In this document: positions 1-64,000 of the stretch, piece by piece
Position numbering within the stretch: position 1 is the first letter of the stretch
Layout: the number at the start of each line of letters is the position of its first letter
Virus record (IMG/VR): IMGVR_UViG_2914923772_000011
Coordinates: 10,054-74,053 of that record
Source of the DNA: a virus
Taxonomy: Duplodnaviria > Caudoviricetes
Direction: 5' to 3' (one strand)
DNA length: 64,000 bases
Translations under genes and position numbers: made by a program
The notes under the pieces: generated by a model
Seen by the model: the letters and a program-made list of their open reading frames with translations, nothing else
Told to the model about the DNA's origin: nothing
Database searches by the model: none

Positions 1-2544
1 TTTGAGGGGATGAACCCGGAAATCTCCCTGCGGCCCCATCAAATCAATGCAATCGCGCACATTTTGTACGGTGGAAACACCTTGCTTGCCCACGAAGTGG
101 GGGCCGGGAAAACGTATGAGATGGTTGCGGCGGCAATGGAAATGAAGCGGCTGGGGCTTTGTACCAAGTCGCTGATTGTGGTTCCCAACCACATCACAGA
201 GCAATGGGCGGCTGAATTTTTGCAGCTCTATCCCAGCGCCAATATCTTAGTTGCCACAAAGAAGGACTTTGAGAAGCAGAACCGGAAGAAGTTTTGCAGC
301 CGTATCTCCACCGGGGATTATGACGCCATCATCATCGGCCACTCGCAGTTTGAAAAAATCCCCATGAGCGCCGAGCGCCAGCAGGCCATTCTCCAGCAGC
401 AGATCGACGAGATTCTGTTCGGCATTGAACAGGCCAAGTCACAAAAAGCGGAACGCTACACCATCAAACAGATGGAGCGCACCCGTAAATCTCTGGAGGC
501 GAAACTGGCGAAACTCAACGACCAAAGCCGGAAAGACGATGTTGTGACATTTGAGGAATTGGGTGTTGACCGCATCTTCATTGATGAGAGCCATTATTTT
601 AAGAACCTCTTTTTGATGACGAAAATGCGGAATGTGGGCGGCATCGCCCAGACCGAGGCGCAGAAAAGTTCTGACCTCTTTATGAAGTGTCAGTATCTGG
701 ACGAGCTGACCGGCGGGCGCGGTGTGATCTTTGCCACCGGCACCCCTATATCAAACTCTATGGTGGAGCTTTACACCATCCAGCGGTACTTGCAGTACCG
801 CACCTTGCAGGAAATGGGCCTGATCCACTTCGACGATTGGGCGTCCAACTTTGGAGAAACTGTCACAGCCATTGAGCTGTCGCCGGAAGGCAGCGGCTAC
901 CGCGCCAAGACCCGGTTCGCAAAGTTTTACAACTTACCGGAACTTATGAGCGTATTCAAACAGGTAGCCGATATTCAGACGGCAGATATGCTGCATCTTC
1001 CCGTACCAAAAGCCAATTTCCACACCGAGGTTATCAAGCCTTCGGAAATCCAACAGGAGATGATAAAAGGGCTGGCGGAACGGGCGGAAAAAATCCGTGG
1101 CGGCGGCGTCGATCCCCATGTGGACAATATGCTCCGCATCACAAATGACGGCAGAAAGTTGGCTCTGGATATGCGGCTCATCCAACCGCTTGCCCCGGAT
1201 GACCCGGACGGCAAGGTAGCTGTCTGCGCCCGCAATATTTACCGCATCTGGGAACAGACGAAAGAGAATCGCTCTGCGCAGCTTGTGTTCTGCGACCTGT
1301 CCACACCCGAAAAGCGTAGACCCATAGAAATGACGGTTGATAATGAGGGAACAGCCCACATGGCGGATTTCCAAAATGTTTACGATGATTTGTTAAAAAA
1401 GCTGATCGACCTGGGGATTTCGTGGGAAGAGATTGCTTTTATCCATGATGCAGATTCCGAGGCAAAGAAGAAAGAGCTGTTTGCGAAGGTGCGCGCCGGT
1501 CAGGTGCGTGTTCTTATGGGCAGCACACAGAAAATGGGGGCTGGAACCAATGTTCAGGACAGGCTCATTGCCCTGCACGATCTGGATTGCCCTTGGAGGC
1601 CAAGCGACCTTCAGCAGCGGCTTGGAAGAATTGTCCGTCAGGGCAACGAAAATGAGGAGGTGGAGATTTTCCGCTATGTAACAGAGGGAACATTCGACGC
1701 TTATCTATACCAGCTTGTAGAGAACAAGCAAAAATTTATCGCTCAAATCATGACCAGCAAAGCCCCTGTCCGCGTGGCGGATGATGTGGATGAAACCGCC
1801 CTGAGCTATTCCGAGATCAAGGCGCTTGCCACCGGCAATCCCCTTATTATCGAAAAATGCAATCTGGATATGGAGGTAGCAAGGTTGAATATGCTCAAGG
1901 CCAGCCACTTGAATCAGGTGTATTCTTTGGAAGAACTGGTACACCGCAAATATCCGGCAGAGATCACCCGATTGACAGAGAGAATTGCGGGCTATGAAAG
2001 AGATGTGGAGCTGGCGAAAGCCCATCCGAAAGCGCAGGAGGGATTCTGCGGCATGGAGGTGGACGGCAAACACTACACCGAAAAAGAGGATGCAGGAAAG
2101 GCGATCATCGACGTCTGCACAAAGATGACCGGCTCCGATGCTGTCCTTTTGGGGCAGTACCGGGGCTTCTCTATGGTGCTGGCCTATGACGGGATGAGCA
2201 ACGAGTACCGCATCACTCTGAAAGGCACCCTATCCCATACGGTGACGCTGGGCGCGGATGTGTTCGGCAACATCACCCGTCTGGACAACGCGCTGGAGAA
2301 TCTGTCAGGAAACCTTGACGCGGAACGGGCCAAGCTGGAAGAAGCCAAGGTACAGCTTGAAAATGCCCGCACCGAACTGGCTACACCGTTTGCCCGCGAG
2401 GAGGAGCTGGCCGAGAAAACCGCACGTTTGAAAGAACTGAACATCCTGCTTAATATGGATGAGAAAGACAAAACGCTGATCGATGAGGCTCCCGATGAGG
2501 GTGAGGAACCGCCCATGCGAAAAGTTGTAGGTCTGGAGCGATAA
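1..2544 (+). CDS. C-terminal part of a large SNF2/SF2 helicase (methylase-helicase type typical of Firmicutes ICEs); frame is open at the window edge
   Basis: Walker [14 protein letters not shown] box, [21 protein letters not shown] motif VI; no stop in frame from position 1. Confidence 0.85.
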
Positions 2545-2555
2545 GCTCATCCCCG

Positions 2556-2584
2556 GCACCGATTGGAACTGTTCCAATCGGTGC
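2556..2584. terminator. Perfect 13-bp inverted repeat (GCACCGATTGGAA-ctg-TTCCAATCGGTGC) between convergent genes; probable bidirectional terminator
   Basis: Read directly; lies between the helicase stop (2544) and the XRE gene stop (2675). Confidence 0.6.
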
Positions 2585-2674
2585 ATACATAAAGAAAGCC
2601 CCCTTACATAGCCGGTTCCCACAGGAATAATCTTTGGCTATATAAGGAGGGTGTTTTATGATGCTGTTGTTGTT

Positions 2675-3043
2675 TTAGTGGATTTTTCTATCTGCCGTGC
2701 GGAGGTTTGCATCCCGGCGCAGGGTATCTTTCAAAGAACCGATCATATCTTTGATGATACGGATTTCATACTCGTCGCAATCTTCCAGCAACAGCGCAAT
2801 ATCCTTTTCAAACTGCACTTTTGCCATGACGATGTTGTCACAGAGAAGATCATCACCGGTGACAGACAGTGCATTTGCAATACTGATAATCGTGTTCAGG
2901 CTAACGCGGGTGGTGCCGGTTTCAATGTTACTCAGATGTGTCGGAGAGATGTCAATGAGTTCGGCAAGGCGCTCCTGCGTTAAATCTGCCTTGATACGGG
3001 CAATCTTGATTCGTTTGCCGATTGCTTTATAATCAAGTTCCAT
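2675..3043 (-). CDS. XRE-family HTH transcriptional regulator (host/ICE side)
   Basis: IGKRIKIARIKADLTQERLAELIDISPTHLSNIETG cro/C1-type HTH; start MELDY chosen behind an RBS-like sequence. Confidence 0.9.
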   Translation of the reverse strand: MELDYKAIGKRIKIARIKADLTQERLAELIDISPTHLSNIETGTTRVSLNTIISIANALSVTGDDLLCDNIVMAKVQFEKDIALLLEDCDEYEIRIIKDMIGSLKDTLRRDANLRTADRKIH

Positions 3044-3159
3044 ATCGCGCCCCCTTCGCTTCAATAATTTACACAATGATATTGTAACCACGGAGGGAAC
3101 GCATTATAATAACTTATATCCGTATACTACGGATATAAGCCAAGAGTTTAAGAAAATAG

Positions 3160-3630
3160 GTGATATTTTTGACTGTTTGTACCTTTGCTGGTCATCGGGA
3201 GGTGTTTTCCTCAACAGTTGAATCGGAGATAGATAAAGCACTGATTGAGATCATTGAGGCAGATAAAGAATGTGTTTTTTACTCTGGTGGAATGGGTGAT
3301 TTCGATAAAAAGTGTGAATCTGCTGTGCGAGGGATGAAAAGAAAGTATCCAGAACGAAGTATTCGCCTTGTGCGGGTTCTCCCCTATCTGACCCATGAGA
3401 TTAACCGTGACAAGGAATATTTTGAATCCTATTATGATGATATTGTGGTTCCGATGGAATTGATGGGTGTCCATTACAAGGCGGCCATCAAGAAGCGGAA
3501 CCGCTGGATGGTTGACCAAGCAGACAAAATACTGGCCTATATTTATCGTGATTTCGGAGGTGCCTTTGACACCATAAAATATGCTTACCGCATGGGGAAG
3601 CCGGTTCTGAACTTTGCAGTGAAAGAATGA
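3160..3630 (+). CDS. SLOG/YspA (DUF1273)-like protein
   Basis: CTFAGHR N-terminus, SGGMGDFD, RNRWMVD motifs. Confidence 0.65.
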   Translation: MIFLTVCTFAGHREVFSSTVESEIDKALIEIIEADKECVFYSGGMGDFDKKCESAVRGMKRKYPERSIRLVRVLPYLTHEINRDKEYFESYYDDIVVPMELMGVHYKAAIKKRNRWMVDQADKILAYIYRDFGGAFDTIKYAYRMGKPVLNFAVKE

Positions 3631-3640
3631 AATCGCACAT

Positions 3641-3669
3641 TTGATATTATTTTTGTGGGTGGGTATAGT
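3641..3669 (+). promoter_or_regulatory. sigma70/sigmaA promoter TTGATA-N17-TATAGT, cut off from its likely ORF by the prophage
   Basis: Near-consensus hexamers with 17-nt spacer immediately left of the inferred attL. Confidence 0.5.
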
Positions 3670-3756
3670 ATAGAAACTTATCACGGTCTAACCACTTCTA
3701 AACCCCTGCAATTACGCTGTTTTCAGAGTGGTTAGAAGTGGGTAAATGCCGAGAAA

Positions 3757-3785
3757 TGTAGGTAACTCGTGCATTATTTCTACAC
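3757..3785 (+). repeat. attL-side integrase arm-type repeat (copy 1 of a 29-bp direct repeat)
   Basis: TGTAGGTAACTCGTGCATTATTTCTACAC matches 63565-63593 at 24/29; further CCTACA copies near 3790 and 3804. Confidence 0.65.
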
Positions 3786-3817
3786 TACTCCTACATCTAT
3801 ATTCCTACACAAAGTCA

Positions 3818-3880
3818 GCCTCCTCGTTGTGCTGAGTGCCTTTGTTGGTGCTCCCACTTCGGGGAGGCTTTTCTTTGTTT
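3818..3880 (+). terminator. Nested stem-loop plus T-tract downstream of integrase; probably blocks host read-through into the prophage
   Basis: AGCCTCC..GGAGGCT outer stem, GAGTGCC/GGTGCTC inner stem, followed by TTTTCTTTGTTTTT. Confidence 0.5.
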
Positions 3881-3887
3881 TTACAAG

Positions 3888-5120
3888 CTATTTTATTTTT
3901 TCGATTTCATCTTTCAACCACTCAAATTCTCTCTGGGTGTAAACCTTTTCGGTGATGTCAGAGATCTTGTGACCGACCATATATTTGATTGCGTACTCGT
4001 CAACGCCGTACTTCTTAGCCATCGTCACAAAATGTTTACGACCATCATGCGGTCTATGCTCAGGGTTCAAATTCAATTCGTCTCGAATCATACCAAAGCC
4101 TTTTTGGTATCGAGCATAAGTAAGTGCAGTGTTTTTGCTACGAGCATTCGAATTAACATAGTTGAGCAGGTACAGACTTCCAAGTTCCTGAGCCTCTTTA
4201 TATTTTCGCTCAACCAAATGACGAATCTTCGAGTGAATTGGAACCACACGATCTGTACCGGCATCTGTTTTGATACCGCCTCGGAAAGTCCAGTTTTCCA
4301 AATCCACATTCTTTAATTCCAGCAAACCAAGTTCCTGGGGTCGCCAACCAGAATAGCACTGAATGAGCAGGACATCTACAAGCATTTTATCATCAGCGTG
4401 TTTCCAAAGCAAGTCCATCTCTTCGTCCGTAAAAGGAATATGCTCATTCTTAACTGTGACGATTTCTTTGATGGTTTCCTCACTGAGGTTAAAAGTTCGC
4501 GAATAGTTCCGGTCAACAAGCTCGTACTCCAAGGCATAATCCAACATCAAGTTAAACAAAGACTTGATTTGGTTCTTCATGGATGCACTTGGTGTCTTCT
4601 CTTCGCCTCGAACCTTCGATATGCCTTCGTCCATACAACCTTTTACATGACGAGCGCGGACATCTTTGACTCGCATATCATATACGGCCGAGCAATACCC
4701 CCATGCTGAAGCTACCGAACGAGTGCTTTTAACTGTCTTCTCGTATTCGGCAAGCCATTTCTCGTAAAGTTCCCTCATGGTGATAGATGGTTCGAGGTCG
4801 TAAGGGTTCTTATTGTACTCGACGAGAGCAGCATATGCCTCGTTGTATGTTGGAAAATAGGACTCCGGTTTAAGAGGCTTGCAGATAGGTCGTCCGTTCG
4901 AATCCTTTCCGACACTTATCATAGCTCTAAATGGGTTGCGGAGATTCCGATTCTTGATCTCACTGATCTGCCCGAAACCGTTTGGCAGTCTACGGCGTTT
5001 ATTGTTCTTATTTCGAGGTTTTCTTGGTTTTATATTTGGTTGCAATGGAAATCCGCAGTGAGGACAAGAAATTGCTTTGTCACTTACTTGTAGTTCACAT
5101 TCAGGGCATTTTATCAGCAT
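3888..5120 (-). CDS. int: Tyrosine recombinase (integrase) with N-terminal zinc ribbon
   Basis: CPEC..CPHCG; catalytic R (SGWRPQEL), K (IKT), HxxR (HDGR), H (VGH), Y (KVYT). Confidence 0.95.
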   Translation of the reverse strand: MLIKCPECELQVSDKAISCPHCGFPLQPNIKPRKPRNKNNKRRRLPNGFGQISEIKNRNLRNPFRAMISVGKDSNGRPICKPLKPESYFPTYNEAYAALVEYNKNPYDLEPSITMRELYEKWLAEYEKTVKSTRSVASAWGYCSAVYDMRVKDVRARHVKGCMDEGISKVRGEEKTPSASMKNQIKSLFNLMLDYALEYELVDRNYSRTFNLSEETIKEIVTVKNEHIPFTDEEMDLLWKHADDKMLVDVLLIQCYSGWRPQELGLLELKNVDLENWTFRGGIKTDAGTDRVVPIHSKIRHLVERKYKEAQELGSLYLLNYVNSNARSKNTALTYARYQKGFGMIRDELNLNPEHRPHDGRKHFVTMAKKYGVDEYAIKYMVGHKISDITEKVYTQREFEWLKDEIEKIK

Positions 5121-5167
5121 TATTATCACCTTCCCCATTGATTTGCTATTAGTAATCATATATCATA

Positions 5168-5193
5168 AGTGTAGGAATGTCAACTCCTACACT
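5168..5193. promoter_or_regulatory. 9-bp inverted repeat AGTGTAGGA-N8-TCCTACACT in the int divergent promoter region
   Basis: Same TGTAGG/CCTACA core as the att-flanking repeats. Confidence 0.55.
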
Positions 5194-5227
5194 AAACTTT
5201 TTAATCAGAGAAAAGAGAAATCAATAT

Positions 5228-5566
5228 ATGATTAGTGATAACCAATCAATCTGCCCCAAATGTGGAGGGCAGCTTAAATACTACGATCACGTTCGAAGAT
5301 TGGTACGGACGAAATTCGGCAACAAAAAATGGGTAGCTATCAGAAGACTTCGGTGCTGTAACTGCCATGCAGTCCACCGGGAGCTTCCTGACTTTATATT
5401 TCCGTATAAACAGTATGAAGCAGACATTATTATCGGCGTGCTCGAAGGTCTTATTACTTGTGAGACTTTTGGATTTGAAGATTATCCTTGCGAAATGACT
5501 ATGATTCGCTGGCGCTTGTTTCCACCGAGGTTGTTTTTACTAACAGCCATTCCTAACCTAAAATAG
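5228..5566 (+). CDS. Zinc-ribbon protein, DUF6431-like
   Basis: CPKCGG...RLRCCNC..HRELPDFIFPYKQY pattern. Confidence 0.6.
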   Translation: MISDNQSICPKCGGQLKYYDHVRRLVRTKFGNKKWVAIRRLRCCNCHAVHRELPDFIFPYKQYEADIIIGVLEGLITCETFGFEDYPCEMTMIRWRLFPPRLFLLTAIPNLK

Positions 5567-5589
5567 CGATTGAAAGGAGGCAAACGCCA

Positions 5590-5841
5590 ATGGAAGAAAT
5601 TATATTTGCATCGGGGTCTGTCCCGGTGGCAGTCGCAGCACGAGTCTACGGGAAAGACGCATCCTGGGTTCGAGCCGGCATCGTATCTGGGTGGCTACCA
5701 ATCGGAAAAGCTACTCGGAGTGGAAAGCTCGTTACGAACTTAGAGGAAATGAACTCTAAGTATGGACGCATCAACTTTTATATTTCGCCTAAGCTCCTCT
5801 GGCAGGAGACCGGCTATATATGGAGGGGTGAACGCGCATGA
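5590..5841 (+). CDS. Small HTH protein, candidate excisionase/recombination directionality factor
   Basis: VPVAVAARVYGKDASWVRAGI helix-turn-helix-wing pattern next to int; AAAGGAGG RBS. Confidence 0.45.
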   Translation: MEEIIFASGSVPVAVAARVYGKDASWVRAGIVSGWLPIGKATRSGKLVTNLEEMNSKYGRINFYISPKLLWQETGYIWRGERA

Positions 5842-6257
5842 GTACATTGATACGACCAGAACTTTCCGAGACTAATCGTTACTGGATCGAGAAACACCGC
5901 TATTACGAATTGAAGCATTTCTGCTTACAGTACCCGTTGTGGCGTCATGCGTACAATTCGTTGATAGACTATCCGGGTTCATGGCCGCAGTTAGTTCCAC
6001 CCTGTAAAACAAATGTTGTTAGTGATCCCGTTACCAAGCACATTGATGAGAGGCTGTACTATGCCGATCGTATGAAGATGGTGGAACGGGTTGCAAAAGA
6101 AACGGACGAAGAGCTTTCGTGTTATATTTTGGAAGCTATAACGGAGGGTATTTCATACGACCATCTGAAAGCCAGAACCGGTATCCCATGTTGTAAGGAT
6201 GTTTATTACGACCTGTACAGACGGTTTTTCTGGCTGCTTAATAAGGAGAGACAGTAA
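5838..6257 (+). CDS. Hypothetical phage protein, possibly a transcriptional regulator
   Basis: Overlaps the upstream stop; C-terminal GISYDHLKARTGIPCCKDVYYDLYRRF resembles ArpU/RinA-type HTH. Confidence 0.5.
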   Translation: MSTLIRPELSETNRYWIEKHRYYELKHFCLQYPLWRHAYNSLIDYPGSWPQLVPPCKTNVVSDPVTKHIDERLYYADRMKMVERVAKETDEELSCYILEAITEGISYDHLKARTGIPCCKDVYYDLYRRFFWLLNKERQ

Positions 6258-6460
6258 TGAAGATTGTAGATATTGCAGTAAAAAAAGTCTATCGTTTCAA
6301 CTGCCCGAATTGCCAGAGTAGGCTTGAGGCCGACAGCAGTGAGCTGACAGACATCGGAGGCAAAGTAAGCAAGTTTTATTGCCCCGTATGCCGTAAAGAC
6401 CGATATATAACTTGGTCTGACTTACGGAAAAAGATCGTCTACGAGGGTTCGCAGGAATAA
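6257..6460 (+). CDS. Small zinc-ribbon protein
   Basis: CPNC and CPVC pairs; coupled start/stop. Confidence 0.7.
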   Translation: MKIVDIAVKKVYRFNCPNCQSRLEADSSELTDIGGKVSKFYCPVCRKDRYITWSDLRKKIVYEGSQE

Positions 6461-6476
6461 CAAGCTCCTTTATGAA
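6450..6476 (+). promoter_or_regulatory. Phage promoter-like motif copy 1
   Basis: CGC aggaata ACA agctccttt ATG aa. Confidence 0.65.
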
Positions 6477-6490
6477 AGGAGTGATATTTC

Positions 6491-6718
6491 ATGGAAAAAG
6501 AAAACAAAGTTTTAACCTATGCAACAGCATTTGCTGTAGTATCAGGAGGCATCTTGATGTTGTCTATTGTACCTGCTGCACTCGGCATTAGACAAACGCA
6601 AAAAGCGCAGGCGTTTAATCTGATGGCAGATGGATATAGAGCAATGTCACTTGCTAAAACTTACGATGCAAAAGCAGCAGCGGAAGCGTTAAAACTGACA
6701 ATTAAAGAAGTGATGTAA
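6491..6718 (+). CDS. Small membrane protein (cassette gene)
   Basis: One hydrophobic segment; GAAAGGAG RBS; flanked by promoter motif and terminator. Confidence 0.75.
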   Translation: MEKENKVLTYATAFAVVSGGILMLSIVPAALGIRQTQKAQAFNLMADGYRAMSLAKTYDAKAAAEALKLTIKEVM

Positions 6719-6733
6719 CTGCTGAAGGATATT

Positions 6734-6770
6734 GAGCCGCTAACAACGGCTCTTTATCTTTTCTTTTTCT
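6734..6770 (+). terminator. Intrinsic terminator with CTAACAA loop
   Basis: GAGCCG-CTAACAA-CGGCTC plus T-tract. Confidence 0.8.
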
Positions 6771-6827
6771 AACTTAGATTAAAACCCGGACGAAGGTGAC
6801 AGGTATCTGTGTTAAATTAGTATCTGG

Positions 6828-6855
6828 AAAAATCCCCGGGTTGAAATTTTTGAAA
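6828..6855 (+). promoter_or_regulatory. Second-class conserved motif AAAAATCYCCGG..GA.ATTTT.GAAA (copy A)
   Basis: 22/28 identical to 36067-36094. Confidence 0.4.
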
Positions 6856-6877
6856 AACAATTTGAAAGGAGATCGTT

Positions 6878-7093
6878 ATGGAAGTCGTTTATGTAGTTGT
6901 CGGAATCTTGATTGGGTATGTCGTCTCATCTATCATTCGCCGAAAGCATCCTGTCGGTTTTCTGCGTATTGACAAGTCTGATCCGGACGGACCCTATCTT
7001 TTTCTTGAACTGAAAAAGAACGTTAATGAAATTATAGCTCAAAGAACTGTCCTATTAGAAGTGAAGCGTGAAGACTTTATTCCGCACAAATAA
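6878..7093 (+). CDS. Small membrane-anchored hypothetical protein
   Basis: N-terminal TM segment; GAAAGGAG RBS. Confidence 0.75.
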   Translation: MEVVYVVVGILIGYVVSSIIRRKHPVGFLRIDKSDPDGPYLFLELKKNVNEIIAQRTVLLEVKREDFIPHK

Positions 7094-7109
7094 CACTTCC
7101 TTTTATGGA
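7083..7109 (+). promoter_or_regulatory. Phage promoter-like motif copy 2
   Basis: CGC acaaata ACA cttcctttt ATG ga. Confidence 0.65.
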
Positions 7110-7138
7110 ACCCTATTAAAACGAAAGGAGAAACGAAT

Positions 7139-7531
7139 ATGGGTGAAGAAAACAGAAGTTTGTTGGAAGAGGAGATCAAAGCCGAAATTAAGCGCTTGGG
7201 ATCTCTCGAATCCGGAAGTCAGGAGCATACCACAGCAGTGGATAGTTTGACGAAGCTGTACAAACTGAAGCTCGAAGAGGATAAGAATGCCTATGAGCGT
7301 CTGGACAAGATCGAGAACCGTGAAATCGATCAGGAGTCTAAGACGGCTCAAATGGCAGAGTCTGTCAAAGATCGATACTTCAGATTTGGTATGGCTGCCG
7401 CTGAGCTGGTGCTGCCGTTGATGTTCTACGGCGTTTGGATGAGACGAGGTTTCAAGTTCGAACAGGACGGAACTTTCACCTCCCAGACATTCAGAGGTTT
7501 ATTCAGTCGATTCAGACCGACTAAGAAATAA
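7139..7531 (+). CDS. Coiled-coil protein with C-terminal membrane segment (cassette gene)
   Basis: GAAAGGAGAAA RBS; hydrophobic MAAAELVLPLMFYGVW. Confidence 0.75.
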   Translation: MGEENRSLLEEEIKAEIKRLGSLESGSQEHTTAVDSLTKLYKLKLEEDKNAYERLDKIENREIDQESKTAQMAESVKDRYFRFGMAAAELVLPLMFYGVWMRRGFKFEQDGTFTSQTFRGLFSRFRPTKK

Positions 7532-7544
7532 ACCGGTTCCAAAA

Positions 7545-7583
7545 GCGGAGAGTTCGTGTATACAACACGTTCTCTTCGTTTTT
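7545..7583 (+). terminator. Intrinsic terminator (loop ATACA)
   Basis: GCGGAGAG..CGTGT/ACACG..CTCTTCGT plus T-tract. Confidence 0.65.
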
Positions 7584-7589
7584 CTCCTG

Positions 7590-7616
7590 CTCGAAATTTA
7601 CAAGGGCTATTGTGAG
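7590..7616 (+). promoter_or_regulatory. Phage promoter-like motif copy 3 (variant)
   Basis: CTC gaaattt ACA agggctatt GTG ag. Confidence 0.55.
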
Positions 7617-7640
7617 AGATGTAAAAGTGCTTTTTATCTC

Positions 7641-7668
7641 TTGATAAAATACTGATGGCCGCTATACT
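7641..7668 (+). promoter_or_regulatory. sigmaA-type promoter TTGATA-N16-TATACT
   Basis: Near-consensus hexamers upstream of the ORF at 7705. Confidence 0.5.
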
Positions 7669-7704
7669 TAATAGTGCCACACAATATCAAGGAGGTAATT
7701 TGCA

Positions 7705-7920
7705 ATGAGCTTTTTTAACGACGCGCAGAGAGACGGTTTACTTACTGGACGGTATATTTGCAGTGAATGCGGAGGACTTATGGAATTTGAAGACGAGTGG
7801 GAAGATACTTTAGTATGTCCTGCTTGCGGTCACTCCGTCGATTTAGAGCATTATGGTATGGAGAACGATGAAGAATATGATGCTCTATATCCGACCAGAG
7901 ATCAAATCTGCGACGACTAA
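7705..7920 (+). CDS. Small acidic zinc-ribbon protein
   Basis: CSEC..CPAC; D/E-rich; AAGGAGG RBS. Confidence 0.8.
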   Translation: MSFFNDAQRDGLLTGRYICSECGGLMEFEDEWEDTLVCPACGHSVDLEHYGMENDEEYDALYPTRDQICDD

Positions 7921-7944
7921 TTAAGACTATTAGCAAAGGGGAAG

Positions 7945-7980
7945 GAGTCCTGACGAGGGCTCTTTCTCTTTTCTTTTTAT
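7945..7980 (+). terminator. Intrinsic terminator with TGACGA loop (variant of TAACAA)
   Basis: GAGTCC-TGACGA-GGGCTC plus T-tract. Confidence 0.75.
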
Positions 7981-7991
7981 AGGTGATTGAT

Positions 7992-8351
7992 ATGCGATAC
8001 CACTTTGACAAACCGGAAATTTACTTGTCCTTGTATGGCGAGCGTTATATTTGCGAGCATCCGGTTTACAATAGCTGCACTCTCTACAGAATTGAGAAAA
8101 GAGGTTTAGCAGTAATTCAGCAACGATTTGACTCCGAGACGAAAAGTACATGGTGGAGCGAAGTTGACCCTTGGATTACTGACGCTTTATATTTGCACCC
8201 TGATTTTCGAGAATACTTTGAAATGAGGGCTGGGGTGTGTACGGACGGAATATACCCTACTGTAACGGTTCGCCAAATTATGTGGGCATTAAAAATGAAA
8301 CCAATTCAGAAAGAACGATGGGAAACCGTATTCGATAGACGGGATATCTAA
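7992..8351 (+). CDS. Hypothetical phage protein
   Basis: AGGTGA RBS, intact ORF. Confidence 0.7.
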   Translation: MRYHFDKPEIYLSLYGERYICEHPVYNSCTLYRIEKRGLAVIQQRFDSETKSTWWSEVDPWITDALYLHPDFREYFEMRAGVCTDGIYPTVTVRQIMWALKMKPIQKERWETVFDRRDI

Positions 8352-8352
8352 G

Positions 8353-8379
8353 CGCAAAAAACGCATCTCCCTTTATGAA
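8353..8379 (+). promoter_or_regulatory. Phage promoter-like motif copy 4
   Basis: CGC aaaaaac GCA tctcccttt ATG aa. Confidence 0.6.
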
Positions 8380-8410
8380 AACCATTGAATTTTGAAGGGA
8401 GACATGGATT

Positions 8411-8560
8411 ATGAAAACACTAAAGAACAAGCTATATGCTGTAGTATTACTTATTTGTGGGTACTTACCGGTACTTATTGACAAAGATGCAACAGCGTTA
8501 GTATTCTTTGCGTTTATCGCAATACCGTTGTTCTTTGCAAAAGAAAACTGGATTTATTGA
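8411..8560 (+). CDS. 49-aa two-helix membrane peptide (not in the ORF track)
   Basis: MKTLKNKLYAVVLLICGYLPVLIDKDATALVFFAFIAIPLFFAKENWIY; GGGAG RBS; bounded by promoter motif and terminator. Confidence 0.7.
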   Translation: MKTLKNKLYAVVLLICGYLPVLIDKDATALVFFAFIAIPLFFAKENWIY

Positions 8561-8565
8561 GGATT

Positions 8566-8593
8566 GAGCCGCTAACAACGGCTCTTTTCTTTT
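8566..8593 (+). terminator. Intrinsic terminator with CTAACAA loop
   Basis: 8563-8587 is identical over 25 bp to 6731-6755. Confidence 0.8.
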
Positions 8594-8620
8594 CGCCAAA
8601 ATTACAGCTCCTGTTATGGA
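8594..8620 (+). promoter_or_regulatory. Phage promoter-like motif copy 5
   Basis: CGC caaaatt ACA gctcctgtt ATG ga. Confidence 0.65.
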
Positions 8621-8652
8621 AAACGATGCTATTTGAAAGGAGTAAAAGGAGC

Positions 8653-8868
8653 ATGGACGAAATGAAAATTGGTTCTAAATTCACTACGAGCATTATCTCG
8701 AAATTGGCGAGTTTGGCAATCCGAAAGAAATTTGGTTATGATGTAAAACTGAATTTGAATGAGGTAAAAGCCACAGTCGTTGACGGAAAGACGCATGTTC
8801 ATCTGGATATAGATGCCGATCTTGAGAAAGATGAACTTACTAAAATCCTGAAAAGTATTGGTTTGTAA
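8653..8868 (+). CDS. Small hypothetical protein (cassette gene)
   Basis: AAAGGAG RBS; MDEMKIGSKF start. Confidence 0.75.
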   Translation: MDEMKIGSKFTTSIISKLASLAIRKKFGYDVKLNLNEVKATVVDGKTHVHLDIDADLEKDELTKILKSIGL

Positions 8869-8878
8869 AATCTGAAAG

Positions 8879-8906
8879 GAGCTGCTAACAACGGCTCTTT
8901 TCTTTT
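8879..8906 (+). terminator. Intrinsic terminator with CTAACAA loop
   Basis: GAGCTG-CTAACAA-CGGCTC plus T-tract. Confidence 0.75.
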
Positions 8907-8910
8907 GCCG

Positions 8911-8937
8911 CGCGAAATTTACAAGTCTTATTATGAG
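8911..8937 (+). promoter_or_regulatory. Phage promoter-like motif copy 6
   Basis: CGC gaaattt ACA agtcttatt ATG ag. Confidence 0.7.
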
Positions 8938-9010
8938 AGACGGGTTAGCTCAGTTGGTAGAGCGCCACACTTCCGTGGAGGTCGTCGGTTCGAATCCGAT
9001 ACAGTCTCTC
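8935..9010 (+). ncRNA. tRNA-like RNA / pseudo-tRNA (canonical D and T arms, shrunken anticodon arm, elongated acceptor stem, no CCA)
   Basis: TAGCTCAGTTGGTAGAGC D arm; GTCGG-TTCGAAT-CCGAT T arm; CCAC-ACTTCC-GTGG anticodon arm; GAGAGAC/GTCTCTC closing stem. Confidence 0.75.
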
Positions 9011-9044
9011 TTGCTTTTTATTTTCGCATGAAAGGAGAAAAGAC

Positions 9045-9365
9045 ATGAGCATCGATCAGCTTGATCTAATCTTGTATGACATGTACCGCATGGACGCTTG
9101 GCTGCCGCCTTTGTTTGGTAAATGGACGGAAGATTATAAAAAAGCGAGTTACTCACAATGGGCTGTCGACGAGCTCAGAGATTTTATCGCCGAACGGATT
9201 TACCCTCGAAAAGAAGGGTCTATTGATGAATTCTGTAAGCTCACGCACGAATTCATGATGAAGACAGCTAAGTATGCGAGGGTGAATCCAAACACAAGTC
9301 TTATGTTCCGATCTGCCAGTGAAATGGCAGCGAACATTTTAGACCTTCTAAGGGCTATGGAATAA
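9045..9365 (+). CDS. Hypothetical protein, paralog of 10458-10763
   Basis: SYSQWAVDE versus SYQQWAAYE; GAAAGGAGAAAAGAC RBS. Confidence 0.75.
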   Translation: MSIDQLDLILYDMYRMDAWLPPLFGKWTEDYKKASYSQWAVDELRDFIAERIYPRKEGSIDEFCKLTHEFMMKTAKYARVNPNTSLMFRSASEMAANILDLLRAME

Positions 9366-9389
9366 CAAAAGCATGAAAGGAGAAAAGAC

Positions 9390-10214
9390 ATGAACAAAAA
9401 CCAAGCAATTCAAAAGTTGCTGCATAAGTCAGGGCTTTGTATCAGGAAATACTCACCTGTTGCATTGTCTTGTGTAGCATCAGCCGGCGTGGTAGTCACG
9501 GCAATTGCAGCAGCCAAAGCGACCCCACGAGCAGTAGCGTTAGTTTATGCAGACAGTCGCAAAAAGCATGATGGCGATCCATATGCGTACACCAAGAAAG
9601 AGGCGTTCATCGCTGCATGGAAATGTTATATTCCGGCAGTGGCATTTGGAGCTTCTACTATCGCTTGCATTATGGGTGCCAATGCCTTAAATCGACGCCA
9701 ACAGGCAGCACTAACAAGTGCGTATGCTCTCGTCCAAAGTTCTTATAAGGAATATAAGGACAAGCTGAAAGAACTCTATGGAGAAGAAGCACATAATGCA
9801 ATCATGGATTCCATCATCAAGGAAAAGTGCAAGGACATCAGCATCTCTGCTAATGGAGGTTGGTACGATTCTTCTCTTGACTTTGGCGAAGGCATGGAGC
9901 CTGAGGTTACTCGTACTTTCTACGATAGTTTTTCACAAAGATATTTTGTGTCAACAATCGAGAAAGTTATCCAGGCTGAGTACCATCTGAACCGCAATTT
10001 TATGTTCGCAGGGGTTATCCCACTTAATGACTTTTACGAGTTTCTTGGGCTTGAAAAGACGGAACTCGGAGATGCCGTAGGATGGTCAAGCTGTAATGGC
10101 GATATTTATTGGATCGACTTTAACCATCACCGACTCACTTTGGATGACGGCATGGAGATATATGTTATTGACATGGTTTTTGAGCCTACAGCTGAGTGGA
10201 TGGAAGATCTGTAA
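9390..10214 (+). CDS. DUF6353-like phage protein, paralog 1
   Basis: KYSPVALSCVASAGVVVTAIAAAKATPRA...YDSFSQRYF...LNDFYEFLGL pattern shared with 10780 and 13301. Confidence 0.75.
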   Translation: MNKNQAIQKLLHKSGLCIRKYSPVALSCVASAGVVVTAIAAAKATPRAVALVYADSRKKHDGDPYAYTKKEAFIAAWKCYIPAVAFGASTIACIMGANALNRRQQAALTSAYALVQSSYKEYKDKLKELYGEEAHNAIMDSIIKEKCKDISISANGGWYDSSLDFGEGMEPEVTRTFYDSFSQRYFVSTIEKVIQAEYHLNRNFMFAGVIPLNDFYEFLGLEKTELGDAVGWSSCNGDIYWIDFNHHRLTLDDGMEIYVIDMVFEPTAEWMEDL

Positions 10215-10217
10215 GTT

Positions 10218-10244
10218 CGCAAAAAATACATTTCACTTTATGAA
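10218..10244 (+). promoter_or_regulatory. Phage promoter-like motif copy 7
   Basis: CGC aaaaaat ACA tttcacttt ATG aa. Confidence 0.7.
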
Positions 10245-10266
10245 AACGAAAAGGAGGTTTCGCTTT

Positions 10267-10437
10267 ATGAATAATGCAAAATTGGTTAAAATCCTGGGTC
10301 TTGTCGCTACCGCAGTAGGTATGGGGGCTACGCTCCTCACTGACTGGGTGAACGAGAAGAAGATGGAAGAAAAAATTGATGAACGCATCAATGAGAAGCT
10401 TGCCGCACTTAGCGATGAAGAAGATGAGGAGTCCTAA
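10267..10437 (+). CDS. 56-aa membrane-anchored peptide with acidic tail (cassette gene)
   Basis: MNNAKLVKILGLVATAVGMGATLL...; AAGGAGG RBS. Confidence 0.75.
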   Translation: MNNAKLVKILGLVATAVGMGATLLTDWVNEKKMEEKIDERINEKLAALSDEEDEES

Positions 10438-10458
10438 CAAGGGCTCTTCTTCTTTATT
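10429..10458 (+). terminator. Intrinsic terminator with TAACAA loop
   Basis: GAGTCC-TAACAA-GGGCTC plus T-rich tract. Confidence 0.75.
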
Positions 10459-10763
10459 TGAACGATATGTGTGATGCAAGCACGGCTGTTTCGATCATCC
10501 AACGATATGTTGGTGAGCATCTGTTCAGCCCATCCTTCACATGGCCAAAGTATGAATTCAGAAAAAGGTCATATCAGCAATGGGCTGCATATGAAATCTG
10601 TGATCGAATCATGGACAAGCCTTTCGACGATCCAATCACCATCATCGAAAACTTCATGTTCGAGATGGCTATGTATGCTTGTTACGGCGAGGATGAGCAG
10701 CGTAGCTTTATATTTCAGAATGCGGTCGAAACAGCTGAAGAATTAAGTCTACTATTTGTTTAA
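10458..10763 (+). CDS. Hypothetical protein, paralog of 9045-9365
   Basis: Shared SY.QWA motif; start codon uncertain. Confidence 0.65.
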   Translation: MNDMCDASTAVSIIQRYVGEHLFSPSFTWPKYEFRKRSYQQWAAYEICDRIMDKPFDDPITIIENFMFEMAMYACYGEDEQRSFIFQNAVETAEELSLLFV

Positions 10764-10779
10764 CCGAAAGGAGAAAATC

Positions 10780-11541
10780 ATGCCTAAACAAAGTTTAGCA
10801 AGCATTGCCAAAGGTGTACGGACGGCAATGAAAAAACATAGTCCTGAAATTCTCACCGGTATCGGAATTGCCGGCATGATTACCACCACTGTTATGGCGG
10901 TAAAAGCAACCCCAAAAGCTCTGATTCTGCTTGAAGAGAAAAAAGATGAGTTGGATACGGACAGACTTGAGCCGAAGGACATCATCAAGACAGCTTGGCC
11001 TTGTTATATTCCGGCGGCTGTCGTAGGCTCCATCTCTGTATTCTGCCTGATTGGGGCAAGCTCGACTAATCTTCGTCGAAATGCTGCGCTGGCAACGGCA
11101 TATACCCTTTCGGAGTCGACTCTCAAAGAGTATCAGGAAAAAGTCGTTGAGACAATCGGTGAGAAAAAGGAACAGTCCATTCGAGACTCTGTGTCGAAAG
11201 ACAAGATGGTTAAGAACCCTGTTCGAGAAATTATTCTCACCGAAAGCGGCGGGAACACAATCTGTTACGATGTCTTATCCGGACGATATTTCAAGTCTGA
11301 CAGAGATAAGATTACCAGAGTCATGAATGAACTGAATCGGCAGATGCGTGACGAAATGTATGTCACACTAAACGATTTCTACTATGAACTCGGTTTAGAC
11401 GGAACCAAGATGGGCGATATGCTCGGATGGAACATTGATAAGGGTTACATTGACCTTGCTTTCTCGTCCCAGCTGGATGCAAATGGCACCCCTTGCCTGG
11501 TGATCGACTATCAGGTAGCACCAGTTTACGACTATCAGTAA
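10780..11541 (+). CDS. DUF6353-like phage protein, paralog 2
   Basis: KKHSPEILTGIGIAG...CYDVLSGRYF...LNDFYYELGL. Confidence 0.8.
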   Translation: MPKQSLASIAKGVRTAMKKHSPEILTGIGIAGMITTTVMAVKATPKALILLEEKKDELDTDRLEPKDIIKTAWPCYIPAAVVGSISVFCLIGASSTNLRRNAALATAYTLSESTLKEYQEKVVETIGEKKEQSIRDSVSKDKMVKNPVREIILTESGGNTICYDVLSGRYFKSDRDKITRVMNELNRQMRDEMYVTLNDFYYELGLDGTKMGDMLGWNIDKGYIDLAFSSQLDANGTPCLVIDYQVAPVYDYQ

Positions 11542-11549
11542 ATTTGCCG

Positions 11550-11576
11550 CGCGAAATTTACAACTTATTTAATGGA
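11550..11576 (+). promoter_or_regulatory. Phage promoter-like motif copy 8
   Basis: CGC gaaattt ACA acttattta ATG ga. Confidence 0.7.
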
Positions 11577-11618
11577 AGAACATTCCACAATTTCACACAT
11601 TTGAAAGGAGATTTCACA

Positions 11619-11873
11619 ATGAACAACAATGAGATTATGAACAACGAGATCGTTGAAGCTACCGAAGAGGTTATCGAGAACGCTGGTTTGAGCAAGGGCG
11701 TAAAGATTGCTGCGGGTATCGGCTTGAGCGTAGTTGTAGGCGTGGTCGTCTACAAGTATGTAGCAAAGCCGGTGATCGCAAACATCAAAGCCCAGATCGA
11801 GCAGAAGAAGATGGCTGCTGAGGAGAAGACGGTTATCTTAGAAGAATCTGATGTTGTCACTGAAGACAACTGA
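11619..11873 (+). CDS. 84-aa single-TM protein (cassette gene)
   Basis: IAAGIGLSVVVGVVVY; GAAAGGAG RBS. Confidence 0.75.
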   Translation: MNNNEIMNNEIVEATEEVIENAGLSKGVKIAAGIGLSVVVGVVVYKYVAKPVIANIKAQIEQKKMAAEEKTVILEESDVVTEDN

Positions 11874-11900
11874 AAATGCGAATTTGAGAAGTTCGGATAA

Positions 11901-11940
11901 GGGAGAGTACCTGTAACAAGGTGCTTTCCCTTTTTCTTTA
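11901..11940 (+). terminator. Intrinsic terminator with GTAACA(A) loop
   Basis: GGGAGAGTACCT-GTAACA-AGGTGCTTTCCC plus T-tract. Confidence 0.8.
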
Positions 11941-11962
11941 TCTCTCGAAAGGAGAAAAAAAT

Positions 11963-12151
11963 ATGCAGCAGTATCAATATGACGGTCCTGTTATGCGATT
12001 CGATGATTGCGTTCAGCATCGTTGGAAAGCAACTACTGTTGCTCCGACGGAAGCGAAAGCGAAGAGCAATCTCGCCTATCGATATAAAAAAGAAAACGGC
12101 TTGATGCCGAACACAAAAATTACTCTGCCCGGTAAGCTGATTCCGGCATAA
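11963..12151 (+). CDS. Small hypothetical phage protein
   Basis: GAAAGGAGAAAA RBS. Confidence 0.7.
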   Translation: MQQYQYDGPVMRFDDCVQHRWKATTVAPTEAKAKSNLAYRYKKENGLMPNTKITLPGKLIPA

Positions 12152-12167
12152 GAAAGGAGATTACCCA

Positions 12168-12773
12168 GTGGAAGATTACAAGTCTAATTCTGATAAAGCT
12201 CGTCAGGAGCAGCAGTCAGAAAAGAAAGTTGAGGCGGTTATTACCGGGGCTGCAAAAACTCGAAAAAAAGGTGAGATGCAAAAATTTGCAGATGTATTTA
12301 TTGCCGAGGATGCAAACAATGTCAAATCTTATATTTTGATGGAGGTCATTGTGCCTGCTGTCAAGAAAGCGATTTCTGACATTGTCACTACCGGTATCGA
12401 TATGATCCTGTACGGCGAGGCAGGTCGAAGCAAGAAAAACGGAACGGCGTCTAAGGTGTCTTACCGAAACTATTATGAACGGGACGCGGACAGAGTGCGT
12501 GCAGGTTCCGTTGGCAACAGACGCAATACACCTGATTATGATGATATTCTCTTCGATACCCGTGGAGATGCGGAAGCGGTTCTCGATGCAATGAACGATA
12601 TCATCAGTCAGTATGGAACGGTGAGCGTGTCCGATTTCTATGATCTCGCTCGTGTTCCCAATGATAATTTCACTATGAACCGCTACGGTTGGACAAACAT
12701 TGGCGGTGCAACTGCGGTACGAGTTCGAGATGGTTATATTCTGAAACTGCCTCGTGCTATCCCGCTGAATTGA
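12168..12773 (+). CDS. Conserved hypothetical phage protein
   Basis: GAAAGGAG RBS with GTG start; intact 201-aa ORF in operon. Confidence 0.75.
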   Translation: MEDYKSNSDKARQEQQSEKKVEAVITGAAKTRKKGEMQKFADVFIAEDANNVKSYILMEVIVPAVKKAISDIVTTGIDMILYGEAGRSKKNGTASKVSYRNYYERDADRVRAGSVGNRRNTPDYDDILFDTRGDAEAVLDAMNDIISQYGTVSVSDFYDLARVPNDNFTMNRYGWTNIGGATAVRVRDGYILKLPRAIPLN

Positions 12774-12786
12774 AAGGAGAAAAATA

Positions 12787-13026
12787 ATGCTTGAATGCAA
12801 AATTTGTGGCACTAAATTCAATGCCATTATCGAGAGACATTATATTGCTCGTGATAACGGAAAGACTGGTTTGGCAGTTGCCTTTGGCTCTACTGCCGAA
12901 GAAGGTTTATATGACACATTTGATTGCCCGATGTGCGGCTGTCAGGTAATTGCTAAGGAGCGTAAGCGTAACTATATTCCGTTTATTTCTACAGATGAGG
13001 AGGATGCAGATGATGACCAGATCTGA
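12787..13026 (+). CDS. Zinc-ribbon protein
   Basis: CKIC and CPMC pairs. Confidence 0.7.
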   Translation: MLECKICGTKFNAIIERHYIARDNGKTGLAVAFGSTAEEGLYDTFDCPMCGCQVIAKERKRNYIPFISTDEEDADDDQI

Positions 13027-13279
13027 GACTCTCGATAAAGCAAAGGCTTGCGTATGTGGGCAGAGAGAGAACGAATACGGCTCTCCGGAAGATAACTTCA
13101 CTGCTATTGCAGGCTTCTGGAGCGTCTATAAAGGCGTTGAATTTACCGCAAATGATGTTGCCATGATGATGGCACTTCTTAAGATCGCACGAATCAGGAC
13201 AGGAACGGCTACGGACGACAGCTATGTCGATTTGGCTGGATACGCTGCCTGTGGTGCTGAAATCAATTCCAACAAATAA
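13010..13279 (+). CDS. DUF6378-like phage protein
   Basis: QRENEYGSPEDNF..IA.FWS.Y..DVAMMMALLKIAR..DSYVDLAGYAACG. Confidence 0.7.
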   Translation: MMTRSETLDKAKACVCGQRENEYGSPEDNFTAIAGFWSVYKGVEFTANDVAMMMALLKIARIRTGTATDDSYVDLAGYAACGAEINSNK

Positions 13280-13300
13280 TGAAAAGGAGATTTTATAAAC

Positions 13301-14218
13301 ATGAAAAATAAGACTGAAATCATGAAGAGCGTGAGCGGTGTGGCTTCCAAGACCGTTATGAAGCTCAAGAAACACAGCCCCGAGATTCTCGTTGTGGCTG
13401 GTATTGCCGGTACGGTCGTAAGTGCCGTTCTCGCTTGCAAGGCCACCACTAAGGTAGCAGAGATTCTCGATGAAACTAAGGGTACTCTCGACACCATTCA
13501 TGAAGGTGTGGAAACCGGTGCAATCAACGGTCAGGAGTATACGACTGAGGACGGCAAGAAGGACACGGTTGTTGTCTATGCCCAGACCGGAATGAAGCTC
13601 GCAAAGCTTTATGCTCCTGCTATTATTCTCGGCACTCTGTCCATCACCAGCATTCTGGCATCCAACAATATTCTTCGCAAGCGCAATGTAGCTCTTGGCG
13701 CTGCCTATGCCGCTATTGATAAGAGCTTCAAGGAATATCGCGGTCGTGTCATCGAGCGCTTCGGAGAGCAGGTCGATACCGAACTGAAGTATGGCATCAA
13801 GGCGAAGAAGTTCGAGGAAATCGAGGTTGATCCCGAGACCGGCAAGGAGAAGAAGGTTAAAAAGACTGTGATGGTCGCTGATCCTAATCTCCAGAGCGAT
13901 TACGCTGTATATTTCGACAGCAAGAGCCGCAACTATGAGACTAACCCCGATTACAACCGCATGTTCCTCAAGGCACAGCAGGCATTTGCAAATGACAAGC
14001 TTCAGACCCGTGGTCACCTCTTCCTGAATGAGGTTCTGGACGATCTGGATCTTCCTCGTACCCCTGCTGGTCAGATTGTCGGTTGGACAAAGGATGGTCC
14101 GGATGGCTATGTTAATTTCCGCATCGTTGAGGTAGAGCGCGAGACCGAAGACGGTCGTCATGAGCCGGCACTTCTGCTCGACTTCAATGTTGAGGGCAAC
14201 ATCTGGGAAAAGATGTAA
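13301..14218 (+). CDS. DUF6353-like phage protein, paralog 3
   Basis: KKHSPEILVVAGIAG...LFLNEVLDDLDL. Confidence 0.8.
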   Translation: MKNKTEIMKSVSGVASKTVMKLKKHSPEILVVAGIAGTVVSAVLACKATTKVAEILDETKGTLDTIHEGVETGAINGQEYTTEDGKKDTVVVYAQTGMKLAKLYAPAIILGTLSITSILASNNILRKRNVALGAAYAAIDKSFKEYRGRVIERFGEQVDTELKYGIKAKKFEEIEVDPETGKEKKVKKTVMVADPNLQSDYAVYFDSKSRNYETNPDYNRMFLKAQQAFANDKLQTRGHLFLNEVLDDLDLPRTPAGQIVGWTKDGPDGYVNFRIVEVERETEDGRHEPALLLDFNVEGNIWEKM

Positions 14219-14275
14219 TCAATCACCTTCAGACTTGGACTGGGGGTGATATTTTATTGTAAAGGAGTTTTAGCA

Positions 14276-14839
14276 ATGCACATCAAACCACGAGCGATAG
14301 CTACCGTTCTCTGCATGATATTTTTCATCGGTTTTGCGGTATGCGGCGTTGTTCGCTCTACAGATAAAGAAACATCGGAGATTAGGCAATCCTATCCGGT
14401 TCTTGCAGAGGCAGAGCCGATGATTATGGCTGATCTTCTGATGGAATCTCCTAACTTAACGCCTGAGGTTGAGAAAGAGCCAGACTACCCTCTTACACAA
14501 GAGGAAATCGACCTCATAGCACTCGTAACCATGGGTGAAGCTGAAGGAGAAACAGAACTGGGAAAACGCTTAGTCATTGATACAATTCTTAACCGTATTG
14601 ACCATACATCTTTCCCGGATACTGTGTACGATGTTGTTTATCAACCCAATCAGTTCAGCGTAATGTGGAACAGCAGGATTGACCGTTGTTATGTCATGCC
14701 TGAGATTGTTGAGTTGGTAAAGGAAGAACTTTTGGAACGGACAAATTACGATTGTGTGTTCTTCATGGCCGGAGGATACAGTAAGTATGGTGAGCCTTTG
14801 TTTCAGGAGTGTTGTCACTACTTTTCGAGTTATGACTGA
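14276..14839 (+). CDS. SleB-type cell wall hydrolase with N-terminal membrane anchor
   Basis: LIALVTMGEAEGE..VIDTILNR..VVYQPNQFS. Confidence 0.8.
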   Translation: MHIKPRAIATVLCMIFFIGFAVCGVVRSTDKETSEIRQSYPVLAEAEPMIMADLLMESPNLTPEVEKEPDYPLTQEEIDLIALVTMGEAEGETELGKRLVIDTILNRIDHTSFPDTVYDVVYQPNQFSVMWNSRIDRCYVMPEIVELVKEELLERTNYDCVFFMAGGYSKYGEPLFQECCHYFSSYD

Positions 14840-14853
14840 AAGGAGAACATAAA

Positions 14854-14943
14854 ATGAAAGCTTTGTTTTCGTACATTCTTTCCACTATGGCAGGGCTTTG
14901 TCTCGTAGGAGGCATTGCTGTTCTCTCTGGTGGAAAGGAGTAA
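14854..14943 (+). CDS. 29-aa hydrophobic peptide (not in the ORF track)
   Basis: MKALFSYILSTMAGLCLVGGIAVLSGGKE after GAAAGGAG RBS. Confidence 0.55.
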   Translation: MKALFSYILSTMAGLCLVGGIAVLSGGKE

Positions 14944-15114
14944 ATGATGGATATTTTGGATGATTTCATCTCAACCGTCGACGCCATGCTGGACAGTCGG
15001 CGGAAAAGACACATTACTGGCGGGATTCTCCTGAGTGCAGCATTGCTGTTCGGAGGTCTCGCCATTACTGTTGTCACAATTCAAACTGACGAGGAGGAAT
15101 ACGAAGATGAGTAA
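14944..15114 (+). CDS. 56-aa single-TM protein (not in the ORF track)
   Basis: MMDILDDFISTVDAMLDSRRKRHITGGILLSAALLFGGLAITVV; GGAAAGGAG RBS. Confidence 0.6.
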   Translation: MMDILDDFISTVDAMLDSRRKRHITGGILLSAALLFGGLAITVVTIQTDEEEYEDE

Positions 15115-15715
15115 AACCGGTTTTGCCATGTTCTTAGCTGGGGCTACAGTAGGCGCCGCAGCGACATGGCTTTGTCTTAGACGGTATTACGAGCAGATCA
15201 CGCAGGAAGAGATTGATTCTGTGAAGGCAGCATTTGCCGAAAGAAAGCCCGTAATCGCTAATATTGCCAAGGACGAAAAGAGCAATGAAAAGCAGGAGGA
15301 GAATCAGCATAAGGCAGATATTGCCAAGCTGAAACCCGACCTGGTGAACTATGCAGCTAAGCTCCAGGAAGAGGGTTATACCAATTACACGGAGCATAGC
15401 AAGAAAAATACTGAAGAAAAAAAGGATGAGCCTATGCCCAATGAACCTTATGTCATCTCTCCGGACGACTACGGTGAGAATGACAATTACACGCAGATCA
15501 GTCTGGTCTATTATGCTGGTGACGGAGTCCTTGCCGACGATGAAGATGAAGTCGTCGAGGATATCGAGGACACTGTTGGCGAGGACTTTGCTGAACATTT
15601 CGGAGAGTATGAGGATGATTCGGTCTTTATTCGTAACGATCGCCTGAGATGTGACTATGAAATTCTCAGAGACAATCGTTCTTTCTCCGATGTGGCGGAA
15701 GGCTCCAACTACTAA
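15107..15715 (+). CDS. Membrane-anchored acidic phage protein
   Basis: N-terminal TM segment; D/E-rich C-terminal domain. Confidence 0.75.
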   Translation: MSKTGFAMFLAGATVGAAATWLCLRRYYEQITQEEIDSVKAAFAERKPVIANIAKDEKSNEKQEENQHKADIAKLKPDLVNYAAKLQEEGYTNYTEHSKKNTEEKKDEPMPNEPYVISPDDYGENDNYTQISLVYYAGDGVLADDEDEVVEDIEDTVGEDFAEHFGEYEDDSVFIRNDRLRCDYEILRDNRSFSDVAEGSNY

Positions 15716-15727
15716 TAGGAGGATCGA

Positions 15728-16276
15728 ATGACTGAAATTGAGCTGAACAATGAATATTTTGAGTGGATGTGTCAGCTCGTATGTAACGAACGATATAGCC
15801 GGAGGCTGTCTTATCAGAAGCTTCTTCGTCATCTGCATAATATTGATTTTCAATATATGCTGCCGATGGACGGAAATCGAGCAGAAGATGGGATAGACCT
15901 CCGGTATCGTTTTGGTTATGAAAAAGAATACGAGGGTCCTATGATTGCCAGTTATCTGGATAACCGCCCTTGCAGTGTATTGGAGATGCTTATTGCCTTA
16001 GCGTTTCGTTGTGAAGAACATATTATGACCGACCCAGATATCGGCAATCGCATGGGACAGTGGTTCTGGAACATGATTGTCAGTCTGGGTTTAGGGTCGA
16101 TGAGTGATTCTCGATTTGATGCGGCGTATACGGACGACGTAATATCTCGATTTATGAACCGCAAATACAAGCGAAATGGCGAAGGCGGTTTGTTTACCGT
16201 CGAACGCTGCAAGTATGACATGAGAACTGTCGAAATCTGGTGGCAGATGAATTGGTATTTGGACAGCATCCTATAA
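15728..16276 (+). CDS. Conserved hypothetical phage protein
   Basis: AGGAGG RBS; intact ORF. Confidence 0.75.
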   Translation: MTEIELNNEYFEWMCQLVCNERYSRRLSYQKLLRHLHNIDFQYMLPMDGNRAEDGIDLRYRFGYEKEYEGPMIASYLDNRPCSVLEMLIALAFRCEEHIMTDPDIGNRMGQWFWNMIVSLGLGSMSDSRFDAAYTDDVISRFMNRKYKRNGEGGLFTVERCKYDMRTVEIWWQMNWYLDSIL

Positions 16277-16288
16277 GGGAGAATTACC

Positions 16289-16504
16289 ATGATTCATACG
16301 CAAGTGTACGGGTTTTTTCAGACATGCTTACCCGACCAGGCAAAGGAGGTAAAAGAATACTTCCCAAATGGTAAAAACAGCATTCGAATTCGCAAAACCA
16401 ACGGACAGAAATTTATATTTTCGTTGAGAGAGCCGAAGGCTTGGAAGTTTGAAACGATCGAACAATTTCTTGCCGACATGAAAGGAGAAAAGAAACATGG
16501 ATGA
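16289..16504 (+). CDS. Small hypothetical protein
   Basis: GGGAG RBS; operon position. Confidence 0.65.
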   Translation: MIHTQVYGFFQTCLPDQAKEVKEYFPNGKNSIRIRKTNGQKFIFSLREPKAWKFETIEQFLADMKGEKKHG

Positions 16505-16730
16505 AATGATTCGTTATATTTTCGGAAGTCTTCGCTGCTCCGAAACTGCGATGCGTGTGTTTGCTAAGACGCTCAGAAAACAGAGGTCTTTCAATCGCAG
16601 CACCATCATGGTCGCCACGGTTATGACTGTGCACATGCTTATCCAGGACTTGGAGATTCGCAGTATGCGTGACGAGATCGGGAACCTTAAAAACGAAATC
16701 AAGGAGCTTAGAAAAACGGAAGGAGACTAA
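16497..16730 (+). CDS. Small coiled-coil protein
   Basis: GAAAGGAGAAAAGAAAC RBS. Confidence 0.7.
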   Translation: MDEMIRYIFGSLRCSETAMRVFAKTLRKQRSFNRSTIMVATVMTVHMLIQDLEIRSMRDEIGNLKNEIKELRKTEGD

Positions 16731-16739
16731 AGAACTTCG

Positions 16740-19700
16740 ATGATCGACTTTTTAATGATTTCGACCCGTAGTACGAAGCGTGGTGTAATAGAAATCTATC
16801 CGAAGTTCATCATTAAGAAAAGCTCCGACCTGATGATTAGAGGCGGTGACTTCTATGCCATTTGGTTAGAAGACCGAGGTTTATGGTCTACGGATGAGCA
16901 AGATGCGCTCCAGCTTATTGACCGGGAACTTGACAAGTATGCAGAGGAAAACCGCAAAAACTTTGATTCGAGTATTAAAGTTCTGCACATGTGGGATTCC
17001 GAATCTGGAATGATCGATTCATGGCATAAATACTGTCAAAAGCAGATGCGAGACTCTTTCCACATGCTTGATGAGAAACTTATATTCTCCAATACACCGA
17101 CGAACAAAAAAGACTACGCAAGTAAGCGGCTGAACTATCCTCTTGAAGAAGGGGCCACGGATGCATGGAATAAGCTGATGTCCACAATTTACTCTAAAGA
17201 AGAGCGAACGAAAATTGAATGGGCTATTGGTTCTATTGTCTGTGGAGAGTCGAAGAAATTGCAGAAATTTATGGTTCTGTACGGTGCAGCAGGTACGGGT
17301 AAGTCTACGGTTCTGAACATTGTTCAGCAGCTCTTTGAAGGATATTATTCTGTCTTCGATGCGAAAGCACTGGGTTCGTCCAGTAATTCCTTTGCATTAG
17401 AGGCATTCAAGACGAATCCACTTGTGGCAATTCAGCATGACGGTGACTTATCTCGCATCGAGGACAACACCCGACTGAACAGTTTGGTTTCTCACGAGCT
17501 GATGACAGTAAATGAAAAGTTCAAATCGACCTACGCAAACCGCTTCAAGTGCTTCCTGTTCATGGGCACCAATAAACCGGTCAAGATTACGGACGCAAAG
17601 TCAGGTCTTATCAGACGATTGATCGATGTGTCCCCTTCCGGAAACAAATTGAGTCCCAAGGAATACAAGGCGGTGACAAAGCAAATCGAATTTGAACTCG
17701 GTGCAATTGCTTATCATTGCCAGGAAGTCTATCTGGAGAATCCGGGCAGATACGATGATTATATTCCCGTGACGATGCTCGGTGCATCTAATGATTTCTA
17801 TAACTTCATTATTGATTCTTACCATGTCTTCAAGAAAGAAGACGGGACAACTCTCAAAGCCTCATGGGAGATGTATAAAACCTATTGCGATGAGGCAAAA
17901 GTTACCTTCCCGTTCTCTCAGAGGATATTTAAGGAGGAACTGAAAAACTACTTCCGGGATTACAAGGAGAGATTCAATCTTGATGACGGAACTCGTGTGC
18001 GAAGCTATTACATTGGCTTTCGAACCGAAAAATTCGAGGATAAGGCACTTACCGAGCAAGACGAGCCTGAGCATAAACTGATCGAATTCTTAAAACAGAA
18101 ATCGGTCTTCGATAGAGAATGCGCAGATTGTCCTGCTCAGTATGCTTCGGCTAAAGAGACACCAACTTCCAAATGGGATGAAGTTTCAACTAAGCTAAGC
18201 AACTTGACGACATCAAGATTGCATTATGTGAAAGTCCCGGAGAACCACATTGTTATCGACTTTGATATTCAGGATAAGGACGGCAATAAGTCGTATGAAC
18301 TGAATCTCAAAGAAGCGAGTAAATGGCCGCCGACCTATGCTGAACTCAGCAAAAGCGGTCAGGGCATCCACCTTCATTATATTTATGCTGGTGATGTCAG
18401 CAAGCTCAGCCGAGTGTATGACGATCATATTGAAGTGAAGGTCTTCACCGGTAAAAGCTCGCTGCGCAGAAAGCTGACAAAGTGTAATGATCTGCCTATC
18501 GCAACGATCAACTCGGGTTTACCACTGAAAGGAGAAAAACAAGTGATAAATTTTGAAGGAGTGAAGAGCGAGAAAGGGCTTAGAACGCAAATCAAGCGAA
18601 ATCTGAACAAGGAGTACCATCCGGCAACAAAGCCCAGTATCGACTTCATTTACAAGATTCTTGAGGATGCTTATGCAAGCGGACTCAATTATGACGTGAC
18701 TGATATGCGCAATGCTGTCTTGGCATTTGCAGCGAGCAGCACACATCAGGCGGATTACTGTATCAAGTTAGTCAACAAGATGCAGTTTAAGTCCGCAGAC
18801 CAGTCAGCAGGAGCAAAAAATGATGATGCCAAGCTCGTGTTCTATGATGTTGAGGTATTTCCGAACCTGTTCTTGGTGAACTGGAAAATCGAGGGCGAGG
18901 GTAAGCCGGTGGTTCGTATGATTAACCCTACCCCGACTGAGATTGAAGAGCTGATGCGATTCCGTCTGGTTGGCTTCAACTGCCGTCGATACGACAACCA
19001 TATTCTCTATGCTCGGCTGATGGGGTATACGAACGAACAGCTTTATAATCTCTCGACAAAGATCATCAACGGCAGCGCAAATTGCTTCTTTGGCGAAGCC
19101 TATAATGTGTCGTATACGGATGTGTATGACTTTTCCAGTAAGAAGCAGTCCCTTAAGAAGTTCGAGATTGAACTGGGTATTCACCATCAGGAACTTGGTC
19201 TGCCTTGGGACAAGCCTGTGCCGGAGGAGCTTTGGACTAAGGTTGCTGAGTATTGCGACAACGATGTCATTGCGACAGAAGCAACCTTTAATGCTCGTAA
19301 GGCGGACTTCACGGCTCGTCAGATTCTGGCAGATGTGGCGGGGATGTCCGTCAATGATACAACGAACTCGCTGACTACCAGAATTATATTTGGTAACAAC
19401 CGCAAGCCTCAGGATCAGTTCAATTACCGTTTCATGGGTGACGAGAGTCAAATCTTCGACCCTAATGCGGATCTTCCGTTTACAATGGGGCTTGAAGACT
19501 ACGACGAGTTCACACAGTTCGATAAAAACCATCGTCCCATCTTTCCTGGCTACACATTCGAGGGCGGCAAGTCTGTCTACAGAGGTGAAGAAGTCGGTGA
19601 GGGCGGCTATGTATATTCTGAACCCGGTATGTACAGTAACATTGCTCTGTTGGATATTGCCTCTATGCATCCGAGCAGTATTGTAGCAGAAGAACTCTTC

Positions 19701-20891
19701 GGACCGGAATACACAAAGCGATTCGACGAAATTCTTCAGGCTCGTATTGCTATCAAGCATAAGGATTTTGACAAAGCAAAGAAGATGCTGGGTGGTGCAT
19801 TGGCTAAGTACCTGACTGACGAGAATGCTGCGGCTGACTTGGCACAGGCTCTGAAAATTGCAATTAACTCCGTGTACGGTCTGACCTCAGCCGGATTTGA
19901 AAACCCGTTCCGGGATAACCGTAACAAGGATAACATCGTTGCGAAGCGTGGAGCTCTGTTTATGGTCAATCTCAAGCACGCTGTTCAGAGTCAGGGCTTT
20001 ACTGTGGCACACATCAAAACCGACTCCATCAAGATTCCGGATGCAACGCCTGAGATCATCAAGTTTGTAACTGAATACGGCAAGCTGTATGGGTACAACT
20101 TTGAACACGAAGCAACCTACGACCGTATGTGTCTGGTAAACGACGCAGTTTATATTGCTCGTTATGCTACAGTCGAGAAGTGCTGTGACCTGTACGGGAA
20201 AAAGTACATCGACTCTGCAAAGGATATTTGCAAGGAGAACAAGAAGCATCCGTATGCGTGGACAGCAACCGGTACACAGTTCCAGATTCCTTATGTTTTC
20301 AAGACGCTCTTCAGCAAGGAGAACATCGAGTTCGAGGATATGTGCGAGACGAAATCTGTAACTTCCTCGCTCTATCTTGACATGAACGAGGCTCTGCCGG
20401 ATGTAAGTGCCCTTGAAGCGGAAAGAGATAAACTGTGGAAACAGATTACCGATTCTAAACGCATGACTGAGCCGATGTCCACTGAATGTAAGCGTGTCGA
20501 AGAATTAACGGACGAAATTGCCAAGGGTCATAACTACCACTTTATCGGAAAAGTTGGTCAGTTCTGCCCGATTAAGCCTGGCTGCGGAGGCGGCATCCTG
20601 CTTCGTGAAACAGAAAACAAGAAGACTGGTGAAAAGGGTTACGCTGCTGCTACGGGTTCTAAGGGCTTCCGCTGGCTTGAGTCCGAGATGGTCAAGCAGC
20701 TGGACAAACAGGGTGACATTGACCGTGGTTATTACAACAACATGGTAGACGAAGCAGTCAAGTCTCTGTCTGTTTATGGTGACTTCGAACGCTTTGCGGC
20801 GGACGAACCGTATGTTTCGGATAACACACCACCGTGGTTCGGAGCTGGCGAGCCTCATGAGGACGATACTACGCCGTTTGATGTGAGGTAA
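16740..20891 (+). CDS. Fused SF3 helicase - AEP primase - 3'-5' exonuclease/family B DNA polymerase
   Basis: GAAGTGKST Walker A; VIDFD and SKSGQGIHLHY primase motifs; YDVE, GFNCRRYD, YCDND exonuclease motifs; DIASMHPS, KIAINSVYG, KTDS polymerase motifs. Confidence 0.9.
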   Translation: MIDFLMISTRSTKRGVIEIYPKFIIKKSSDLMIRGGDFYAIWLEDRGLWSTDEQDALQLIDRELDKYAEENRKNFDSSIKVLHMWDSESGMIDSWHKYCQKQMRDSFHMLDEKLIFSNTPTNKKDYASKRLNYPLEEGATDAWNKLMSTIYSKEERTKIEWAIGSIVCGESKKLQKFMVLYGAAGTGKSTVLNIVQQLFEGYYSVFDAKALGSSSNSFALEAFKTNPLVAIQHDGDLSRIEDNTRLNSLVSHELMTVNEKFKSTYANRFKCFLFMGTNKPVKITDAKSGLIRRLIDVSPSGNKLSPKEYKAVTKQIEFELGAIAYHCQEVYLENPGRYDDYIPVTMLGASNDFYNFIIDSYHVFKKEDGTTLKASWEMYKTYCDEAKVTFPFSQRIFKEELKNYFRDYKERFNLDDGTRVRSYYIGFRTEKFEDKALTEQDEPEHKLIEFLKQKSVFDRECADCPAQYASAKETPTSKWDEVSTKLSNLTTSRLHYVKVPENHIVIDFDIQDKDGNKSYELNLKEASKWPPTYAELSKSGQGIHLHYIYAGDVSKLSRVYDDHIEVKVFTGKSSLRRKLTKCNDLPIATINSGLPLKGEKQVINFEGVKSEKGLRTQIKRNLNKEYHPATKPSIDFIYKILEDAYASGLNYDVTDMRNAVLAFAASSTHQADYCIKLVNKMQFKSADQSAGAKNDDAKLVFYDVEVFPNLFLVNWKIEGEGKPVVRMINPTPTEIEELMRFRLVGFNCRRYDNHILYARLMGYTNEQLYNLSTKIINGSANCFFGEAYNVSYTDVYDFSSKKQSLKKFEIELGIHHQELGLPWDKPVPEELWTKVAEYCDNDVIATEATFNARKADFTARQILADVAGMSVNDTTNSLTTRIIFGNNRKPQDQFNYRFMGDESQIFDPNADLPFTMGLEDYDEFTQFDKNHRPIFPGYTFEGGKSVYRGEEVGEGGYVYSEPGMYSNIALLDIASMHPSSIVAEELFGPEYTKRFDEILQARIAIKHKDFDKAKKMLGGALAKYLTDENAAADLAQALKIAINSVYGLTSAGFENPFRDNRNKDNIVAKRGALFMVNLKHAVQSQGFTVAHIKTDSIKIPDATPEIIKFVTEYGKLYGYNFEHEATYDRMCLVNDAVYIARYATVEKCCDLYGKKYIDSAKDICKENKKHPYAWTATGTQFQIPYVFKTLFSKENIEFEDMCETKSVTSSLYLDMNEALPDVSALEAERDKLWKQITDSKRMTEPMSTECKRVEELTDEIAKGHNYHFIGKVGQFCPIKPGCGGGILLRETENKKTGEKGYAAATGSKGFRWLESEMVKQLDKQGDIDRGYYNNMVDEAVKSLSVYGDFERFAADEPYVSDNTPPWFGAGEPHEDDTTPFDVR

Positions 20892-20896
20892 TGCTT

Positions 20897-21022
20897 ATGA
20901 TTTTAATTCTGTTAATTGCTGTGTTCATTTATATTTTGTGCACGGCTGATTCTACCGAGTCCTGTATTCCCAATGAGGAGTGCAGGACTTGCCCATTTCC
21001 ATGCGACAAACGCAAAAATTGA
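20897..21022 (+). CDS. 41-aa membrane-anchored Cys-rich peptide (not in the ORF track)
   Basis: MILILLIAVFIYILC...CIPNEECRTCPFPCDKRKN. Confidence 0.5.
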   Translation: MILILLIAVFIYILCTADSTESCIPNEECRTCPFPCDKRKN

Positions 21023-21037
21023 AAGGAGAAACTAATT

Positions 21038-21520
21038 ATGGCTTATAAAGCAGTAGACAACATCATCATCGAGAATGCTCGAATTATCTTCCGCAACTTT
21101 AAGGGTGAGGAGTCCAAGTACAATCGTGCTGGCTCCCGCAATTTCTGCGTGGTCATTGAAGATCCCGATATGGCGCAGAAGCTTATTGAGGATGGCTGGA
21201 ATGTTCGTGTTTTGGCTCCTCGTGATGAGGACGAGGCTCCTCGCCATTATATTCAGGTGGCGGTCAGCTTCGACAACATCCCCCCGAAGGTTATTATGAT
21301 TACTCGTCGAGCTAAGACTCAGCTGGATGAGGAGTCTATCGGAACTCTGGACTTCGCAGAGATCCGCAATGTCGACCTGACTATCCGTCCCTACAACTGG
21401 GAGGTCAATGGTAAGACTGGCGTCAAGGCATACCTTAAGACGATGTATGTCACCATTGAAGAAGACGAATTCGCTGAAAAGTATGCCGAAACTGAGGGTC
21501 CTGAGGAGATGCCCTTCTAA
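21038..21520 (+). CDS. ssb: Single-stranded DNA-binding protein
   Basis: OB-fold-like aromatic/basic strands; acidic tail ending EEMPF; follows the polymerase. Confidence 0.75.
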
Positions 21521-21626
21521 AGGTGAATAGGTGCCAGCTTAGTACATGTCTGGTTAAATGTCCAGTAAGGTCTCGATTAGGTGTGCACGCCTATGATGGT
21601 AAGAGGAAACAGCCTATTCCCCTTTA
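21518..21626 (+). ncRNA. Candidate multi-stem structured RNA between ssb and the methylase-like gene
   Basis: 13/14-bp closing stem 21518-21531/21613-21626 with two inner hairpins. Confidence 0.35.
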
Positions 21627-21648
21627 GTAACCGAAAGGAGGTAAAGCC

Positions 21649-22518
21649 ATGTTGTGGCAGAAAAAGAAGAAACGCAAAAAGGCTACCAAGCCTAAAGCAG
21701 TTACTTTAGTTGCTCCTCAGCAGCCGGTGGAAGAGATTCCGCAAACGACTGAGCCTGAGGAAAAAGAAGAAACGCCAAAGCAAAAAAAGCCCGCTGGGGA
21801 AAAATACAAAAAGGTTTTGTCCCCGGAAAAAGCTTTCTTAGATGCATTCGGACGATTGACTAACCGACATCGGGCTTGGGATGTTTGGCGTGACTTCATC
21901 ACTATGTTCGCTTGTTCGCTATCTAATCCTCTCGATAAGGAGCACCGGGATAAGCGAGAAGCGTTATATTTGGAAATCATCAAAAAGTACAATAAGCAGG
22001 AACAAGAGGTGTTTCCTGAACTGGCTGCTCAGACTGTCTTGGCTTTGGAAGAAAATCCGGAGCAGGACTTTCTGGGCAGCATTTTCATGTCCCTTAAGCT
22101 CGGTGACGAGCATAACGGTCAGATCTTCACACCGTATCATGTCTGTGAACTAATGGCTGAAATGACGATGGATGATGTTGTAAAAAAGGTAGAACAGGAC
22201 GGTTATATTTCAATTAACGATCCGTGCTGCGGAGCTGGGGCCACATTGATTGCCGGAATCCACACTGCAAGGAAGCAGTTGGAAAAAGTAAACTTGAACT
22301 ACCAAAATCATCTTCTCGTCGTTGCACAGGATATCGATGAAACGGTGGCGCTTATGTGTTATATTCAGCTTTCACTTTTGGGGGTAGCAGGATATGTAAA
22401 GGTCGGAAACTCTCTGACAGAACCGATGACAGACAACGACAATAAAGAGAACTACTGGTTCACGCCAATGTATTATTCTAATGTCTGGGTGCTGCGTCGG
22501 ATCTTCGGAGGGCGCTGA
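21649..22518 (+). CDS. N6-adenine methyltransferase-fold protein lacking a visible NPPY/F motif
   Basis: GQIFTPYHV and NDPCCGAG SAM-binding motif; ends VGNSL..FTPMY. Confidence 0.7.
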   Translation: MLWQKKKKRKKATKPKAVTLVAPQQPVEEIPQTTEPEEKEETPKQKKPAGEKYKKVLSPEKAFLDAFGRLTNRHRAWDVWRDFITMFACSLSNPLDKEHRDKREALYLEIIKKYNKQEQEVFPELAAQTVLALEENPEQDFLGSIFMSLKLGDEHNGQIFTPYHVCELMAEMTMDDVVKKVEQDGYISINDPCCGAGATLIAGIHTARKQLEKVNLNYQNHLLVVAQDIDETVALMCYIQLSLLGVAGYVKVGNSLTEPMTDNDNKENYWFTPMYYSNVWVLRRIFGGR

Positions 22519-23756
22519 TGGCAGGTATATCACTTCGAGACTATCAAACAGATGCCGTTGAGAGAATGAAAAACGGCTGCATTCTCTGTGGCGGTGTCGG
22601 TAGTGGCAAATCCAGAACAGCTTTAGCCTATTACTACAAACAGAATGGTGGTAAGCTCGGCACAAAAAGTTATATTCGGATGCCGGGTACGCCAAAAGAC
22701 CTGTACATCATCACCACGGCGAGAAAGAGAGATACTTTGGAATGGGAGGGTGAGCTTTCGCCCTTCCTTCTCTCTGTTCACGCGGAAGTCAATACCTATA
22801 AAAATAAGGTCGTCGTTGATTCCTGGAACAATATCGGGAAGTATGCAACGGTTACGGATGCGTTCTTTATATTTGACGAGCAGCGTGTTGTTGGTTCAGG
22901 AGCATGGGTTAAGGCATTCCTGAAAATTGCCAAGTTTAACGAATGGATTCTACTATCTGCCACCCCAGGAGACACATGGGAGGATTATATTCCTGTTTTT
23001 GTTGCAAACGGCTTTTATAAAAACCGGACTGCCTTCAAAGAAGAACACATGGTCATGACTTGGGTAAACGGAAAGTATCCAAAAGTAGACAGATATTTAG
23101 GGGTAGGACGACTCATCCGACTTCGCAATCGCATTCTTGTGGATATGGATTTTAAGCGGGAAACCTGTTCGCACCATGAGGATGTTTATGTCAATTATGA
23201 TGTTGCGAAGTATAAAGAGACAAGTCGTCTTCGCTGGAACCCATATAAAAACGAGCCGATTGTCAACGCCGGAGAACTCTGCTATGTATGGCGACGCATC
23301 GTAAATGAGGACGAGTCCAGGCAAATCGCTCTAATGGAGCTGTTTGAGAAACATCCTAAAATGATCGTCTTCTACAATTTCGACTACGAGCTTGATATTC
23401 TGAAAAATCTCTACTATGGAGAAAATGTTGAGATTGCAGAATGGAACGGTCACAAGCATCAACCGATCCCGACTTGCGACAGTTGGGTGTATCTGGTTCA
23501 GTATACTGCTGGAGCCGAAGGTTGGAACTGCATTAGCACAGACACCATTGTGTTCTACTCGCAGAATTACTCCTACAAAATTATGAAGCAGTCAGCTGGG
23601 CGAACCGATCGCTTAAATACTCCGTTCAAAGATTTATATTACTACCATTTGAAATCCCGTTCCGGCATTGATTTGGCTATCAGTCGAGCGTTAAGCGAAA
23701 AGCGGAATTTCAACGAAACCAAGTATGTCGGCAGCTATAAACCCAAAGCTGCCTGA
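22518..23756 (+). CDS. SF2 (DEAD/SNF2-like) helicase
   Basis: GGVGSGKS, FDEQ, LSATP, QSAGRTDRL. Confidence 0.85.
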   Translation: MAGISLRDYQTDAVERMKNGCILCGGVGSGKSRTALAYYYKQNGGKLGTKSYIRMPGTPKDLYIITTARKRDTLEWEGELSPFLLSVHAEVNTYKNKVVVDSWNNIGKYATVTDAFFIFDEQRVVGSGAWVKAFLKIAKFNEWILLSATPGDTWEDYIPVFVANGFYKNRTAFKEEHMVMTWVNGKYPKVDRYLGVGRLIRLRNRILVDMDFKRETCSHHEDVYVNYDVAKYKETSRLRWNPYKNEPIVNAGELCYVWRRIVNEDESRQIALMELFEKHPKMIVFYNFDYELDILKNLYYGENVEIAEWNGHKHQPIPTCDSWVYLVQYTAGAEGWNCISTDTIVFYSQNYSYKIMKQSAGRTDRLNTPFKDLYYYHLKSRSGIDLAISRALSEKRNFNETKYVGSYKPKAA

Positions 23757-23769
23757 GAAAGGAGAAAAG

Positions 23770-23988
23770 ATGATAACAATTGATGTCGCGGAGTATTGCT
23801 CTGCTTGCATGGACTTCGACCCAGATGTTCAACGACCGCAAAAAGCATACGGAATGAGTGAAGAGATCGTCATATCCGACACGGTCATTCGATGCTCAAA
23901 TCGAAATCGGTGCAAAAACATTGAGCGATACCTGAGAAAGAAGGTGACGAACGATGGCGTTGGCAAGACTGACGAAGCAATGCCGTGA
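23770..23988 (+). CDS. Small Cys-containing hypothetical protein
   Basis: GAAAGGAGAAAAG RBS. Confidence 0.65.
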   Translation: MITIDVAEYCSACMDFDPDVQRPQKAYGMSEEIVISDTVIRCSNRNRCKNIERYLRKKVTNDGVGKTDEAMP

Positions 23989-24223
23989 ATGTCCTTTTGT
24001 CGAGACCTGTGAGCACAAGGAAGTGGAAGCATTGGGATATTTACCAGAACCGATTATGACAGATGCCAAAGTCCCGGTTACTGCTGATATAGCAGCTCCC
24101 ATTTTGAGAGAAACCGTAAGCCGTGTAGTAGACGGCAAAGTAGCAACAATGTATAAGGACGAGTTGGAGAAGGTCCTTTATAAAGATTTATATTCTCATC
24201 TCGGACTTCAGTTTGGAGGATGA
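23954..24223 (+). CDS. Small hypothetical protein
   Basis: CRECPFVETC motif; overlaps the previous gene. Confidence 0.6.
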   Translation: MALARLTKQCRECPFVETCEHKEVEALGYLPEPIMTDAKVPVTADIAAPILRETVSRVVDGKVATMYKDELEKVLYKDLYSHLGLQFGG

Positions 24224-24698
24224 ATATGCATAACAATACCAACAATTCAGACAGAATGAATACTGTCGCTTATAAAATCGGGCAGGCTATCGCGCTGGTA
24301 GCTTGTCTTTGTGTTTCTGCCATCGTCATTGCTTTAACTGTGAAGTGCATCCTGTGGATTTTGTAAGGAGTTTTTGCAGATGAATGAAGAAAAGGAAGTC
24401 TATTTTGACCAGTATTGCAAATCTTGCAAATACCACGGTCTTGAAGAGTCCAAAGACCCGTGCAATGACTGTCTCGCAGAACCCAGCAATACAAATTCCC
24501 ACAAACCGATGAACTATGAAAGCAAAAACAATTCTTGATGCCGAGAAAAAGGATGCGATTGATATTGCAACGGAACTTTGCTATAGCGAAGAAGTCAAGA
24601 GAAAAATTGCACAGGCAAAATCTGTTTACGAAATTGGTCGCATCCTTAAACAAGCACGGCTCGATCAAGAGTGATATTTCTGAAAGGAGAAAAGAAAC

Positions 24699-24998
24699 AT
24701 GAATCTTGAGGAGTTCAGAAAGGCACTTTCGTCAGATGCTACTGAAGAGAATGCACAACTGAAAAGACAGTTGTCAGACCTTCAGACTGAATACCATGAA
24801 AAGCTTTCAAAACTCGAAAATGAAAACGATTCACTTAAAGAAAGTTGTCGGGTTTTATGCAATCGATGCTTTACTCTTACGAGAGGTGTTACTTGTCTAT
24901 TTTGTGGTCTCGATTACCCCTGCCCTCATATGCCGGGGCTTGAGGAACAGGTGGCTATGGCTCATAAATTGAGAAAGGAGATCGAAAAAAATGGCTAA
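24699..24998 (+). CDS. Coiled-coil protein with Cys cluster
   Basis: GAAAGGAGAAAAGAAAC RBS; CNRC..CLFC. Confidence 0.7.
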   Translation: MNLEEFRKALSSDATEENAQLKRQLSDLQTEYHEKLSKLENENDSLKESCRVLCNRCFTLTRGVTCLFCGLDYPCPHMPGLEEQVAMAHKLRKEIEKNG

Positions 24999-25230
24999 TG
25001 GGTATCGTAATGCTCTTGTTCAGCAAATAAAAGACGCAGGTCAAGAACTTATCAACCGAGCTGAATCGATGGTGCATCCCGAAAATGATTTAATCACTGA
25101 TTTTTCCATAGTAATCCATTTCGAGCAGCATGAGGTACCTACAATCGACTACACAACCAGCGTGGTAAACAAAGTTGCTTGCGATCGGGTTATCTATCAG
25201 AAAGGAGAATCCAATGTCTCAAAAATATGA
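24991..25230 (+). CDS. Small hypothetical protein
   Basis: GAAAGGAG RBS; coupled to neighbours. Confidence 0.65.
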   Translation: MANGYRNALVQQIKDAGQELINRAESMVHPENDLITDFSIVIHFEQHEVPTIDYTTSVVNKVACDRVIYQKGESNVSKI

Positions 25231-25727
25231 TGAATATCTGGAAAAACACAGGCAAGCTGTAAAAAAGGCTTATCAGTGGATTGCTGCTTATATTCCTGAA
25301 CTGACAGATGTGGAGGCGACTCGAAATATTGAGTTCCATGATATGTCGAAGAATACGCCAGATGAGTACACGCCTTATGACAACTATTTCTATGGGGGAG
25401 CAAACCCCAGCAATCATCGAGGCGTTTAACCGGGCATGGCTTATGCATATCCACCGAAACCCCCATCATTGGCAGTATTGGGTCTTAATCAACGACGAAC
25501 CTAAAGAAGGAACTATCCTTATCGAAATGCCGTATCCATACATTATTGAGATGATCTGTGACTGGTGGGCATTCAGCTGGATTAAAGGTGACCTTTCCGA
25601 AATGTTTGCCTGGTATAAAGACCATGCCGATTATATTAAGATGCACAATAATACTCGTTCGATTGTGGAAGAGATTCTGGAAATGATTCGGACGAAGCTT
25701 ACGGAGGTAGAAAATGCTGAAAATTGA
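25214..25727 (+). pseudogene. HD-domain (DUF5662-like) phosphohydrolase split by a +1 frameshift in a G5 run
   Basis: Frame 1 has EFHDMSK; frame 2 continues GEQTPAII..HIHRNPHHWQYW; removing one G at 25394-25398 fuses them. Confidence 0.7.
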
Positions 25728-26481
25728 AAACACCGAGGTTATGGGCTGGGAGCACGCCATTCGTGGTATGCGAAACCCTAAGAACTCTTGGGAGAAGACA
25801 GACTCATATCCTGCTGTTGACTGTGGAAAGTGCGGTAAAATCGAGAGAGAGGATATTTGCAAAAAAGAGGACCGTAATTGTACGGGTTTTGAATGCTTTG
25901 AAGTGGGCCCGAATGACCTGAAGCTTATGACGACCCTTCGCAACGCAGGCACAGACCATCGTAAGTTCATGCGGATGATTACGGTCTATCTTGACATCAC
26001 CGCCCCGCTGTATTGGTGGAAGGAGTTCGATACTTACAAGGTTGGTACGGTTGCCAATTCCTGTTCCACGATGCATAAGATTGCGGATAAGGAGTTTACG
26101 CTGGCGGATTTTAGTTGCGAGCATCTGGATCGCGAACCTTATCATCGCAACTGGATCGAGAGCGTAATCGTCGATGAAGATATCACTTCGCCACACAAGG
26201 TATGGATGACACCATTTGATGTTCTTAGATGCACGATCGAGATGCTAAACGCATATCGTGAAAACTACCTTGAAACCAAGGATAAACAGGATTGGTGGCA
26301 GATGATCCAGCTTCTCCCGAGCTCTTACAACCAGCGCCGGACAGTTATGCTAAACTACGAGGTTCTGGCGAACATCTATAAGTCCCGTCGGAACCACAAG
26401 CTCGACGAGTGGCATACGTTCTGTGACTGGATTGAGAGCCTGCCTTATTCTGAGCTTATTACTGGCGAAAAGAAAGGATGA
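25714..26481 (+). CDS. Divergent ThyX-like (flavin-dependent thymidylate synthase fold) protein
   Basis: DHRKFMRMITVYLDITAPLYWWKEFDTYK..NSCSTMH and LLPSSYNQRRTVMLNYEVLANIY..R..HKL.EW resemble ThyX, but no RHRx7S motif. Confidence 0.5.
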   Translation: MLKIENTEVMGWEHAIRGMRNPKNSWEKTDSYPAVDCGKCGKIEREDICKKEDRNCTGFECFEVGPNDLKLMTTLRNAGTDHRKFMRMITVYLDITAPLYWWKEFDTYKVGTVANSCSTMHKIADKEFTLADFSCEHLDREPYHRNWIESVIVDEDITSPHKVWMTPFDVLRCTIEMLNAYRENYLETKDKQDWWQMIQLLPSSYNQRRTVMLNYEVLANIYKSRRNHKLDEWHTFCDWIESLPYSELITGEKKG

Positions 26482-26673
26482 AAGATGATAAAATTCGTAG
26501 TCAATCAGCTTCCTTATTACGGAGAGCTGTGTCCTCTATGGACGATGTGCAGTAAAAATGCAAAGGAACATGAATGCCCGAGATACTGGGATAAATATAA
26601 AGTCTGCTTAGATGAAAACCCACATGAATGTGAGCACCTTATTGAGACAGGGAAACTCTAATAAATGTTCCTG

Positions 26674-26700
26674 CACGAAAAAAACACCCCCTATTATGAA
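26674..26700 (+). promoter_or_regulatory. Phage promoter-like motif copy 9 (variant)
   Basis: CAC gaaaaaa ACA ccccctatt ATG aa, directly followed by AAAGGAGG. Confidence 0.6.
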
Positions 26701-26715
26701 AGGAGGTAACGCACA

Positions 26716-26907
26716 ATGAATTATTTTCTGGCAGTTAATGATCGGCAACTTGGAACTTGCTTGAGAATGCTGTTTGCTGAAAAACTTCAACCTGCTGTCC
26801 AAACCGTGTTGAACGAAAAGGGCAAGATTGAGTTTCATATTAGCATTGCAGCAGATCAGGAAGTGTTCGAAGAGCTGAACGAACGCTACAAGATCATGAT
26901 TTCGTAA
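26716..26907 (+). CDS. 63-aa hypothetical protein (cassette gene)
   Basis: RBS; bounded by promoter motif and terminator. Confidence 0.75.
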   Translation: MNYFLAVNDRQLGTCLRMLFAEKLQPAVQTVLNEKGKIEFHISIAADQEVFEELNERYKIMIS

Positions 26908-26925
26908 GTTACTCGATTTCGAAGG

Positions 26926-26957
26926 TAAAGGGGCCGTAACAAGCCCTTTTACTTTTG
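26926..26957 (+). terminator. Intrinsic terminator with CGTAACAA loop
   Basis: TAAAGGGGC-CGTAACAA-GCCCTTTTA plus T-tract. Confidence 0.7.
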
Positions 26958-27112
26958 TTATATTTGTGGTAACATACTGTAAGGAGGTCATCAAATGAGA
27001 ATTATTCGAGACATATTTTGGATATTGTTGATTATTACTGTGCCGGTAGCAATCTTTGATAAATTCTTTAGACCTTATTGCATGACCGTTATCGAAAGGA
27101 TGTGTAACAAGG

Positions 27113-27310
27113 ATGAAAGTTAAATCCAGAATGTCCTGTCCGGTTCGAAGAAAAGACGGCACATGGACAACTGTTATCAAAGAATTTGAAGAAGATATTC
27201 CGGATCTCGGACGAGAAGAGCTTATCTGCAACAAATGCGGACGCCCTGATTATCCGAAATGCAAGGAAACGGTTTGTGAAGCCTGGAAATACCACAAATC
27301 AAAAAAATAA
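27113..27310 (+). CDS. Small Cys-containing hypothetical protein
   Basis: CNKC..CKETVC. Confidence 0.6.
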   Translation: MKVKSRMSCPVRRKDGTWTTVIKEFEEDIPDLGREELICNKCGRPDYPKCKETVCEAWKYHKSKK

Positions 27311-27320
27311 CATTTTATGT

Positions 27321-27354
27321 AAGAGCTGAGGTTAAACCTTGGCTCTTATTTTTT
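27321..27354 (+). terminator. Intrinsic terminator (TTAAA loop)
   Basis: AAGAGC.GAGG-TTAAA-CCTT.GCTCTT plus T-tract. Confidence 0.65.
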
Positions 27355-27510
27355 GTGTAAAGGAGAAAACAATGCTTGCCAGAGAAGCGACAAAAGCGGA
27401 TATTCAGGCTGTTTGTGACCGCCTTCGGGAAGCTAAGGAACAACGTCAGCTTGATATTCAAATAAACCAGGCTATTGCACTGGTGAATCGTAATCACAGG
27501 AGGAAAAAAT

Positions 27511-27846
27511 ATGACGCCGAACGACTATCAGCAGGCAGCTCTTCGCACTGCTCCAAAAGATTTACCGCCTGACCGGCTTCTGCTCAATGGCTTAATGGGT
27601 CTGAACGGAGAAGCCGGCGAAGCAATTGATATTTTGAAAAAGCATCTGTTTCAGGGGCACGAACTGGACACTGCACATATGGCTAAAGAGCTTGGAGATG
27701 TGGCTTGGTATCTCGCTGTAAGTGCAAACGCCATTGGGTATGACCTTGAAACCATCATGCAGATGAATGTGGATAAACTGAAAGCCAGGTATCCAGACGG
27801 TTTCGACGCTGAACACAGTCTGCATCGCGATCAGGATGATATTTAA
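27511..27846 (+). CDS. MazG-like nucleotide pyrophosphohydrolase
   Basis: GLNGEAGEAIDILKK..KELGDVAWY. Confidence 0.85.
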   Translation: MTPNDYQQAALRTAPKDLPPDRLLLNGLMGLNGEAGEAIDILKKHLFQGHELDTAHMAKELGDVAWYLAVSANAIGYDLETIMQMNVDKLKARYPDGFDAEHSLHRDQDDI

Positions 27847-27858
27847 GGAGGGTTTTCT

Positions 27859-29769
27859 ATGAATGAACAATTCGGAGAAAAGGTAAAAGCTATTTTTGAT
27901 AGCATTACCGTTCTTCAGGCAAAAGATAGCGATTTGAAACGAGATAACGCCAACATCAACGGTGACTCCCCTATGGGGGCTATGCTGCAATATGGTGCCA
28001 ATACTGCCAAGGAGTACAATTTGGAGTATTTAATTAAACCTGCAATTGCGGAACTCCACCGTGATGGTTGGATTCATATACACGATCTTGACTTCTATGC
28101 ATGGACGACGACCTGCACGCAGATTGAGCTTCGCAAGCTCTTCAAGAATGGATTCAATACCGGTCATGGTCATCTGAGAGCACCAAAAAGCATTGGCTCG
28201 TATGCTGCTCTGGCTGCTATTGCCATTCAGTCTAATCAAAATGACCAGCATGGCGGACAGAGTGTTGTGGACTTCGATTACGCAATGGCCGATGGTGTCC
28301 GTTATACCTATCAAAAGTACCTGAAAGAGGGTTACGCGATTTGCGAACGCCTCAATGACCTAAAAGACAAAGCATGGATTCTCGACTATGCTATGGAAAA
28401 GACTACTCGTGATACTTATCAGGCTATGGAGGGGTTCATTCATAATCTGAATACCATGCATTCCCGTGCCGGCGCTCAAGTTCCATTCAGCTCTATTAAC
28501 TATGGCACTGATACTTCTTGGGAAGGGCGTCTTGCTATTGAGCAGCTTCTACTTGCTACAGAAGCAGGACTCGGTCATGGCGAAACACCTATCTTCCCGA
28601 TTCAGATTTTCCGTGTCAAAGAGGGAATCAACTATAATCCCGATGACCCAAACTATGACCTGTTCAAACTGGCGATGAAGGTCAGTGCAAAGCGTCTGTT
28701 TCCTAACTTCGCTTTTATTGACGCACCTTTCAATCTCCAGTATTACAAGCCCGGTCATCCTGAAACGGAGGTTGCCTACATGGGTTGCCGTACTCGTGTA
28801 ATGGGTAATGTTTATGACCCGTCTCGTGAGATCGCTCCCGGAAGAGGTAATCTGAGTTTCACTTCTATCAATCTTCCGAGGCTTGCTATTGTGGTTGATG
28901 GCGATATTCCTCAGTTTTTCAAACTGCTTGACGGAATGCTCGACAAAACCATGCAGCAGCTTCTCGATCGATATGAGATTCAAGCGTCAAGAGTAGTTAG
29001 AAACTTTCCGTTCCTCATGGGAGAAGGCGTATGGATGGACTCTGACAAGCTTGGGCCGGATGACGAAGTTGGAGAGGTATTGAAACACGGAACCCTCTCT
29101 ATTGGTTTCTGTGGGCTTGCAGAGTGTCTTGTGGCTTTGACAGGGCATCATCATGGTGAAGATGAAGCATCCCAGGAACTCGGCTTACGCATTGTCGGTT
29201 ATATTCGGAACTATTGTGATGAGAAAAGCAAGCAGTTTGGTATGAATGTAACCTGTCTTGCTACTCCTGCTGAAAGCTTAGCCGGACGCTTACTTAGAGC
29301 TGACCGAAAAGAATTTGGTATTATTAAGGGAGTTACCGATCGTGACTACTACACCAACAGTTTTCATGTTCCGGTCTATTATCATCTCCCGGCTCTTAAG
29401 AAGATCGACATTGAAGCTCCATACCATGCTCTTACCAATGCCGGTCATATTTCCTATGTAGAACTGGACGGTGATCCGACCAAAAACCTGGCTGCTTTTG
29501 AGCGTGTTGTAAGACACATGAAAGAAGCTGGTATTGGTTACGGAAGCATCAATCATCCTGTAGACCGAGATCCTGTCTGCGGTTATAACGGAATTATCAA
29601 TGATACATGCCCCTGCTGCGGACGGAGCGAAGCCGATGGAGTTCCGTTCGAACGCATTCGTCGTATCACTGGATATTTGGTCGGAACTCTTGATAAGTGG
29701 AATGACGCTAAGCGTGCGGAGGAGCGAGATCGTGTCAAGCATGAAGTTGATTCGAATTTCGGGGATTGA
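27859..29769 (+). CDS. nrdD: Anaerobic (class III) ribonucleoside-triphosphate reductase
   Basis: HIHDLD, MGCRT, GNLSFTSINLPR, ATPAES, YYTNSFHV, CxxC pairs, RRITGYL glycyl-radical motif. Confidence 0.95.
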   Translation: MNEQFGEKVKAIFDSITVLQAKDSDLKRDNANINGDSPMGAMLQYGANTAKEYNLEYLIKPAIAELHRDGWIHIHDLDFYAWTTTCTQIELRKLFKNGFNTGHGHLRAPKSIGSYAALAAIAIQSNQNDQHGGQSVVDFDYAMADGVRYTYQKYLKEGYAICERLNDLKDKAWILDYAMEKTTRDTYQAMEGFIHNLNTMHSRAGAQVPFSSINYGTDTSWEGRLAIEQLLLATEAGLGHGETPIFPIQIFRVKEGINYNPDDPNYDLFKLAMKVSAKRLFPNFAFIDAPFNLQYYKPGHPETEVAYMGCRTRVMGNVYDPSREIAPGRGNLSFTSINLPRLAIVVDGDIPQFFKLLDGMLDKTMQQLLDRYEIQASRVVRNFPFLMGEGVWMDSDKLGPDDEVGEVLKHGTLSIGFCGLAECLVALTGHHHGEDEASQELGLRIVGYIRNYCDEKSKQFGMNVTCLATPAESLAGRLLRADRKEFGIIKGVTDRDYYTNSFHVPVYYHLPALKKIDIEAPYHALTNAGHISYVELDGDPTKNLAAFERVVRHMKEAGIGYGSINHPVDRDPVCGYNGIINDTCPCCGRSEADGVPFERIRRITGYLVGTLDKWNDAKRAEERDRVKHEVDSNFGD

Positions 29770-30232
29770 ACCGGAATCCATTGTTGACGGGGAAGGAATC
29801 CGGTATGTGATATTCGCACAGGGTTGTCCGCATCATTGCCCCGGCTGCCACAATCCTCAAACTCACCCGTTCGGTGGGGGAAAACTCGTGTCGATCGAAG
29901 ATATACTCGATGATATTTCAAAAAGAAAAAATTGGATAGACGGCATCACCATTTCCGGAGGCGAGCCGTTCTGTCAGATTTACCAGTGTGCTCTGATCGC
30001 TGAAAAAGCTCATCAAATGGGGCTCAGCGTTTGGTGCTACACTGGTTATCTTTTTGAAGACTTGTACAAGCAAGGCATCGAGCTTCTTAAACATATTGAT
30101 GTACTCGTTGACGGCCCGTTCGTACAGGCTGAAAAATCGTTGGAGCTTGATTTCAGAGGAAGCCGTAACCAGCGAGTAATTGATATCCCGGAAAGCTTGA
30201 AAGAAGGCGTAGCAATCTTGAAACAAACTTAG
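29741..30232 (+). CDS. nrdG: Anaerobic RNR activating radical SAM protein
   Basis: GCPHHCPGCHN CxxxCxxC; SGGEP; GSRNQRVID. Confidence 0.95.
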   Translation: MKLIRISGIEPESIVDGEGIRYVIFAQGCPHHCPGCHNPQTHPFGGGKLVSIEDILDDISKRKNWIDGITISGGEPFCQIYQCALIAEKAHQMGLSVWCYTGYLFEDLYKQGIELLKHIDVLVDGPFVQAEKSLELDFRGSRNQRVIDIPESLKEGVAILKQT

Positions 30233-30252
30233 AAGAAAGGAGTACCTGCATC

Positions 30253-30459
30253 ATGGCGAACACTACTAATCCTCGACGAAATGCCGAAGGATATTCTGAC
30301 CCGACCGCTTACGAAGCCCTTAAGAACATTGAGCGTGAAGAAGACGAAAGATTTCATAGGCTGCTGCATACACTGTTTTACTTGTGTGAATTGGCTGACT
30401 TCGAGATCGAAGGTCGGATTATTCTGGTTGATAAACGGAACGGACGGGTTTGGAGATAA
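30253..30459 (+). CDS. Small hypothetical protein
   Basis: GAAAGGAG RBS. Confidence 0.7.
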   Translation: MANTTNPRRNAEGYSDPTAYEALKNIEREEDERFHRLLHTLFYLCELADFEIEGRIILVDKRNGRVWR

Positions 30460-30489
30460 GAGAAATGAGTCCGTATATACTTGAAAATT

Positions 30490-30830
30490 GTGTGAATTTT
30501 AGCCCGGTTTTGTTTGGCGGATTCGGGCAAAAGCCCACTTTTGAAAAATTTTTGAGCGTGTACGGACAATTTTCTTGAAAAAAGCCCAGAAAAAGTGGGC
30601 AAAAGCCCGGTTTTGAAAACCAAAAGTGGGCAGAAAAATTCGGAGGCATTTTCTGAAAATGGCACTTTTTAGGCGTTTTTTGCCCCAAAATGGCCGATTT
30701 GCGCCGATTTGAAATTTTTTTTGTGAAAAAAAGCCCACTTTCCCACTTTTATTTCTTATTTAATTGCGATAAAAAGTTTTAATAAATATATAAATAGGGC
30801 GAGAAAAGTGGGCATTTGGCCAAAAGCCAA
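30490..30830. other. Probable phage replication origin: six (G)CCCACTTT/AAAGTGGG(C) repeats in both orientations plus an AT-rich tract
   Basis: Copies near 30533, 30591, 30622, 30733, 30742, 30804; AT-rich 30750-30796; no credible ORF. Confidence 0.55.
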
Positions 30831-30900
30831 AATACATAGCACAAGTCGATGGAAATGTCAAGACTTTTTGCCGAAAGTTCTTCCTTTTTCTTTCAAGCTG

Positions 30901-30909
30901 TGCTATACT
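30901..30909 (+). promoter_or_regulatory. Extended -10 promoter TGcTATACT
   Basis: TGn-TATACT about 6 nt upstream of the structured RNA. Confidence 0.55.
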
Positions 30910-30915
30910 ATAAGA

Positions 30916-31085
30916 GCCACACAATCTAATATGTTCAAGTCGTTTAGGGAAAACTGCTTTGGTAAAAAGTGTTTTCTCTCTTTACTCATTTCATTTGTCC
31001 CTTTGCGGCTTGATTGAGATTGTGTGGCAACAATGAGGGTTGACACTTTTTCGGTGCGTCTCTCGTTGTGGGGGCGCACTTTTTT
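30916..31085 (+). ncRNA. About 170-nt structured RNA / attenuator leader ending in an intrinsic terminator
   Basis: 12-bp stem 30916-27/31017-28, further stems 30935-42/31006-13 and 30946-50/30998-31002; terminator 31054-31085. Confidence 0.6.
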
Positions 31086-31114
31086 AATGCCCTCGGAAAG
31101 GATGGGATAATGAG

Positions 31115-31885
31115 ATGAGAAAGTTCTTGGCAGCGTGCATGGCGATTGTCATGATATTTACGATTGCAGGTTGCAGTTCAGAGGGGCATGAAGGAGAAGC
31201 TAAAACTCCATCGGGTTCCAGTATTCAAAAAGGCAAGGATTATCAAAAAGTAGTTGACGAATTTGAAAGTAGTGGTTTCACAAACATCAAACTTGAAAAA
31301 CTTGACGACCTTGTTACTGGTTGGCTTACAAAAGACGGTGAGGTTGAATCTGTTTCCGTGGATGGCGATACTGGATACTCTGCTGATGCTTGGTATCCGG
31401 CTGATGTCGAGGTTATAATCACATATCACACATTCCCGGAAAAAGAAACTTCTAAAACAGATAGCGAATCCGTTTCAACCGAAGAGCCTGCCGTTGATAT
31501 TTTGACAGTAGATAATTCTCCAGAATTGGCAGCAATACTTTCTCTTAAAGCAGATATGGATCAATCGTATGCCGATTTTGCAGAGGCTCATAAGAACCAG
31601 GTTATTGAGTTTAATGGCTGCATTACATATCTTACAAACCACGATAACTACGACACTCGATATGATTTGCTAATCAGTGCAGGAGACTATGTGGATGAAA
31701 ATACTGCAAACCCTGGTCCAACTTTTAAGTTTAAGGATGTTGGGGTATATGATTTAGGAGACGGGTTTACGCTTGCTGATTATATCAAAGTCGGCAGCAA
31801 TGTAAAAATACAGGCTAAAGTGCGGAGCTACAATTCTGATACAGGTCTCTTTGAACTTGATCCAGTAAGTGTAGAAGCTCGATAA
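31115..31885 (+). CDS. Lipoprotein moron (PASTA-like plus DUF4839-like OB domain); candidate lysogenic conversion or superinfection exclusion factor
   Basis: Signal peptide with IAGC lipobox; own upstream promoter and downstream terminator. Confidence 0.7.
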   Translation: MRKFLAACMAIVMIFTIAGCSSEGHEGEAKTPSGSSIQKGKDYQKVVDEFESSGFTNIKLEKLDDLVTGWLTKDGEVESVSVDGDTGYSADAWYPADVEVIITYHTFPEKETSKTDSESVSTEEPAVDILTVDNSPELAAILSLKADMDQSYADFAEAHKNQVIEFNGCITYLTNHDNYDTRYDLLISAGDYVDENTANPGPTFKFKDVGVYDLGDGFTLADYIKVGSNVKIQAKVRSYNSDTGLFELDPVSVEAR

Positions 31886-31902
31886 CAAACAACTTTATAT
31901 TT

Positions 31903-31939
31903 GACCGAGATGCTTAAACGGTGTCTCGGTCTTTTTTTT
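31903..31939 (+). terminator. Intrinsic terminator
   Basis: GACCGAGATGC/GTGTCTCGGTC plus T8. Confidence 0.85.
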
Positions 31940-31955
31940 ATGTCTTTTTCCGCCG

Positions 31956-31982
31956 CGCGAAAAATACATTCTCTTTTATGAA
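31956..31982 (+). promoter_or_regulatory. Phage promoter-like motif copy 10, heading the operon that contains the RNA polymerase
   Basis: CGC gaaaaat ACA ttctctttt ATG aa. Confidence 0.7.
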
Positions 31983-32065
31983 GAGAGGAGTAAAAAAGCT
32001 ATTTTTAAGAATAGACATTCTCTTTTCAGTTTTGAAAAACTACATGAAAGGAGGCTCATTTGCTA

Positions 32066-32356
32066 ATGCTCGAAAGTCAATTTCAAGCGAAGCTCATTAA
32101 GGAGCTCAAGAAACTTTTTCCAGGTTGCATCGTGATGAAAAGCGACTCTGGATATTTGCAAGGCATTCCCGATCTGCTTATTTTGTTCAATGACAAATGG
32201 GCTGCTCTGGAATGTAAACAACACGCTGGTGCAAAAAAGCAACCAAACCAAGAATATTATGTGGGTAAAATGGATGAGATGTCTTTCTCCAGATTCATTT
32301 GTCCCGAGAACAAGGAGGAAGTGCTGCATGATCTTCAACAATCATTCCAATCTTGA
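32066..32356 (+). CDS. VRR-NUC domain nuclease (resolvase-like)
   Basis: GIPDLLIL..ALECK..QPNQ PD-(D/E)xK pattern. Confidence 0.8.
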   Translation: MLESQFQAKLIKELKKLFPGCIVMKSDSGYLQGIPDLLILFNDKWAALECKQHAGAKKQPNQEYYVGKMDEMSFSRFICPENKEEVLHDLQQSFQS

Positions 32357-32885
32357 AGGGCAACACGCTTTTCTTGGTGCCAGCAAGTATCATTGGATTA
32401 ACTATGACGAAACAAAAGTAGCTGATGCTTATTCAAAGTTTTTGGCCACACAGCGAGGGACCGTTCTACATGACTTTGCATGTCAATGTATCACTTTGGG
32501 GCAAAAACTCCCCAAGTCACAGAAAACATTGAACATGTATGTCAATGACGCAATTAGTTTTCGTATGGTGCCTGAACAGATTCTGTTCTATTCAGAAAAT
32601 TGCTTTGGCACCGCCGATACGATTGTATTTCGGAATGGTACGCTTCGTATTCACGATTTGAAGACCGGTGTCGTTCCGGCGCACATGGAGCAGCTTGAAA
32701 TATACGCTGCTCTTTTTTGTTTGGAATACAAGGTGAAACCATCGGAAATCGAGATGGAACTTCGTCTGTATCAGAACAACGAAATTCTGTATCACACACC
32801 TACTGCCGAAGATATTGTTCCAATCATGGACAAGATTATTACTTTTGACAAGGTTATTAGAAAAATCAGAGAACAGGAGGGTTAA
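32328..32885 (+). CDS. Cas4-like / DUF2800-like PD-(D/E)xK exonuclease
   Basis: HAFLGAS, FGTAD, IHDLKTG, QLEIYAAL. Confidence 0.75.
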   Translation: MIFNNHSNLEGQHAFLGASKYHWINYDETKVADAYSKFLATQRGTVLHDFACQCITLGQKLPKSQKTLNMYVNDAISFRMVPEQILFYSENCFGTADTIVFRNGTLRIHDLKTGVVPAHMEQLEIYAALFCLEYKVKPSEIEMELRLYQNNEILYHTPTAEDIVPIMDKIITFDKVIRKIREQEG

Positions 32886-32888
32886 ACC

Positions 32889-35609
32889 ATGAGTCTCACG
32901 GATGATATTTTAATGCATTACGGTATGCCCAGAAGGTCTGGTCGTTATCCTTGGGGTTCGGGTGATAACCCTTATCAGCACAGCGGTGATTTTCTTTCCC
33001 GTGTAGAGGAACTGAAAAAGTCCAATTTCACCTTTACCGATAAAGATGGAAAAACTTACACAGGAGAAGTAGCCATTGCAAAATCTATGGGCTTGAGTAC
33101 AACCCAATTTCGTACCCAGATGAGCCTTGCAAAGGATGAACGCCGTTCTGCTGATGTCGCTACGGCTAAGGCTCTTCGTGCTAAGGGTTATAGTTTGAAT
33201 GAAATCGCTGATAAGATGGGCTTTGCTAACGATTCTTCGGTTCGCTCGCTTTTGAATGAGAGTTCCGAAGCTCGTATGAATCAGGCAAAGCAGACCGCTG
33301 AATTTCTGAAAAAACAGATTTCGGAAAAAGGCATGATCGATGTCGGAACCGGAGTCGAAAGAGAGCTTGGTATTTCGAAAGAGAAAATGAACCAGGCTCT
33401 TTATATTTTGGAAATGGAAGGCTATCCCATCTATGGCGGCGGTGTCCCTCAGGTAACAAACCCGGGTAAGCAAACAAACATCAAGGTTCTCTGCCCTCCA
33501 GGAACAGAGCATAAAGAGATTTATAATTTCGAGAATGTCCATTCCGTCAGAGACTATGTGTCTCATGATGACGGCGAGACATTCGACAAGTTTGTCTATC
33601 CTAAAAGTATGGATTCAAGCCGCTTGAAAATCCGTTATGCGGAAGATGGCGGTATTCAGAAAGATGGTGTCATTGAAATTCGTCGTGGTGTAGACGACTT
33701 ATCTCTCGGTGATTCCCATTATGCTCAGGTTCGCATCTTGGTCGACGGCAATAGATATCTGAAAGGAATGGCTGTTTATTCTGATGATCTTCCTGATGGT
33801 GTGGATGTAATGTTCAACACCAATAAGAAAAAGGGCACTCCGACATCGGATGTTCTGAAGAAGGTAAAGGATGACCCCGATAATCCGTTTGGTTCCCTTA
33901 TCAAAGCCGGTGGGCAGAGCTATTATATCGATGCTGATGGTAAACGACAGCTCTCCCTTATCAATAAGCGTGCTGAAGAGGGCGATTGGGGTGAATGGGC
34001 GGATAAACTCCCCTCCCAGTTTCTTTCTAAACAGAGTTTGAGTCTTGTCAATAAACAGCTGAATTTGGCGGCATCTGATAAGATGGCTGAATTTGATGAA
34101 ATCTGCTCACTGACAAATCCGACGGTCAAAAAATCATTACTGAAATCCTTTGCGGATGATTGTGACTCTGCTGCTGTGCACCTTCAGGCAGCTGCTCTTC
34201 CTCGTCAGAAATATCAGGTGATCCTACCTATCACTTCGATGAAAGACAATGAAGTGTATGCCCCGAATTACAAGAATGGTGAAACAGTAGCTCTGGTTCG
34301 TTACCCACATGGCGGAACTTTTGAGATTCCTATCCTTACAGTGAATAACAAGCAGGCAGAGGCTCGTCGAATCCTTGGCAACACACCTAAAGATGCAATC
34401 GGTATTAACAGTAAGGTTGCGGAACGGCTTTCAGGTGCTGACTTTGATGGTGATACTGTCATGGTCATCCCCTGTAACTCTGGTAAAAGCAAGGTCAAGA
34501 TTACTTCCACTCCTCCTCTGAAGGGACTTGAAGGATTTGACCCAAAATTGGAGTATGGTGGAAAACCGGCTGGCACTTTCAAGCCTATGAAGAACACACA
34601 GAAAGAGATGGGTGTCATTTCTAATCTGATTACCGATATGACTTTGAAGGGTGCCACGCAGGATGAGCTTGCAAGAGCCGTTCGCCATAGCATGGTAGTT
34701 ATCGATGCCGAAAAACACAAGCTGGACTATAAGCAAAGTGAGATCGACAATGGCATCAGCTCTTTGAAAAAGAAGTATCAGGGCACGGTTGACGAAGACG
34801 GAAGATACCACGAGGGTGCTTCGACTCTGATTTCCCGTGCTAAATCGGAGACTTCTGTCACTAAGAGGCAAGGTAGTCCGAAAATCGATGAAAAGACAGG
34901 CGAATACATATGGAAAGATGTGGATGACCCTGTTTATGTCGATAAGCGAACTGGCAAGGTCAAAGAGCGTACTCAGCCCAGCACTAAGATGGCTGAGGCA
35001 AAGGACGCCTATACCCTGGTTTCCGAAGCTGATACCCCCGTGGAGCGTGCTTATGCTAACTATGCCAACAAAATGAAAGCCCTGGGCAACCAGGCTCGTC
35101 TTGAGATCCTCTCCACTGGGAAAGTACCCTACTCCGCCACTGCAAAAGAGGCCTATCAAGCTGAGGTCGATTCTCTGAATGCTAAGCTCAATGTAGCTCT
35201 GAAGAATGCACCCAGAGAAAGGCAGGCTCAGACTATGGCTAATGCGGTAGTGGCTGCTAAAAAGCAGGACAATCCGGATATGACAAAGGGCGAGCTCAAG
35301 AAAGCAAGCCAGCAGGCGCTTACTCAGGCTCGTGCCTCTGTTGGTGCAAAGCGAGAGACCATCAAGATTACAGATCGTGAATGGGAAGCAATTCAAGCTG
35401 GCGCTATTAGCGAGAATAAGCTTACCCAAATCATCGACAATGTGGACATTGACAGTCTTAGACAGCGTGCAACACCGAGAGCGACAACAACTCTCAGCAC
35501 TGCAAAGCAGAATAAGATCGCTTCGATGAATGCTTCTGGTTACAGCACATCGGAAATTGCTGAAGCTCTTGGCATTTCTACGAGCACAGTGTCCAATTAC
35601 TTGAATTGA
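32889..35609 (+). CDS. Single-polypeptide two-barrel (multisubunit-RNAP-related) RNA polymerase with terminal sigma4-like HTH domains
   Basis: VRYPHGG..AIGINSKVAERLSGADFDGDTV parallels beta-prime RxP..NADFDGD; HTHs GYSLNEIADKMG and GYSTSEIAEALGISTSTVSNYL. Confidence 0.8.
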   Translation: MSLTDDILMHYGMPRRSGRYPWGSGDNPYQHSGDFLSRVEELKKSNFTFTDKDGKTYTGEVAIAKSMGLSTTQFRTQMSLAKDERRSADVATAKALRAKGYSLNEIADKMGFANDSSVRSLLNESSEARMNQAKQTAEFLKKQISEKGMIDVGTGVERELGISKEKMNQALYILEMEGYPIYGGGVPQVTNPGKQTNIKVLCPPGTEHKEIYNFENVHSVRDYVSHDDGETFDKFVYPKSMDSSRLKIRYAEDGGIQKDGVIEIRRGVDDLSLGDSHYAQVRILVDGNRYLKGMAVYSDDLPDGVDVMFNTNKKKGTPTSDVLKKVKDDPDNPFGSLIKAGGQSYYIDADGKRQLSLINKRAEEGDWGEWADKLPSQFLSKQSLSLVNKQLNLAASDKMAEFDEICSLTNPTVKKSLLKSFADDCDSAAVHLQAAALPRQKYQVILPITSMKDNEVYAPNYKNGETVALVRYPHGGTFEIPILTVNNKQAEARRILGNTPKDAIGINSKVAERLSGADFDGDTVMVIPCNSGKSKVKITSTPPLKGLEGFDPKLEYGGKPAGTFKPMKNTQKEMGVISNLITDMTLKGATQDELARAVRHSMVVIDAEKHKLDYKQSEIDNGISSLKKKYQGTVDEDGRYHEGASTLISRAKSETSVTKRQGSPKIDEKTGEYIWKDVDDPVYVDKRTGKVKERTQPSTKMAEAKDAYTLVSEADTPVERAYANYANKMKALGNQARLEILSTGKVPYSATAKEAYQAEVDSLNAKLNVALKNAPRERQAQTMANAVVAAKKQDNPDMTKGELKKASQQALTQARASVGAKRETIKITDREWEAIQAGAISENKLTQIIDNVDIDSLRQRATPRATTTLSTAKQNKIASMNASGYSTSEIAEALGISTSTVSNYLN

Positions 35610-35623
35610 AAGGAGTGACTGGT

Positions 35624-35887
35624 ATGAATGGTTCTTGTGCCCTTACCACATTTGACAACCCTTACAATCCATTTGAACAGTTCTCCGATTGGTTCCTGTT
35701 TGATGTAGAAAAGGGTTACAACACTTGCGCTTATCTCGATCGAATTGCTCACACTTCTGACCAATTCTCTGAAGAAGAGAACAATCAAGAGATTGAAAGA
35801 GCGATTGACGAGATCATTCGTTACGACTTCATGAACATTTACAAGAAAGTTAAGAGAACGAAAACAACAAAAGCAGACAAGGCTTGA
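35624..35887 (+). CDS. Small conserved hypothetical protein
   Basis: GAAAGGAG RBS directly after the RNAP gene. Confidence 0.75.
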   Translation: MNGSCALTTFDNPYNPFEQFSDWFLFDVEKGYNTCAYLDRIAHTSDQFSEEENNQEIERAIDEIIRYDFMNIYKKVKRTKTTKADKA

Positions 35888-36066
35888 ACTATAGGTTGAG
35901 GTCTAATGCTCTTTGAATAAAGTTTTTGTTTTCTTCTCTGAAAACATTTGAACTTGAAGCCAACACAAACAAATAATCACTTGATCTGCACTGCTGCCGC
36001 AGGGCTTAAAGACATGGGGAGGGGGTCTCCAAAATCGCACCCCCTACCTCATCGCGGTGGTCTTAA

Positions 36067-36094
36067 AAAAATCTCCGGAGGGATATTTTGGAAA
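36067..36094 (+). promoter_or_regulatory. Second-class conserved motif (copy B), candidate late promoter
   Basis: 22/28 identical to 6828-6855; upstream of the hairpin RNA, tRNA and packaging genes. Confidence 0.4.
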
Positions 36095-36110
36095 TGGGGT
36101 TTACCCCACG

Positions 36111-36242
36111 GGTGCAGTATTTGAACGAGCTTACAGGGTTGAGACATTTTCCATAAAGTGTGAACATCTCCTTTCATGTTTCTTTTCTCCTTTCGGTGAT
36201 TGGTGGAAATTCAACTCTGTAAGTTCTTTCAAATACTGCACC
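36111..36242 (+). ncRNA. Hairpin RNA with 32-bp stem and tandem anti-Shine-Dalgarno loop
   Basis: Arms 36111-36142 and 36211-36242 pair at 29/32 Watson-Crick plus two G-U on the + strand; loop contains CTCCTTTCATGTTTCTTTTCTCCTTTCGGT. Confidence 0.7.
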
Positions 36243-36293
36243 TATTCTCACCTAAAAGAGCATCGGTTCAGATAAAAAGTGCAGTACAAGTAT

Positions 36294-36381
36294 GCGGATA
36301 TGGCGGAACTGGCAGACGCAATAGACTCAGAATTTATTGGAGGTTATCTCCGTGCAGGTTCAACTCCTGTTATCCGCACCA
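36294..36381 (+). tRNA. tRNA-Leu(CAG) with encoded CCA
   Basis: GCGGATA/TATCCGC acceptor; ATAGA-CTCAGAA-TTTAT anticodon arm; long variable arm; GCAGG-TTCAACT-CCTGT T arm. Confidence 0.9.
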
Positions 36382-36408
36382 AATTTTTTAAGAGAGGAGG
36401 CAGTGCCA

Positions 36409-36750
36409 ATGCCAAAAGGTAAAGCTGCAAGCTCTTCCGACTCAAACAGCCCATTGAGACCACCGACATCTCTCGAAGCGCAAGAGAACTTAATGATTTC
36501 TTTGGCGGTTCAATGTGCTGAAAAGCAGCTCAGAGACGGAACTGCTTCTTCTCAGGTCATAACACATTATTTGAAGCTCGGTTCCAGTAAGGAACGAATT
36601 GAAAAGGAGATTCTGGAGAAGCAGAAAGAGCTTATCGAAGCGAAGACCAAGAATCTAAATTCCAACAGTGAAGCCAAGGAGTTGTACAACAAGGCTCTCG
36701 AAGCGTTTAGGAGATATTCCGGTGCAGGCGGTGAAGACGATGAGTATTAA
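36409..36750 (+). CDS. Probable terminase small subunit
   Basis: First late gene, before HNH and TerL; helical ENLMISLAVQCAEKQLRDGTASSQVITHYLK pattern. Confidence 0.55.
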   Translation: MPKGKAASSSDSNSPLRPPTSLEAQENLMISLAVQCAEKQLRDGTASSQVITHYLKLGSSKERIEKEILEKQKELIEAKTKNLNSNSEAKELYNKALEAFRRYSGAGGEDDEY

Positions 36751-37159
36751 AACCTATTCGGAGTTAATTACATTGCCGACATTTGAAGAACGATTTCTCT
36801 ACTTAAAGCTTGATGGTTCCGTTGGAAAAGAAACTTTCGGTTTTAAGCGATGGTTGAACCAAGAGTTTTATCATTCGGATCAATGGCTGCAATTCCGAGA
36901 TGAAATTATCATTCGGGATGAAGGTTGTGATCTTGGTATGCCGGGTTATGAAATCTTTGGTTCCGTATTGATCCATCATCTGAATCCGATTACTTATGAA
37001 GATATCTTAAATCAGAGCCCCTGCGTTTTCGATCCGGAGAATGCAGTTTGCACCAAGTTGAATACACACAATGCGATTCACTATGGTGATGAAAGCTTAC
37101 TGGTTCTTCCACCTGTTCAACGCACACAAAATGATACATGCCCCTGGCGAAAACAATGA
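36740..37159 (+). CDS. HNH endonuclease (packaging associated)
   Basis: IIRDEGCDLG..IHHLNP..THNAIH. Confidence 0.8.
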   Translation: MSIKTYSELITLPTFEERFLYLKLDGSVGKETFGFKRWLNQEFYHSDQWLQFRDEIIIRDEGCDLGMPGYEIFGSVLIHHLNPITYEDILNQSPCVFDPENAVCTKLNTHNAIHYGDESLLVLPPVQRTQNDTCPWRKQ

Positions 37160-37174
37160 AAGGAGAAAATTCCA

Positions 37175-37471
37175 ATGACAAAGGAAATCTATGAAAACTC
37201 TGTTCTTAATGATTCGACTGAAGCCATCGAGGAACAGGAAACGGAGTTTTGCGAAGACGCTGCTCGAAATGTGATCGGTGTTGTTACTGATTGCCTGAAG
37301 CTGAACATTCGTGAAAAGCCGAGTAAGGATTCCAGAGTAGTAACGGTTGTGACATGTCTTGACGAATTGGAAATTGACATGGGCGATTCCAATGATGATT
37401 GGTACGCTGTCTGTACTGCTACCGGTATCGAAGGATTCTGCATGAAGAAATTTGTAGCCGTCAGGCAGTAA
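37175..37471 (+). CDS. SH3-like small protein
   Basis: LNIREKPS..WYAVCTATGIEGFCMKKF. Confidence 0.6.
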   Translation: MTKEIYENSVLNDSTEAIEEQETEFCEDAARNVIGVVTDCLKLNIREKPSKDSRVVTVVTCLDELEIDMGDSNDDWYAVCTATGIEGFCMKKFVAVRQ

Positions 37472-37483
37472 GGAGAAAACGAT

Positions 37484-37819
37484 ATGGACAGTATACTGAC
37501 ATCGATTAAAAAGCTGCTCGGAATTGCTGAAGAGTATGAGCACTTTGACCCGGACATCGTCATGTACATCAATTCGGCATTCTCAGTCTTGACGCAGCTT
37601 GGTGTTGGTCCCGAAGAAGGATTCCGTATCGAAGATGCAAGTAAGACCTGGTCTGAATTCCTGTACGATGATCCTCGTCTTGAATTTGTAAAAACCTTTA
37701 TCTACCTGAAGGTAAGACTGGCGTTCGACCCGCCGTTGAGTTCGGCAGTGATGGAAGCAATTAACCGACAGATCAGCGAGCTTGAATGGCGAATCAATGT
37801 GACAGTCGACCCTGATTAA
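37484..37819 (+). CDS. Head-tail adaptor/connector
   Basis: SILTSIKKLLGI..FD.DIVMYINSAFSVLTQLG pattern; position. Confidence 0.65.
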   Translation: MDSILTSIKKLLGIAEEYEHFDPDIVMYINSAFSVLTQLGVGPEEGFRIEDASKTWSEFLYDDPRLEFVKTFIYLKVRLAFDPPLSSAVMEAINRQISELEWRINVTVDPD

Positions 37820-37840
37820 AAACGAGAGGAGGATTTCAAA

Positions 37841-38242
37841 ATGGATAATACAACACTTGCCCATCACGGCATCATCGGCATGAAATGGGGAGTCCGGCGC
37901 TATCAGAATAAAGATGGCACTCGTACCGCAGCCGGAAAGAAAAGAGAAAGTTCTTCTAAGTCTGATGCTCCTGCTCACGAGGACTATGCTAAAGCTCATA
38001 ACAGTAAGAGCGTTAAGTCTATGAGTGATGCAGAGCTTCGCAACCGACTGAATCGTCTTCAGATGGAGAAACAGTATAGTCAATTGTCTTCGACTGATGT
38101 GAATCGTGGAAAGGAATATGTATCGAAAACTCTAAAAGTCGCCGGAACAATTGCAACCGCTACTTCGACCGCCTTAACCATTTACAATAACTATGGCAAG
38201 ATCAAAGAAATTGTAAACGGTATGGCTAAGAAGGCTGGCTAA
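37841..38242 (+). CDS. DUF7211-like head accessory protein 1
   Basis: LAHHGIIGMKWGVRRYQNKDGT. Confidence 0.7.
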   Translation: MDNTTLAHHGIIGMKWGVRRYQNKDGTRTAAGKKRESSSKSDAPAHEDYAKAHNSKSVKSMSDAELRNRLNRLQMEKQYSQLSSTDVNRGKEYVSKTLKVAGTIATATSTALTIYNNYGKIKEIVNGMAKKAG

Positions 38243-38252
38243 GGAGGTACTT

Positions 38253-39998
38253 ATGGCATTATCAAACACTGCCGTTCCCAAGTATTATGGCATGTTTCGT
38301 GATGCCGTAATTCGAGGGGAGATTCCGGTTTGCAAAGAGATCTCCATGGAGATGAACCGTATTGATGATCTCATCGCTAATCCGGGTGTGTACTATGACG
38401 ACCAAGCTGTTGAGGGATGGATCGCTTATTGCGAATCCGAGCTTACCTTGACAGATGGCTCTGACCTTAGCCTTTTGGATAGCTTCAAACTTTGGGGTGA
38501 ACAGATCTTTGGTTGGTACTATTTTGTTGAGCGAAGTGTGTATCAACCGAATCCAGATGGTCACGGTGGGCACTATGTTCGCAAGAATGTGAAAAAAAGG
38601 CTGATTAACAAACAGTATTTGATCGTTGCACGAGGCGCCGCTAAATCAATGTACGGCTCAACCTTGCAGGGTTACTTTCTGAATGTTGATACCTCTACTA
38701 CTCATCAGATCACCACCGCCCCCACAATGAAGCAAGCGGAGGAGGTTATGTCCCCTCTTCGCACCGCTATCACTCGTTCAAGAGGACCGCTGTTTCAGTT
38801 CCTGACAGAAGGCTCTTTACAAAATACAACTGGTTCAAAAGCGAATCGTACAAAGTTAGCCTCTACAAAAAAGGGCGTTGAAAACTTCCTTACTGGTTCT
38901 CTTCTTGAGGTCAGACCCATGAGCATCAATAAGCTCCAGGGTCTACAAATCAAGGTCGCAACCGTTGATGAGTGGCTTTCAGGTGACATTAGAGAGGACG
39001 TTATCGGTGCAATTGAACAGGGTGCATCTAAGGTGAACGACTACATCATCGTTGCAATCAGCTCGGAAGGTACAGTTCGTAACGGAAGCGGCGACACTAT
39101 CAAAATGGAGTTGATGGACATCCTTAAGGGTGACTACATCAATCCCCACGTTTCGATTTGGTGGTACAAGCTTGACTCCATTGACGAAGTCGGAGACCCG
39201 GAAATGTGGCTCAAGGCTAATCCAAATCTTGGAAAAACCGTAAGCTATGAAACTTATCAGCTTGATGTTGAAAGAGCTGAAAAAGCTCCAGCTGCCCGAA
39301 ACGATATTCTTGCGAAGAGATTTGGACTGCCTATGGAGGGTTACACCTATTACTTCACTTACGAAGAAACTCTTCCGCATCGAAAGAGGGATTACTGGCA
39401 GATGCCTTGCTCCCTCGGTGCAGACTTATCACAGGGCGATGACTTCTGTGCATTTACATTCTTGTTCCCTCTGCCAAACGGTTCTTTTGGTATCAAGACA
39501 CGAAACTATATTACCTCTACCACTTTAATGAAGCTGCCTGCTGCTATGCGGATCAAATACGATCAATTCATGGCTGAGGGCAGTTTAATTGTTTTAGAGG
39601 GTGCCGTACTTAACATGATGGATGTCTATGAAGATTTGGATAACCATATTCAGGAGTGCGGATACGATGTTCGATGCCTTGGGTTTGACCCTTATAACGC
39701 AAAAGAATTTGTAGCGAGATGGGAATCTGAAAATGGCCCGTTTGGAATTGAGAAAGTTATCCAAGGCGCTAAAACTGAGTCGGTTCCACTTGGAGAACTG
39801 AAAAAGCTTTCTGAAGAAAGAATGCTTATCTTCGATGAGGACCTTATGACCTTTGCTATGGGTAACTGCATTACCCTTGAAGATACAAACGGAAACCGTA
39901 AACTTTTGAAGAAGCGATATGAGCAGAAAATTGATGCTGTTGCGGCAATGATGGATGCTTATATTGCTTATAAACTCAATCGAGACGCATTTGAATAA
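38253..39998 (+). CDS. terL: Terminase large subunit
   Basis: ARGAAKS Walker A; VDEW Walker B; LGADLS and KIDAVAAMMDA nuclease motifs. Confidence 0.9.
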   Translation: MALSNTAVPKYYGMFRDAVIRGEIPVCKEISMEMNRIDDLIANPGVYYDDQAVEGWIAYCESELTLTDGSDLSLLDSFKLWGEQIFGWYYFVERSVYQPNPDGHGGHYVRKNVKKRLINKQYLIVARGAAKSMYGSTLQGYFLNVDTSTTHQITTAPTMKQAEEVMSPLRTAITRSRGPLFQFLTEGSLQNTTGSKANRTKLASTKKGVENFLTGSLLEVRPMSINKLQGLQIKVATVDEWLSGDIREDVIGAIEQGASKVNDYIIVAISSEGTVRNGSGDTIKMELMDILKGDYINPHVSIWWYKLDSIDEVGDPEMWLKANPNLGKTVSYETYQLDVERAEKAPAARNDILAKRFGLPMEGYTYYFTYEETLPHRKRDYWQMPCSLGADLSQGDDFCAFTFLFPLPNGSFGIKTRNYITSTTLMKLPAAMRIKYDQFMAEGSLIVLEGAVLNMMDVYEDLDNHIQECGYDVRCLGFDPYNAKEFVARWESENGPFGIEKVIQGAKTESVPLGELKKLSEERMLIFDEDLMTFAMGNCITLEDTNGNRKLLKKRYEQKIDAVAAMMDAYIAYKLNRDAFE

Positions 39999-40011
39999 GG
40001 AGGTGGTCAAG

Positions 40012-40485
40012 TTGGATGAGATGTACCATCACGGTATTCTCGGTCAGAAATGGGGCGTTCGTCGTTTCCAGAACAAAGACGGAACTTTGACCGCAGCAGG
40101 TCAAAAGCGTTTGGAAAAGAAAGACGCAAAGTGGGCTCATAAAAATCACAACAAAATCGTGACTAAAGCTCGCAAAGAAGTTTCCAAAGAACTCGATCAG
40201 TATGCCAATCAACTATTGAAAAATCTTTCTTCTGTGACATCGAAAGGTAAGATCAGTTCTTCGGCTATCAATTCCTATAATCGGAAGATGGCGGAACTGA
40301 TGAATGAGTCTGTCAAGAATGTTACAGCACCTTCGGGGCGTGTCGTTCAATTCGTTGCAAAACGAGGAGAAGTTGGTGTGCATATGGCTCTGGCTGACAG
40401 AGGGTATGATATGCAGCAGCTGAAGAACGGCATCTGGGCTTCCGGTCGAGTTGCCTATAAGAAGAAAAATGTTGATATGGTTTAA
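40012..40485 (+). CDS. DUF7211-like head accessory protein 2
   Basis: MYHHGILGQKWGVRRFQNKDGTLT; TTG start after AAGGAGG. Confidence 0.7.
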   Translation: MDEMYHHGILGQKWGVRRFQNKDGTLTAAGQKRLEKKDAKWAHKNHNKIVTKARKEVSKELDQYANQLLKNLSSVTSKGKISSSAINSYNRKMAELMNESVKNVTAPSGRVVQFVAKRGEVGVHMALADRGYDMQQLKNGIWASGRVAYKKKNVDMV

Positions 40486-40502
40486 GGAGGTGATGATTCA
40501 AA

Positions 40503-41792
40503 ATGGAGATGTCTTTTGGTTCCAGATTGAAACATGCTTGGAATGCGTTTACTGGCAATGTTCAAATGAACTACCGGGATTTGGGTATGAGTTATTCATA
40601 TCGAGCTGACAGACCAAGAATGTCCAGAGGCAATGAAAGATCAATCGTCACATCGGTTTATAACCGAATTGCGCTTGATGTTGCTGCACTGAATGTTCAG
40701 CATGTTCGGTTGGACGAAAATGGGCGTTTTCTTTCGGTCATCGATGACGGATTGAATAATTGCCTCACTTTGGAAGCGAATGTCGATCAGACGGCACGGT
40801 CATTCGTTCAGGATGTAGTTATCTCTATGTTTGATGAAGGAAGCGTGGCTATTGTTCCGGTCGACACCACGACTGACCCAAATGTGTCCGGTTCGTATGA
40901 TATACAGTCTCTGCGTGTCGGACAGATTTTAGACTGGTATCCTCAGTATATTCGTGCTCGTGTGTACAATGAACAAACGGGCAGAAAAGAAGATATTGTG
41001 GTGCCGAAAAGTGCAGTGGCTATCATTGAAAATCCACTGTACGCAGTTATCAATGAGCCGAACTCAACTATGCAGCGGCTCATTCGTAAACTTAACCTAC
41101 TTGATGTCATTGATGAGCAAAGCGGATCTGGAAAACTCGATTTGATTATTCAGCTCCCTTATGTAATCAAGACAGAAGCAAAGCGTCAACAAGCCGAAAA
41201 TCGGCGTAAAGATATAGAAAACCAGTTGTCAGGTTCAAAGTATGGTATTGCTTACACTGATGGTACTGAGCATATCACACAGTTGAATCGTTCCGTGAAC
41301 AACAACCTAATGTCCCAGATTGAATACTTGACGAGTATGCTATACAGCCAGTTGGGAATCACTCAGAGCATTTTGGATGGAACAGCGGACGAGAAGACAA
41401 TGCTGAACTATAACAACCGGACAATCGAGCCGATCATTTCCGCTATTGTTGATGAGATGAAACGAAAGTTTCTGACCAAAACTGCCCGATCACAACACCA
41501 GTCAATTTCATTCTTCAGAGACCCGTTCAAGCTGGTTCCTGTTAATGACATTGCTGAAATTGCTGACAAGTTTACAAGAAATGAAATCATGACTTCGAAT
41601 GAAATTCGTCAGGTAGTCGGTATGAAACCCTCCGAGGACCCGAGAGCAGATGAACTCAGAAATAAGAACCTGAGTGCGCCGTCCGGTTCCAATCAGCAGT
41701 CGGAAGAAATGCCTATTGCCGAAGTTGATTCAGTTGGAGACTCAGCAAGTGATTTGGACGACAAAATCTCTAAGCAAAAATCGAAAAAGTAA
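40503..41792 (+). CDS. Portal protein
   Basis: Position after TerL; 429 aa; VYNRIALDVA..TSNEIR HK97-type pattern. Confidence 0.85.
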   Translation: MEMSFGSRLKHAWNAFTGNVQMNYRDLGMSYSYRADRPRMSRGNERSIVTSVYNRIALDVAALNVQHVRLDENGRFLSVIDDGLNNCLTLEANVDQTARSFVQDVVISMFDEGSVAIVPVDTTTDPNVSGSYDIQSLRVGQILDWYPQYIRARVYNEQTGRKEDIVVPKSAVAIIENPLYAVINEPNSTMQRLIRKLNLLDVIDEQSGSGKLDLIIQLPYVIKTEAKRQQAENRRKDIENQLSGSKYGIAYTDGTEHITQLNRSVNNNLMSQIEYLTSMLYSQLGITQSILDGTADEKTMLNYNNRTIEPIISAIVDEMKRKFLTKTARSQHQSISFFRDPFKLVPVNDIAEIADKFTRNEIMTSNEIRQVVGMKPSEDPRADELRNKNLSAPSGSNQQSEEMPIAEVDSVGDSASDLDDKISKQKSKK

Positions 41793-41806
41793 GGAGGAAA
41801 TTCAAA

Positions 41807-43684
41807 ATGAGTAGACCTTTTTCGGTTGAGGCTTGTGATTTCAGCGGCTGGGCAACCCGAAACGACCTTAAGTGTTCTGATGGACGAGTAATTCGTCGGG
41901 ACGCCTTTAAGAATAACGACGGTATTAAAGTCCCGCTGGTCTGGAATCATCAGCACAACAGTCCTCGTGATGTTCTCGGTCATGCATGGCTTGAGAACCG
42001 TGAGGAAGGTGTTTACACCTATGGCTTTCTCAATGACACCGCTGATGGTGAAATTGCGAAAGTCCTTATCAAGCACGGTGACATCTGTGCTCTGTCCATT
42101 TACGCCAATCAGCTCCAGCAGGCTGGTCCCGATGTGCTGCATGGCTGTATTTGCGAGGTGAGCCTGGTGCATAAGGGCGCTAACCCCGGTGCATTTATTG
42201 ATTCTATGCTGAAGCACGGCGAAATGTCCGACGATGAAGCCATCATCTATACCGGAATGCCTCTCTGTCTTTCTCATTCTTCCGAGTCTAAGGATGCGCA
42301 GAAAGAAGAGGAAAAGAAGGAGGATACCAAAGAGGACAAGTCTGCTGAAAACAAGGAAGAGAAGAAGGACAATGAAGAGACGATCGCTGATGTGATCGAT
42401 TCCATGTCTGAGAAGCAGCAGAATGTCATGTATGCGCTTATCACACAGGCTCTCGAAGGCGAACCCGAAAAGGAATCCAAGGATGATTCCGACAACAAAT
42501 CTGAATCCAATAAGGAGGATAACACAATGAAACATAATGTCTTTGATAACGATCAGCAGAAGAAGACCGAGGTTCTGTCTCATGCTGACCAGGCAAGCAT
42601 CATTTCTATGGCCAAGTCCAACAGCGTCGGCAGTCTCCGTACTGCTATGGACATTTATGCAGAGCAGAATCCTGACAGTGTTCTGGCTCATGGTATCGAC
42701 GGTATTGAAACCCTGTTCCCTGAGTACAAGGATGTCCGTCCCGGTGCTCCTGAACTGCTTACCACTGACCAGGGTTGGGTGAATGAGGTTCTGAAGAAGG
42801 TTCACAAGAGCCCTATTTCCCGTATCCGTACTCGTCAGGCTGACCTGCGTAACATTGAGGCTCTTCGTGCTAAGGGTTACAAGAAGGGTGCCCAGAAGGG
42901 TTATGTCGGCAACATTCAGCTGCTCCACAGAACGACTGATCCTCAGACCGTGTATGTAAAGAGTAAGCTTGACCGTGATGACATCATCGATATTCAGGAC
43001 TTCGATGTGGTGCAGTATCTGTACGGCATCGACCGTATGAATCTGAACGAGGAACTGGCTACGGCTATCATGATCGGTGACGGTCGCGAGGTCGGTGCTG
43101 ATGGTAAGATCGCCGAGGATAAGATCCGCCCGATTTGGTTGGATGACGAGCTGTATACCATCCATGCTGACGTTGACATTGCCGGCATGAAGGCTACTCT
43201 CCAGGGCACCAATACTTCCGCTAATTTCGGCGAGAATTACATTTATGCAGAAGCCGTGATTCAGTCTCTGCTGTATGCTCGTGAGAAGTATAAGGGTTCC
43301 GGCACTCCCGACTTCTACTGCACGCCCCATTTGGTCAATGTCATGCTGCTTGCCCGTGACCTGAATGGCCGTCGCATCTATGACAAGGTTAGCGATCTGG
43401 CTGCGGCTTTGAATGTTGGACAGATCATCACCGCCGAACAGTTCGAGGGTAAGACTCGTACTACCACGGACAGCAAGACCAAGAAGCTTCTAGGACTGAT
43501 GGTCAATCTGGCTGATTATTCTCTGGGCGCTACCAAGGGCGGCGAAATCACTCACTTCACCGATTTCGATATCGACTTCAACCAGGAGAAGAGCCTGCTG
43601 GAGACTCGTTGCTCCGGCGCCAACACTCGTGTCATGTCTGCTATCGCTCTGGAAGAGGATGTCACTGCCAATATTGGCGGCTAA
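41807..43684 (+). CDS. Prohead protease - scaffold - major capsid protein fusion
   Basis: N-terminal VPLVWNHQH..LGH..EVSLV..GANP protease; charged linker; C-terminal capsid domain; in-frame internal RBS and ATG at 42527. Confidence 0.85.
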   Translation: MSRPFSVEACDFSGWATRNDLKCSDGRVIRRDAFKNNDGIKVPLVWNHQHNSPRDVLGHAWLENREEGVYTYGFLNDTADGEIAKVLIKHGDICALSIYANQLQQAGPDVLHGCICEVSLVHKGANPGAFIDSMLKHGEMSDDEAIIYTGMPLCLSHSSESKDAQKEEEKKEDTKEDKSAENKEEKKDNEETIADVIDSMSEKQQNVMYALITQALEGEPEKESKDDSDNKSESNKEDNTMKHNVFDNDQQKKTEVLSHADQASIISMAKSNSVGSLRTAMDIYAEQNPDSVLAHGIDGIETLFPEYKDVRPGAPELLTTDQGWVNEVLKKVHKSPISRIRTRQADLRNIEALRAKGYKKGAQKGYVGNIQLLHRTTDPQTVYVKSKLDRDDIIDIQDFDVVQYLYGIDRMNLNEELATAIMIGDGREVGADGKIAEDKIRPIWLDDELYTIHADVDIAGMKATLQGTNTSANFGENYIYAEAVIQSLLYAREKYKGSGTPDFYCTPHLVNVMLLARDLNGRRIYDKVSDLAAALNVGQIITAEQFEGKTRTTTDSKTKKLLGLMVNLADYSLGATKGGEITHFTDFDIDFNQEKSLLETRCSGANTRVMSAIALEEDVTANIGG

Positions 43685-43709
43685 ATTCAGCGAGGAGTGA
43701 AAATTCAAA

Positions 43710-44033
43710 ATGGCTAAATTTTATGGAGTAATCGGCTACGCTGTAACAGAAGAGACTAAGCCGGGCGTTTGGGCAGAGAAGATCATCGAGCGTATGTACT
43801 ATGGTGATTTAACCCGTAACACCCGTAGGCTTCAGTCTGCGGAACAACTCAACGACAACATCAATGTTGCGAATGAGATCAGTATCGTAGCCGATCCATT
43901 TGCCAATGAGAATTTTCATTCGATGAGGTATGTTGAGTTTATGGGTGCTAAATGGAAAGTCACAAGTGTCGAAGTTCAGTACCCAAGACTTATACTGACT
44001 ATGGGAGGTGTATACAATGGCGAGCAGGCTTAA
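43710..44033 (+). CDS. Head closure / head-tail joining protein
   Basis: Position; beta-rich; WKVTSVEVQYPRL. Confidence 0.6.
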   Translation: MAKFYGVIGYAVTEETKPGVWAEKIIERMYYGDLTRNTRRLQSAEQLNDNINVANEISIVADPFANENFHSMRYVEFMGAKWKVTSVEVQYPRLILTMGGVYNGEQA

Positions 44034-44322
44034 TCTGCAAACTTTCCTTGAAGAAATCCTTGAAAGCAGAAATGTGTATTTTCAACCTCCTGAGTCGGTA
44101 AAAATGAAATACCCCGCTATCGTTTATGCACTTGATGATATCGAAAATGTGCACGCCGATAACGGGGTTTATTCATCTCACAGGCACTATTCAGTCACTG
44201 TTATTGACTCTGACCCGGATAGTGAGCTTGTCGGTAAGATGGTTTCTATACCTACTTGCCGATTTGAACGATATTATGCAAGCGAGAATCTGAATCACTG
44301 GAATTTCTCGCTCTATTTCTGA
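44017..44322 (+). CDS. Tail terminator / neck protein
   Basis: VYFQPP..KYPAIVY pattern; precedes the major tail protein. Confidence 0.6.
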   Translation: MASRLNLQTFLEEILESRNVYFQPPESVKMKYPAIVYALDDIENVHADNGVYSSHRHYSVTVIDSDPDSELVGKMVSIPTCRFERYYASENLNHWNFSLYF

Positions 44323-44339
44323 TAAGGAGGAATATCTTT

Positions 44340-45053
44340 ATGTCCAAAATCATTTGGGATAAAACTGGCGAGCGCCTGTACGAAACCGGCTGTGACCATG
44401 GCGTTCTCTATCCGATGCAGACCGGCGGCGTTTATAACAAGGGCGTCGCATGGAATGGTCTGACTGCCGTTACCGAGAGTCCTTCCGGGGCCGAGGCTTC
44501 CCCGATTTACGCTGACAACATCAAGTATGTCAACCTGGTTTCAAACGAGGAATTCGGTGCTACCGTCGAGGCGTATATGTATCCTGACGAGTTTGCCGAG
44601 TGTGATGGTTCTGTTGAGATCATGCCCGGTATGTACGCCGGTCAGCAATCCCGTAAGACTTTCGGCCTGGCATATCGTACCATTCTGGGTAATGATACCG
44701 ATCTGAACGATTACGGTTATAAGCTGCATCTGGTTTATGGCTGCCTGGCAGCACCTTCTGAAAAGGGTTACAGCACAGTCAACGACAGTCCTGAGGCGGC
44801 TACTCTGTCCTGGGAGATCAGCACCACACCGGTCTCTATCAACAAGCTGGTCAACGGTAAGAAGTTGAAGCCGACAGCCACGCTGACCTTTGACTCCACC
44901 AAGTTTAGTGCCGAGTTCATGACTAAGCTGGAAGAGATCCTGTACGGTAAGGACCCGACCACCGATGGCGGTAACGATGGTGTCGAGCCTCGTCTGCCTC
45001 TGCCTGATGAGATCATTGAACTGTTCGATGAGACTCAGAATCCGCAGGGTTAA
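44340..45053 (+). CDS. Major tail protein
   Basis: AWNGLTAVTESPSG..IYADN..YKLHLVYG. Confidence 0.8.
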   Translation: MSKIIWDKTGERLYETGCDHGVLYPMQTGGVYNKGVAWNGLTAVTESPSGAEASPIYADNIKYVNLVSNEEFGATVEAYMYPDEFAECDGSVEIMPGMYAGQQSRKTFGLAYRTILGNDTDLNDYGYKLHLVYGCLAAPSEKGYSTVNDSPEAATLSWEISTTPVSINKLVNGKKLKPTATLTFDSTKFSAEFMTKLEEILYGKDPTTDGGNDGVEPRLPLPDEIIELFDETQNPQG

Positions 45054-45067
45054 TCTGTAAAAATTAT

Positions 45068-45107
45068 GGAGCCGTATTCAGGTAAGCTGGCGGCTCCTAC
45101 TTTTTTT
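45068..45107 (+). terminator. Intrinsic terminator after the major tail gene
   Basis: GGAGCCG..CGGCTCC plus T-tract. Confidence 0.7.
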
Positions 45108-45130
45108 AATTTGAAAGGAGAAAAATTTCA

Positions 45131-45523
45131 ATGACTAAGGAAACTATCACTTATACCGATCTGAATGGCATTCAGAGAACTGAAGATTTTTACTTCGATC
45201 TGTCCAAGCCTGAAATCGTAAAAATGCAGGCGAGCGCAAAGGGTGGCTACGATGTCCAGCTTAAGAGTATCGCTGCCAGTCCGAATGGGGCGCTTATTAT
45301 GGAGTTCTTCGAGAACTTTATTAAGACCGCCTATGGCGAGAAGAGCGATGATGGCAGACGCTTCATGAAGTCTGAGGAAATTTCCAGAGGCTTTATGGAA
45401 ACTCCCGCTTATGAGGTCCTGTTTGAGAAGCTTGTCACCGATGCCGGCGCTGCATCCGAATTTGTCAACCGTGTGATGCGTGCCAACGGCAATAAGCAGG
45501 CTGCGCCCATCGCATCTAATTAA
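45131..45523 (+). CDS. Tail assembly chaperone (first)
   Basis: Position after the major tail protein. Confidence 0.6.
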   Translation: MTKETITYTDLNGIQRTEDFYFDLSKPEIVKMQASAKGGYDVQLKSIAASPNGALIMEFFENFIKTAYGEKSDDGRRFMKSEEISRGFMETPAYEVLFEKLVTDAGAASEFVNRVMRANGNKQAAPIASN

Positions 45524-45545
45524 AGAAAGCTCGGAGGGCTAAGGA

Positions 45546-46088
45546 ATGCTGAAAATTACTGTGCCGGCTGCCGAGTTTTGGGATGAAATTCATGAAGAAT
45601 TTGTCTACAAGAAAGAGCAGGCTTTGCAGTTGGAGCATTCCTTAGTCTCTCTTTCAAAATGGGAAAGCAAATGGAATAAGGCATTTCTCGGAAAACAAGA
45701 AAAAACCGATGAGGAAATTCTTGATTATGTACGATGTATGACCTTAACCCAGAATGTCGATCCCGAAGTATATACTCGGCTGTCTGCTGAAAACTACGCC
45801 GCCATCAATGCGTACATCGAAGCACCTATGACTGCTACTTGCCTTATCGAGGACAAGCAGACAAGAGGTAATAAAGAAACGGTTACATCTGAGCTTATTT
45901 ACTACTGGATGATTTCCTATAACATCCCTGTGGAGTTTCAAAAATGGCATTTGAACAGACTGCTGACCCTCATACGGGTATGTAATGTCAAGAACTCTCC
46001 GCCTAAGCGAAGAAGTAAGCGTGAAATGTGGAATCGGAACGCAGCTATCAACGCTGCCAATCGAAAACGCTTTGGCTCTAAGGGGTGA
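45546..46088 (+). CDS. Tail assembly chaperone (second)
   Basis: Position; WHLNRLLTLIRVC pattern. Confidence 0.55.
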   Translation: MLKITVPAAEFWDEIHEEFVYKKEQALQLEHSLVSLSKWESKWNKAFLGKQEKTDEEILDYVRCMTLTQNVDPEVYTRLSAENYAAINAYIEAPMTATCLIEDKQTRGNKETVTSELIYYWMISYNIPVEFQKWHLNRLLTLIRVCNVKNSPPKRRSKREMWNRNAAINAANRKRFGSKG

Positions 46089-46092
46089 TTGA

Positions 46093-46419
46093 ATGAACAG
46101 ACGATGCCGAAAATGCCTGTTAAGGCGAGTTTGCCATAAAAAGCAGCCTTACAATAACTGGCTTAAAACTTTTACCAAAAAAGCAGTAGCAATCATTCTG
46201 GTGGTTTCTCTGGTTGATTTGCAACTGTCTTATGTGCTTGCATTTATGGGGCAAGTACAAATTGCGGAATCGCTTTCCAGCACAATAGCGTCGACCGTTG
46301 TCGGGGTTATGCTTGGCTACTTCTTCAAAGCCCTTTTCGAAACATTCTTCGAAAGGCGTGAAGAACGGCTCAAGCAGGAAAGTGAACCGGAAGAAAATAC
46401 GAATTATGAGGAGGTTTAG
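46093..46419 (+). CDS. Holin-like membrane protein
   Basis: Two TM segments; upstream of the amidase. Confidence 0.55.
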   Translation: MNRRCRKCLLRRVCHKKQPYNNWLKTFTKKAVAIILVVSLVDLQLSYVLAFMGQVQIAESLSSTIASTVVGVMLGYFFKALFETFFERREERLKQESEPEENTNYEEV

Positions 46420-46421
46420 TT

Positions 46422-46745
46422 ATGCCTATCAGTTTTTTGACTACAGCACTGTTGATCGTATCCGTCATCACGAATCTGACAGTGGAGGGCATTAAGAAGC
46501 TGCTTGACGGAACGAAGGTCAAGTATTCTTCTAACGTTCTTGCGGCAGTTTTGTCCGTCCTGATCGCCTGTGCTGTTAGCGTGATTTACCTTATTATGAC
46601 TGACACGATCTTTACTATGAAGATTGGGGTTGAGATCGTCGTTCTGATGTATCTGGGCTTCCTGATCTCTACGGTTGGTTATGACAAGGTTATTCAGATG
46701 CTGAAACAGATCCAGAGCGTGAAGGAGGAAACGAAAAATGAGTAA
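46422..46745 (+). CDS. Holin
   Basis: Three TM segments; overlaps the endolysin start. Confidence 0.7.
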   Translation: MPISFLTTALLIVSVITNLTVEGIKKLLDGTKVKYSSNVLAAVLSVLIACAVSVIYLIMTDTIFTMKIGVEIVVLMYLGFLISTVGYDKVIQMLKQIQSVKEETKNE

Positions 46746-47691
46746 CAGTCCTCTGGTATCTTATACCAAGTTAAGCCCTAATCATTCCGGGCAGAGAACC
46801 CATGTCGTTGACCGTATCACGCCTCATTGTGTGGTCGGTCAGTGCTCTGTAGAGACTTTGGGTAATATTTTTGCTCCGACTTCCCGACAGGCTTCCTGTC
46901 AGTATGGTATCGGCGTGGATGGTCGAGTGGGCATGTATGTGGAAGAAAAGAACCGTTCCTGGTGTTCTTCCTCTAATGCGAATGACCAGCGTGCGATTAC
47001 AATCGAGTGTGCCAGCGATGCCACACATCCTTATGCATTCAACGACACTGTATATGCTAAACTGATCGAGCTTTGCACAGACATTTGCAAGCGTTACGGA
47101 AAAACAAAGCTACTCTGGTTCGGCGATAAGACGAAGACTCTGAACTATGAGCCGGCTTCCAATGAAATGGTTCTGACCGTACATCGTTGGTTCGCCAACA
47201 AGAGTTGCCCTGGTGACTGGATGTATGCTCGAATGGGAGATCTTGCGTCCAAAGTTACGGCTAAGCTTGGAGGCTCTGCTGGCGGAACTGAGAAGCCTGC
47301 CGATAATCAGGTGCTTTATCGGGTGCAGACAGGAGCTTTCAGCAACAAGGCGAATGCAGATGCAATGCTTCAGAAGGTGAAAGCCGCCGGTTTCGATACC
47401 TACATGGTTAAGGTCGATAACCTTTACAAGATTCAGGTCGGCGCATTCAGCAAGAAAGCAAATGCTGACGCTATGGCTGCAAAGCTGAAAGCTGCTGGTT
47501 TTGACACCTATATAACAACCAAAAGCGGGACGGCAGTCTCTGCATCTTCTGCGAAGAAAAGCACTGACCAGATCGCTCGTGAAGTAATTCAGGGGCTGTG
47601 GGGTAACGGTGTGGACAGGACTAATCGGCTGAAGGCAGCTGGTTACAATCCTTCCGCAATACAGAATCGGGTGAATCAGCTTCTTAAATAA
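46738..47691 (+). CDS. Endolysin: N-acetylmuramoyl-L-alanine amidase with two SPOR-like repeats and a C-terminal binding domain
   Basis: ITPHCVVG..AITIECA..HRWFANKSCPG; YRVQTGAFS/YKIQVGAFS repeats; IAREVIQGLWGNG. Confidence 0.9.
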   Translation: MSNSPLVSYTKLSPNHSGQRTHVVDRITPHCVVGQCSVETLGNIFAPTSRQASCQYGIGVDGRVGMYVEEKNRSWCSSSNANDQRAITIECASDATHPYAFNDTVYAKLIELCTDICKRYGKTKLLWFGDKTKTLNYEPASNEMVLTVHRWFANKSCPGDWMYARMGDLASKVTAKLGGSAGGTEKPADNQVLYRVQTGAFSNKANADAMLQKVKAAGFDTYMVKVDNLYKIQVGAFSKKANADAMAAKLKAAGFDTYITTKSGTAVSASSAKKSTDQIAREVIQGLWGNGVDRTNRLKAAGYNPSAIQNRVNQLLK

Positions 47692-47703
47692 GGAGGTCCG
47701 TGA

Positions 47704-48081
47704 ATGATAAGGTTCAGTCACAAGGGAGACTTCTCTAAGGTTACACGCTTTTTGGAGAGGGCAAAGGAAGTGGTCCATCTCGGAGACCTCGACAAGTATG
47801 GCCGAGAAGGGGTCGCTGCTCTTGCGTCTGCAACGCCTGTCGATTCCGGTTTGACCGCCAGTTCATGGTATTACGAGATCGTAAACCGAAATGGATCTGC
47901 AAAGATCACCTTTTACAACTCAAATATTCAAAATGGGGTTCCGATAGCGATCATTCTGCAATATGGGCATGGAACCCGTAACGGAGGCTGGGTACAGGGT
48001 CGAGACTACATCAATCCTGCTATCCAGCCTATTTTTGACAAAATCGCAAACGAAGCATGGAAGGAGGTTACGAAGCTATGA
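47704..48081 (+). CDS. HK97 gp10-like tail completion protein
   Basis: TPVDSG..YGHGTR..YINPA. Confidence 0.7.
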   Translation: MIRFSHKGDFSKVTRFLERAKEVVHLGDLDKYGREGVAALASATPVDSGLTASSWYYEIVNRNGSAKITFYNSNIQNGVPIAIILQYGHGTRNGGWVQGRDYINPAIQPIFDKIANEAWKEVTKL

Positions 48082-51000
48082 GTAAAACCATCGACGAAAG
48101 AGTCGTAGAAATGCGGTTTGACAATAAGCAGTTTGAGAGCAATGTTCAAACCAGTTTGTCCACCATTGAAAAATTAAAGAAAAGTTTGGATATGGACGGC
48201 GCTACAAAAGGTCTTGAAAGCATTGACAGTGCTGCTAAGAAAGTCGATATGTCGGGGCTTGGCTCTGCGGTTGAAACAGTAAAGACTCGATTCTCGGCAT
48301 TGGAAGTCATGGCTGTAACCGCCCTTGCAAACATCACCAACTCGGTTGTAAACACCGGTAAACAGATGCTCCATTCCTTGACGATTGAACCTATCAGTCA
48401 GGGTTTTGAGGAATACGAGCTGAAGATGGGGTCAATTCAGACCATCATGATGAGCACCGGCGCCTCTCTTGAAGAAGTTAATAAGTATCTTCAGGAATTG
48501 AACACTTACTCGGATAAGACCATTTACTCCTTCCAGGATATGACTTCCAACATCGGTAAATTTACCAATGCTGGTGTCGGTCTTGAGGATGCAGTAATGG
48601 CTATTCAGGGTGTGTCGAATGTTGCCGCTGTGTCCGGTGCCAATGCAAATGAGGCATCTCGTGCCATGTATAACTTTGCGCAGGCACTGTCTGCCGGTTA
48701 TGTTAAGCTGATCGACTGGAAATCAATTGAGAATGCTAATATGGCGACCGTTGAATTCAAGACTCAGCTTCTTGAGTCGGCTGTTGCCTGTGGCACCTTG
48801 ACTAAAACTGCCGACGGCATGTATAAAACGGTTAAGGGTAATGTCATCGATGCTACACATGGCTTCAATGATTCTTTGCAGGATCAGTGGATGACCACGG
48901 AAGCTCTTGTCGGCACGCTTCGTAATTACGCCGATGAAACAACTGAAATTGGTGCGAAAGCATTTGCTGCTGCGCAGGATGTTAAAACATTTACCCAGTT
49001 AATGGATACCCTGAAGGAAGCCGTAGGCTCCGGATGGGCAAATACATGGGAAATTCTGTTTGGTGATTTCGAGGAAGCCAAAGAACTTTGGACTGGACTC
49101 AGTCAGGTTATCGGTGGATTTATCGACGCCCAAGCAGATGCTCGCAATGAGATGTTGCAAGGGTGGAAAGATCTTGGCGGAAGAACCAAACTGATTGAGG
49201 CACTTAAAAATGCTTTTGAAGGTGTTCAGAGTGTTATCAAACCAATTTATGAGGCATTCCGTGAGATATTTCCTCCCACCACAGCCCAACAGCTTTATGA
49301 TATTACTGAGAATTTGCGAAAATTCACAGCAAATTTGAAGCTCAGTGATACAGCTTCAGCTAATCTAAAATCCACTTTCAAAGGCTTGTTTGCGATCTTG
49401 GACATCGTTAAACAAGCCTTTTCTGCTATATTTACGGCAATTAAACCGTTGTTTGGCGGGTTTGGAACACTCGGAGATGGAATTCTTGGTTTCACTGGCG
49501 GGATTGGCGATGCTATTGTTGCGTTTGATGAGTTTATCAAAACCAGCGGAGCATTCCAGAAAGTCGGTGAGGGTATTGCTACGGTAATTCAGACAATTAT
49601 GACTGCTTTATCCACACTGAAGAACAAGATCAAAGAGAAATTCGAATCCGCCAATTTCGAATTGTTTCATTCTCTTCTTGAGCGAATCCATGAGAGAATG
49701 GCTCAAGTCGGAGAAGCAGCCGGTGAGATGAAATCCGGGATTATCGTTGCCTTTGAGGTCATTGGTGAAACTCTTGCTAATTGTCAGTTTGTTCAGCTTC
49801 TTTCTGCTGTGTGGAACGCCGTTAAGACAATCGGAAGTGGCATCATTAAAATCCTTGGCGAACTCGGCAGCTCCTTAGCAAAGAATCTCGGTGAAGCTAA
49901 TTTCAGCGGAATTATCGATCTGCTGAATGGTATCTCGTTCGGTGCTATTGCTGTCGGTATCACAAAGTTTGTCGGCACCTTCCGAAAAGCTATTGAAGAT
50001 ATCGGCAGTTTCAAGGAATCTTTTATCGGAATTCTTGACAGTGTTCGAGGATGCTTTGAAGCTTACCAGACTCAGTTGCAGGCTGGTACATTGCTGAAGA
50101 TCGCGTCGGCTATTGCTATTCTTACTGCATCTTTGATTGCGCTTAGTCTTGTGGACAGCGAAAAGCTGAATGTAGCCCTTGGAGCAATCACTGTGCTATT
50201 CGCTGAACTTCTTGCTTCGATGGCTGTATTCAACAAAATCAGCGGTCAGGCAACTGGTGTGATGAAGAGTGTAACTGCTATGCTCGGAATTGCTACGGCA
50301 GTGCTGATTTTAGCGAGCGCACTTAAAAAGATTGCTGATCTGGATGCAAAGCAGCTTACTACTGGTCTGATTGGCGTTGCAGGTTTGACGACTATGATGG
50401 TTGTCGCAGCCAAAGCTATGAGTTCCAACAGTAAAACCATCATCAAGGGTGCTACTCAAATGGTGATCTTTGCAGCCGCAATCAAGATTCTTGCTTCTGT
50501 TTGTGAGCAACTTGCTAAATTGGACTGGAACCAGCTTGCGAAAGGTCTTGTCGGCGTTGGTGTATTGCTTGCCGAGGTTTCTCTGTTCCTGAGAACCGCA
50601 AAATTCAGCGGTAAATCCATTACTACGGCTACAGGTATTGTAATTCTTTCAGCAGCAATCAAGGTGTTGGCCTCTGCCTGCAAAGATTTCGGCGAAATGA
50701 AATGGGAAGACATCGGTAAGGGGCTTGCATCTATTGCAGTGCTTCTTGCTGAGGTTACCGCTTTCACCAAGCTTACTGGTAACGCTAAACATGTAATCTC
50801 TACAGGTGTAGCGCTCATTGCTATCGGAGCAGCCATGAAGATATTCGCATCGGCTGTAAAAGACTTCTCTGGAATGCAGTGGGACGAAATTGCAAGAGGT
50901 CTTGTTGCTATGGCCGGGGCTTTGGCGGCGGTTACAATTGCTGTCAACTTCATGCCGAAAAACATGATCGGCATCGGCACTGGTCTTATTGCTGTCTCTG

Positions 51001-54000
51001 CGGCTTTGCTTATACTTGCCAATGCTCTTAACCAGATGGGTTCAATGTCTTGGGAGGAAATCGCCAAAGGTCTTATCACTCTGGGCGGCGCAATGGCCAT
51101 TCTTGCAATCGGTCTGAATGCCATGACAGGCACTCTTGCAGGTTCTGCGGCGCTTCTTGTTGCTGCAAGTGCCCTCTTGGTGCTTACTCCGGTACTGGCT
51201 ATTCTCGGCGCCATGAGTTGGAGTTCCATCGTGAAAGGTCTCGTTACCCTGGCAGGTGCATTTGCTATCCTCGGTGTTGCAGGTGCTGTATTGACTCCGT
51301 TGGTTCCTTCCATTCTCGCTTTGAGTGGCTCGCTGGCACTAATCGGGGTAGCAGTTGTCGGTATTGGTGCCGGGCTTGCTCTGGCAGGTGCCGGTTTGTC
51401 CGCCTTGGCAGTAGGCTTAACAGCTCTTGCTGCTGCGGGGACTGCCGGTGCTACAGCCATCGTCGCTTCTTTGACTGTTATCATCACTGGTGTCGCAGCC
51501 CTTATTCCTGCAATTGTAGCCAAGATCGGTGAGGCAATTGTCGAATTCTGCAAAGTTATCGCTGATAGTGCAGGAGCCATTGGTGAAGCAGTCAAGGCAG
51601 TTGTCCTTATGCTGGTGGATGTACTTGTTGAGTGCGTTCCCGCTATCGCTGATGGGGCATTGAAGCTCATTGCAGGTGTTCTTGAAGCGTTGGTAGAATA
51701 TACCCCGTCTATCGTTGATTCCATCTTCCAATTCCTTATCGCAGTTCTTGAGGGCGTCGCTAAGAATCTTCCCAGTTTGATTCAGGCTGCGGTGGATGTA
51801 TTGATGGCGTTCTTCTCAGGCATTGTGGATGCACTTAAGGGTATTGATACAGAAACTCTTCTTCAGGGAATTGCCGGTATTGGTCTGCTTGCAGCAATTA
51901 TGGCTGCTTTGAGCGCAGTGGCTGCTCTGGTTCCAGGTGCAATGCTGGGTGTTCTCGGTATGGGTGCTGTCATCGCTGAGCTTGCTCTTGTACTTGCGGC
52001 GGTCGGTGCCCTGGCACAAATTCCTGGCTTGAACTGGCTTATCAATGAAGGCGGTAATCTGCTTCAGGGAATTGGTACGGCAATCGGTAAATTTGTTGGC
52101 GGTATCGTCGGCGGTTTTATGAGTGGCGTATCCAGTCAATTCCCGCAAATTGGTTCTGACCTTTCCGGGTTTATGACCAATGTCCAGCCGTTCCTTGACG
52201 GTGCAGCTTCCATAGATCCGGCTATGCTGGATGGTGTTAAGGCTCTTGCAGAAACGATTCTTATCCTGACAGCCGCAAATATTTTGGATGGACTGACCTC
52301 GTGGTTCACCGGCGGAAGCTCACTCTCCGGCTTTGCTGAAGAGATGGTTCCGTTTGGAAAAGCTATGAAGCAATTTTCTGATGAAATCAGCGGTATTGAT
52401 GGAGAAGCAGTTTCCAATGCTGCAATCGCAGGTAAGACTCTTGCAGAGATGGCTGATACACTTCCTAATACTGGCGGTGTCGTTGGTTTCTTTGCCGGAG
52501 AGAACGATATGAATGCCTTCGGTGAACAGCTTATTCCATTTGGTCGTGCCATGCGTAACTTTGCAAACGAAGTCGCCGGAATTGACGCCAGTGTTATTAC
52601 TGAAGCAGCTACCGCTGGTAAGGCACTTGCAGAGATGGCAAGCACCGTTCCGAACAGCGGCGGCGTAGTTGGCTTCTTTGCTGGTGAAAACGATATGGAT
52701 GACTTTGGCGAACAGCTTGTTCCTTTCGGCAGAGCAATGAAGGATTTCTCTGACGCTGTTTCCGGACTGAAAGCCGATGTCATTCAAAATAGCGTTACCG
52801 CAGGTCAGGCTTTGCTTGAGCTTGCGAATACGGTGCCGAATACTGGCGGTGTTGTATCCTGGTTTACGGGCGATAACGACCTTGAAACCTTCGGTGAACA
52901 GCTTGTCCCGTTTGGTACAGCGATGAAAAACTATTCTTTGGCTGTTACAGGATTGGATGCATCTGTCGTCACAAACTCCGCAAATGCAGCTAAAGCTCTG
53001 GTTGAGCTTTCAAACAATTTGCCGAATAGTGGCGGTATCGTATCCTGGTTTACGGGCGATAACGATATTGCAAGCTTCGGCGAGCAGCTGGTATCTTTCG
53101 GTCAGTCATTTGCTGCGTATTACAACAGCGTTAGCGGAGTGGATGTGGCTAAGTTAAGTGGTGTGGTTGTCGAGTTCAGAAATCTTATGGATTTGGCAAA
53201 CGGCATTAAGAGCGTTGATACAAGTGGAATGTCTACATTTGCTCAGAATCTTACGAATTTGGGTAATGCAGGCATTGACGGCTTTATCAATGCCTTTACA
53301 AATGCTAATTCCCGTGTGAGCACAGCCGCAAACACGATGGTCACTACATTTATCAATGCCGCCAAAGCACAGCAAGGAAATCTGACAAGCACTTTTACCA
53401 CCATGATTAACGGTATTGTCACTGCTTTTACAAGCAAGTACAGTCAGTTCACAGTTATGGGGCAGACGATGATGACCAACTTTATCTCTGGTATTCGTAC
53501 CGGCGACGCATCTGCTCGGTCGGCATTTGTCACAATCGTATCCGGTTGCCTGACCGCAATCCGAAATAAGTTCTACGAGTTTAACACCGTTGGACAGACT
53601 ACGATGACAAATCTTATTGCCGGTATTCGAGCAAAGAACCAGCTTGCGAAAGACGCCTTTGTTCAGATCATTAACAGTTGCCTGACCGCAATCCGAAATA
53701 AATACACCGATTTCTATAACGCCGGTAAGTATCTCGTTGAAGGGTTTGCCGCTGGCATAACTGCCAACACATACATGGCTGAAGCGAGAGCAAGAGCTAT
53801 GGCAAGAGCAGCGGCAGCGGCAGCAGAAGCGGAACTCGATATCAATTCGCCGTCTAAAGTTGGCTATCGAATTGGCGGATTCTTTGGTATGGGCTTCGTC
53901 AATTCCCTGATCGACTACGCCGATAAGTCTTACGATGCCGGTGCATCTGTTGCAAAGTCGGCTAAGGAAGGACTCCGCAACGCGGTTTCCAAGATCGGTG

Positions 54001-54302
54001 ATTTCATCGAAAACGGAATTGACTCTCAACCGACAATTCGACCGCTGCTTGATCTGTCTGATGTAACAGAGGGTGCTGGTAGACTGTCGGCACTTCTGAG
54101 TCGGAATCAGGCAATGAAGATCAGCGCTGGCATGGAACATGAGGGTACTGGTATCGTTCAAAATGGCGGTACTACACCTACCTCCGGAAACAACTACAAT
54201 TTTACACAAAATAACTATTCACCTAAGGCACTGTCGAGGATCGACATTTATCGTCAGACGAAGAATCAGTTCTCGGCGTTGAAAGGATTGGTGGAAACAT
54301 GA
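48078..54302 (+). CDS. Tape measure protein
   Basis: About 2075 aa, Ala/Gly-rich amphipathic repeats; about 62-aa repeats near 52200-53150. Confidence 0.9.
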   Translation: MSKTIDERVVEMRFDNKQFESNVQTSLSTIEKLKKSLDMDGATKGLESIDSAAKKVDMSGLGSAVETVKTRFSALEVMAVTALANITNSVVNTGKQMLHSLTIEPISQGFEEYELKMGSIQTIMMSTGASLEEVNKYLQELNTYSDKTIYSFQDMTSNIGKFTNAGVGLEDAVMAIQGVSNVAAVSGANANEASRAMYNFAQALSAGYVKLIDWKSIENANMATVEFKTQLLESAVACGTLTKTADGMYKTVKGNVIDATHGFNDSLQDQWMTTEALVGTLRNYADETTEIGAKAFAAAQDVKTFTQLMDTLKEAVGSGWANTWEILFGDFEEAKELWTGLSQVIGGFIDAQADARNEMLQGWKDLGGRTKLIEALKNAFEGVQSVIKPIYEAFREIFPPTTAQQLYDITENLRKFTANLKLSDTASANLKSTFKGLFAILDIVKQAFSAIFTAIKPLFGGFGTLGDGILGFTGGIGDAIVAFDEFIKTSGAFQKVGEGIATVIQTIMTALSTLKNKIKEKFESANFELFHSLLERIHERMAQVGEAAGEMKSGIIVAFEVIGETLANCQFVQLLSAVWNAVKTIGSGIIKILGELGSSLAKNLGEANFSGIIDLLNGISFGAIAVGITKFVGTFRKAIEDIGSFKESFIGILDSVRGCFEAYQTQLQAGTLLKIASAIAILTASLIALSLVDSEKLNVALGAITVLFAELLASMAVFNKISGQATGVMKSVTAMLGIATAVLILASALKKIADLDAKQLTTGLIGVAGLTTMMVVAAKAMSSNSKTIIKGATQMVIFAAAIKILASVCEQLAKLDWNQLAKGLVGVGVLLAEVSLFLRTAKFSGKSITTATGIVILSAAIKVLASACKDFGEMKWEDIGKGLASIAVLLAEVTAFTKLTGNAKHVISTGVALIAIGAAMKIFASAVKDFSGMQWDEIARGLVAMAGALAAVTIAVNFMPKNMIGIGTGLIAVSAALLILANALNQMGSMSWEEIAKGLITLGGAMAILAIGLNAMTGTLAGSAALLVAASALLVLTPVLAILGAMSWSSIVKGLVTLAGAFAILGVAGAVLTPLVPSILALSGSLALIGVAVVGIGAGLALAGAGLSALAVGLTALAAAGTAGATAIVASLTVIITGVAALIPAIVAKIGEAIVEFCKVIADSAGAIGEAVKAVVLMLVDVLVECVPAIADGALKLIAGVLEALVEYTPSIVDSIFQFLIAVLEGVAKNLPSLIQAAVDVLMAFFSGIVDALKGIDTETLLQGIAGIGLLAAIMAALSAVAALVPGAMLGVLGMGAVIAELALVLAAVGALAQIPGLNWLINEGGNLLQGIGTAIGKFVGGIVGGFMSGVSSQFPQIGSDLSGFMTNVQPFLDGAASIDPAMLDGVKALAETILILTAANILDGLTSWFTGGSSLSGFAEEMVPFGKAMKQFSDEISGIDGEAVSNAAIAGKTLAEMADTLPNTGGVVGFFAGENDMNAFGEQLIPFGRAMRNFANEVAGIDASVITEAATAGKALAEMASTVPNSGGVVGFFAGENDMDDFGEQLVPFGRAMKDFSDAVSGLKADVIQNSVTAGQALLELANTVPNTGGVVSWFTGDNDLETFGEQLVPFGTAMKNYSLAVTGLDASVVTNSANAAKALVELSNNLPNSGGIVSWFTGDNDIASFGEQLVSFGQSFAAYYNSVSGVDVAKLSGVVVEFRNLMDLANGIKSVDTSGMSTFAQNLTNLGNAGIDGFINAFTNANSRVSTAANTMVTTFINAAKAQQGNLTSTFTTMINGIVTAFTSKYSQFTVMGQTMMTNFISGIRTGDASARSAFVTIVSGCLTAIRNKFYEFNTVGQTTMTNLIAGIRAKNQLAKDAFVQIINSCLTAIRNKYTDFYNAGKYLVEGFAAGITANTYMAEARARAMARAAAAAAEAELDINSPSKVGYRIGGFFGMGFVNSLIDYADKSYDAGASVAKSAKEGLRNAVSKIGDFIENGIDSQPTIRPLLDLSDVTEGAGRLSALLSRNQAMKISAGMEHEGTGIVQNGGTTPTSGNNYNFTQNNYSPKALSRIDIYRQTKNQFSALKGLVET

Positions 54303-55222
54303 TTCACTCATTTGCTATCACCAATTACTTAGGTGATAGGATCAAACTTGACTTGAGGGAGCCTGAGGTTTCGGGCTTCCTCATCAAGTTTGTAACCGGC
54401 TTAGGTCCGGTCAAAGCAACTGTCAACACGACAGAAGTCGTCACTAATGACGGCTCTATGTTTAACTCCGCCAGATTGAGTCAGCGGAATATTGTTTTCC
54501 AAATCGTATTTGTTGATACAGTCTACGGAGAAACGATCGAAGATGTACGGCAGAAATCCTACAAATACTTTCCGGCAAAGAAAAGTGTTGAAATCATTAT
54601 CGAAACTGATAACCGATATGTACGAACAAGTGGTTATGTGGAATCGAATGAACCGAACATTTTCAGCTCGCAGGAAGGGACCTCAATCTCGATCATTTGC
54701 CCTGACCCATTCTTCTATTCAGCCGGAGAGGATGGGAATAATGTAACGGATTTCTACAGTATTGACCCGATGTTTGAATTTCCGTTCTCAAACGAGTCTC
54801 TGACGGAACCCTTGCTTGTATTTGGCGAAATTCAGATCAAGACGGAGGGTGTCATCACTTACTATGGTGATGCCGAAATCGGCGTAACGATCTATATTCA
54901 TGCAATAGGACCGGCAAGCAACATCAATATTTACAATACGGAAACCAGAGAAGTCATGAAGATCGATACTGTGAAGCTCCAAAAGCTGACTGGAAAGGGT
55001 ATCGTCGCAAGTGATGATATCGTTATTAACACCTCAAAGGGTGATAAGAGCATTACTCTGATTCGTGAAGGCGTTTCGTACAACATCCTGAACTGTTTGG
55101 ATAAGAATACCGACTGGTTTACCTTAGCAAAAGGCGATAACATTTTCGCCTTTACTGCTGACAGCGGTGTTACGAATCTTCAGTTCAGAATTGAAAACAA
55201 AGTAATCTATGAGGGGGTATAA
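54299..55222 (+). CDS. Distal tail (Dit-like) protein
   Basis: Directly after the TMP; typical size. Confidence 0.7.
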   Translation: MIHSFAITNYLGDRIKLDLREPEVSGFLIKFVTGLGPVKATVNTTEVVTNDGSMFNSARLSQRNIVFQIVFVDTVYGETIEDVRQKSYKYFPAKKSVEIIIETDNRYVRTSGYVESNEPNIFSSQEGTSISIICPDPFFYSAGEDGNNVTDFYSIDPMFEFPFSNESLTEPLLVFGEIQIKTEGVITYYGDAEIGVTIYIHAIGPASNINIYNTETREVMKIDTVKLQKLTGKGIVASDDIVINTSKGDKSITLIREGVSYNILNCLDKNTDWFTLAKGDNIFAFTADSGVTNLQFRIENKVIYEGV

Positions 55223-55224
55223 CT

Positions 55225-56286
55225 ATGGAACTTTTGGTCTTAAACACCGACTTTGAGTCCATAGCCGTCATAGATACTTACGAATCCATGATATGGACTG
55301 ACCGGTATAATTCGTATGGAGATTTCGAGATATTCTTCGCTATGGATACACAACTCTTGCAGTATTTGAAAGAGGATTACTATCTGTGGCTGAAGGATTC
55401 GGAGCACTGTATGATTATCGAGGACATCAAGATCAATGCCGACACAGAAGAAGGAAATCATCTTATCGTCACAGGCAGATCGTTGGAGTCTATTCTTGAA
55501 CGCCGCATCATCTGGGGGCAGCGAATCTTTAACGGAAATCTTCAAAATGGCATCCAGACGATGCTAAACGAATGCATCATTTCACCGTCTATTGCTGATC
55601 GAAAGATTTCCAACTTTGTGTTCGTGCCTTCTGCCGACCCTAAAATTACAAGTCTGAAAATCGACAACCAATACACAGGTGACTGCCTGTACGATGTCGT
55701 CAAAGGACTTTGTGAGGAAAACAATATAGGGTTCAAGATCGTACTGACAGATGAAAACAATTTTGCATTCAGTCTGTATGCCGGCGTTGATCGCTCTTAT
55801 GAGCAGACAGAAAATCCGTATGTTGTTTTCTCTCCAAACTTTGAGAACATCATCAACAGCAACTATTATTCATCCAGAACGAGTTTTCGAAATGTGACTC
55901 TGGTTGCAGGAGAAGGTGAAGGGGCAGCAAGGCGAACTGCTATCGTTGGCTCAGCCTCAGGGCTTGATCGGCGTGAGCTTTTTACAGATGCTCGTGACAT
56001 CTCATCCGATACTAAGGACGGGACTCTTTCCGATGCAGAATATATGGCGCAGCTTCGGACAAAAGGTTTGAAGAATCTGGCAGACCATATTGTAACCACT
56101 GCATTCGAAGGAGAAGTTGAAGTTACTCGACTTTTCAAATACGGCGAGGACTTCTTTATCGGAGACATCGTTCAAATCGCCAATGAATATGGCAATGAGG
56201 GATCAGCTTACATTTCAGAGCTGGTCATCTCAAACAGTGAGGAAGGGTTGTCGATTTATCCGACCTTCAAAACTATTTCAAAGTAA
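55225..56286 (+). CDS. Tail hub / Gp37-like siphovirus protein
   Basis: After Dit; IWTDRY..GDFE..LGDIV-type pattern (FFIGDIV). Confidence 0.7.
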   Translation: MELLVLNTDFESIAVIDTYESMIWTDRYNSYGDFEIFFAMDTQLLQYLKEDYYLWLKDSEHCMIIEDIKINADTEEGNHLIVTGRSLESILERRIIWGQRIFNGNLQNGIQTMLNECIISPSIADRKISNFVFVPSADPKITSLKIDNQYTGDCLYDVVKGLCEENNIGFKIVLTDENNFAFSLYAGVDRSYEQTENPYVVFSPNFENIINSNYYSSRTSFRNVTLVAGEGEGAARRTAIVGSASGLDRRELFTDARDISSDTKDGTLSDAEYMAQLRTKGLKNLADHIVTTAFEGEVEVTRLFKYGEDFFIGDIVQIANEYGNEGSAYISELVISNSEEGLSIYPTFKTISK

Positions 56287-56301
56287 GGAGGGAGAAACTG
56301 A

Positions 56302-57309
56302 ATGAGCGTATCAAGCGGATTTTTCAATTCACTTAACGGTGACCGCAAATACAATGCTGCACAGATGTCAGCTATCTTTGATGGACTCATCATCGATGGT
56401 GTATTTGCTTCTATCGGAACCGCTTTTGCTGTGAAGGCGGCAGGCGGTCTTACCGTGAATGTCGGTATCGGCAAAGCCTGGTTCGACCATACATGGACAG
56501 TCAATGACAGCATCCTGCCGATGACCGCCCCGGAAGCAGAGGTGCTTCTTGATCGTATTGATGCCGTGGTTCTGGAAGTAAACGGAATGGAATCAGTTCG
56601 TAATAACACTATCAAATTTGTCAAAGGCAATCCGTCCAGCGCACCGTCGAGACCGACTTTGACGAACGAGGGAAATGTCCATCAGTACCCTCTCTGTTAT
56701 ATTTACAGAAAATATGGCACTGCGGTCATTAACCAAGCTGATATTACCCCTATGGTTGGCACAGAATCTACTCCATTTGTAACTGGCATTCTTCAGACGA
56801 TCAGTCTGGACGAGTTGCTTGGCAAATGGCAGGATGAGCTTGATCGATTTACTGATGCACGATCTAAGGAAGTCGATGACTGGATTGCTCAGGAGGAAAG
56901 CGATTTCACGGCTTGGTTCAATAAAATGAAAGCGGACCTCCAACAGGAGCAGACCGTTCTTGACCAGTGGATCGCATCTGAACAGGCCGATTTCCTTGCC
57001 TGGTATAACCAGATGAAAGATCAGCTCAGCGGCGATGTCGCCGGTAATCTGCAACTTGAGATCAACAAGGAAGAGGTCAAACGGATTTTGCTGGTTGGCT
57101 TCGAAGACGGAACCAAGGAGTTTTCAGATGATGGTACTGTTATCACTTCGACTGCGAGCGATGGTAGAACCTTGACGAAGACTTTTTCTGACGGATTCCT
57201 GACCATGACAAATGTGCTGAAAAGTGCAGCTGGAGCAGAAGTGGCGAGAGCCGTCAAAACTTTTGACTCCGATGGCAAGCTTATCAGTACCGTTGTAACT
57301 TATTCTTAA
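56302..57309 (+). CDS. Baseplate/tail-tip protein with coiled coil and C-terminal beta-repeat domain
   Basis: SGFFNSLNGDRKYNA start; C-terminus homologous to 63012-63542. Confidence 0.65.
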   Translation: MSVSSGFFNSLNGDRKYNAAQMSAIFDGLIIDGVFASIGTAFAVKAAGGLTVNVGIGKAWFDHTWTVNDSILPMTAPEAEVLLDRIDAVVLEVNGMESVRNNTIKFVKGNPSSAPSRPTLTNEGNVHQYPLCYIYRKYGTAVINQADITPMVGTESTPFVTGILQTISLDELLGKWQDELDRFTDARSKEVDDWIAQEESDFTAWFNKMKADLQQEQTVLDQWIASEQADFLAWYNQMKDQLSGDVAGNLQLEINKEEVKRILLVGFEDGTKEFSDDGTVITSTASDGRTLTKTFSDGFLTMTNVLKSAAGAEVARAVKTFDSDGKLISTVVTYS

Positions 57310-57330
57310 AGCGAAAGGAGAATAATCAAA

Positions 57331-59178
57331 ATGGCAGAAGAAGATCTGATTTTCGGTAAAAACCGACATTTCTTTGGCGGCATTGAGCCGTCCAATATGC
57401 TGGCATTCAGCGTGGCTGTTGAGAGTGGCGTTGTGAAAGTCACAGCAACACTTCCTAACGACACGGTCGTGAACAACCAGACACTCTGCACCGTGGAAGG
57501 TGCGATTATCCGGAGGAAGACAACCGATTATCCTAAGGACGAGTTCGATGGTGATCTGGTCGCCAACATCAAAGCGTCCACTGTCTTCGCAGATAGTGGT
57601 GCATCTCCTACCGGAACTTACTACTATGCAGCATTCCCTTATACCACTCAGGGTGTGTATAACCGGAACAAGGCTAACCGTGTAGTTGTTAATGAACCGG
57701 AGCCGATGCAGGAGTTTTCCGCTAAGTCGGTGTATGTCTCGGCGTCTGATACCGTTAAGGTAGAAATTACGGCGAAGCTTCCGAGTGGCGTTGCAGGTGC
57801 AGTTATCCGTAGGAGCACGACCGGTTATCCTACCAGCGAGACTGAGGGTGAGCTGTTCAAGAACATCACTGCAAACGGCACTTATACGGATACTAATGTG
57901 ACGGTCGGTGTGGTATATTACTATTCCGCATTCCCTTACACCAGTACCGGTGCCTATAATCGCAGTGAGGCGAACCGAACCAGTGTTACCCCGAAGAAGA
58001 GAGATTATCTGTTTGGTTACGATCTGGTAAAAGCGACTTCCAGCCCTACCGGACGAGTAACTTATCCTTCTGATGTGGATAACGCTGCATTTACTCCGGC
58101 GGCTATGAATTTCAGCACCGGTAAGTTCAATTATGGTGGTTGGGCGTTTGACCCGGGTGAAAAGTTCATGCCTCGTCCTTGTATGCTTACTTATGCAGGC
58201 GTTGTCGATCACTATCTCAATCCTAACGACTATACCAAGAAGGTCAACGGCACCACATCCAAGGTTACGGATACTTCTTTCGGCGGCAACGCCATGATGG
58301 AATGGCCGAAGATCTATACAAAGCGTTGGGAATCGAATGGTGTTTATCATTTCCGCTGCTCCGATACTCCTCAGGACGATACTTGGGATTGCTGGTGTAA
58401 CTATGACCGCAATAACAACCAGATCGATCATTTCTATACCCCCATCTATTTCGGTTCTCTGGTTTCCGGTAAGCTGCGTTCTATCAGCGGTGCAGCTAAC
58501 AGCGTAAACACCACGGCGGCTAATGAAATCGCCTATGCAAAGGCAAACGGCAATGACTGGTATACCGAGGTGCTGGCTGACAGACTGTTGCTCCAGGATC
58601 TGCTGGTTATGATGGCTCGTTCTACCGAGTGTCAAACTGCATTTGGCTATGGACGGTGCAATAGTTCCAATAGTATTGCTCCTGGTACGATGAACTCCAA
58701 GGGTATGTTCTGGGGTTCTAATGACAAGACTTCCGGTGTGAAGGTCTTCGGTATGGAGAATGTCTGGGGTAACCTGTGGCGTCGTACTGCTGGCTGGATC
58801 AATGCCAATGGAACTCAGAAGGTCAAGCTGACTCGTGGTACTCACGATGGTTCTACTGCAACCGACTACAACACAGACGGAAACGGTTATAAGACGATCG
58901 CAAATGCTACTCCGGCTGGCAGCTCCGGAGGCTACATCAGCAGCATGAAGACGGAAGCATTCGGACGGCTGCCTGTTAATGCAAGTGGTTCCAGCAGCAC
59001 TTATGAGGCTGACGGCATGTGGTACAATAACAGCCAGGTCAATTACGCGTCTGTCGGCGGCTCCTGGTCCCATGCCCTTCTGGTCGGTCCTTTCTGCGCT
59101 ACTCTGAGCGATACGGCGTCCAATTCGTACTCGGGCCTTGGCGCGGCTCTCTCTTGTAAACCGCTTGCTGCTGCGTAA
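57331..59178 (+). CDS. DGR target: receptor-binding/tail protein with two FnIII-like repeats and a C-terminal C-type-lectin-fold variable domain
   Basis: Repeats IRR.TT.YP..E..G....YYY.AFPYT..G.YNR; GMENVWGNLW; VR in the last codons. Confidence 0.85.
   Translation: MAEEDLIFGKNRHFFGGIEPSNMLAFSVAVESGVVKVTATLPNDTVVNNQTLCTVEGAIIRRKTTDYPKDEFDGDLVANIKASTVFADSGASPTGTYYYAAFPYTTQGVYNRNKANRVVVNEPEPMQEFSAKSVYVSASDTVKVEITAKLPSGVAGAVIRRSTTGYPTSETEGELFKNITANGTYTDTNVTVGVVYYYSAFPYTSTGAYNRSEANRTSVTPKKRDYLFGYDLVKATSSPTGRVTYPSDVDNAAFTPAAMNFSTGKFNYGGWAFDPGEKFMPRPCMLTYAGVVDHYLNPNDYTKKVNGTTSKVTDTSFGGNAMMEWPKIYTKRWESNGVYHFRCSDTPQDDTWDCWCNYDRNNNQIDHFYTPIYFGSLVSGKLRSISGAANSVNTTAANEIAYAKANGNDWYTEVLADRLLLQDLLVMMARSTECQTAFGYGRCNSSNSIAPGTMNSKGMFWGSNDKTSGVKVFGMENVWGNLWRRTAGWINANGTQKVKLTRGTHDGSTATDYNTDGNGYKTIANATPAGSSGGYISSMKTEAFGRLPVNASGSSSTYEADGMWYNNSQVNYASVGGSWSHALLVGPFCATLSDTASNSYSGLGAALSCKPLAAA
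59047..59157 (+). repeat. DGR variable repeat (VR)
   Basis: 111-bp gapless alignment to TR with 19 differences, all opposite TR adenines. Confidence 0.95.
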
Positions 59179-59211
59179 GCAGCGAGGAGAGGACGGGAGA
59201 ACCTTAGGTTC
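59164..59211 (+). promoter_or_regulatory. Hairpins downstream of VR (candidate IMH-associated cruciform)
   Basis: GCTGCT-GCGTA-AGCAGC and GAACC-TTA-GGTTC. Confidence 0.55.
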
Positions 59212-59261
59212 GCCGGGTAAACGAAAACAATTAAATATTAGGGGTATACACTGCGCCCAGT

Positions 59262-59372
59262 GCGTATGTCGGCGGCAACTGGAACAATGACCTTATGGTC
59301 GGTCCTTTCTACGCTAATCTGAACAATACGGCGTCCAATTCGAACTCGAACAATGGCGCGGCTCTATCTTAT
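59262..59372 (+). repeat. DGR template repeat (TR)
   Basis: AAC/AAT-rich codons; intergenic, upstream of the RT; flanks 59243-54 and 59394-405 pair over 12 bp. Confidence 0.95.
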
Positions 59373-59529
59373 CCATAAGAAGCTCTCCTTAATGCAGTGT
59401 ATGCCGCCATTTCAAAATGGCAAGAGATATCCGCATCTCTTCCTCACCACTTGGTGAAAATTAACTCGGTGCAAGCATCTGTGAGTAGCTGAGAATAAGT
59501 CGAAAGCGGATGAGAGGATAAGAGAGAAC

Positions 59530-60690
59530 ATGAAATCCTATAACCACTTGTACGAAAAAACAATATCCGAAACGAACCGACGGTACGCTCTGTCTCAAGC
59601 AAAGCACAGCAAGAGATTCCGTAAAATCATGAAACACCGGCACATGTCTGACGATGCCGCAGTTGAACAATCCTTAGACTGGATAGTCAACTACGAAAAC
59701 GCCGAGCATGTGCCGGTTTACATTTATGATGGGATTACTCGCAAGGAGCGCACTATTATTGTCCCTACGATGGAAGAGCTGCTTGTTCAGCATTGCATCG
59801 TAAATGCCATGAAGCCGATGTTCTGCAAGGGAATGTATGAACACAGCTATGCCAGTCTTCCGGGCAGAGGTGCCCATAAAGGAAAGCAGGTAATTGAGAA
59901 GTGGATCAGGACTGACCCGAAGAATTGTAAGTATGTCCTCAAAATGGATATTCGCCATTTCTTTGATTCCATCCCACACGATCGTTTGAAAGCCAAGTTG
60001 AAGAAGACCATTCATGACGAGAAGATGTTGGAGCTATTATTCCGCATTATCGATGTTACAGAGGTTGGTATTCCACTTGGCTTTTATACTTCTCAATGGC
60101 TTTCCAACTGGTATTTGCAGGGTTTAGATCATTTCATCAAGGAGCAGCTCTGTGCCGTGCACTATATGCGCTACATGGACGATATGGTCATTTTCGGAAG
60201 CAACAAGAGGGTTTTGCACCGCATGAGACAAGCAATTTCCGATTATTTGGAAATGGAGCTTGGTTTAGAACTTAAAGCGAATTGGCAAGTCTTTCGCTTT
60301 TCCTATGGCAACAACCAGGGGCGTGACCTGGACTTCATGGGCTTTCGTTTTTATCGTAATCGAACGATTCTTCGAAAATCCATTATGTACAAGGCCACGA
60401 GAAAAGCTCGCAAAATCTCCAAAAAGGAGAAAGCAACCATACTCGATGCTCGGCAAATGTTGTCTTATCTTGGGTGGATCGACTGCACCGATACTTATTT
60501 GATGTATCGGAAGTGGATAAAACCATGTGTTAGCTTCCAGCAATTGAAGCGAAAAGTTTCACGATATGACAAATACGATGAGAAGCGGGTATATCAAAAA
60601 CTCGTCAGTCTTTACACTGCGAAAGGAGGAAAGTCGCATGGAGTTAAATTACAAATATGCCGAGAGCACAGTCCAACCGACTGCACTTGA
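59530..60690 (+). CDS. DGR reverse transcriptase
   Basis: KMDIRHFFDSI, GIPLGFYTSQWLSN, RYMDD, DFMGF; adjacent TR. Confidence 0.95.
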   Translation: MKSYNHLYEKTISETNRRYALSQAKHSKRFRKIMKHRHMSDDAAVEQSLDWIVNYENAEHVPVYIYDGITRKERTIIVPTMEELLVQHCIVNAMKPMFCKGMYEHSYASLPGRGAHKGKQVIEKWIRTDPKNCKYVLKMDIRHFFDSIPHDRLKAKLKKTIHDEKMLELLFRIIDVTEVGIPLGFYTSQWLSNWYLQGLDHFIKEQLCAVHYMRYMDDMVIFGSNKRVLHRMRQAISDYLEMELGLELKANWQVFRFSYGNNQGRDLDFMGFRFYRNRTILRKSIMYKATRKARKISKKEKATILDARQMLSYLGWIDCTDTYLMYRKWIKPCVSFQQLKRKVSRYDKYDEKRVYQKLVSLYTAKGGKSHGVKLQICREHSPTDCT

Positions 60691-60982
60691 GGTTACTGTT
60701 GGAACCGTATATCTCCGCAAGGACATTACGAGTATTACACGAACTTCAGAACAGGGCGATAAAACCACTTACTGGACTTATCAGGAAGCGGCGCTGACCC
60801 CTCGGGAGTTCAATGAATACACCAATCTGCTTATGGCTGAAAACGCCATTAAAGGAACGAATGATTCGGACAACATTGTTCAGCTCATGGCAGGTCAGGA
60901 AACTGGTGATTCCCAGCAGCTTGCTATCATGGAAGCAATTGCCGATCTGTATGATGCCGTCGCAGCAATGATTCCTGAATGA
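60638..60982 (+). CDS. XkdW-like tail-associated protein
   Basis: Beta-rich N-terminus and LAIMEAIADLYD C-terminal helix; followed by XkdX-like peptides. Confidence 0.5.
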   Translation: MELNYKYAESTVQPTALEVTVGTVYLRKDITSITRTSEQGDKTTYWTYQEAALTPREFNEYTNLLMAENAIKGTNDSDNIVQLMAGQETGDSQQLAIMEAIADLYDAVAAMIPE

Positions 60983-60995
60983 GGAGGTAGCAAAA

Positions 60996-61139
60996 ATGGT
61001 CAATCTTTACGCCACGCTTATCATCAATAAGCGCAGAACCTTCGACCAGGTGCCTGAAAAATTTAAGGCAGATGTCGAGGCAAAATTGTTAGAATATGGC
61101 TACGATACCAACGGCGATCTTATCGCTGAGGAGGAGTAA
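60996..61139 (+). CDS. CD1375/XkdX-like 47-aa protein, copy 1 (not in the ORF track)
   Basis: [31 protein letters not shown]. Confidence 0.7.
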
Positions 61140-61183
61140 CCATGTTTTATATTTTATCCAAAATTTTGATAGGAGGTAACAAC

Positions 61184-61318
61184 ATGGTAGCACTGTATGT
61201 CGCACTCATCATCGCAGGTCGTCGGACCTTTAATCAGGTTCCGGCGAAGTTCAAGGCTGCTGTCAAGGCTGATCTGGAAGCTCTCGGTCTTGACGAAAAT
61301 GGTAATCCTGTGGATTAA
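61184..61318 (+). CDS. CD1375/XkdX-like 44-aa protein, copy 2 (not in the ORF track)
   Basis: [31 protein letters not shown]. Confidence 0.7.
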
Positions 61319-61434
61319 CCGAAATTGGCAGGGAGTCTACTTTGCGGTGGGCTCCCTCGCCTAATTAAAAGAGGTTTGGGGTGATATTTCCTACAAGCTT
61401 CTTAATTCATTTATGACTTCAAGGAGGATGATAC

Positions 61435-61776
61435 ATGAAAATGGAACCCTGGCTGCAAACGCTATTAACCATTTTGGGGACGATACTTGCTTCTTCTGGA
61501 TTTTGGGCATATATCCAAGAGCGAAGCAAACGAAAAGCTGCTGAGAATAAGCACAACAATCTTGAAACGCAAATGCTCATTGGTCTGGCTCATGATCGCA
61601 TTATTTATCTCGGCATGGCCTATATTGAGAGAGGTTACATTACACAGGACGAGTATGAAAATCTATATGAATACTTGTACAAGCCTTATGAAAAATTAGG
61701 CGGTAATGGTTCGGCTAAGCGAATCATGACAGAAGTTGACCAACTTGCGATTCATAAATCAACTTACAATGCTTGA
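61435..61776 (+). CDS. Membrane-anchored holin/XhlA-like protein
   Basis: N-terminal TM segment; Y.KLGGNG pattern. Confidence 0.55.
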   Translation: MKMEPWLQTLLTILGTILASSGFWAYIQERSKRKAAENKHNNLETQMLIGLAHDRIIYLGMAYIERGYITQDEYENLYEYLYKPYEKLGGNGSAKRIMTEVDQLAIHKSTYNA

Positions 61777-61791
61777 ATTGGAGGTGAGATT

Positions 61792-62124
61792 ATGAGTTAT
61801 TCTGTTTCTGGCACAATGATTACTTTGACTCGGGGTGATACTTTTTCGGCGCTTATTACGATTACTGATCTAAATGACAATCAGTATATTCCCATGAATG
61901 GTGATCGTATTCGATTTGCCATGAAGAATGACTATAATGATGAAACTCCTCTTCTTATCAAGGAGATTCCGATTGACACGATGATCTTGACCCTCAATCC
62001 GGAAGATACAAAACATCTTCCCTTCGGAAAGTACGTCTACGACATTGAATTAACGAAGGCCACAGGAGAAGTTGATACTTTCATCACAAAAGCAATTCTT
62101 AAGCTAACGGAAGAGGTGCATTGA
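61792..62124 (+). CDS. BppU-N-like baseplate protein
   Basis: ITLTRGDT..LNPEDT..GKYVYDIEL. Confidence 0.55.
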   Translation: MSYSVSGTMITLTRGDTFSALITITDLNDNQYIPMNGDRIRFAMKNDYNDETPLLIKEIPIDTMILTLNPEDTKHLPFGKYVYDIELTKATGEVDTFITKAILKLTEEVH

Positions 62125-62125
62125 C

Positions 62126-62425
62126 ATGAGTAGCATAAAAGCGTTTGAGTGCCTTACTGGTCATATCTCTGGACTATGCACATTATCTGGTAAATTAACT
62201 TGCTTTGGAAGTTTGTCTGGCAAGCTGTCTGCTGTGATAGATTTTAATGCTTATTCTGGAGAATATGAAGTGGTGCCGAACGCTTTTAACACTCAGGTCT
62301 TGCCAACAGCCAATAAAGTGCTTAAGAAAGATATTGTTGTTCAAAAAGTCCCATATTTCGAAACCAGTAACAACTATGATGGGGTTACGGTTTATATTGC
62401 AGAGGAGGTTAATCAAAATGCCTAA
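62126..62425 (+). CDS. Small tail-tip-associated protein
   Basis: YSGEYEVVP..LPTANKVLKKDIVV..VPY pattern. Confidence 0.6.
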   Translation: MSSIKAFECLTGHISGLCTLSGKLTCFGSLSGKLSAVIDFNAYSGEYEVVPNAFNTQVLPTANKVLKKDIVVQKVPYFETSNNYDGVTVYIAEEVNQNA

Positions 62426-63005
62426 CCAAAACGTTAATAAGGTTATTTATGGCGGTCGTGTTCTCATCGACCTTACTGGCGACACCGTAGACCCCAGTAA
62501 ACTTCTCAAAGGATCTAAAGCTCACGACAAGAGTGGAGCTCAAATTGAAGGTGCTTGCACATTTGATGTTGATTCTACGGATGCCACCGCTGTCGCTGCT
62601 GAAATCTTGTTTGGAAAGACTGCGTATGTAAGTGGCAATAAACTAACTGGCACAATGAAAAACAATGGTGCCGTTACTAAGAAGATCACCACCAGAGACG
62701 AGGAAGTTACAATTCCTCAGGGTTTCCACGATGGCAGCGGTAAAGTGGGAATCGACGCAACTGAAAAAGGCAAGCTGATTGCCAACAATATTCGAGAGGG
62801 CGTAACTATCCTCGGCGTTGAGGGTACAATGTCCGGCTCGGAAAACATGAAACCACAGGCTAAGACAGTTACACCGTCCACCGCGAAGCAGACGATTCTG
62901 CCTGATACAGAGTATAACTGTTTGTCTCAGGTAGAAGTTGAAGCTATTCCTTATGTGGAAGCAGATAATCCTGCTGGAGGAGTGACGGTAACGATTGCGG
63001 GGTGA
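62418..63005 (+). CDS. Tail-tip-associated protein
   Basis: VNKVIYGGRVLIDLTGDTV start, shared with the next gene. Confidence 0.65.
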   Translation: MPNQNVNKVIYGGRVLIDLTGDTVDPSKLLKGSKAHDKSGAQIEGACTFDVDSTDATAVAAEILFGKTAYVSGNKLTGTMKNNGAVTKKITTRDEEVTIPQGFHDGSGKVGIDATEKGKLIANNIREGVTILGVEGTMSGSENMKPQAKTVTPSTAKQTILPDTEYNCLSQVEVEAIPYVEADNPAGGVTVTIAG

Positions 63006-63011
63006 GAGTAA

Positions 63012-63542
63012 ATGGCTGTAAATAAGGTCGTTTACAATCGCCGGACACTAATCGATCTGACCGCCGATACCGTCAGCAAAGAAACTCTTAAAAAGGGATT
63101 TACAGCTCATCAAGCCGATGGTACAATGATTACCGGTGAGTTTATTGGCGATGATTACGATGAAATTGACCGAATTCTTACAGCCGGTTTAACGGATGGC
63201 TATAAACATTTTTCGGACGATGGTACAATCATCAGCACAATCGATTCACAGGGTCGAACACTGGTTAAGACTTTTTCAAATGACTTTTTGACCTGTATCA
63301 CGGTTCTAACTGATCCGGACGGGAATGAACTTGGTCGTACTGTGAGGTCTTTTTCTGACAATAGCAGCACGATTATTACTACCGACTCTAAAGGACAGAA
63401 GCTTGTTAAGAAGTTTTCGAATAACATGCTTAACATGGAAGCGGTTCTTACGGATGCTGCTGGTAAGGAGCTTGCCCGTCTTACAAAGGTCTTTTCCGCA
63501 GATGGGAAGGACATCACTTCGACCGTGGTTTATGGGAAATAA
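63012..63542 (+). CDS. Tail-tip-associated protein with duplicated beta-repeat domain
   Basis: FSDDGT.I....GRTL.KTFS repeat homologous to the C-terminus of 56302-57309. Confidence 0.65.
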   Translation: MAVNKVVYNRRTLIDLTADTVSKETLKKGFTAHQADGTMITGEFIGDDYDEIDRILTAGLTDGYKHFSDDGTIISTIDSQGRTLVKTFSNDFLTCITVLTDPDGNELGRTVRSFSDNSSTIITTDSKGQKLVKKFSNNMLNMEAVLTDAAGKELARLTKVFSADGKDITSTVVYGK

Positions 63543-63564
63543 GATGCAATTTGAAGCCGTTGCG

Positions 63565-63593
63565 TGTAGGTTATTTCTGCATTATTCCTACAC
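63565..63593 (+). repeat. attR-side integrase arm-type repeat (copy 2 of the 29-bp direct repeat)
   Basis: TGTAGGTTATTTCTGCATTATTCCTACAC. Confidence 0.65.
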
Positions 63594-63667
63594 TTTGGCT
63601 CAAAAAGCCAGTAATTACGGGATATTTTGCTTCCATTATAATAAAAATGGAAACGAGGTGAACTCGA

Positions 63668-64000
63668 ATGAGCGATCAATATACTCCGATGATTGAGCGC
63701 ATCTCAGAAGAATACGATGAGAGCGACAGTAATATGGTTCTTGAGCTGGCCGCCACCAATCAGGAATATGCTGACCTCAAACAGCAAATGAGCGAACTGA
63801 AACACCAGTACCCTTTCATCGAGAAGCTGCTGGAGGGGGACGGCGAAGTACAGCTTACTGATCAGGAACATGAAATTTTGAATCAGTATTTCCGGCTGTA
63901 TTTGCGGGCCGACAACATGGAGCGCAAGCATATCTACTTCCGAGGCCACACGGATTGTTTTTCCTATCTGGAGAAAATTGGGGCATTCAAAAAAGAATAA
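63668..64000 (+). CDS. Small conserved host/ICE protein (DUF6664-like)
   Basis: GAGGTGA RBS; YFRGHTDCFSYLEKIG C-terminus; outside the inferred attR. Confidence 0.6.
   Translation: MSDQYTPMIERISEEYDESDSNMVLELAATNQEYADLKQQMSELKHQYPFIEKLLEGDGEVQLTDQEHEILNQYFRLYLRADNMERKHIYFRGHTDCFSYLEKIGAFKKE

Follow-up and report, generated by a model that had tools for sequence, protein, structure and literature searches.

The locus raises the question whether the non-structural genes of a phage are expressed by a programme of the phage's own. The window, a DNA stretch of 64,000 nucleotides, represents the non-structural half of a temperate, Oengusvirus-like siphophage that resides as a prophage in the gut bacterium Clostridium leptum. 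The original prediction had combined an RNA polymerase, ten promoters, loop-marked terminators, a ribosome-binding site (RBS) shared by the replication genes and a late hairpin RNA directed against this RBS into one circuit. All of these parts were found in the sequence and above chance (Table 1). The circuit that would connect them was supported in part: by comparison, the link between polymerase and promoter-like motif and the reality of the hairpin RNA were borne out, whereas the specificity of the RBS for replication genes was not. With moderate confidence we regard polymerase, promoter motif, cassette hairpins and anti-RBS hairpin RNA, taken jointly, as the best explanation.

Table 1. Features of the window, with positions counted from its first nucleotide.
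Feature	Coordinates	Strand	Remarks
Motif copy 1	6450..6481	+	consensus CGCnAAAATtACA-n4-CywTTATGRRA
Terminator-like hairpin	6734..6752	+	loop CTAACAA
Motif copy 2	7083..7114	+	
Motif copy 3	7590..7621	+	weakest copy; CTC and TGTG variants
Terminator-like hairpin	7935..7972	+	loop TGACGA
Motif copy 4	8353..8384	+	
Terminator-like hairpin	8566..8584	+	loop CTAACAA
Motif copy 5	8594..8625	+	10 nt 3' of hairpin 8566-8584
Terminator-like hairpin	8879..8897	+	loop CTAACAA
Motif copy 6	8911..8942	+	runs directly into tRNA-like gene
tRNA-like gene	8939..9007	+	shortened anticodon arm; first base 4 nt past TATG of motif 6
Motif copy 7	10218..10249	+	
Terminator-like hairpin	10426..10449	+	loop TAACAA
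Motif copy 8	11550..11581	+	last copy 5' of replication block
Terminator-like hairpin	11899..11932	+	loop TGTAACAA; -23 kcal/mol
Translation-initiation region	16480..16499	+	early gene 16497-16730; candidate hairpin target; directly 5' of primase-polymerase gene
Primase/DNA polymerase fusion	16740..20891	+	1383 aa; phrog_4210 match
Translation-initiation region	24682..24703	+	early gene 24699-24998 (99 aa); candidate hairpin target
Motif copy 9	26674..26705	+	heads one-gene cassette 26716-26907
Terminator-like hairpin	26920..26957	+	loop CGTAACAA
Strong terminator, ordinary type	31903..31931	+	12-bp stem, T8
Motif copy 10	31956..31987	+	heads endonuclease-exonuclease-RNAP operon; 25 nt 3' of terminator 31903-31931
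Endonuclease gene	32060-32356	+	one operon with RNAP gene
Exonuclease gene	32328-32885	+	one operon with RNAP gene
RNA polymerase (RNAP)	32889..35609	+	906 aa; single-chain, two-barrel; 1706/PHROG 4291 family
Small conserved gene	35624..35887	+	87 aa; always 3' of RNAP gene; last before cos
Probable cos site (virion genome ends)	36040..36090		
Conserved RNA hairpin	36111..36242	+	30-bp co-varying stem; ~50 nt from cos, head of late genes
22-nt apex stretch	36173..36194	+	exact reverse complement of RBS and start codon 24682-24703; 20 nt of 16480-16499

The claim that the phage has its own RNA polymerase was confirmed. The 906-aa protein contains an ADFDGD metal loop (residues 517–522) that did not vary among 59 homologues, it matches phrog_4291 from end to end, and its AF2 model (pLDDT 88) predicts a two-barrel fold. 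Foldseek related the model to QDE-1 (E 1.4e-8) and to phage P32 gp64 (E 2e-6), and VIA gave Z scores of 15.4 for QDE-1 (365 residues aligned, rmsd 4.2) and 13.6 for P74 gp62; these two phage proteins, kin of Thermus phage P23-45 gp64, are the closest solved phage structures. Fold and family are regarded as established. The catalytic core (residues ~238–748) is preceded by an HTH region (~59–147) and followed by a C-terminal HTH (864–906) which scored above the Pfam cut-offs for HTH_38, GerE and Sigma70_r4_2. HTH modules at both ends are a mark of the family. The larger 1383-aa ORF, which matches phrog_4210, is a primase/DNA polymerase and not an RNAP.

That the phage 1706/PHROG 4291 family is an RNA polymerase had been predicted before this analysis. 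A 1706 family of YonO-like proteins has been described (Ruprich-Robert and Thuriaux 2010, PMC2919709), and an HTH-flanked 'putative RNA polymerase' is a signature gene of an actinophage/Firmicutes supercluster (bioRxiv 10.1101/842583); in the accessible portions of these two sources the promoter-like motif, the loop-conserved hairpins and the anti-SD hairpin RNA are not described. The protein of the window is not different from this family. It matches Lactococcus phage 1706 ORF75 and FP_oengus gp55 over the full length and is 38–52% identical to the 1706, Oengus, Moozy, Arcadia and Secretariat proteins. With YonO of the Bacillus prophage SPbeta, which is DNA-dependent, it shares the single-chain two-barrel architecture and the origin from a temperate Firmicutes phage. 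BLAST-level similarity to YonO was not found, with 0 Bacillus records among 253 phage matches at E up to 10.

The endonuclease and exonuclease genes are kept with the RNAP gene in 5/5 relatives compared, and the 1706/Oengus-type relatives share the order endonuclease, exonuclease, RNAP, small conserved gene and cos. The cos site is probable, since by alignment the physical ends of the 1706 and Moozy genomes map there, and it is also where many related contigs stop. Of the non-structural proteins shared by all five distant relatives, the RNAP alone has recognisable DNA-binding domains; the small early proteins encoded at 5590-6257 were found in FP_oengus only.

The ten predicted promoters correspond to ten copies of a rigid motif of 28–32 nt (CGC-AAAAT-ACA, four variable bases, C-y-w-TTATG-RRA). 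All ten are intergenic and on the + (coding) strand, with 0 on the - strand, and the distance from motif to start codon is always 17–110 nt. Scored with a leave-one-out PWM the copies reached 14–32 bits, against a mean of 9.8 and a top value of 20.6 bits for the maxima of 100 shuffles. In 80 related cassette regions (1.29 Mb) we counted 633 matches on the + strand and 0 on the - strand; these comprise 176 different sequences in which two blocks are conserved. Genome-wide, 9/9 matches in C. leptum, 14/14 in Cuneatibacter (two prophages) and 7/10 in Hungatella fell into RNAP prophages, and the reversed pattern gave 0–1 matches; in these three host genomes the motif is thus confined essentially to RNAP-bearing prophages. 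The motif itself, its strand bias, its phage specificity and its conservation are regarded as established.

In one common 32-nt register and on the coding strand only, the motif was present in 15 copies in FP_oengus, 7 in Streptomyces phage Moozy, 8 in Arthrobacter phage Arcadia, 10 in Gordonia phage Secretariat and at least 2 in Lactococcus phage 1706. RNAP-carrying phages of Faecalibacterium, Lactococcus, Streptomyces, Arthrobacter and Gordonia hosts, from two phyla, thus carry the motif in the same register. Because of this co-occurrence we assign the motif to the RNAP: it is very probably the promoter of the phage enzyme. Of the ten promoters claimed, the ten copies are beyond chance, and their identity as promoters, drawn from comparison, is very probable. 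An HTH module of the RNAP would read the upstream block. As the motif adjoins the tRNA-like gene both here and in FP_oengus, transcription could start near TATG, at its G or just past it. A copy ~935 nt 5' of the RNAP gene was found in every relative with enough flank, so that the predicted motif-driven RNAP operon held as regards placement, here and in the relatives.

We considered two alternatives. First, the motif could be read by the host RNAP, either unaided or helped by a factor from phage or host, the two-barrel enzyme then having another role, such as priming or the transcription of late genes like YonO. YonO transcribes late, not early, genes, its late operon being read from one start site with the promoter still undefined (Forrest et al. 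2017, PMC5467207), whereas the motif precedes early cassettes and the RNAP operon. The downstream block of the actinophage versions is TATAAT, which could be recognised by host RNAP (TATAAT or TATAGT when 1706 is included), and with host transcription the bootstrapping problem of the RNAP operon disappears. However, the TTACA and TAT blocks are only 6–8 nt apart, versus 16–18 nt, the clostridial TATGRA lacks the T at -7, and 12.5 Mb of host chromosome outside the RNAP prophages is essentially free of the motif, which argues against a host regulon on it. Moreover, the RNAP is the sole candidate factor conserved across all motif-bearing phages. We consider reading by the host enzyme unlikely.

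Second, the motif could bind a protein without being a promoter, for instance as a repressor site of the stoperator type, as a site at which cassettes are exchanged by recombination, or as a signal for processing. In cluster A mycobacteriophages, stoperators are asymmetric, lie in one orientation and occupy short intergenic gaps; the motif resembles them in these respects and is situated at cassette borders beside hairpins. Nevertheless, it is kept where no integrase or obvious immunity repressor was seen (in the annotation of the whole Moozy record, of 1706, and of Arcadia and Secretariat over their non-structural halves), and it directly precedes a tRNA-like gene for which no other promoter was found. 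Its constant placement 17–110 nt ahead of a start codon and its AT-rich block followed by purines, as in phage RNAP promoters, also speak against such sites, which we judge very improbable. No relative of the window's integrase was found in Moozy, 1706, Arcadia or Secretariat. A virulent lifestyle is ascribed to phage 1706, whose annotation includes one 'putative repressor'.

With the motif as promoter of the phage RNAP, each copy would drive one or two small genes up to a hairpin with a U-tract, resulting in nested units. Since the genes at 11963-26661 have no motif of their own, the geometry requires that the 15-kb replication block would be reached by read-through of hairpin 11899. One promoter would drive the RNAP's own operon, which the strong terminator in front of it appears to insulate against transcription from upstream. 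A sigma-A-type promoter ahead of this operon was looked for and not found, and the late genes have no motif 5' of them. T7-type programmes use a single-subunit RNAP with a right-hand Pol I-like fold, ~23-nt promoters and a leaky terminator. The compact promoter of fixed geometry with an AT-rich block closely followed by a purine-rich start (…TATAGTGAGA in the actinophages and 1706) and the nested transcripts that leaky hairpins would give follow by analogy the same working logic, although the RNAP folds are unrelated.

If the RNAP has to transcribe its own operon, which a strong terminator precedes, the first copies of the enzyme would have to come from elsewhere. The original prediction had allowed for a virion-borne enzyme; the sequence was searched for evidence of this and none was found, and the annotation of 1706 orf75 is not structural. 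Phage P23-45 offers a comparison: its gp64, a non-virion two-barrel single-chain RNAP, reads its own repeated GC-rich promoters, which were mapped 5' of early genes with cappable-seq and ChIP-seq, and the programme is seeded by another RNAP, fused to the tape measure protein and carried in the virion (PMC10770324). Unlike there, the motif is known here from sequence alone and is unrelated to the P23-45 promoters, and no second RNAP was seen.

The loop-marked, terminator-like hairpins are present as predicted, seven of them with T(A/G)AC(A/G)A loops at cassette ends. The loops might carry no signal and simply have been inherited with duplicated or exchanged cassette borders, the hairpins being ordinary leaky intrinsic terminators or 3' stabilisers. 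The stems are alike as well (GAGCCG/CGGCTC, GAGTCC/GGGCTC), GAAA loops occupy equivalent positions in FP_oengus, and the hairpins have short stems and interrupted U-tracts, most at -10 to -15 kcal/mol. On the other hand, among 54 distinct hairpins in the relatives the loop is borne by at least five different closing stems; FP_oengus has one instance of it and Moozy a CTAACAC version. We give simple inheritance a chance just short of even.

The shared RBS GAAAGGAGAAAA is real and over-represented, with 21 matches in the window at up to one mismatch versus 0.93 expected, and 12 of its 17 copies in the C. leptum genome are in the prophage. The early region contains 27 copies of GAAAGGAG, the late region 3. 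The proposed tie to the replication genes was not upheld: GAAAGGAGAAAA precedes early genes generally, such as small ORFs and DUF6353 genes, and is absent in front of the DNA polymerase, helicase and RNAP genes. It is a phage-specific extended RBS of early genes. The exact 12-mer was not found in FP_oengus, 1706 or the actinophages, so that of the co-occurrence expected among relatives this element was missing in part, whereas RNAP gene and motif (two phyla) and the anti-SD hairpin (~37 prophages) did occur as expected.

The sole minus-strand copy of the RBS 12-mer lies in the apex of the hairpin beside cos, where CUCCUUUC, which reproduces the tail of 16S rRNA, occupies an 8-nt loop (36168-36175) and UUUUCUCCUUUC is at 36183-36194. 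As predicted, the hairpin is complementary to the early RBS, with antisense matches of 22 and 20 nt. On the + strand it has 30 pairs, 15 of them with compensatory changes and 99.4% of cells paired (shuffles as good, 0/500), whereas for the - strand the count falls to 21 pairs, and A-C mismatches appear. Covariation thus points to a real + strand RNA hairpin, and a covariance model located it 350–650 nt 3' of the RNAP gene in the ~37 prophages. Its conservation at the RNA level and its complementarities to start sites are regarded as established.

An RNA of ~130 nt would be specified immediately 3' of cos, at the start of the late genes, and would pair with RBSs, preferring those of phage early genes. 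The predicted duplex with the early RBS is stronger for the hairpin than for the 16S tail (-21 versus -12.7 kcal/mol), and the reverse holds for a late-type RBS (-8.3 versus -17.7 kcal/mol). A different 22-nt match was found in lineage L042 and an 18-nt match in L080. An own-versus-other permutation of hairpin/early-start matches gave p = 5e-5, a test inflated by kinship among the loci. Pairing in vivo is our inference, as is every aspect of timing in the circuit; shut-off of the early genes would be the proposed outcome.

Alternatively, the hairpin could act in cis, as an RNase III processing or stability element separating RNAP and late messages, as a leader masking the first late RBS, or in cos-proximal packaging or replication as a single-stranded nucleic acid. 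A perfect 30-bp stem is a classical RNase III substrate, and the hairpin is always situated 3' of the RNAP operon and 5' of the first late gene, ~50 nt from cos. At the equivalent place the actinophage relatives carry a long hairpin whose apex is not CU-rich, and long complementarity is limited to 3–4 lineages, the others showing generic SD pairing to early genes. However, in the relatives the stem sequence varies freely and CUCCUUUC is near-invariant, suggesting selection on the apex and not on the helix alone; the 18–22 nt matches to early start sites are lineage-specific; and a tRNA gene between hairpin and first late gene makes a distance-dependent cis contact less likely here. A role in cis is possible, but we do not favour it.

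It is hardly conceivable that the anti-RBS is merely the RBS and start codon of a small minus-strand gene. GAAAGGAGAAAAGAAACATG on the minus strand does open a frame of 44 codons here and in closely related phages, but frame and start codon are lost in L063, L068, L074 and L080, which keep hairpin and CU motif. Wherever a wobble pair occurs, the + strand has G-U and the minus strand A-C, and in the window the covariance model scored 140 bits for the + strand versus 57 for the minus strand.

With pairing in trans, the hairpin RNA would resemble the c4 antisense RNA of phages P1/P7 and the C-rich anti-SD small RNAs of the RsaE/RoxS type of Bacillota in being structured and having short pyrimidine loops complementary to ribosome-binding regions of genes that belong to the same element or cell. 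Unlike these, it has one 30-bp stem with an 80-nt apex, lies beside cos in the late leader, and its targets and trans action are predicted. No Rfam family was matched, either at the gathering threshold or with the limit relaxed to E 5.

The window comes from an IMG/VR provirus record, and Clostridium leptum DSM 753 carries the same prophage with an RNA polymerase (RNAP) gene of 100% identity. The tyrosine integrase gene is on the minus strand, and from position 5177 to the end of the window nearly all genes are on the plus strand. These start with small cassette genes, three DUF6353 genes and the gene for a 1383-aa primase/DNA polymerase, followed by those for an annealing protein, a methylase, a helicase, an anaerobic ribonucleotide reductase, an endonuclease, an exonuclease and a 906-aa protein. 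Then come a noncoding gap with a tRNA-Leu gene and the terminase, portal, protease-capsid fusion, tail and lysis genes. Faecalibacterium phage FP_oengus has the same gene order, its proteins being 41-74% identical. A large SNF2/helicase-type gene and two small genes precede the integrase gene (see table).

Features of the window; positions refer to the window unless another locus is named
Feature	Position	Strand	Remark
SNF2/helicase-type protein, very large, C-terminal part	1-2544		upstream of prophage
XRE-type HTH gene	2675-3091	minus	between SNF2/helicase-type gene and integrase
YpsA/SLOG-like gene	3160-3630		between SNF2/helicase-type gene and integrase
Tyrosine integrase gene	3888-5159	minus	
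Small early proteins	5177-6460		beside integrase
Small cassette genes	6257-12151		hydrophobic helix: 6491, 6878, 8411; zinc ribbon: 6257, 7705
Promoter-like motif, ten starts	6450, 7083, 7590, 8353, 8594, 8911, 10218, 11550, 26674, 31956	plus	copy 4 directly 3' of ORF 7983-8351
tRNA-like gene	8939-9007		shortened anticodon arm
tRNA-like gene of FP_oengus	L081 2935-3006		
Perfect early RBS with GTG	18527-18546		inside primase-polymerase gene, out of frame
RNAP gene (906 aa)	32889-35609	plus	
RNAP N-terminus, LMHYGMPRRSGRYPWGSG	32889-32990	plus	
Probable cos	36040-36090		
Hairpin RNA	36111-36242	plus	30-bp stem, about 50 nt past cos
Antisense segment of hairpin	36173-36194	plus	
DUF7211 head-region proteins	37841-38242, 40012-40485		
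615-aa tail-region gene	57331-59178		
RT-18 motif and reverse transcriptase	59445-60690		
Long hairpin of Gordonia phage Secretariat	L169 91-183		near left genome end
Long hairpin of Arthrobacter phage Arcadia	L168 300-520		near left genome end

The original prediction had placed an RNAP of its own in this phage, and the 906-aa ORF bears this out. It contains ADFDGD at residues 517-522, corresponding to the metal-binding loop DxDGD of a beta-prime-like barrel. This loop is unchanged in 59 of 59 homologues (48-62% identity), and S-G-A-D-F-D-G-D and 50 further positions are invariant in the 59-sequence alignment. Five basic residues (R245, R282, K292, K313, and K324) are likewise invariant among the homologues and are candidates for those of the second, beta-like barrel. 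A sequence search against PDB chains gave nothing useful, and only the fold search was informative. The AlphaFold model built from the 59-sequence alignment (mean pLDDT 88) retrieved QDE-1 (E 1.4e-8), the non-virion RNAPs of P23-45-like Thermus phages (2e-6), and plant RDR2 in Foldseek and, more weakly, beta-prime subunits and the crAss-like virion RNAP. With VIA-align the best superpositions were with QDE-1 (Z 15.4, 365 aa, rmsd 4.2), P74 gp62 (Z 13.6), and RDR2 (Z 13.3); about 360 residues within model residues 238-748 are aligned, and the largest subunits of Pol I/II reach a Z of about 10. The predicted fold is of the two-barrel type. The C-terminal 43 residues superpose on small HTH DNA-binding domains (Z about 7), and the C-terminal HTH scores above the Pfam cut-offs for HTH_38, GerE, and Sigma70_r4_2. 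The match to phrog_4291 (1373 bits, residues 4-906) extends over the full length including both HTH ends. The 1383-aa ORF could be discarded as the RNAP or as a second RNAP, as it is the primase/DNA polymerase.

By tblastn the RNAP is 38% identical to that of Lactococcus phage 1706 and 50-52% identical to actinophage proteins, with the flanking genes kept. The 1706/PHROG 4291 family comprises 2,619 clusters at 50% identity, with members in prophages of gut Clostridia, dairy lactococcal phages, and hundreds of actinophages. Using the catalytic core with E values up to 10, no Bacillus phages were found among 253 matches, in a collection that may not include SPbeta. Because BLAST gives no link to Bacillus phages, we assigned the enzyme to the 1706 family and not to YonO proper. 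In PMC2919709 the 1706 and SPbeta groups are separate, distantly related families of YonO-like proteins, and bioRxiv 10.1101/842583 describes an HTH-flanked putative RNAP as the mark of a supercluster of actinophages together with the 1706 and Oengus phages. The 906-aa protein is a member of this already published, predicted RNAP family. The accessible parts of the two papers name no promoter for the 1706-family RNAP, and the promoter of YonO was left undefined (PMC5467207). In the open-access literature we found no report of a 1706-family enzyme being tested or of its promoter being named.

The first polymerase molecules had been proposed to be virion-borne or induced. Although the model shows the N-terminus of the RNAP as disordered, its sequence hardly varies among the 59 homologues, and a DUF7211 peptide (HHGIxGxKWGVRR) begins two small head-region proteins. 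Between the RNAP N-terminus and these proteins there is a weak H-h-G-h resemblance only. The two could be versions of one peptide used for docking or capsid targeting; the resemblance is too weak to claim packaging of the RNAP, and a virion-borne RNAP has no support beyond this likeness. Orf75 of 1706 carries no structural annotation.

The ten compact promoters of the original prediction were recovered as promoter-like motifs, all on the plus strand. Their leave-one-out matrix scores are 14-32 bits (100 shuffles: mean maximum 9.8, largest 20.6), and the position matrix finds no other match above 13 bits in the window and none on the minus strand. The copies start from 10 nt inside to 60 nt past the preceding annotated gene and the distance from their ends to the next start codon or RNA gene is 17-110 nt; two lie 10-14 nt 3' of a hairpin. 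A scan of 80 related cassette regions (1.29 Mb) gave 633 matches on the coding strand and 0 on the other. These reduce to 176 distinct sequences with two kept blocks, positions 1-13 and 18-28, separated by four free positions. In 80 RNAP-centred loci a copy is situated about 935 nt upstream of the RNAP gene wherever the flank is long enough.

The same 32-nt register, on the coding strand only, recurs in FP_oengus (15 copies), Streptomyces phage Moozy (7), Arthrobacter phage Arcadia (8), Gordonia phage Secretariat (10), and Lactococcus phage 1706 (at least 2), most of which have one copy ahead of the endonuclease-exonuclease-RNAP block. The motif is present in six phage genera carrying the RNAP. 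CGC, TTACA, and TAT are constant across its versions, and the last block is TATG in Clostridial phages, whereas the other phages have TATAAT or TATAGT.

Two readers of the motif were considered, the host transcription machinery and the phage RNAP. Three whole host genomes were scanned with a degenerate pattern fitting all ten copies, the reversed pattern serving as control. All 9 matches in C. leptum are inside the RNAP prophage, all 14 in Cuneatibacter caecimuris are inside two RNAP prophages, and 7 of the 10 in Hungatella hathewayi are in the RNAP prophage, the other three being poor matches. As 30 of the 33 matches are inside the four RNAP prophages and the control gave 0-1 matches, no host regulon uses the motif. 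Its geometry does not fit sigma-70 recognition: the two blocks are separated by 6-8 nt, compared with 16-18 nt between -35 and -10 hexamers, and TATGRA is without the final T at -7. When the non-structural proteins of the window were compared with five distant relatives, the DUF6353 proteins, a 201-aa protein, DNA polymerase, helicase, endonuclease, exonuclease, RNAP, and an 87-aa protein encoded after the RNAP gene were kept in all five. The small early proteins beside the integrase recur outside the window in FP_oengus only; lacking Pfam support and conservation beyond that phage, they were dismissed as sigma-like factors. The RNAP with its two HTH modules would be the obvious reader of the motif. 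The motif sequences did not turn up in the open-access literature, nor did a description of promoters in papers on the actinophage clusters.

The tRNA-like gene of the window (Rfam tRNA, 39.6 bits; missed by ARAGORN) has almost no leader, its first base lying 4 nt after TATG of motif 6. That of FP_oengus, called 'tRNA-???' by ARAGORN, starts directly after TATG of a promoter-like motif. As the tRNA-like genes begin there, transcription probably starts at or just after the G of TATG. The gene itself may be a non-decoding tRNA mimic. Several of the cassette genes code for very small proteins that have a single hydrophobic helix or zinc-ribbon motifs, in agreement with the 'arrays of small membrane proteins' of Arthrobacter clusters AM and AU (PMC5513430).

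Seven hairpins (-10 to -23 kcal/mol) combine a T-rich tail with the loop T(A/G)AC(A/G)A. They have the form of intrinsic terminators, a G+C-rich stem followed by a U-tract, and are predicted to act as such; most have short stems of 6-10 bp (-10 to -15 kcal/mol) and an interrupted U-tract, and hairpin 11899 is stronger (-23 kcal/mol). Relatives yielded 54 distinct hairpins with the same loop, which is closed by no fewer than five different stems. FP_oengus has one such hairpin and otherwise GAAA loops, and Moozy has a CTAACAC version. Because the loop recurs on different stems and in relatives, it is more than a local duplication. Read-through of these terminators had been proposed to open the replication genes. 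The genes at 11963-26661 have neither a motif nor a convincing sigma-A site, so their transcription must pass hairpin 11899. In this respect the geometry agrees with read-through, but the RNAP operon has an ordinary strong terminator (12-bp stem, T8) 25 nt ahead of its motif, which shields it.

The proposed shared ribosome-binding site (RBS) is the 12-mer GAAAGGAGAAAA, with 12 exact copies in the window, 11 of them on the plus strand. The whole C. leptum genome contains 17 exact copies, 12 of which belong to the prophage; GAAAGGAG-N8-ATG is matched by only 21 host sites. From these counts GAAAGGAGAAAA is a phage dialect and not the host norm, and the whole-genome count rules out an ordinary host Shine-Dalgarno sequence. 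Within the phage, the early region has 27 copies of GAAAGGAG and the late region 3, and AAGGAGG has 11 copies in each. The 80 close relatives hold 317 copies of the 12-mer, all on the coding strand. It is a phage-specific early-gene signal, but it precedes small ORFs and the DUF6353 genes and not the polymerase, helicase, or RNAP genes. The 12-mer has 0 copies in FP_oengus, 1706, and the actinophages. One perfect early RBS lies within the primase-polymerase gene, where no ORF of at least 80 aa begins.

In alignments the physical genome ends of phages 1706 and Moozy fall at about position 36062, where many related contigs also stop; from this coincidence cos was placed. The probable cos block, kept in all relatives, has a G-run, a C-run, and a CATCGCGG…TCT / AAAAATCTCCGG junction that aligns with the 1706 and Moozy ends. 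Downstream of it lies the hairpin that the original prediction took for a late RNA complementary to the RBS. For 22 relatives RNAalifold gave -48.5 kcal/mol on the plus strand with 15 compensatory pairs and no broken pair, versus -19.7 kcal/mol with A-C mismatches on the minus strand. The stem is 99.4% paired, none of 500 shuffles was as good, and sliding the partners reduced pairing to 25-45%. With a covariance model the hairpin was found in about 37 prophages, of Lachnospiraceae, Oscillospiraceae, and other hosts, at a distance of 350-650 nt past the RNAP gene and always with plus-strand scores far above those of the minus strand; FP_oengus is a weak match. A small minus-strand ORF was ruled out as the cause of the complementarity, as the frame starting at the 'RBS' is lost in several lineages and the structure favours the plus strand. 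Rfam, including the C4 antisense RNA, yielded only chance-level miRNA-precursor matches well below gathering scores.

The stem sequences vary widely, but all distinct hairpin sequences except one have CUCCUUUC, the host 16S rRNA tail, in the apex, where it is predicted to sit in loops; GGATCACCTCCTTTCT occurs twice in the host genome. Phages 1706 and FP_oengus have a hairpin of this design, whose small loop contains UCUCCUUU. The antisense segment is exactly complementary to the start site of gene 24699, from the RBS through the spacer and the start codon to two bases beyond, and matches 20 nt of gene 16497, which directly precedes the DNA polymerase gene. In the related lineage L042 the apex spacer is shorter and the matching 22-nt site is on a different early gene; in lineage L080 an 18-nt match spans RBS and spacer and not the start codon. 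Such lineage-specific matches of 18-22 nt were seen in 3-4 lineages, with generic pairing elsewhere. Over 17 lineages, with about 13 kb of early region per relative, own-genome matches average 14.7 nt versus 12.7 nt across genomes (permutation p = 5e-5, inflated by relatedness). The early-type RBS is predicted to pair better with the apex (-21.0 kcal/mol) than with the 16S tail (-12.7 kcal/mol), and the late-type RBS better with the 16S tail (-17.7 kcal/mol) than with the apex (-8.3 kcal/mol).

We considered two alternatives for the hairpin. First, the RNA could block early start sites, a coherent idea in view of the complementarities, the duplex energies, and the lineage-specific matches, with some comparative support. 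Second, it could act in cis, through RNase III processing or by masking the site of the first late gene, which is about as likely. What stands of the predicted anti-RBS RNA is a conserved plus-strand structure that is antisense to two early start sites, but pairing is generic in most lineages. The actinophages Secretariat and Arcadia also have a long hairpin, but its apex is not CU-rich; the stem and the anti-SD motif may have separate functions.

All elements listed in the original prediction are thus present. Their union into one circuit is partly supported: motif and RNAP co-occur and the hairpin stem co-varies, but the RBS is not specific to replication genes. Neither a motif-type promoter nor a clear sigma-A-type one for the late genes or the hairpin was found between 35887 and 36410, and in the simplest reading the late genes would be transcribed by continuation from the RNAP operon across the joined cos. 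A two-layer autonomous programme, with an own RNAP on a private promoter and the hairpin RNA as an early-to-late translational switch, strikes us as unlikely in its entirety. In such a programme the HTH-fused two-barrel polymerase would drive both the early cassettes and its own gene from its private promoter. Transcription crossing the joined cos into the late leader would yield the hairpin RNA copying the 16S rRNA tail, perhaps released by RNase III. This RNA would outcompete ribosomes at the phage-specific extended RBSs of early genes while sparing late-type sites, and the switch would co-evolve with its target start sites.

The RNAP family is already known; taken together, the promoter candidate, loop hairpins, RBS dialect, and anti-SD hairpin RNA are a new variation on the known theme of a phage bringing its own transcription programme. 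With a candidate 28-nt promoter whose register is kept across two phyla, promoter recognition by a single-chain two-barrel enzyme, possibly through built-in HTH modules without a sigma factor, becomes directly testable. Lactococcus phage 1706 and the Arthrobacter and Gordonia phages are tractable systems, and the RNAP-promoter pair could give compact orthogonal expression systems for Gram-positive hosts. The hairpin RNA would provide a phage example of a molecule that imitates the sequence by which ribosomes dock onto mRNA, with early genes of the same phage as its targets.

Just 3' of the 615-aa tail-region gene, an RT-18 RNA motif (44.7 bits, above gathering) is situated directly 5' of a 386-aa reverse transcriptase (RVT_1, E 4e-19); together they are possibly a diversity-generating retroelement acting on a tail fibre.

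Follow-up and report, generated by a model that had tools for sequence, protein, structure and literature searches.

Promoters of the T7 type are 23 bp long (-17 to +6) and orthogonal to the host, and the N4 virion RNA polymerase, a T7-like enzyme, reads promoters that are DNA hairpins. In cluster K mycobacteriophages, start-associated sequences stand at a constant distance, a few bp, before the start codons of protein genes. Thermus phage P23-45 has two-barrel RNA polymerases, gp96 being the virion enzyme and gp64 the non-virion one, whose promoters are short motifs within the -30 to +1 interval (PMC10770324). YonO, from the Bacillus prophage SPbeta, transcribes one late operon and not early genes, from a promoter that is undefined (PMC5467207). 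Last, the Gordonia cluster DJ phages Vardy and Conley possess an intergenic motif (50 bp/43 bp, five copies per genome) bearing TATAAT, which their announcements took as a sigma70 -10 element (PMC9671010, PMC10868162).

We describe ten sites in a 64-kb stretch of phage DNA (the window) which are probably ~28-bp promoters read by a phage-encoded polymerase of 906 aa, possibly helped by an 87-aa protein. As for P23-45, the enzyme is single-chain and two-barrel (the gp64 relatives P74-26 gp62 and P32 gp64 match it structurally), and the candidate promoters are short, repeated motifs that precede early genes, stay within about 30 nt of the putative start and occur only in enzyme-carrying phages. 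Our case differs by the HTH domains fused to the enzyme and the three-box organization of the proposed promoter, by hosts that are Gram-positive mesophiles (some members being temperate) and by promoters known from sequence alone, whereas starts and binding were mapped for P23-45. YonO, too, is described as a single-chain phage polymerase (~100 kDa) of this superfamily, and its gene in a temperate phage directly precedes the late genes; the motif described here, however, marks early and middle units.

Ten sites of one architecture

The sequence-only reading of the window had reported ten copies of CGC-N7-ACA-N9-ATG on the + strand, intergenic or at gene ends and lacking in the late region, and had suggested a scan of both strands. 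All ten were found where it placed them, and its counts were right: CGC in 8/10, ACA in 9/10, ATG in 9/10 and TT preceding ATG/GTG in 9/10. The pattern itself is above background, with seven matches on the + strand and an unrelated one on the - strand, versus 0.62 expected on both strands; none of 100 shuffles reached eight matches. A 30-nt weight matrix was then derived from the ten sites and run on both strands of the 64 kb. The ten sites, all on the + strand, scored 29-38 bits (17-34 bits with leave-one-out matrices), and beyond them no position on either strand was above 8 bits. Because the remaining positions never exceed that value, the set comprises exactly ten sites; the matrix found none at 36-64 kb, the late region.

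Conservation spans about -2 to +28, then ends. Three boxes can be distinguished: CGC(R) at positions 1-4 and (T)ACA at positions 10-13, separated by an A/T-rich stretch, and C-T-W-T-T-A-T-G at positions 18-25. The sites are non-palindromic, in a single orientation, co-directional with the genes and restricted to gene starts. Each one lies between an upstream stop codon and the SD or start of the next gene (two of the ten overlap the last 10 nt of a gene). The start codon of the next gene is 17-91 nt from G25, except for one copy, which is followed by an RNA gene.

Copy 1 (6450..6477, CGCAGGAATAACAAGCTCCTTTATGAAA) overlaps the stop of ORF 6257-6460 and is followed by an SD, AAAGGAG, at motif positions 26-32 and an ATG at 6491. 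Copy 2 (7083..7110) overlaps the stop of ORF 6878-7093, the next ATG being at 7139. The weakest, copy 3 (7590..7617; 29 bits), has CTC as its first box and GTG at its end; the transcript predicted from it begins with a hairpin, GAGAGAT..ATCTCTT, and the next ATG is at 7705. In copy 4 (8353..8380), 2 nt past the stop of ORF 7983-8351, GCA replaces ACA. Copy 5 (8594..8621; next ATG at 8653) has a terminator-like hairpin (8566-8584) and T-run directly on its 5' side, and copy 6 (8911..8938), which precedes a tRNA-like RNA and not a protein gene, is preceded by a near-copy of that hairpin (8879-8897), also with a T-run. Copies 7 (10218..10245; next ATG at 10267) and 8 (11550..11577, with TAATG; next ATG at 11619) lie respectively 4 nt past the stop of ORF 9390-10214 and 9 nt past that of ORF 10756-11541. 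Copy 9 (26674..26701) begins with CAC and has an SD, GGAGG, at motif positions 29-33, with the ATG at 26716. Copy 10 (31956..31983) is 25 nt past a strong terminator (31903-31931); this intrinsic-terminator-like hairpin of the + strand (31903..31939, 12-bp stem, T8) is predicted to insulate copy 10 from upstream transcription. Copy 10 heads an operon (32060-35887) with nuclease ORFs, the polymerase gene and a small conserved ORF, and relatives keep a homologous site ~935 nt ahead of their polymerase gene.

The tRNA-like small RNA after copy 6 (8935..9012, + strand) was recognized by folding and by the Rfam tRNA model (39.6 bits at 8939-9007). It forms a cloverleaf whose outer stem, GAGAGAC/GTCTCTC, starts from motif G25 and which ends before a T-run. 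Its anticodon arm is shorter than that of a normal tRNA, and ARAGORN did not call it as a tRNA.

Where transcription would start

Several features bear on the position of the start. Terminator hairpins lie 10-25 nt upstream of the motif at 8594, 8911 and 31956. At 6450 and 26674, the two sites for which an immediately following RBS had correctly been noted, the SD begins at motif position 26-29. The 5' end of the tRNA-like RNA falls at motif position 25-29, and that of the equivalent RNA of phage FP_oengus at position 26 (ARAGORN). Since the terminators on one side and the SDs and tRNA-like 5' ends on the other leave no room, initiation should occur inside the motif, at about G25, which agrees with the start at or near the ATG proposed in the earlier reading.

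The 906-aa polymerase

The putative polymerase gene (32889..35609, + strand) was identified by the fold and conserved residues of its product. The AF2 model of the 906-aa ORF (pLDDT 89, pTM 0.82) gave 26 Foldseek matches at E<=1e-3, every one a two-barrel RNA polymerase. With VIA-align, the Z score was 15.5 against QDE-1 (rmsd 4.4 over 378 aa), 15.4 against RDR2, 14.1 against phage P74-26 gp62 and 11.8 against P32 gp64; the QDE-1, RDR2 and P74-26 gp62 alignments all cover residues 235-744, the catalytic core. By its predicted structure, the ORF has the two-barrel (double-psi beta-barrel) RNA polymerase fold, in the QDE-1/YonO-like branch. The metal-binding loop DxDGD is present as G516-ADFDGD-522, and all 78 homologs compared (47-62% identity) have D518, D520, G521 and D522, as well as R471 and P473, which form an R-x-P upstream of the loop. 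The R-x-P of two-barrel RNA polymerases corresponds to R446/P448 of Rpb1 (PMC2919709), to which R471/P473 would be equivalent by position. HTH motifs are found near the N terminus and at 869-905.

Pfam detected only HTH families in the 906-aa ORF, and no T7-family (right-hand) RNA polymerase there or in the further large ORFs covered by the scan, which are DNA polymerase/primase, NrdD, helicase and terminase. The RefSeq label of the family, 'RNA-dependent RNA polymerase', was given by similarity only. Downstream of the polymerase gene is an 87-aa ORF (35624..35887, + strand; ..LTTFDNPYNP..), which keeps this place in all the lineages examined; its product is a possible cofactor of the polymerase.

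Motif and polymerase in other genomes

Among the genomes examined, nearly all those with a gene for this polymerase also have the motif, with a shared architecture, (CGC)-N6-TACA-N5-T[A/T]T[A/T]ATG, on the coding strand only and in 6-21 copies per genome. The carriers are phages of gut Clostridia, FP_oengus, the Lactococcus phages 1706 and P092, and phages of Arthrobacter, Gordonia, Streptomyces, Rhodococcus and Curtobacterium. Copies, all on the + strand, number 15 in FP_oengus, 9 in P092, 10 in 1706, 8 in JEGGS, 21 in Paella, 9 in Crocheter, 10 in Bing, 14 in ReqiPepy6, 6 in D_HF4_2 and at least 4 in Pippin15; the polymerases of these ten phages, which span three bacterial host classes, are 40-57% identical to the 906-aa one. 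The same placement, at gene starts and in one orientation, is seen in at least 17 genomes. In close relatives, the matrix matched 121 times over 80 loci, always on the polymerase strand.

Among near-complete IMG/VR records with the motif pattern, 12 of 14 encode the polymerase; of the two others, one is cut off precisely where the polymerase locus lies, and the second has a single match, probably due to chance. In the complete genomes of five Clostridia (21.8 Mb), the strict pattern matched 28 times, in every case on the strand of a polymerase homolog and no more than 28 kb upstream of it, and never elsewhere (a control pattern gave one match). This confinement means that the motif is not a promoter class of the host. 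MT835495, an unverified scaffold, counts against the link, as it encodes the polymerase yet has only two copies.

The suspicion that actinophage workers had come across similar repeats was well founded (PMC9671010, PMC10868162). On sequence grounds, the Vardy/Conley motif is very probably the same element: Vardy encodes a homolog of the 906-aa polymerase, and Crocheter, another cluster-relative, has TCGCATATATTACACGTCCTATAATGAGACC before its central small genes. Prior notice in the literature is limited to these two genome announcements, where the motif was linked neither to the polymerase nor to other phyla.

Host RNA polymerase and other readings

The main rival explanation is that the host holoenzyme reads T-A/T-T-A/T-A-T as a -10 element while an unseen phage activator or sigma-like factor, bound to CGC and ACA, replaces the -35, the two-barrel polymerase serving late genes only, like YonO. 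The 3' box is indeed an exact TATAAT, the sigmaA -10 consensus, in the actinobacterial and P092 variants, and the repeat was published as a sigma70 -10 (PMC9671010, PMC10868162). A cascade going from host RNA polymerase to activator, polymerase operon and late genes would also solve the bootstrapping problem, in agreement with the late role of YonO (PMC5467207), and the activator could be encoded by the four ORFs (5177-6460) ahead of the first motif, where a sigmaA-like site is found at 5138-5166. Pfam revealed no sigma factor and no other HTH regulator in about 45 early and middle ORFs, but a small activator could be hidden there since many early ORFs have no Pfam match.

Against this reading, there is no -35-like hexamer 16-18 bp upstream, and the conserved boxes fall within the would-be spacer. 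If positions 19-24 are taken as the -10, no conservation and no likeness to TTGACA is seen in the -35 window (-4 to +1); the sole TTGACA-like element is TTTACA at positions 8-13, 5 bp from the 3' box, and a sigmaA consensus scan detects only one of the ten sites. Sigma-dependent initiation 6-8 nt past the hexamer, at about position 31, would remove the SDs of copies 1 and 9 (positions 26-33) and truncate the tRNA-like RNAs of the window and of FP_oengus; by this indirect argument, a start at about G25 is incompatible with the sigmaA -10/-35 reading. Among 509 unique gut-phage sites, the would-be A-11 (position 20) is A in just 246 (48%), and G25, outside the hexamer, is 96% conserved; T24, the last position of the hexamer, does keep the T expected of a -10 in 97%. 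In 1706 and Pippin15, the variants read TATAGTAG and the 3' box is TATAGT. Lastly, the activator would have to work with the RNA polymerases of Clostridia, Bacilli and Actinobacteria, and no conserved one was reported among shared genes (bioRxiv 10.1101/842583) or found by Pfam. Weakened in this way, the host-enzyme explanation appears unlikely.

Much less probable still is an action of the motif in RNA, as a processing site, a translational 'start-associated' signal or the pyrimidine arm of a hairpin masking the RBS. The motif is strand-specific, and at several sites its spacer, rich in pyrimidines (CTCCTTT), can pair with the AAAGGAG that comes next. However, this complementarity is compositional: own-site pairing averages -5.06 kcal/mol over 414 sites, versus -4.6 to -4.9 for permuted partners. 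CGC and ACA, the most conserved boxes, have no pairing partner, and little RNA would contain the motif since terminators adjoin it upstream. The variable distance to the start codon and the site before an RNA gene also speak against it; for the same two reasons, the start-associated sequence of cluster K was rejected as a model.

Finally, a DNA site not involved in initiation (repressor operator, replication/primase signal, nuclease or packaging site) could be repeated and rigidly spaced in a phage that encodes a primase-polymerase and several nucleases, but this is scarcely credible for non-palindromic sites oriented with the genes, present at gene starts only, absent from the late region and placed alike in at least 17 genomes.

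A proposed promoter for the phage polymerase

Under the preferred reading, recognition by the 906-aa polymerase, the CGC(R), (T)ACA and 3' boxes would lie on roughly one helix face. The sigma4/LuxR-like HTH domains fused to the polymerase may bind the two upstream boxes as duplex DNA and the T/A-rich 3' box would melt, RNA synthesis beginning at G25 or the next purine to give transcripts starting G-R-A-R-R. These promoters would control the small genes of the early region (6.4-12 kb), a tRNA-like RNA, a middle unit (26.7 kb) and, at 32 kb, the operon with the nucleases and the polymerase. Between the last promoter and 40 kb, terminator-like sites of the + strand have at most 7 stem pairs and sigmaA-like sites score at most 9/12; the 31956 promoter may thus feed late genes by read-through.

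This organization resembles the T7 promoter, which is also compact, combines duplex binding upstream with a TATA-like segment that melts, starts at a purine (actinophage variants of the motif read ..TATAATG-AGACC..) and is read by a phage enzyme. The T7 enzyme, however, belongs to an unrelated family, the 906-aa ORF being two-barrel without a T7-type Pfam domain. With N4, the likeness would be a possible virion-carried enzyme transcribing early genes from its own promoters; the difference is that no selected hairpin was found at the motif sites. An N4-type hairpin promoter was rejected, the complementarity being no better than for permuted pairs and the conserved boxes not being self-complementary.

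The polymerase gene itself sits behind a motif copy and a strong terminator, so a purely self-dependent circuit needs a seed. Candidates are a virion-carried enzyme, leaky read-through or weak recognition by the host enzyme; the source being a prophage, virion delivery cannot serve at induction. The depositor label 'structural protein' on 1706 orf75 is the only hint of virion carriage.

The sequence-only reading had proposed a compact, non-sigmaA promoter for the 906-aa enzyme or for host RNA polymerase plus a factor; the fold, the co-occurrence and the start constraints all support it. The same signal accompanies the same polymerase in phages of very different bacteria.

The motif family in the window

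The sequence-only reading had described ten + strand copies of a CGC-N7-ACA-N9-ATG motif, at 6450, 7083, 7590, 8353, 8594, 8911, 10218, 11550, 26674 and 31956, and a direct check found all of them present as claimed. The literal pattern gave eight matches in the window (seven on the + strand and an unrelated one on the - strand) against 0.62 expected, a number reached by none of 100 shuffles. With a 30-nt weight matrix built from the ten sites, these scored 29-38 bits (17-34 bits in leave-one-out scoring), and no further position exceeded 8 bits on either strand of the 64 kb. The family is therefore discrete, with exactly ten members, none of them in the late region, as had been stated. No further exact copy was found in the remaining 10 kb of the 74-kb provirus record (outside bases 10054-74053). 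Conservation spans about -2 to +28, counting from the C of CGC, and ends there.

Each copy sits between the end of the upstream gene and the next ribosome-binding site, two of them overlapping the final 10 nt of the preceding ORF. Terminator-like hairpins stand directly upstream of copy 8594 (8566-8584, with a T-run) and of copy 31956 (31903-31931, with a 12-bp stem and T8), and a near-copy of the 8566-8584 hairpin precedes copy 8911. The early-region terminator hairpins (6734-6752, 8566-8584, 8879-8897, 10426-10449, 11899-11932 and 26920-26957) have a conserved loop, (C)TAACAA or GTAACAA, and several are near-identical copies of each other (GAGCCGCTAACAACGGCTC).

The 906-aa polymerase and its relatives

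For the 906-aa ORF at 32889-35609 (+ strand), the Pfam matches were confined to HTH domains: HTH_38, GerE and Sigma70_r4_2 at residues 869-905, and a weak segment of HTH type close to the N-terminal end; the PHROGs match, end to end, was phrog_4291, 'RNA-dependent RNA polymerase'. The first homolog search returned only relatives of at least 90% identity, and the alignment was drawn from a representative search. The protein has a GADFDGD sequence, and R471-x-P473 and S515-G-A-D-x-D-G-D522 are invariant among the 78 homologs (47-62% identity). An AlphaFold2 model on this alignment had a pLDDT of 89 and a pTM of 0.82. A sequence search of the PDB gave nothing useful; the matches came from the fold search. 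At E<=1e-3, Foldseek returned two-barrel polymerases throughout (QDE-1, plant RDR2 and the Thermus-phage gp62, gp64 and gp96), followed at weaker E-values by the crAss-like phi14:2 RNAP and cellular beta-prime/Rpb1 subunits. For residues 235-744, VIA-align gave a Z of 15.5 with QDE-1 (378 aa, rmsd 4.4) and of 14.1 with P74-26 gp62. The predicted two-barrel fold agrees with the sequence-based polymerase proposals already made for phages 1706 and FP_oengus (PMC2919709; bioRxiv 10.1101/842583).

The family is very large (at E<=1e-3, 2,619 clusters of 50% identity match) and common: it occurs in human-gut Clostridia prophages, dairy Lactococcus phages and hundreds of SEA-PHAGES actinophages, where current annotations read 'HTH DNA-binding protein' or 'RNA-dependent RNA polymerase'. 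The N-terminal peptide L-x-HYG-x4-SGRYPWGSG-xx-PYQH (residues 1-34, window 32889-32990) is almost invariant among the 78 homologs, is modelled at low confidence (pLDDT 45-55) and may serve in targeting, processing or interactions. Directly behind the polymerase gene, an 87-aa ORF (35624-35887; ..LTTFDNPYNPFEQF..GY..L.R...TS..) is found in the window, FP_oengus, JEGGS, Crocheter, Bing, P092 and 1706; it has no match in Pfam, and its product could be a polymerase cofactor.

Linkage of motif and polymerase

Among 80 IMG/VR loci whose polymerase shares 76-100% identity with that of the window, the matrix detected 121 sites, without exception on the strand of the polymerase. A site ~935 nt ahead of the polymerase gene is conserved, and no site above 15 bits occurs in the 10 kb downstream of the gene. 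A pattern scan of IMG/VR returned many multi-copy loci; pooling these with the loci of close relatives gave 509 distinct sites and the consensus t-CGC-R-AAAA-wt-ACA-N4-CT-W-TTATG-R-A-R. The polymerase is encoded in 12 of the 14 near-complete IMG/VR records with a motif match (60-100% identity), and in fragments with a match its identity goes down to 52%. An apparent counter-example, a record with 14 copies and no polymerase, was discarded: its contig is cut exactly at the expected polymerase position, ending 3.7 kb after the helicase gene and resuming at the HNH/terminase genes. A second exception, a record with a single match and no polymerase, is probably a chance match.

The same boxes at the same spacing recur across phyla, on the coding strand only and clustered where the early region begins. 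There are 15 copies in FP_oengus (Faecalibacterium), 9 in P092 (Lactococcus; box 1 is TTT), 10 in 1706 (Lactococcus; 3' box TATAGTAG), 8 in JEGGS and 21 in Paella (both Arthrobacter), 9 in Crocheter (Gordonia), 10 in Bing (Streptomyces), 14 in ReqiPepy6 (Rhodococcus), at least 4 in Pippin15 (Curtobacterium) and 6 in the oral phage D_HF4_2. For 1706 and Pippin15 the first pattern gave no match, and k-mer counts then revealed the variant ..TACA-N5-TATAGTAG. The polymerases of these phages are 40-57% identical to that of the window. One copy lies directly upstream of the nuclease-polymerase genes in FP_oengus, JEGGS and the window, and the unverified scaffold MT835495 has two copies only, both just upstream of its polymerase gene.

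Host genomes were searched with the motif specified at 13 bases (Hungatella hathewayi, Clostridium leptum DSM 753, Faecalibacterium hattorii, Enterocloster lavalensis and Cuneatibacter caecimuris; 21.8 Mb). All 28 matches in these five Clostridia genomes were at most 28 kb upstream of a polymerase homolog and on its strand, with none elsewhere; the back-to-front control pattern gave 1 match. Since every match is tied to a polymerase homolog, the motif is, judging from these genomes, not a class of host promoter. On C. leptum DSM 753 scaffold DS480346.1 (117984-145695), a prophage polymerase is 100% identical to that of the window and the motif copies have the same relative spacing; because of that identity, C. 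leptum or a close relative is the likely host of the window's phage.

Predicted position of the start site

By the placement of its flanking elements, initiation has to fall inside the motif, at or adjoining G25 (the G of ATG), because terminators stand just upstream and an SD or a structured RNA follows 1-5 nt after G25. Copies 6450 and 26674 have an SD that begins within positions 26-29 of the motif, with the start codon 17-18 nt past G25; the sequence from G25 on is always purine-rich (GAAAGG, GGAACC, GAGAGA etc.). Behind copy 8911 lies a tRNA-like RNA (8935-9012; Rfam tRNA, 39.6 bits against a threshold of 29, at 8939-9007), which ARAGORN did not accept as a tRNA. A fold computed from G25 onward is a cloverleaf; its outer stem, GAGAGAC/GTCTCTC, has G25 as its first base and stops ahead of a T-run. 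The same motif-then-RNA arrangement exists in FP_oengus, where ARAGORN sets the 5' end of an odd tRNA at motif position 26.

These RNAs are themselves unusual. In that of the window the acceptor-like stem is also the terminator stem, and that of FP_oengus (2935-3006) was reported by ARAGORN as 'tRNA-???' with a 2-nt anticodon. RNAs of this tRNA-like type, their anticodon arm shortened, directly follow a motif copy in the window, FP_oengus, P092 (~23622, ~24010) and 1706 (~31110).

With a start at about G25, the T-W-T-T-A-T box would lie at about -6 to -1, unlike a sigma70-type -10, and no -35-like element was found 16-18 bp upstream of the 3' box. Both points agree with the compact promoter, starting at or near the ATG and not fitting sigmaA, that had been proposed beforehand.

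The probable reader of the motif

As the signal is constant in hosts of three classes and absent from host chromosomes, a phage-encoded reader is needed. Among the genes common to these phages the sole transcription-type protein is the HTH-bearing polymerase (bioRxiv 10.1101/842583). Neither a sigma factor nor another HTH regulator was recognised by Pfam in about 45 early/middle ORFs of the window, many of which have no match of any kind. Because a phage-encoded reader is needed, the polymerase is the sole shared candidate and the start limits disfavour a host holoenzyme, we conclude that the motif is probably the promoter of the phage polymerase. The sequence-only reading, a compact promoter read by the 906-aa RNAP or by host RNAP plus a phage factor, is supported as far as sequence analysis reaches. 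The HTH domains would read the CGC and ACA boxes, and the T/A-rich box would melt, with RNA starting at G25.

A strong terminator shields the polymerase operon, and a motif copy stands at its head; a circuit dependent on itself therefore needs a seed. A cascade in which host RNAP reads the motif with the help of a phage activator would neatly explain this seed. Moreover, the actinophage and P092 variants have a 3' box that matches TATAAT at every base, a box read as a sigma70 -10 in the announcements of the Gordonia phages Vardy and Conley; these describe a motif of 50 or 43 bp in five copies, with no mention of the polymerase (PMC9671010, PMC10868162). The only studied relative of the enzyme, YonO of the Bacillus prophage SPbeta, serves late genes, its promoter being undefined there (PMC5467207), and this was counted against a promoter read by the phage polymerase. 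The start-site limits around G25 nevertheless argue against the host holoenzyme, and we regard the cascade as unlikely. Two other candidates were rejected: sigmaA with TTTACA as -35 and a -10 located 17 bp downstream, as there is no conservation past position 28, and a promoter or anti-RBS hairpin, attractive at 6450, 8353 and 31956, as own-site complementarity was barely above that of permuted partners (414 sites).

A lead on the seed comes from the annotation of 1706: in the original GenBank record orf75, which is the homolog of the polymerase, is called a 'structural protein', and the ReqiPepy6 record repeats the label. Should the label derive from proteomics of the virion, the polymerase would come in together with the DNA, and its early promoters would be the motif copies. 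Other leads in this direction are that the motif marks early and not late genes, that the polymerase gene adjoins head genes, and the invariant N-terminal peptide HYG..SGRYPWGSG. The joint proposal, that virions contain the polymerase and inject it together with the DNA, that the motif copies are its early promoters and that each HTH motif reads one box, is tentative and on balance doubtful. Under it, three sigma4/LuxR-like HTH motifs would read three boxes spaced by about one helical turn, the enzyme would be a minimal polymerase with sigma function built in, and the promoter would stay near-constant as phages moved between Actinobacteria, Bacilli and Clostridia. Entry of the enzyme with the DNA would be a likeness to N4, crAss-like phages and P23-45 (PMC10770324), whereas the phages considered here are ordinary-sized siphoviruses of Gram-positive bacteria, temperate ones included.

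From the promoter at 31956 up to 40 kb, the + strand terminator-like sites have short stems only (5-7 pairs) and no sigmaA-like site exceeds 9/12; on these grounds the 31956 unit may, speculatively, also feed late genes.

Other genes of the window

Between the integrase gene and the first motif copy (5177-6460), four ORFs (DUF6431, phrog_6058, phrog_11237 and a zinc-ribbon protein) are without a motif promoter; a sigmaA-like site, TTGATT-17-TATCAT, is present at 5138-5166. No gene of the window was recognisable as encoding a CI-like repressor. The early region holds three phrog_2152 paralogs (9390-10214, 10756-11541 and 13301-14218), a family annotated as DUF6353 in FP_oengus, which also has three copies. 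Two small head-module proteins (37841-38242 and 39955-40485) start with the DUF7211 motif of Pfam (HHGI.GMKWGVRR); their genes flank the terminase gene, the second lying just upstream of the portal gene. In the N terminus of the polymerase Pfam detected nothing, even at E<=1, so that a likeness of this region to the DUF7211 proteins is not supported.

Significance of the promoter class

We found no literature on promoters of this polymerase family. Promoters specific to a phage polymerase are already known as a kind; what is new, as far as could be found, is the present class, together with its link to a huge polymerase family that is still uncharacterised and the way it stays constant from phylum to phylum. 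Should the enzyme act unaided, a promoter that differs so little between hosts as far apart as Streptomyces and Faecalibacterium would be attractive for orthogonal expression in Gram-positive bacteria. The motif predicts transcription units in many phage genomes, and its link to the polymerase re-reads the 'sigma70 -10 motif' of Gordonia phages. The association of this polymerase with a 28-bp signal makes promoter finding by a sigma-less ~100-kDa relative of cellular RNA polymerase directly testable.

Follow-up and report, generated by a model that had tools for sequence, protein, structure and literature searches.

The early region of this viral genome raises two linked questions: why do hairpin terminators behind different genes carry the same U(A/G)AC(A/G)A loop, and how are the genes that lie beyond them transcribed? 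Early transcription control is little known in temperate phages of gut Clostridia, yet the prophage family to which this phage belongs is very common, and the hairpin marks both its cassette borders and the entry to its replication genes. Working with a stretch of 64,000 nucleotides (the window), we conclude that the hairpins probably act on the host RNA polymerase as intrinsic terminators or attenuators, being copies of a module placed at early-gene 3' ends. An earlier note had proposed that a phage factor binds the loop and converts short early transcripts into long delayed-early ones, an interpretation that is partly supported overall.

The hairpin module and its prophage family

All eight hairpin-plus-T-tract terminators reported in the earlier note are present. 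Each consists of a stable G+C-rich hairpin followed by a T tract, with folding energies of -14.6 to -25.9 kcal/mol and z scores of -3.8 to -6.5 against shuffled sequences, none of which (0 of 200) was as stable.

6734-6752 within 6734-6768, plus strand: T1, class I terminator, loop CTAACAA, -15.7 kcal/mol
7541-7583, plus strand: T2, terminator of another kind, loop ATACA, promoter motif next; the control with a drifting loop
7935-7972 within 7935-7979, plus strand: T3, class II terminator, 17 pairs, loop TGACGA, -24.6 kcal/mol
8566-8584 within 8566-8593, plus strand: T4, class I terminator, loop CTAACAA, promoter motif 9 nt on
8874-8902 within 8874-8906, plus strand: T5, class I terminator, loop CTAACAA, promoter motif and tRNA-like gene next
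10426-10449 within 10420-10458, plus strand: T6, class II terminator, loop TAACAA, -20 kcal/mol
11899-11932 within 11899-11943, plus strand: T7, class III terminator, loop TGTAACAA, -25.9 kcal/mol
26920-26957 within 26920-26962, plus strand: T8, terminator with a different stem, loop CGTAACAA, -21.2 kcal/mol

T1 terminates the cassette with ORF 6491-6718, T8 terminates cassette 26673-26907, and T7 stands 30 nt ahead of the ATG of 11963, the first gene of the replication block. The U tract lies directly 3' of the hairpins on the transcribed strand, at gene ends. TAACAA occurs in the window about as often as expected (36 copies observed, 35.4 expected) and is the commonest hexamer among terminator loops, even though such loops cover only some 0.5% of the sequence; a strict finder places 5 of its 24 plus-strand copies in terminator loops, or 6 with T5 included. 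Later terminators at 27319, 31053 and 31903 have loops that differ from the TAACAA type. For the hairpins, no Rfam family reached its gathering score, the best weak match being ctRNA_p42d at 23 bits against a gathering score of 50 bits.

The hairpins fall into three classes. Class I has the consensus GRGCCG-CTAACAA-CGGCTC and class II GAGTCC-TAACAA (or TGACGA)-GGRCTC; class III is the T7 type, which nearly all relatives have about 37 nt ahead of the gene that begins the replication block. The stems had been described as different, which is true between classes, but T1 and T4 are identical in sequence, T5 is one stem base off, and T3 and T6 have the GAGTCC/GGGCTC stem in common. Almost every covariance-model match (237 of 238) lies on the gene strand. 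Standard pairs fill 93.7% of pair cells, a share that falls to 60-71% on sliding the partners by 1-2 columns; one stem pair alternates among UG, UA and CG in the aligned rows, and the class III stem has AT/GC/GT/CG changes. Compensatory changes, which the earlier note had proposed to look for around an invariant loop, exist, but the loop varies in some lineages and the class II stem is as invariant as its loop: the commonest pair accounts for 75-99% of 120 distinct rows at its six inner pairs, and for at least 93% at five of them. The note's own alternative, that equally identical stems would point to duplication as the source of the shared loop, therefore applies in part.

As judged from these patterns, the G-U pairs, the G-U/A-U/G-C changes, the T tract and the single orientation show that the module works as plus-strand RNA. 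An inverted repeat present in many copies and one orientation in an early region could also be a DNA-level site, an operator or stoperator-like roadblock for a phage repressor; no CI-type repressor was seen in that region. We consider such a site very unlikely, as G-T pairs occur in one strand only, changes to A-T or G-C keep the RNA pairing, the loop has anything between 4 and 8 nt, a range too wide for a dimeric DNA binder, and a T tract always comes next. An operator or stoperator with fixed duplex geometry was rejected on the same one-strand wobble, compensatory changes and variable loops.

Relatives were recognized by a conserved early protein.

5838-6257, plus strand: conserved early protein of 139 aa, the C-terminal part resembling sigma factor region 4 (helix-turn-helix)

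With this marker, IMG/VR yielded 568 relatives and species genomes yielded 156 stretches, with hosts in the Oscillospiraceae, Lachnospiraceae and Christensenellaceae and more than 150 Clostridia species. In the genomes of C. leptum, H. hathewayi and R. torques, with 150 first-look candidates scored per genome, matches of at least 27 bits all lie in prophages or in extra early-block copies at contig ends, and elsewhere there are just weak matches of at most 26.5 bits. Homologues of the protein encoded at 11963 have a hairpin upstream in nearly all of 118 loci, with two lacking it among the unique rows listed. The hairpins are real rather than chance structures, and they form one repeated module of one prophage family, whose covariance model can be used to annotate terminators and cassette limits in these prophages.

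Gene layout, read-through and the class II stop codon

Whether these terminators have to be passed depends on where promoters lie, and a motif scan gave the following picture.

6449-6488, plus strand: promoter-like motif copy (A-rich, wACA, 7 nt, TTATG)
Starts at 7082, 7589, 8593, 8910, 10217, 11549, 26673 and 31955: other copies of the promoter-like motif
11620-11873, plus strand: small membrane-type ORF between the motif copy at 11549 and T7

A variant of the motif lies near 8353. The scan found no credible copy ahead of 7992, ahead of 10458 or across 11963-26660, because the matches at 11612, 11615 and 25719 fall within coding sequence, lack the motif flanks and were rejected; the blocks 7992-8351, 10458-11541 and 11963-26660, previously described as free of the motif, are so. 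T3 is followed by ORF 7992-8351 and T6 by the block 10458-11541, in both cases with no promoter motif between. Among relatives, the motif, a putative promoter, follows within 80 nt in 63 of 92 class I hairpins (68%; median offset, 19 nt), in 14% of class II and in 0 of 81 class III, where 79 of 81 have a start codon no more than 45 nt on. Since class II and class III stand ahead of genes without their own promoter, the gene layout requires read-through there. The claim that the terminators must be read through thus holds for these two classes but not for class I, which mostly brings its own promoter motif.

What appears to be new here is that the class II loop opens with a working stop codon of unrelated upstream genes. 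Of 220 class II loops, 214 open with a stop codon. In 147 of 311 cases, the first loop triplet closes an open frame of at least 40 codons, as against 15 and 20 for the other two frames. Of 247 unique upstream proteins, 168 end at the loop, and so do 32 of 60 unrelated gene families. The 5' arm and first loop triplet encode Glu-Ser-stop, as at T6, where the first loop triplet is the TAA of ORF 10267-10437, which ends in Glu-Ser-stop; at T3, the loop TGA is in frame, 11 codons past the real stop of ORF 7705-7920. Stops in the loop number 0 of 72 in class III and 6 of 70 in class I, where stop positions peak 14-15 nt ahead of the loop (41 of 70). The embedded stop codon leaves unexplained the loops of classes I and III as well as the CAA half of the loop.

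Such stop positions raise the prospect of a ribosome-gated attenuator, in which the ribosome finishing the cassette gene blocks the hairpin and read-through depends on upstream translation. With the class II stop inside the loop and the class I stop only a few bases ahead of the hairpin, the terminating ribosome would cover the 5' arm and, when close behind the polymerase, would keep the hairpin from forming. The stop positions in both classes are in keeping with this, as is an E. coli terminator a few bases past a stop codon that is almost fully repressed by the ribosome (PMC4824070). We nevertheless think gating of this kind quite improbable: stops in the loop are not enriched ahead of promoter-less genes, having no link to a missing downstream promoter (13% versus 15%), and in class III, where read-through matters most, the stop lies well upstream (at T7, that of ORF 11620-11873 is 41 nt ahead of the loop). 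In Bacillus subtilis, RNA polymerase outruns the ribosome; this may hold in Clostridia too and would then void the mechanism.

Selection on the loop and its possible causes

T2 had been counted as a related member of the set, but its loop drifts freely in relatives: the stem is kept family-wide, and 65 unique hairpins carry about 40 different loops. At the T7 position, in contrast to this control, roughly half of 47 unique hairpins still have GTAACA. T3 orthologues retain TGACGA at moderate divergence, with no conversion to TAACAA, which argues for selection on each loop, shared descent alone being insufficient; because T7 orthologues likewise retain their own stem, the copies are not being homogenized. 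These comparisons show that the loop is under selection. Some lineages have GAAA or GCAA in its place, or a flipped or drifted form; such variants are sporadic, other copies in the same genomes keep the canonical loop, and no lineage with a switched loop consensus was found. The existence of these lineages indicates that the loop is not essential.

That the loop is a binding site, as the earlier note had it, gains from the selection on it and loses from the replaced loops, the class II stop codon and the failure of our searches to find a factor. An RNA site for a phage factor or modified polymerase, switching terminators to read-through and so turning short early into long delayed-early transcripts, would account for a loop that is constrained where that of a plain terminator drifts and that recurs on three stem classes. 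The element is phage specific, so its partner should be phage encoded; class II and class III sites have to be passed; and immediately upstream, four small conserved proteins, two of which have zinc ribbons, are encoded in one block. Even so, such a switch seems unlikely to us. Ten early ORFs searched against Pfam, PHROGs and NCBIfam yielded no recognizable N-like or RNA-binding domain, although such proteins are hard to detect, and canonical loops are as frequent without genes 5177, 5590 and 6257 as with them. Our searches found no boxA, no RNA complementary to the loop and, near an early promoter, no nut-like hairpin free of a T tract, every strong copy having one. Deviant loops sit beside canonical ones in the same genome, the switched consensus expected of a co-evolving pair occurs in no lineage, and binding to an already formed loop would stabilize a terminator rather than defeat it. 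An antitermination system of the lambda N/boxB type, which had been suggested for these hairpins, is unsupported. We would also rate as improbable, though of interest, that the loop is the handle of an undescribed phage regulator acting on the terminator itself in Gram-positive hosts, setting the flow from cassette to replication genes at a dozen sites while the stop codon ties it to upstream translation.

Antitermination might also bypass the loop. In a Q-type mechanism, the 139-aa protein would bind the promoter-motif stretch and carry polymerase through all downstream hairpins, and the motif does contain a conserved stretch beyond the needs of a plain sigma-A promoter. Sigma region 4 of many solved complexes matches the C-terminal 70 residues of the protein with Z 4.2-5.3 and rmsd 2-3 A. 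The top-ranked chain is Q21 in a Q-engaged complex (6jnx_P; Z 5.9 over 103 residues), but this chain aligns poorly, at rmsd 6.9 A, and helical models commonly give Z values below 8. Phage_antitermQ is assigned to 27% of members of the nearest named Atlas cluster, in rows flagged as often due to chance, and the protein has no Pfam, NCBIfam or PDB sequence match. With the loop constraint left unexplained as well, we hold out little expectation for this mechanism; the protein is a candidate transcription factor whose action on the hairpins is putative.

Recombination offers another source of loop identity. If hairpin plus promoter motif serves as a homology patch for cassette swaps within and between phages, as in the cassettes of T4-type phages, where a crossover has been mapped in a loop (PMC2839356, PMC4122927), the shared loop would be a by-product of one element recombining repeatedly and spreading. 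Terminator-promoter composites form the majority of class I, units flank small variable ORFs, and the whole class II hairpin, including its stem, is near invariant across hosts. The T1 cassette (6485-6756) is nearly unique to this phage, being missing from nearly all of 80 relatives. Indels between relatives are common and break at repeated strings (6484/6757, 9375/9383 and 10766/10777) belonging to ribosome-binding sites, promoters or terminators; however, most mapped breakpoints are at ribosome-binding-site repeats, with few inside the hairpin. About 20 nt is a short homology patch, the T3 and T7 orthologues show no homogenizing, and T2 has a drifting loop at the same type of junction. We regard a role as swap linker as a possibility of some weight, but doubtful as the main explanation.

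A working model and comparison with known systems

Under the reading that we prefer, intrinsic terminators or attenuators recognized by the host polymerase, the early genes of the prophage family would end in copies of a single small module. Class I, joined to a promoter motif, insulates swappable cassettes, much as the T4 cassettes do; the genes immediately behind class II and class III lack a promoter. Termination would be partial, and each cassette would yield an abundant short transcript plus a rarer read-through transcript supplying the genes that follow, the replication block behind T7 among them. Loop conservation would come in part from the embedded stop codon and the shared descent of copies, and what remains (the CAA/CGA half, the class I and class III loops) may reflect a constraint of other origin, such as a bound factor or a structural need. 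The hairpins lend themselves to the study of partial termination in a natural setting. They also illustrate clearly how a portable terminator can supply unrelated genes with a stop codon, and the loop selection beyond that codon is a concrete lead toward a possible new regulator.

Lambda N/boxB is similar in that early phage transcripts contain a small hairpin whose conserved loop is rich in purines and in that strong terminators lie ahead of delayed-early (replication) genes. We take the class II stem and loop, by eye, to resemble boxB of lambda and P22. The lambda boxB lies near the promoter and upstream of terminators, lacks a U tract and does not act as a terminator; the hairpin of this family is one, with a loop of 4-8 nt instead of a GNRA-like pentaloop, and neither boxA nor an arginine-rich N-like protein was found. 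Counting against an identity with lambda nut sites, every strong copy has a T tract, and loop and protein show no joint change between lineages. The arrangement of promoter, short unit, strong terminator and essential operon at lambda tR1 and tR' has a counterpart in the motif at 11549, ORF 11620-11873, T7 and the replication block; those terminators are leaky or Q dependent, while the 139-aa protein here is only weakly Q-like.

Ribosome effects on intrinsic terminators near stop codons have been described in E. coli (Li et al. 2016, PMC4824070) and for mccA of microcin C (PMC4231749). There, too, a stop inside or just before the hairpin lets translation and termination interfere, but those are single loci, whereas here a portable module gives the same two codons and a stop to dozens of unrelated genes.

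By analogy, the closest known system is the terminator-promoter cassette of T4, the promoter-early stem-loop (PeSL) of T4-type phages (Arbiol, Comeau and Krisch 2010; Comeau 2014; PMC2839356, PMC4122927). Both have a conserved composite of terminator hairpin and early promoter (here class I, with a putative promoter) in many repeats, flanking small orphan genes in a variable early region, with gain or loss of whole cassettes between relatives. They differ in that the present elements belong to temperate prophages of Clostridia and have a promoter motif of no obvious sigma-70 type. Of the three classes, just class I is a composite, whereas II and III precede promoter-less genes. In this family, moreover, the loop itself is conserved, and in class II it carries the stop codon of the upstream gene.

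Layout of the early region and its hairpins

The window spans bases 10054-74053 of a 74-kb IMG/VR provirus that has a 99% identical copy in Clostridium leptum DSM 753. Its early genes and eight predicted terminator hairpins (T1 to T8) are arranged as follows.

Genes and terminator hairpins (window positions; stems and loops as 5' arm, loop, 3' arm)
3888-5159 (-): tyrosine integrase
From about 5177 onward (+): plus-strand genes, opening with four small conserved ones that encode DUF6431, proteins of 83 and 139 aa, and a 67-aa zinc ribbon
Between these four early genes and the replication block: small-gene array
6734, 8566, 8874 (+): T1, T4, T5, class I; GRGCCG, C-TAACAA, CGGCTC
7541 (+): T2, used as loop control
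7935, 10426 (+): T3, T6, class II; GAGTCC, TAACAA or TGACGA, GGRCTC
11899 (+): T7, class III; AGTRYC, TG-TAACAA, GGTRCT
26920 (+): T8, with its own stem, outside classes I to III
From 11963: replication block, containing a 1,383-aa DUF5906 protein, a methylase and a helicase-like protein
After the replication block: NrdD, large terminase and structural genes

All eight hairpins were found where the earlier note had placed them, with folding energies of -14.6 to -25.9 kcal/mol that essentially no shuffled sequence equaled. Over the window as a whole, the hexamer TAACAA is no more frequent than expected (36 copies, with 35.4 expected), yet it is the commonest hexamer among its terminator loops; the downstream terminators at 27319, 31053 and 31903 carry different loops. 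A promoter-like motif (an A-rich stretch, wACA, exactly 7 nt, then TTATG) has credible copies at 6449, 7082, 7589, 8593, 8910, 10217, 11549, 26673 and 31955. Further scan matches at 11612, 11615 and 25719 lie within coding sequence, lack the flanks of the motif and were not considered credible. The blocks at 7992, 10458 and 11963-26660 are thus preceded by no credible copy in the motif scan, in agreement with the earlier note. No phage RNA polymerase was seen among the window genes, so the region must be transcribed by the host enzyme.

Several other elements of the window were recorded. A 9-bp inverted repeat that separates the integrase from the early genes (5168-5193, loop ATGTCAAC) recurs with loop ATTGTCAAC in nine related loci and is likely a switch operator. 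A tRNA-like gene with its own promoter cassette (8939-9007, +) scores 39.6 bits as an Rfam tRNA, receives no ARAGORN call and appears to have a shortened anticodon arm. The only matches in a DNA search of phage records were to a tRNA-like stretch and to a single gut phage with no annotation. The sole family match of the 1,383-aa protein (16740-20891, +) is DUF5906, at residues 180-293. An ORF-free stretch at 30460-30830 is dense in AAAAGCCCAC and GTGGGC repeats, which occur in either orientation; it is a possible replication origin or operator array. An RT-18 RNA (59445-59526, +; Rfam RF03021, 44.7 bits) lies directly 5' of a 386-aa ORF (59530-60690, +), and the pair looks like a reverse-transcriptase-associated, diversity-generating element.

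Hairpin classes, predicted read-through and distribution

Aligning 103 copies by their loops revealed three stem registers. Different stems around one loop, as the earlier note had described them, are found between these classes, but within a class the description fails: across 120 distinct rows of class II, the commonest pair accounts for 93 to 99% at five of the six inner positions and 75% at the sixth, making the stem almost as invariant as the loop. Where stems do vary, RNA pairing is kept, with UG, UA and CG alternating at one pair of class II and AT, GC, GT and CG at three pairs of class III. Recognition as a duplex DNA site was ruled out, as wobble pairs occur on the plus strand only.

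Counted over distinct contexts, the classes differ in what follows them. The promoter motif lies within 80 nt downstream in 63 of 92 class I copies, 39 of 279 class II copies and none of 81 class III copies; in 79 of the last 81, the next start codon is at most 45 nt away. When hairpins were accepted whatever their sequence, nearly all of 118 loci had one just upstream of the gene 11963 homologue. Together, these counts mean that replication-block transcripts must pass T7, and many class II sites must likewise be read through. The argument from layout that some terminators have to be crossed therefore stands for T7 and for many class II sites.

Using the 139-aa early protein (5838-6257) as family marker, we found 568 relatives in IMG/VR and, in the genomes of species from Oscillospiraceae, Lachnospiraceae, Christensenellaceae and other groups, 156 stretches with identities down to 52%. 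These relatives share the hairpins. Searching with a covariance model of 55 class II copies gave 238 matches in 75 loci, 237 of them on the gene strand. One alternative is that the hairpin is simply a general terminator style of the hosts. Among the 150 candidates scored in each of three whole host genomes, matches of at least 27 bits were confined to prophages of this family or to early-block copies at contig ends, and elsewhere only weaker matches (below 27 bits) occurred, which rules out a host style and assigns the element to the phage family. Rfam holds no family matching the hairpin. [Ruminococcus] torques ATCC 27756 has three more early-block copies, identical and close to contig ends (L164, L165 and L166). 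In them, a class II hairpin separates the DUF6431 gene from the one after it, where the window has none.

Constraints on the loop

Part of the loop's conservation probably has a coding explanation. GAG TCC runs in frame into the first three loop bases (TAA or TGA), giving Glu-Ser-stop, and 214 of 220 class II loops open with a stop codon. Among 311 distinct motif hairpins, this triplet ends an open frame of at least 40 codons in 147, compared with 15 and 20 for the other two frames. Clustering of the upstream ORFs gave an exact end at the loop stop in 168 of 247 unique proteins and in 32 of 60 unrelated families (29 with all members, 3 with some). In the window, ORF 10267-10437 ends inside the T6 loop, and the loop stops of T3 and T4 lie in frame 11 and 5 codons, respectively, past the real stops. 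For class II, the role of the triplet as a stop codon accounts for the choice of A or G at the second loop base. An embedded stop does not explain class III loops (0 of 72), class I loops (6 of 70) or the CAA half of the motif, and it showed no link with promoter-less downstream genes (P = 0.72).

Evidence for selection comes from T2, a fair control because its position after the ORF 7139-7531 homologue is conserved. Its stem is kept across the family, while about 40 loops occur among 65 unique hairpins, none above 8%. At the T7 position, by comparison, GTAACA is present in about half of 47 unique hairpins, and most of the others are one transition away. When copies were anchored by stem only, a single loop made up 53% of distinct instances in class II, 61% in class I and 66% in class III. 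Moderately diverged T3 orthologues keep TGACGA with no conversion to TAACAA, indicating that copies are conserved one by one rather than homogenized. On the other side, some lineages dispense with the loop. About eight have a longer stem with a GAAA loop at the T3 position, T4 orthologues show CCAACAA and GCAA, and some deep relatives combine GAGTCC/GGACTC stems with other loops, AATCAC and GAAA among them. Three contigs carry the exact reverse complement, TTGTTAG, at T4. Judged from these sequence comparisons, the loop is under selection but is not essential.

The flipped loops are small inversions at hairpins: in close relatives, orthologues of 8566-8584 have CTAACAA or TTGTTAG, and another hairpin (L071 versus L074 to L077) has AAGGAAACTT versus AAGTTTCCTT, again an exact reverse complement. 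The loop was also considered as a -35 element after T3, T6 and T7. Spacing was passable at T7 only, where a T tract varying by 0 to 2 nt between close relatives led us to reject it.

The earlier note proposed that a phage factor binds the loop and causes antitermination. Its observation was right and read-through is demanded at some sites, but family searches, complementary sites and loop variants all failed to yield a partner. Ten early proteins gave no match to an RNA-binding or antiterminator family. The 139-aa protein had no Foldseek match against the PDB and none in a PDB profile search, and Pfam scans of all 41 homologues returned nothing consistent. In its predicted model (pLDDT 82), the C-terminal 70 residues are similar to sigma region 4 (Z 4.2 to 5.3, rmsd 2 to 3 Å), and the top chain overall is the Q-type antiterminator Q21, with a poor fit (Z 5.9, rmsd 6.9 Å). 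A protein atlas added weak leads, namely Phage_antitermQ in 27% of one cluster, DUF722 and DUF1492. These are weak hints that the protein may be a Q-type antiterminator, and a conserved inner stretch of the promoter motif could be its site.

Near the early promoter, we found no hairpin with the same loop lacking a T tract. Nor did the 10 kb around the marker contain a conserved TTGTTA-type site for a complementary RNA; even the best 100-nt bin was common to only 42 of 160 loci, mostly close relatives. Canonical loops did not differ with respect to early genes 5177, 5590 and 6257 (0.72 to 0.73 against 0.66 to 0.69), and loop variants neither tracked any early gene nor formed a lineage-wide new consensus. 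We consider a loop-binding regulator unlikely.

Comparison with known systems

The best reading is that the module is a phage-family terminator/attenuator of the kind represented by the promoter-early stem-loops (PeSLs) of T4-type phages. In T4 PeSLs, a terminator and a promoter form a conserved composite; these units border orphan genes and undergo recombination (PMC2839356, PMC4122927). The cassette differences in this Clostridia prophage family follow a similar pattern, with few breakpoints inside the hairpin itself. Close relatives differ by entire cassettes, that of T1 (6485-6756) being missing from nearly all. Repeats of a ribosome-binding string (9375/9383 and 10766/10777) are the sites of insertions of 300 to 500 nt, and other deletions in relatives end at promoter or terminator units. 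Identical ribosome-binding strings precede neighboring genes in the window (9030-9047 and 9372-9392, 10766-10777) and coincide with the insertion breakpoints of relatives.

From lambda N/boxB antitermination, the candidate loop regulator of the prophage module differs in a defining feature. Two features of the prophage module are not described for PeSLs: many unrelated genes end at a stop codon carried within it, and its loop is under selection that is explained only in part.
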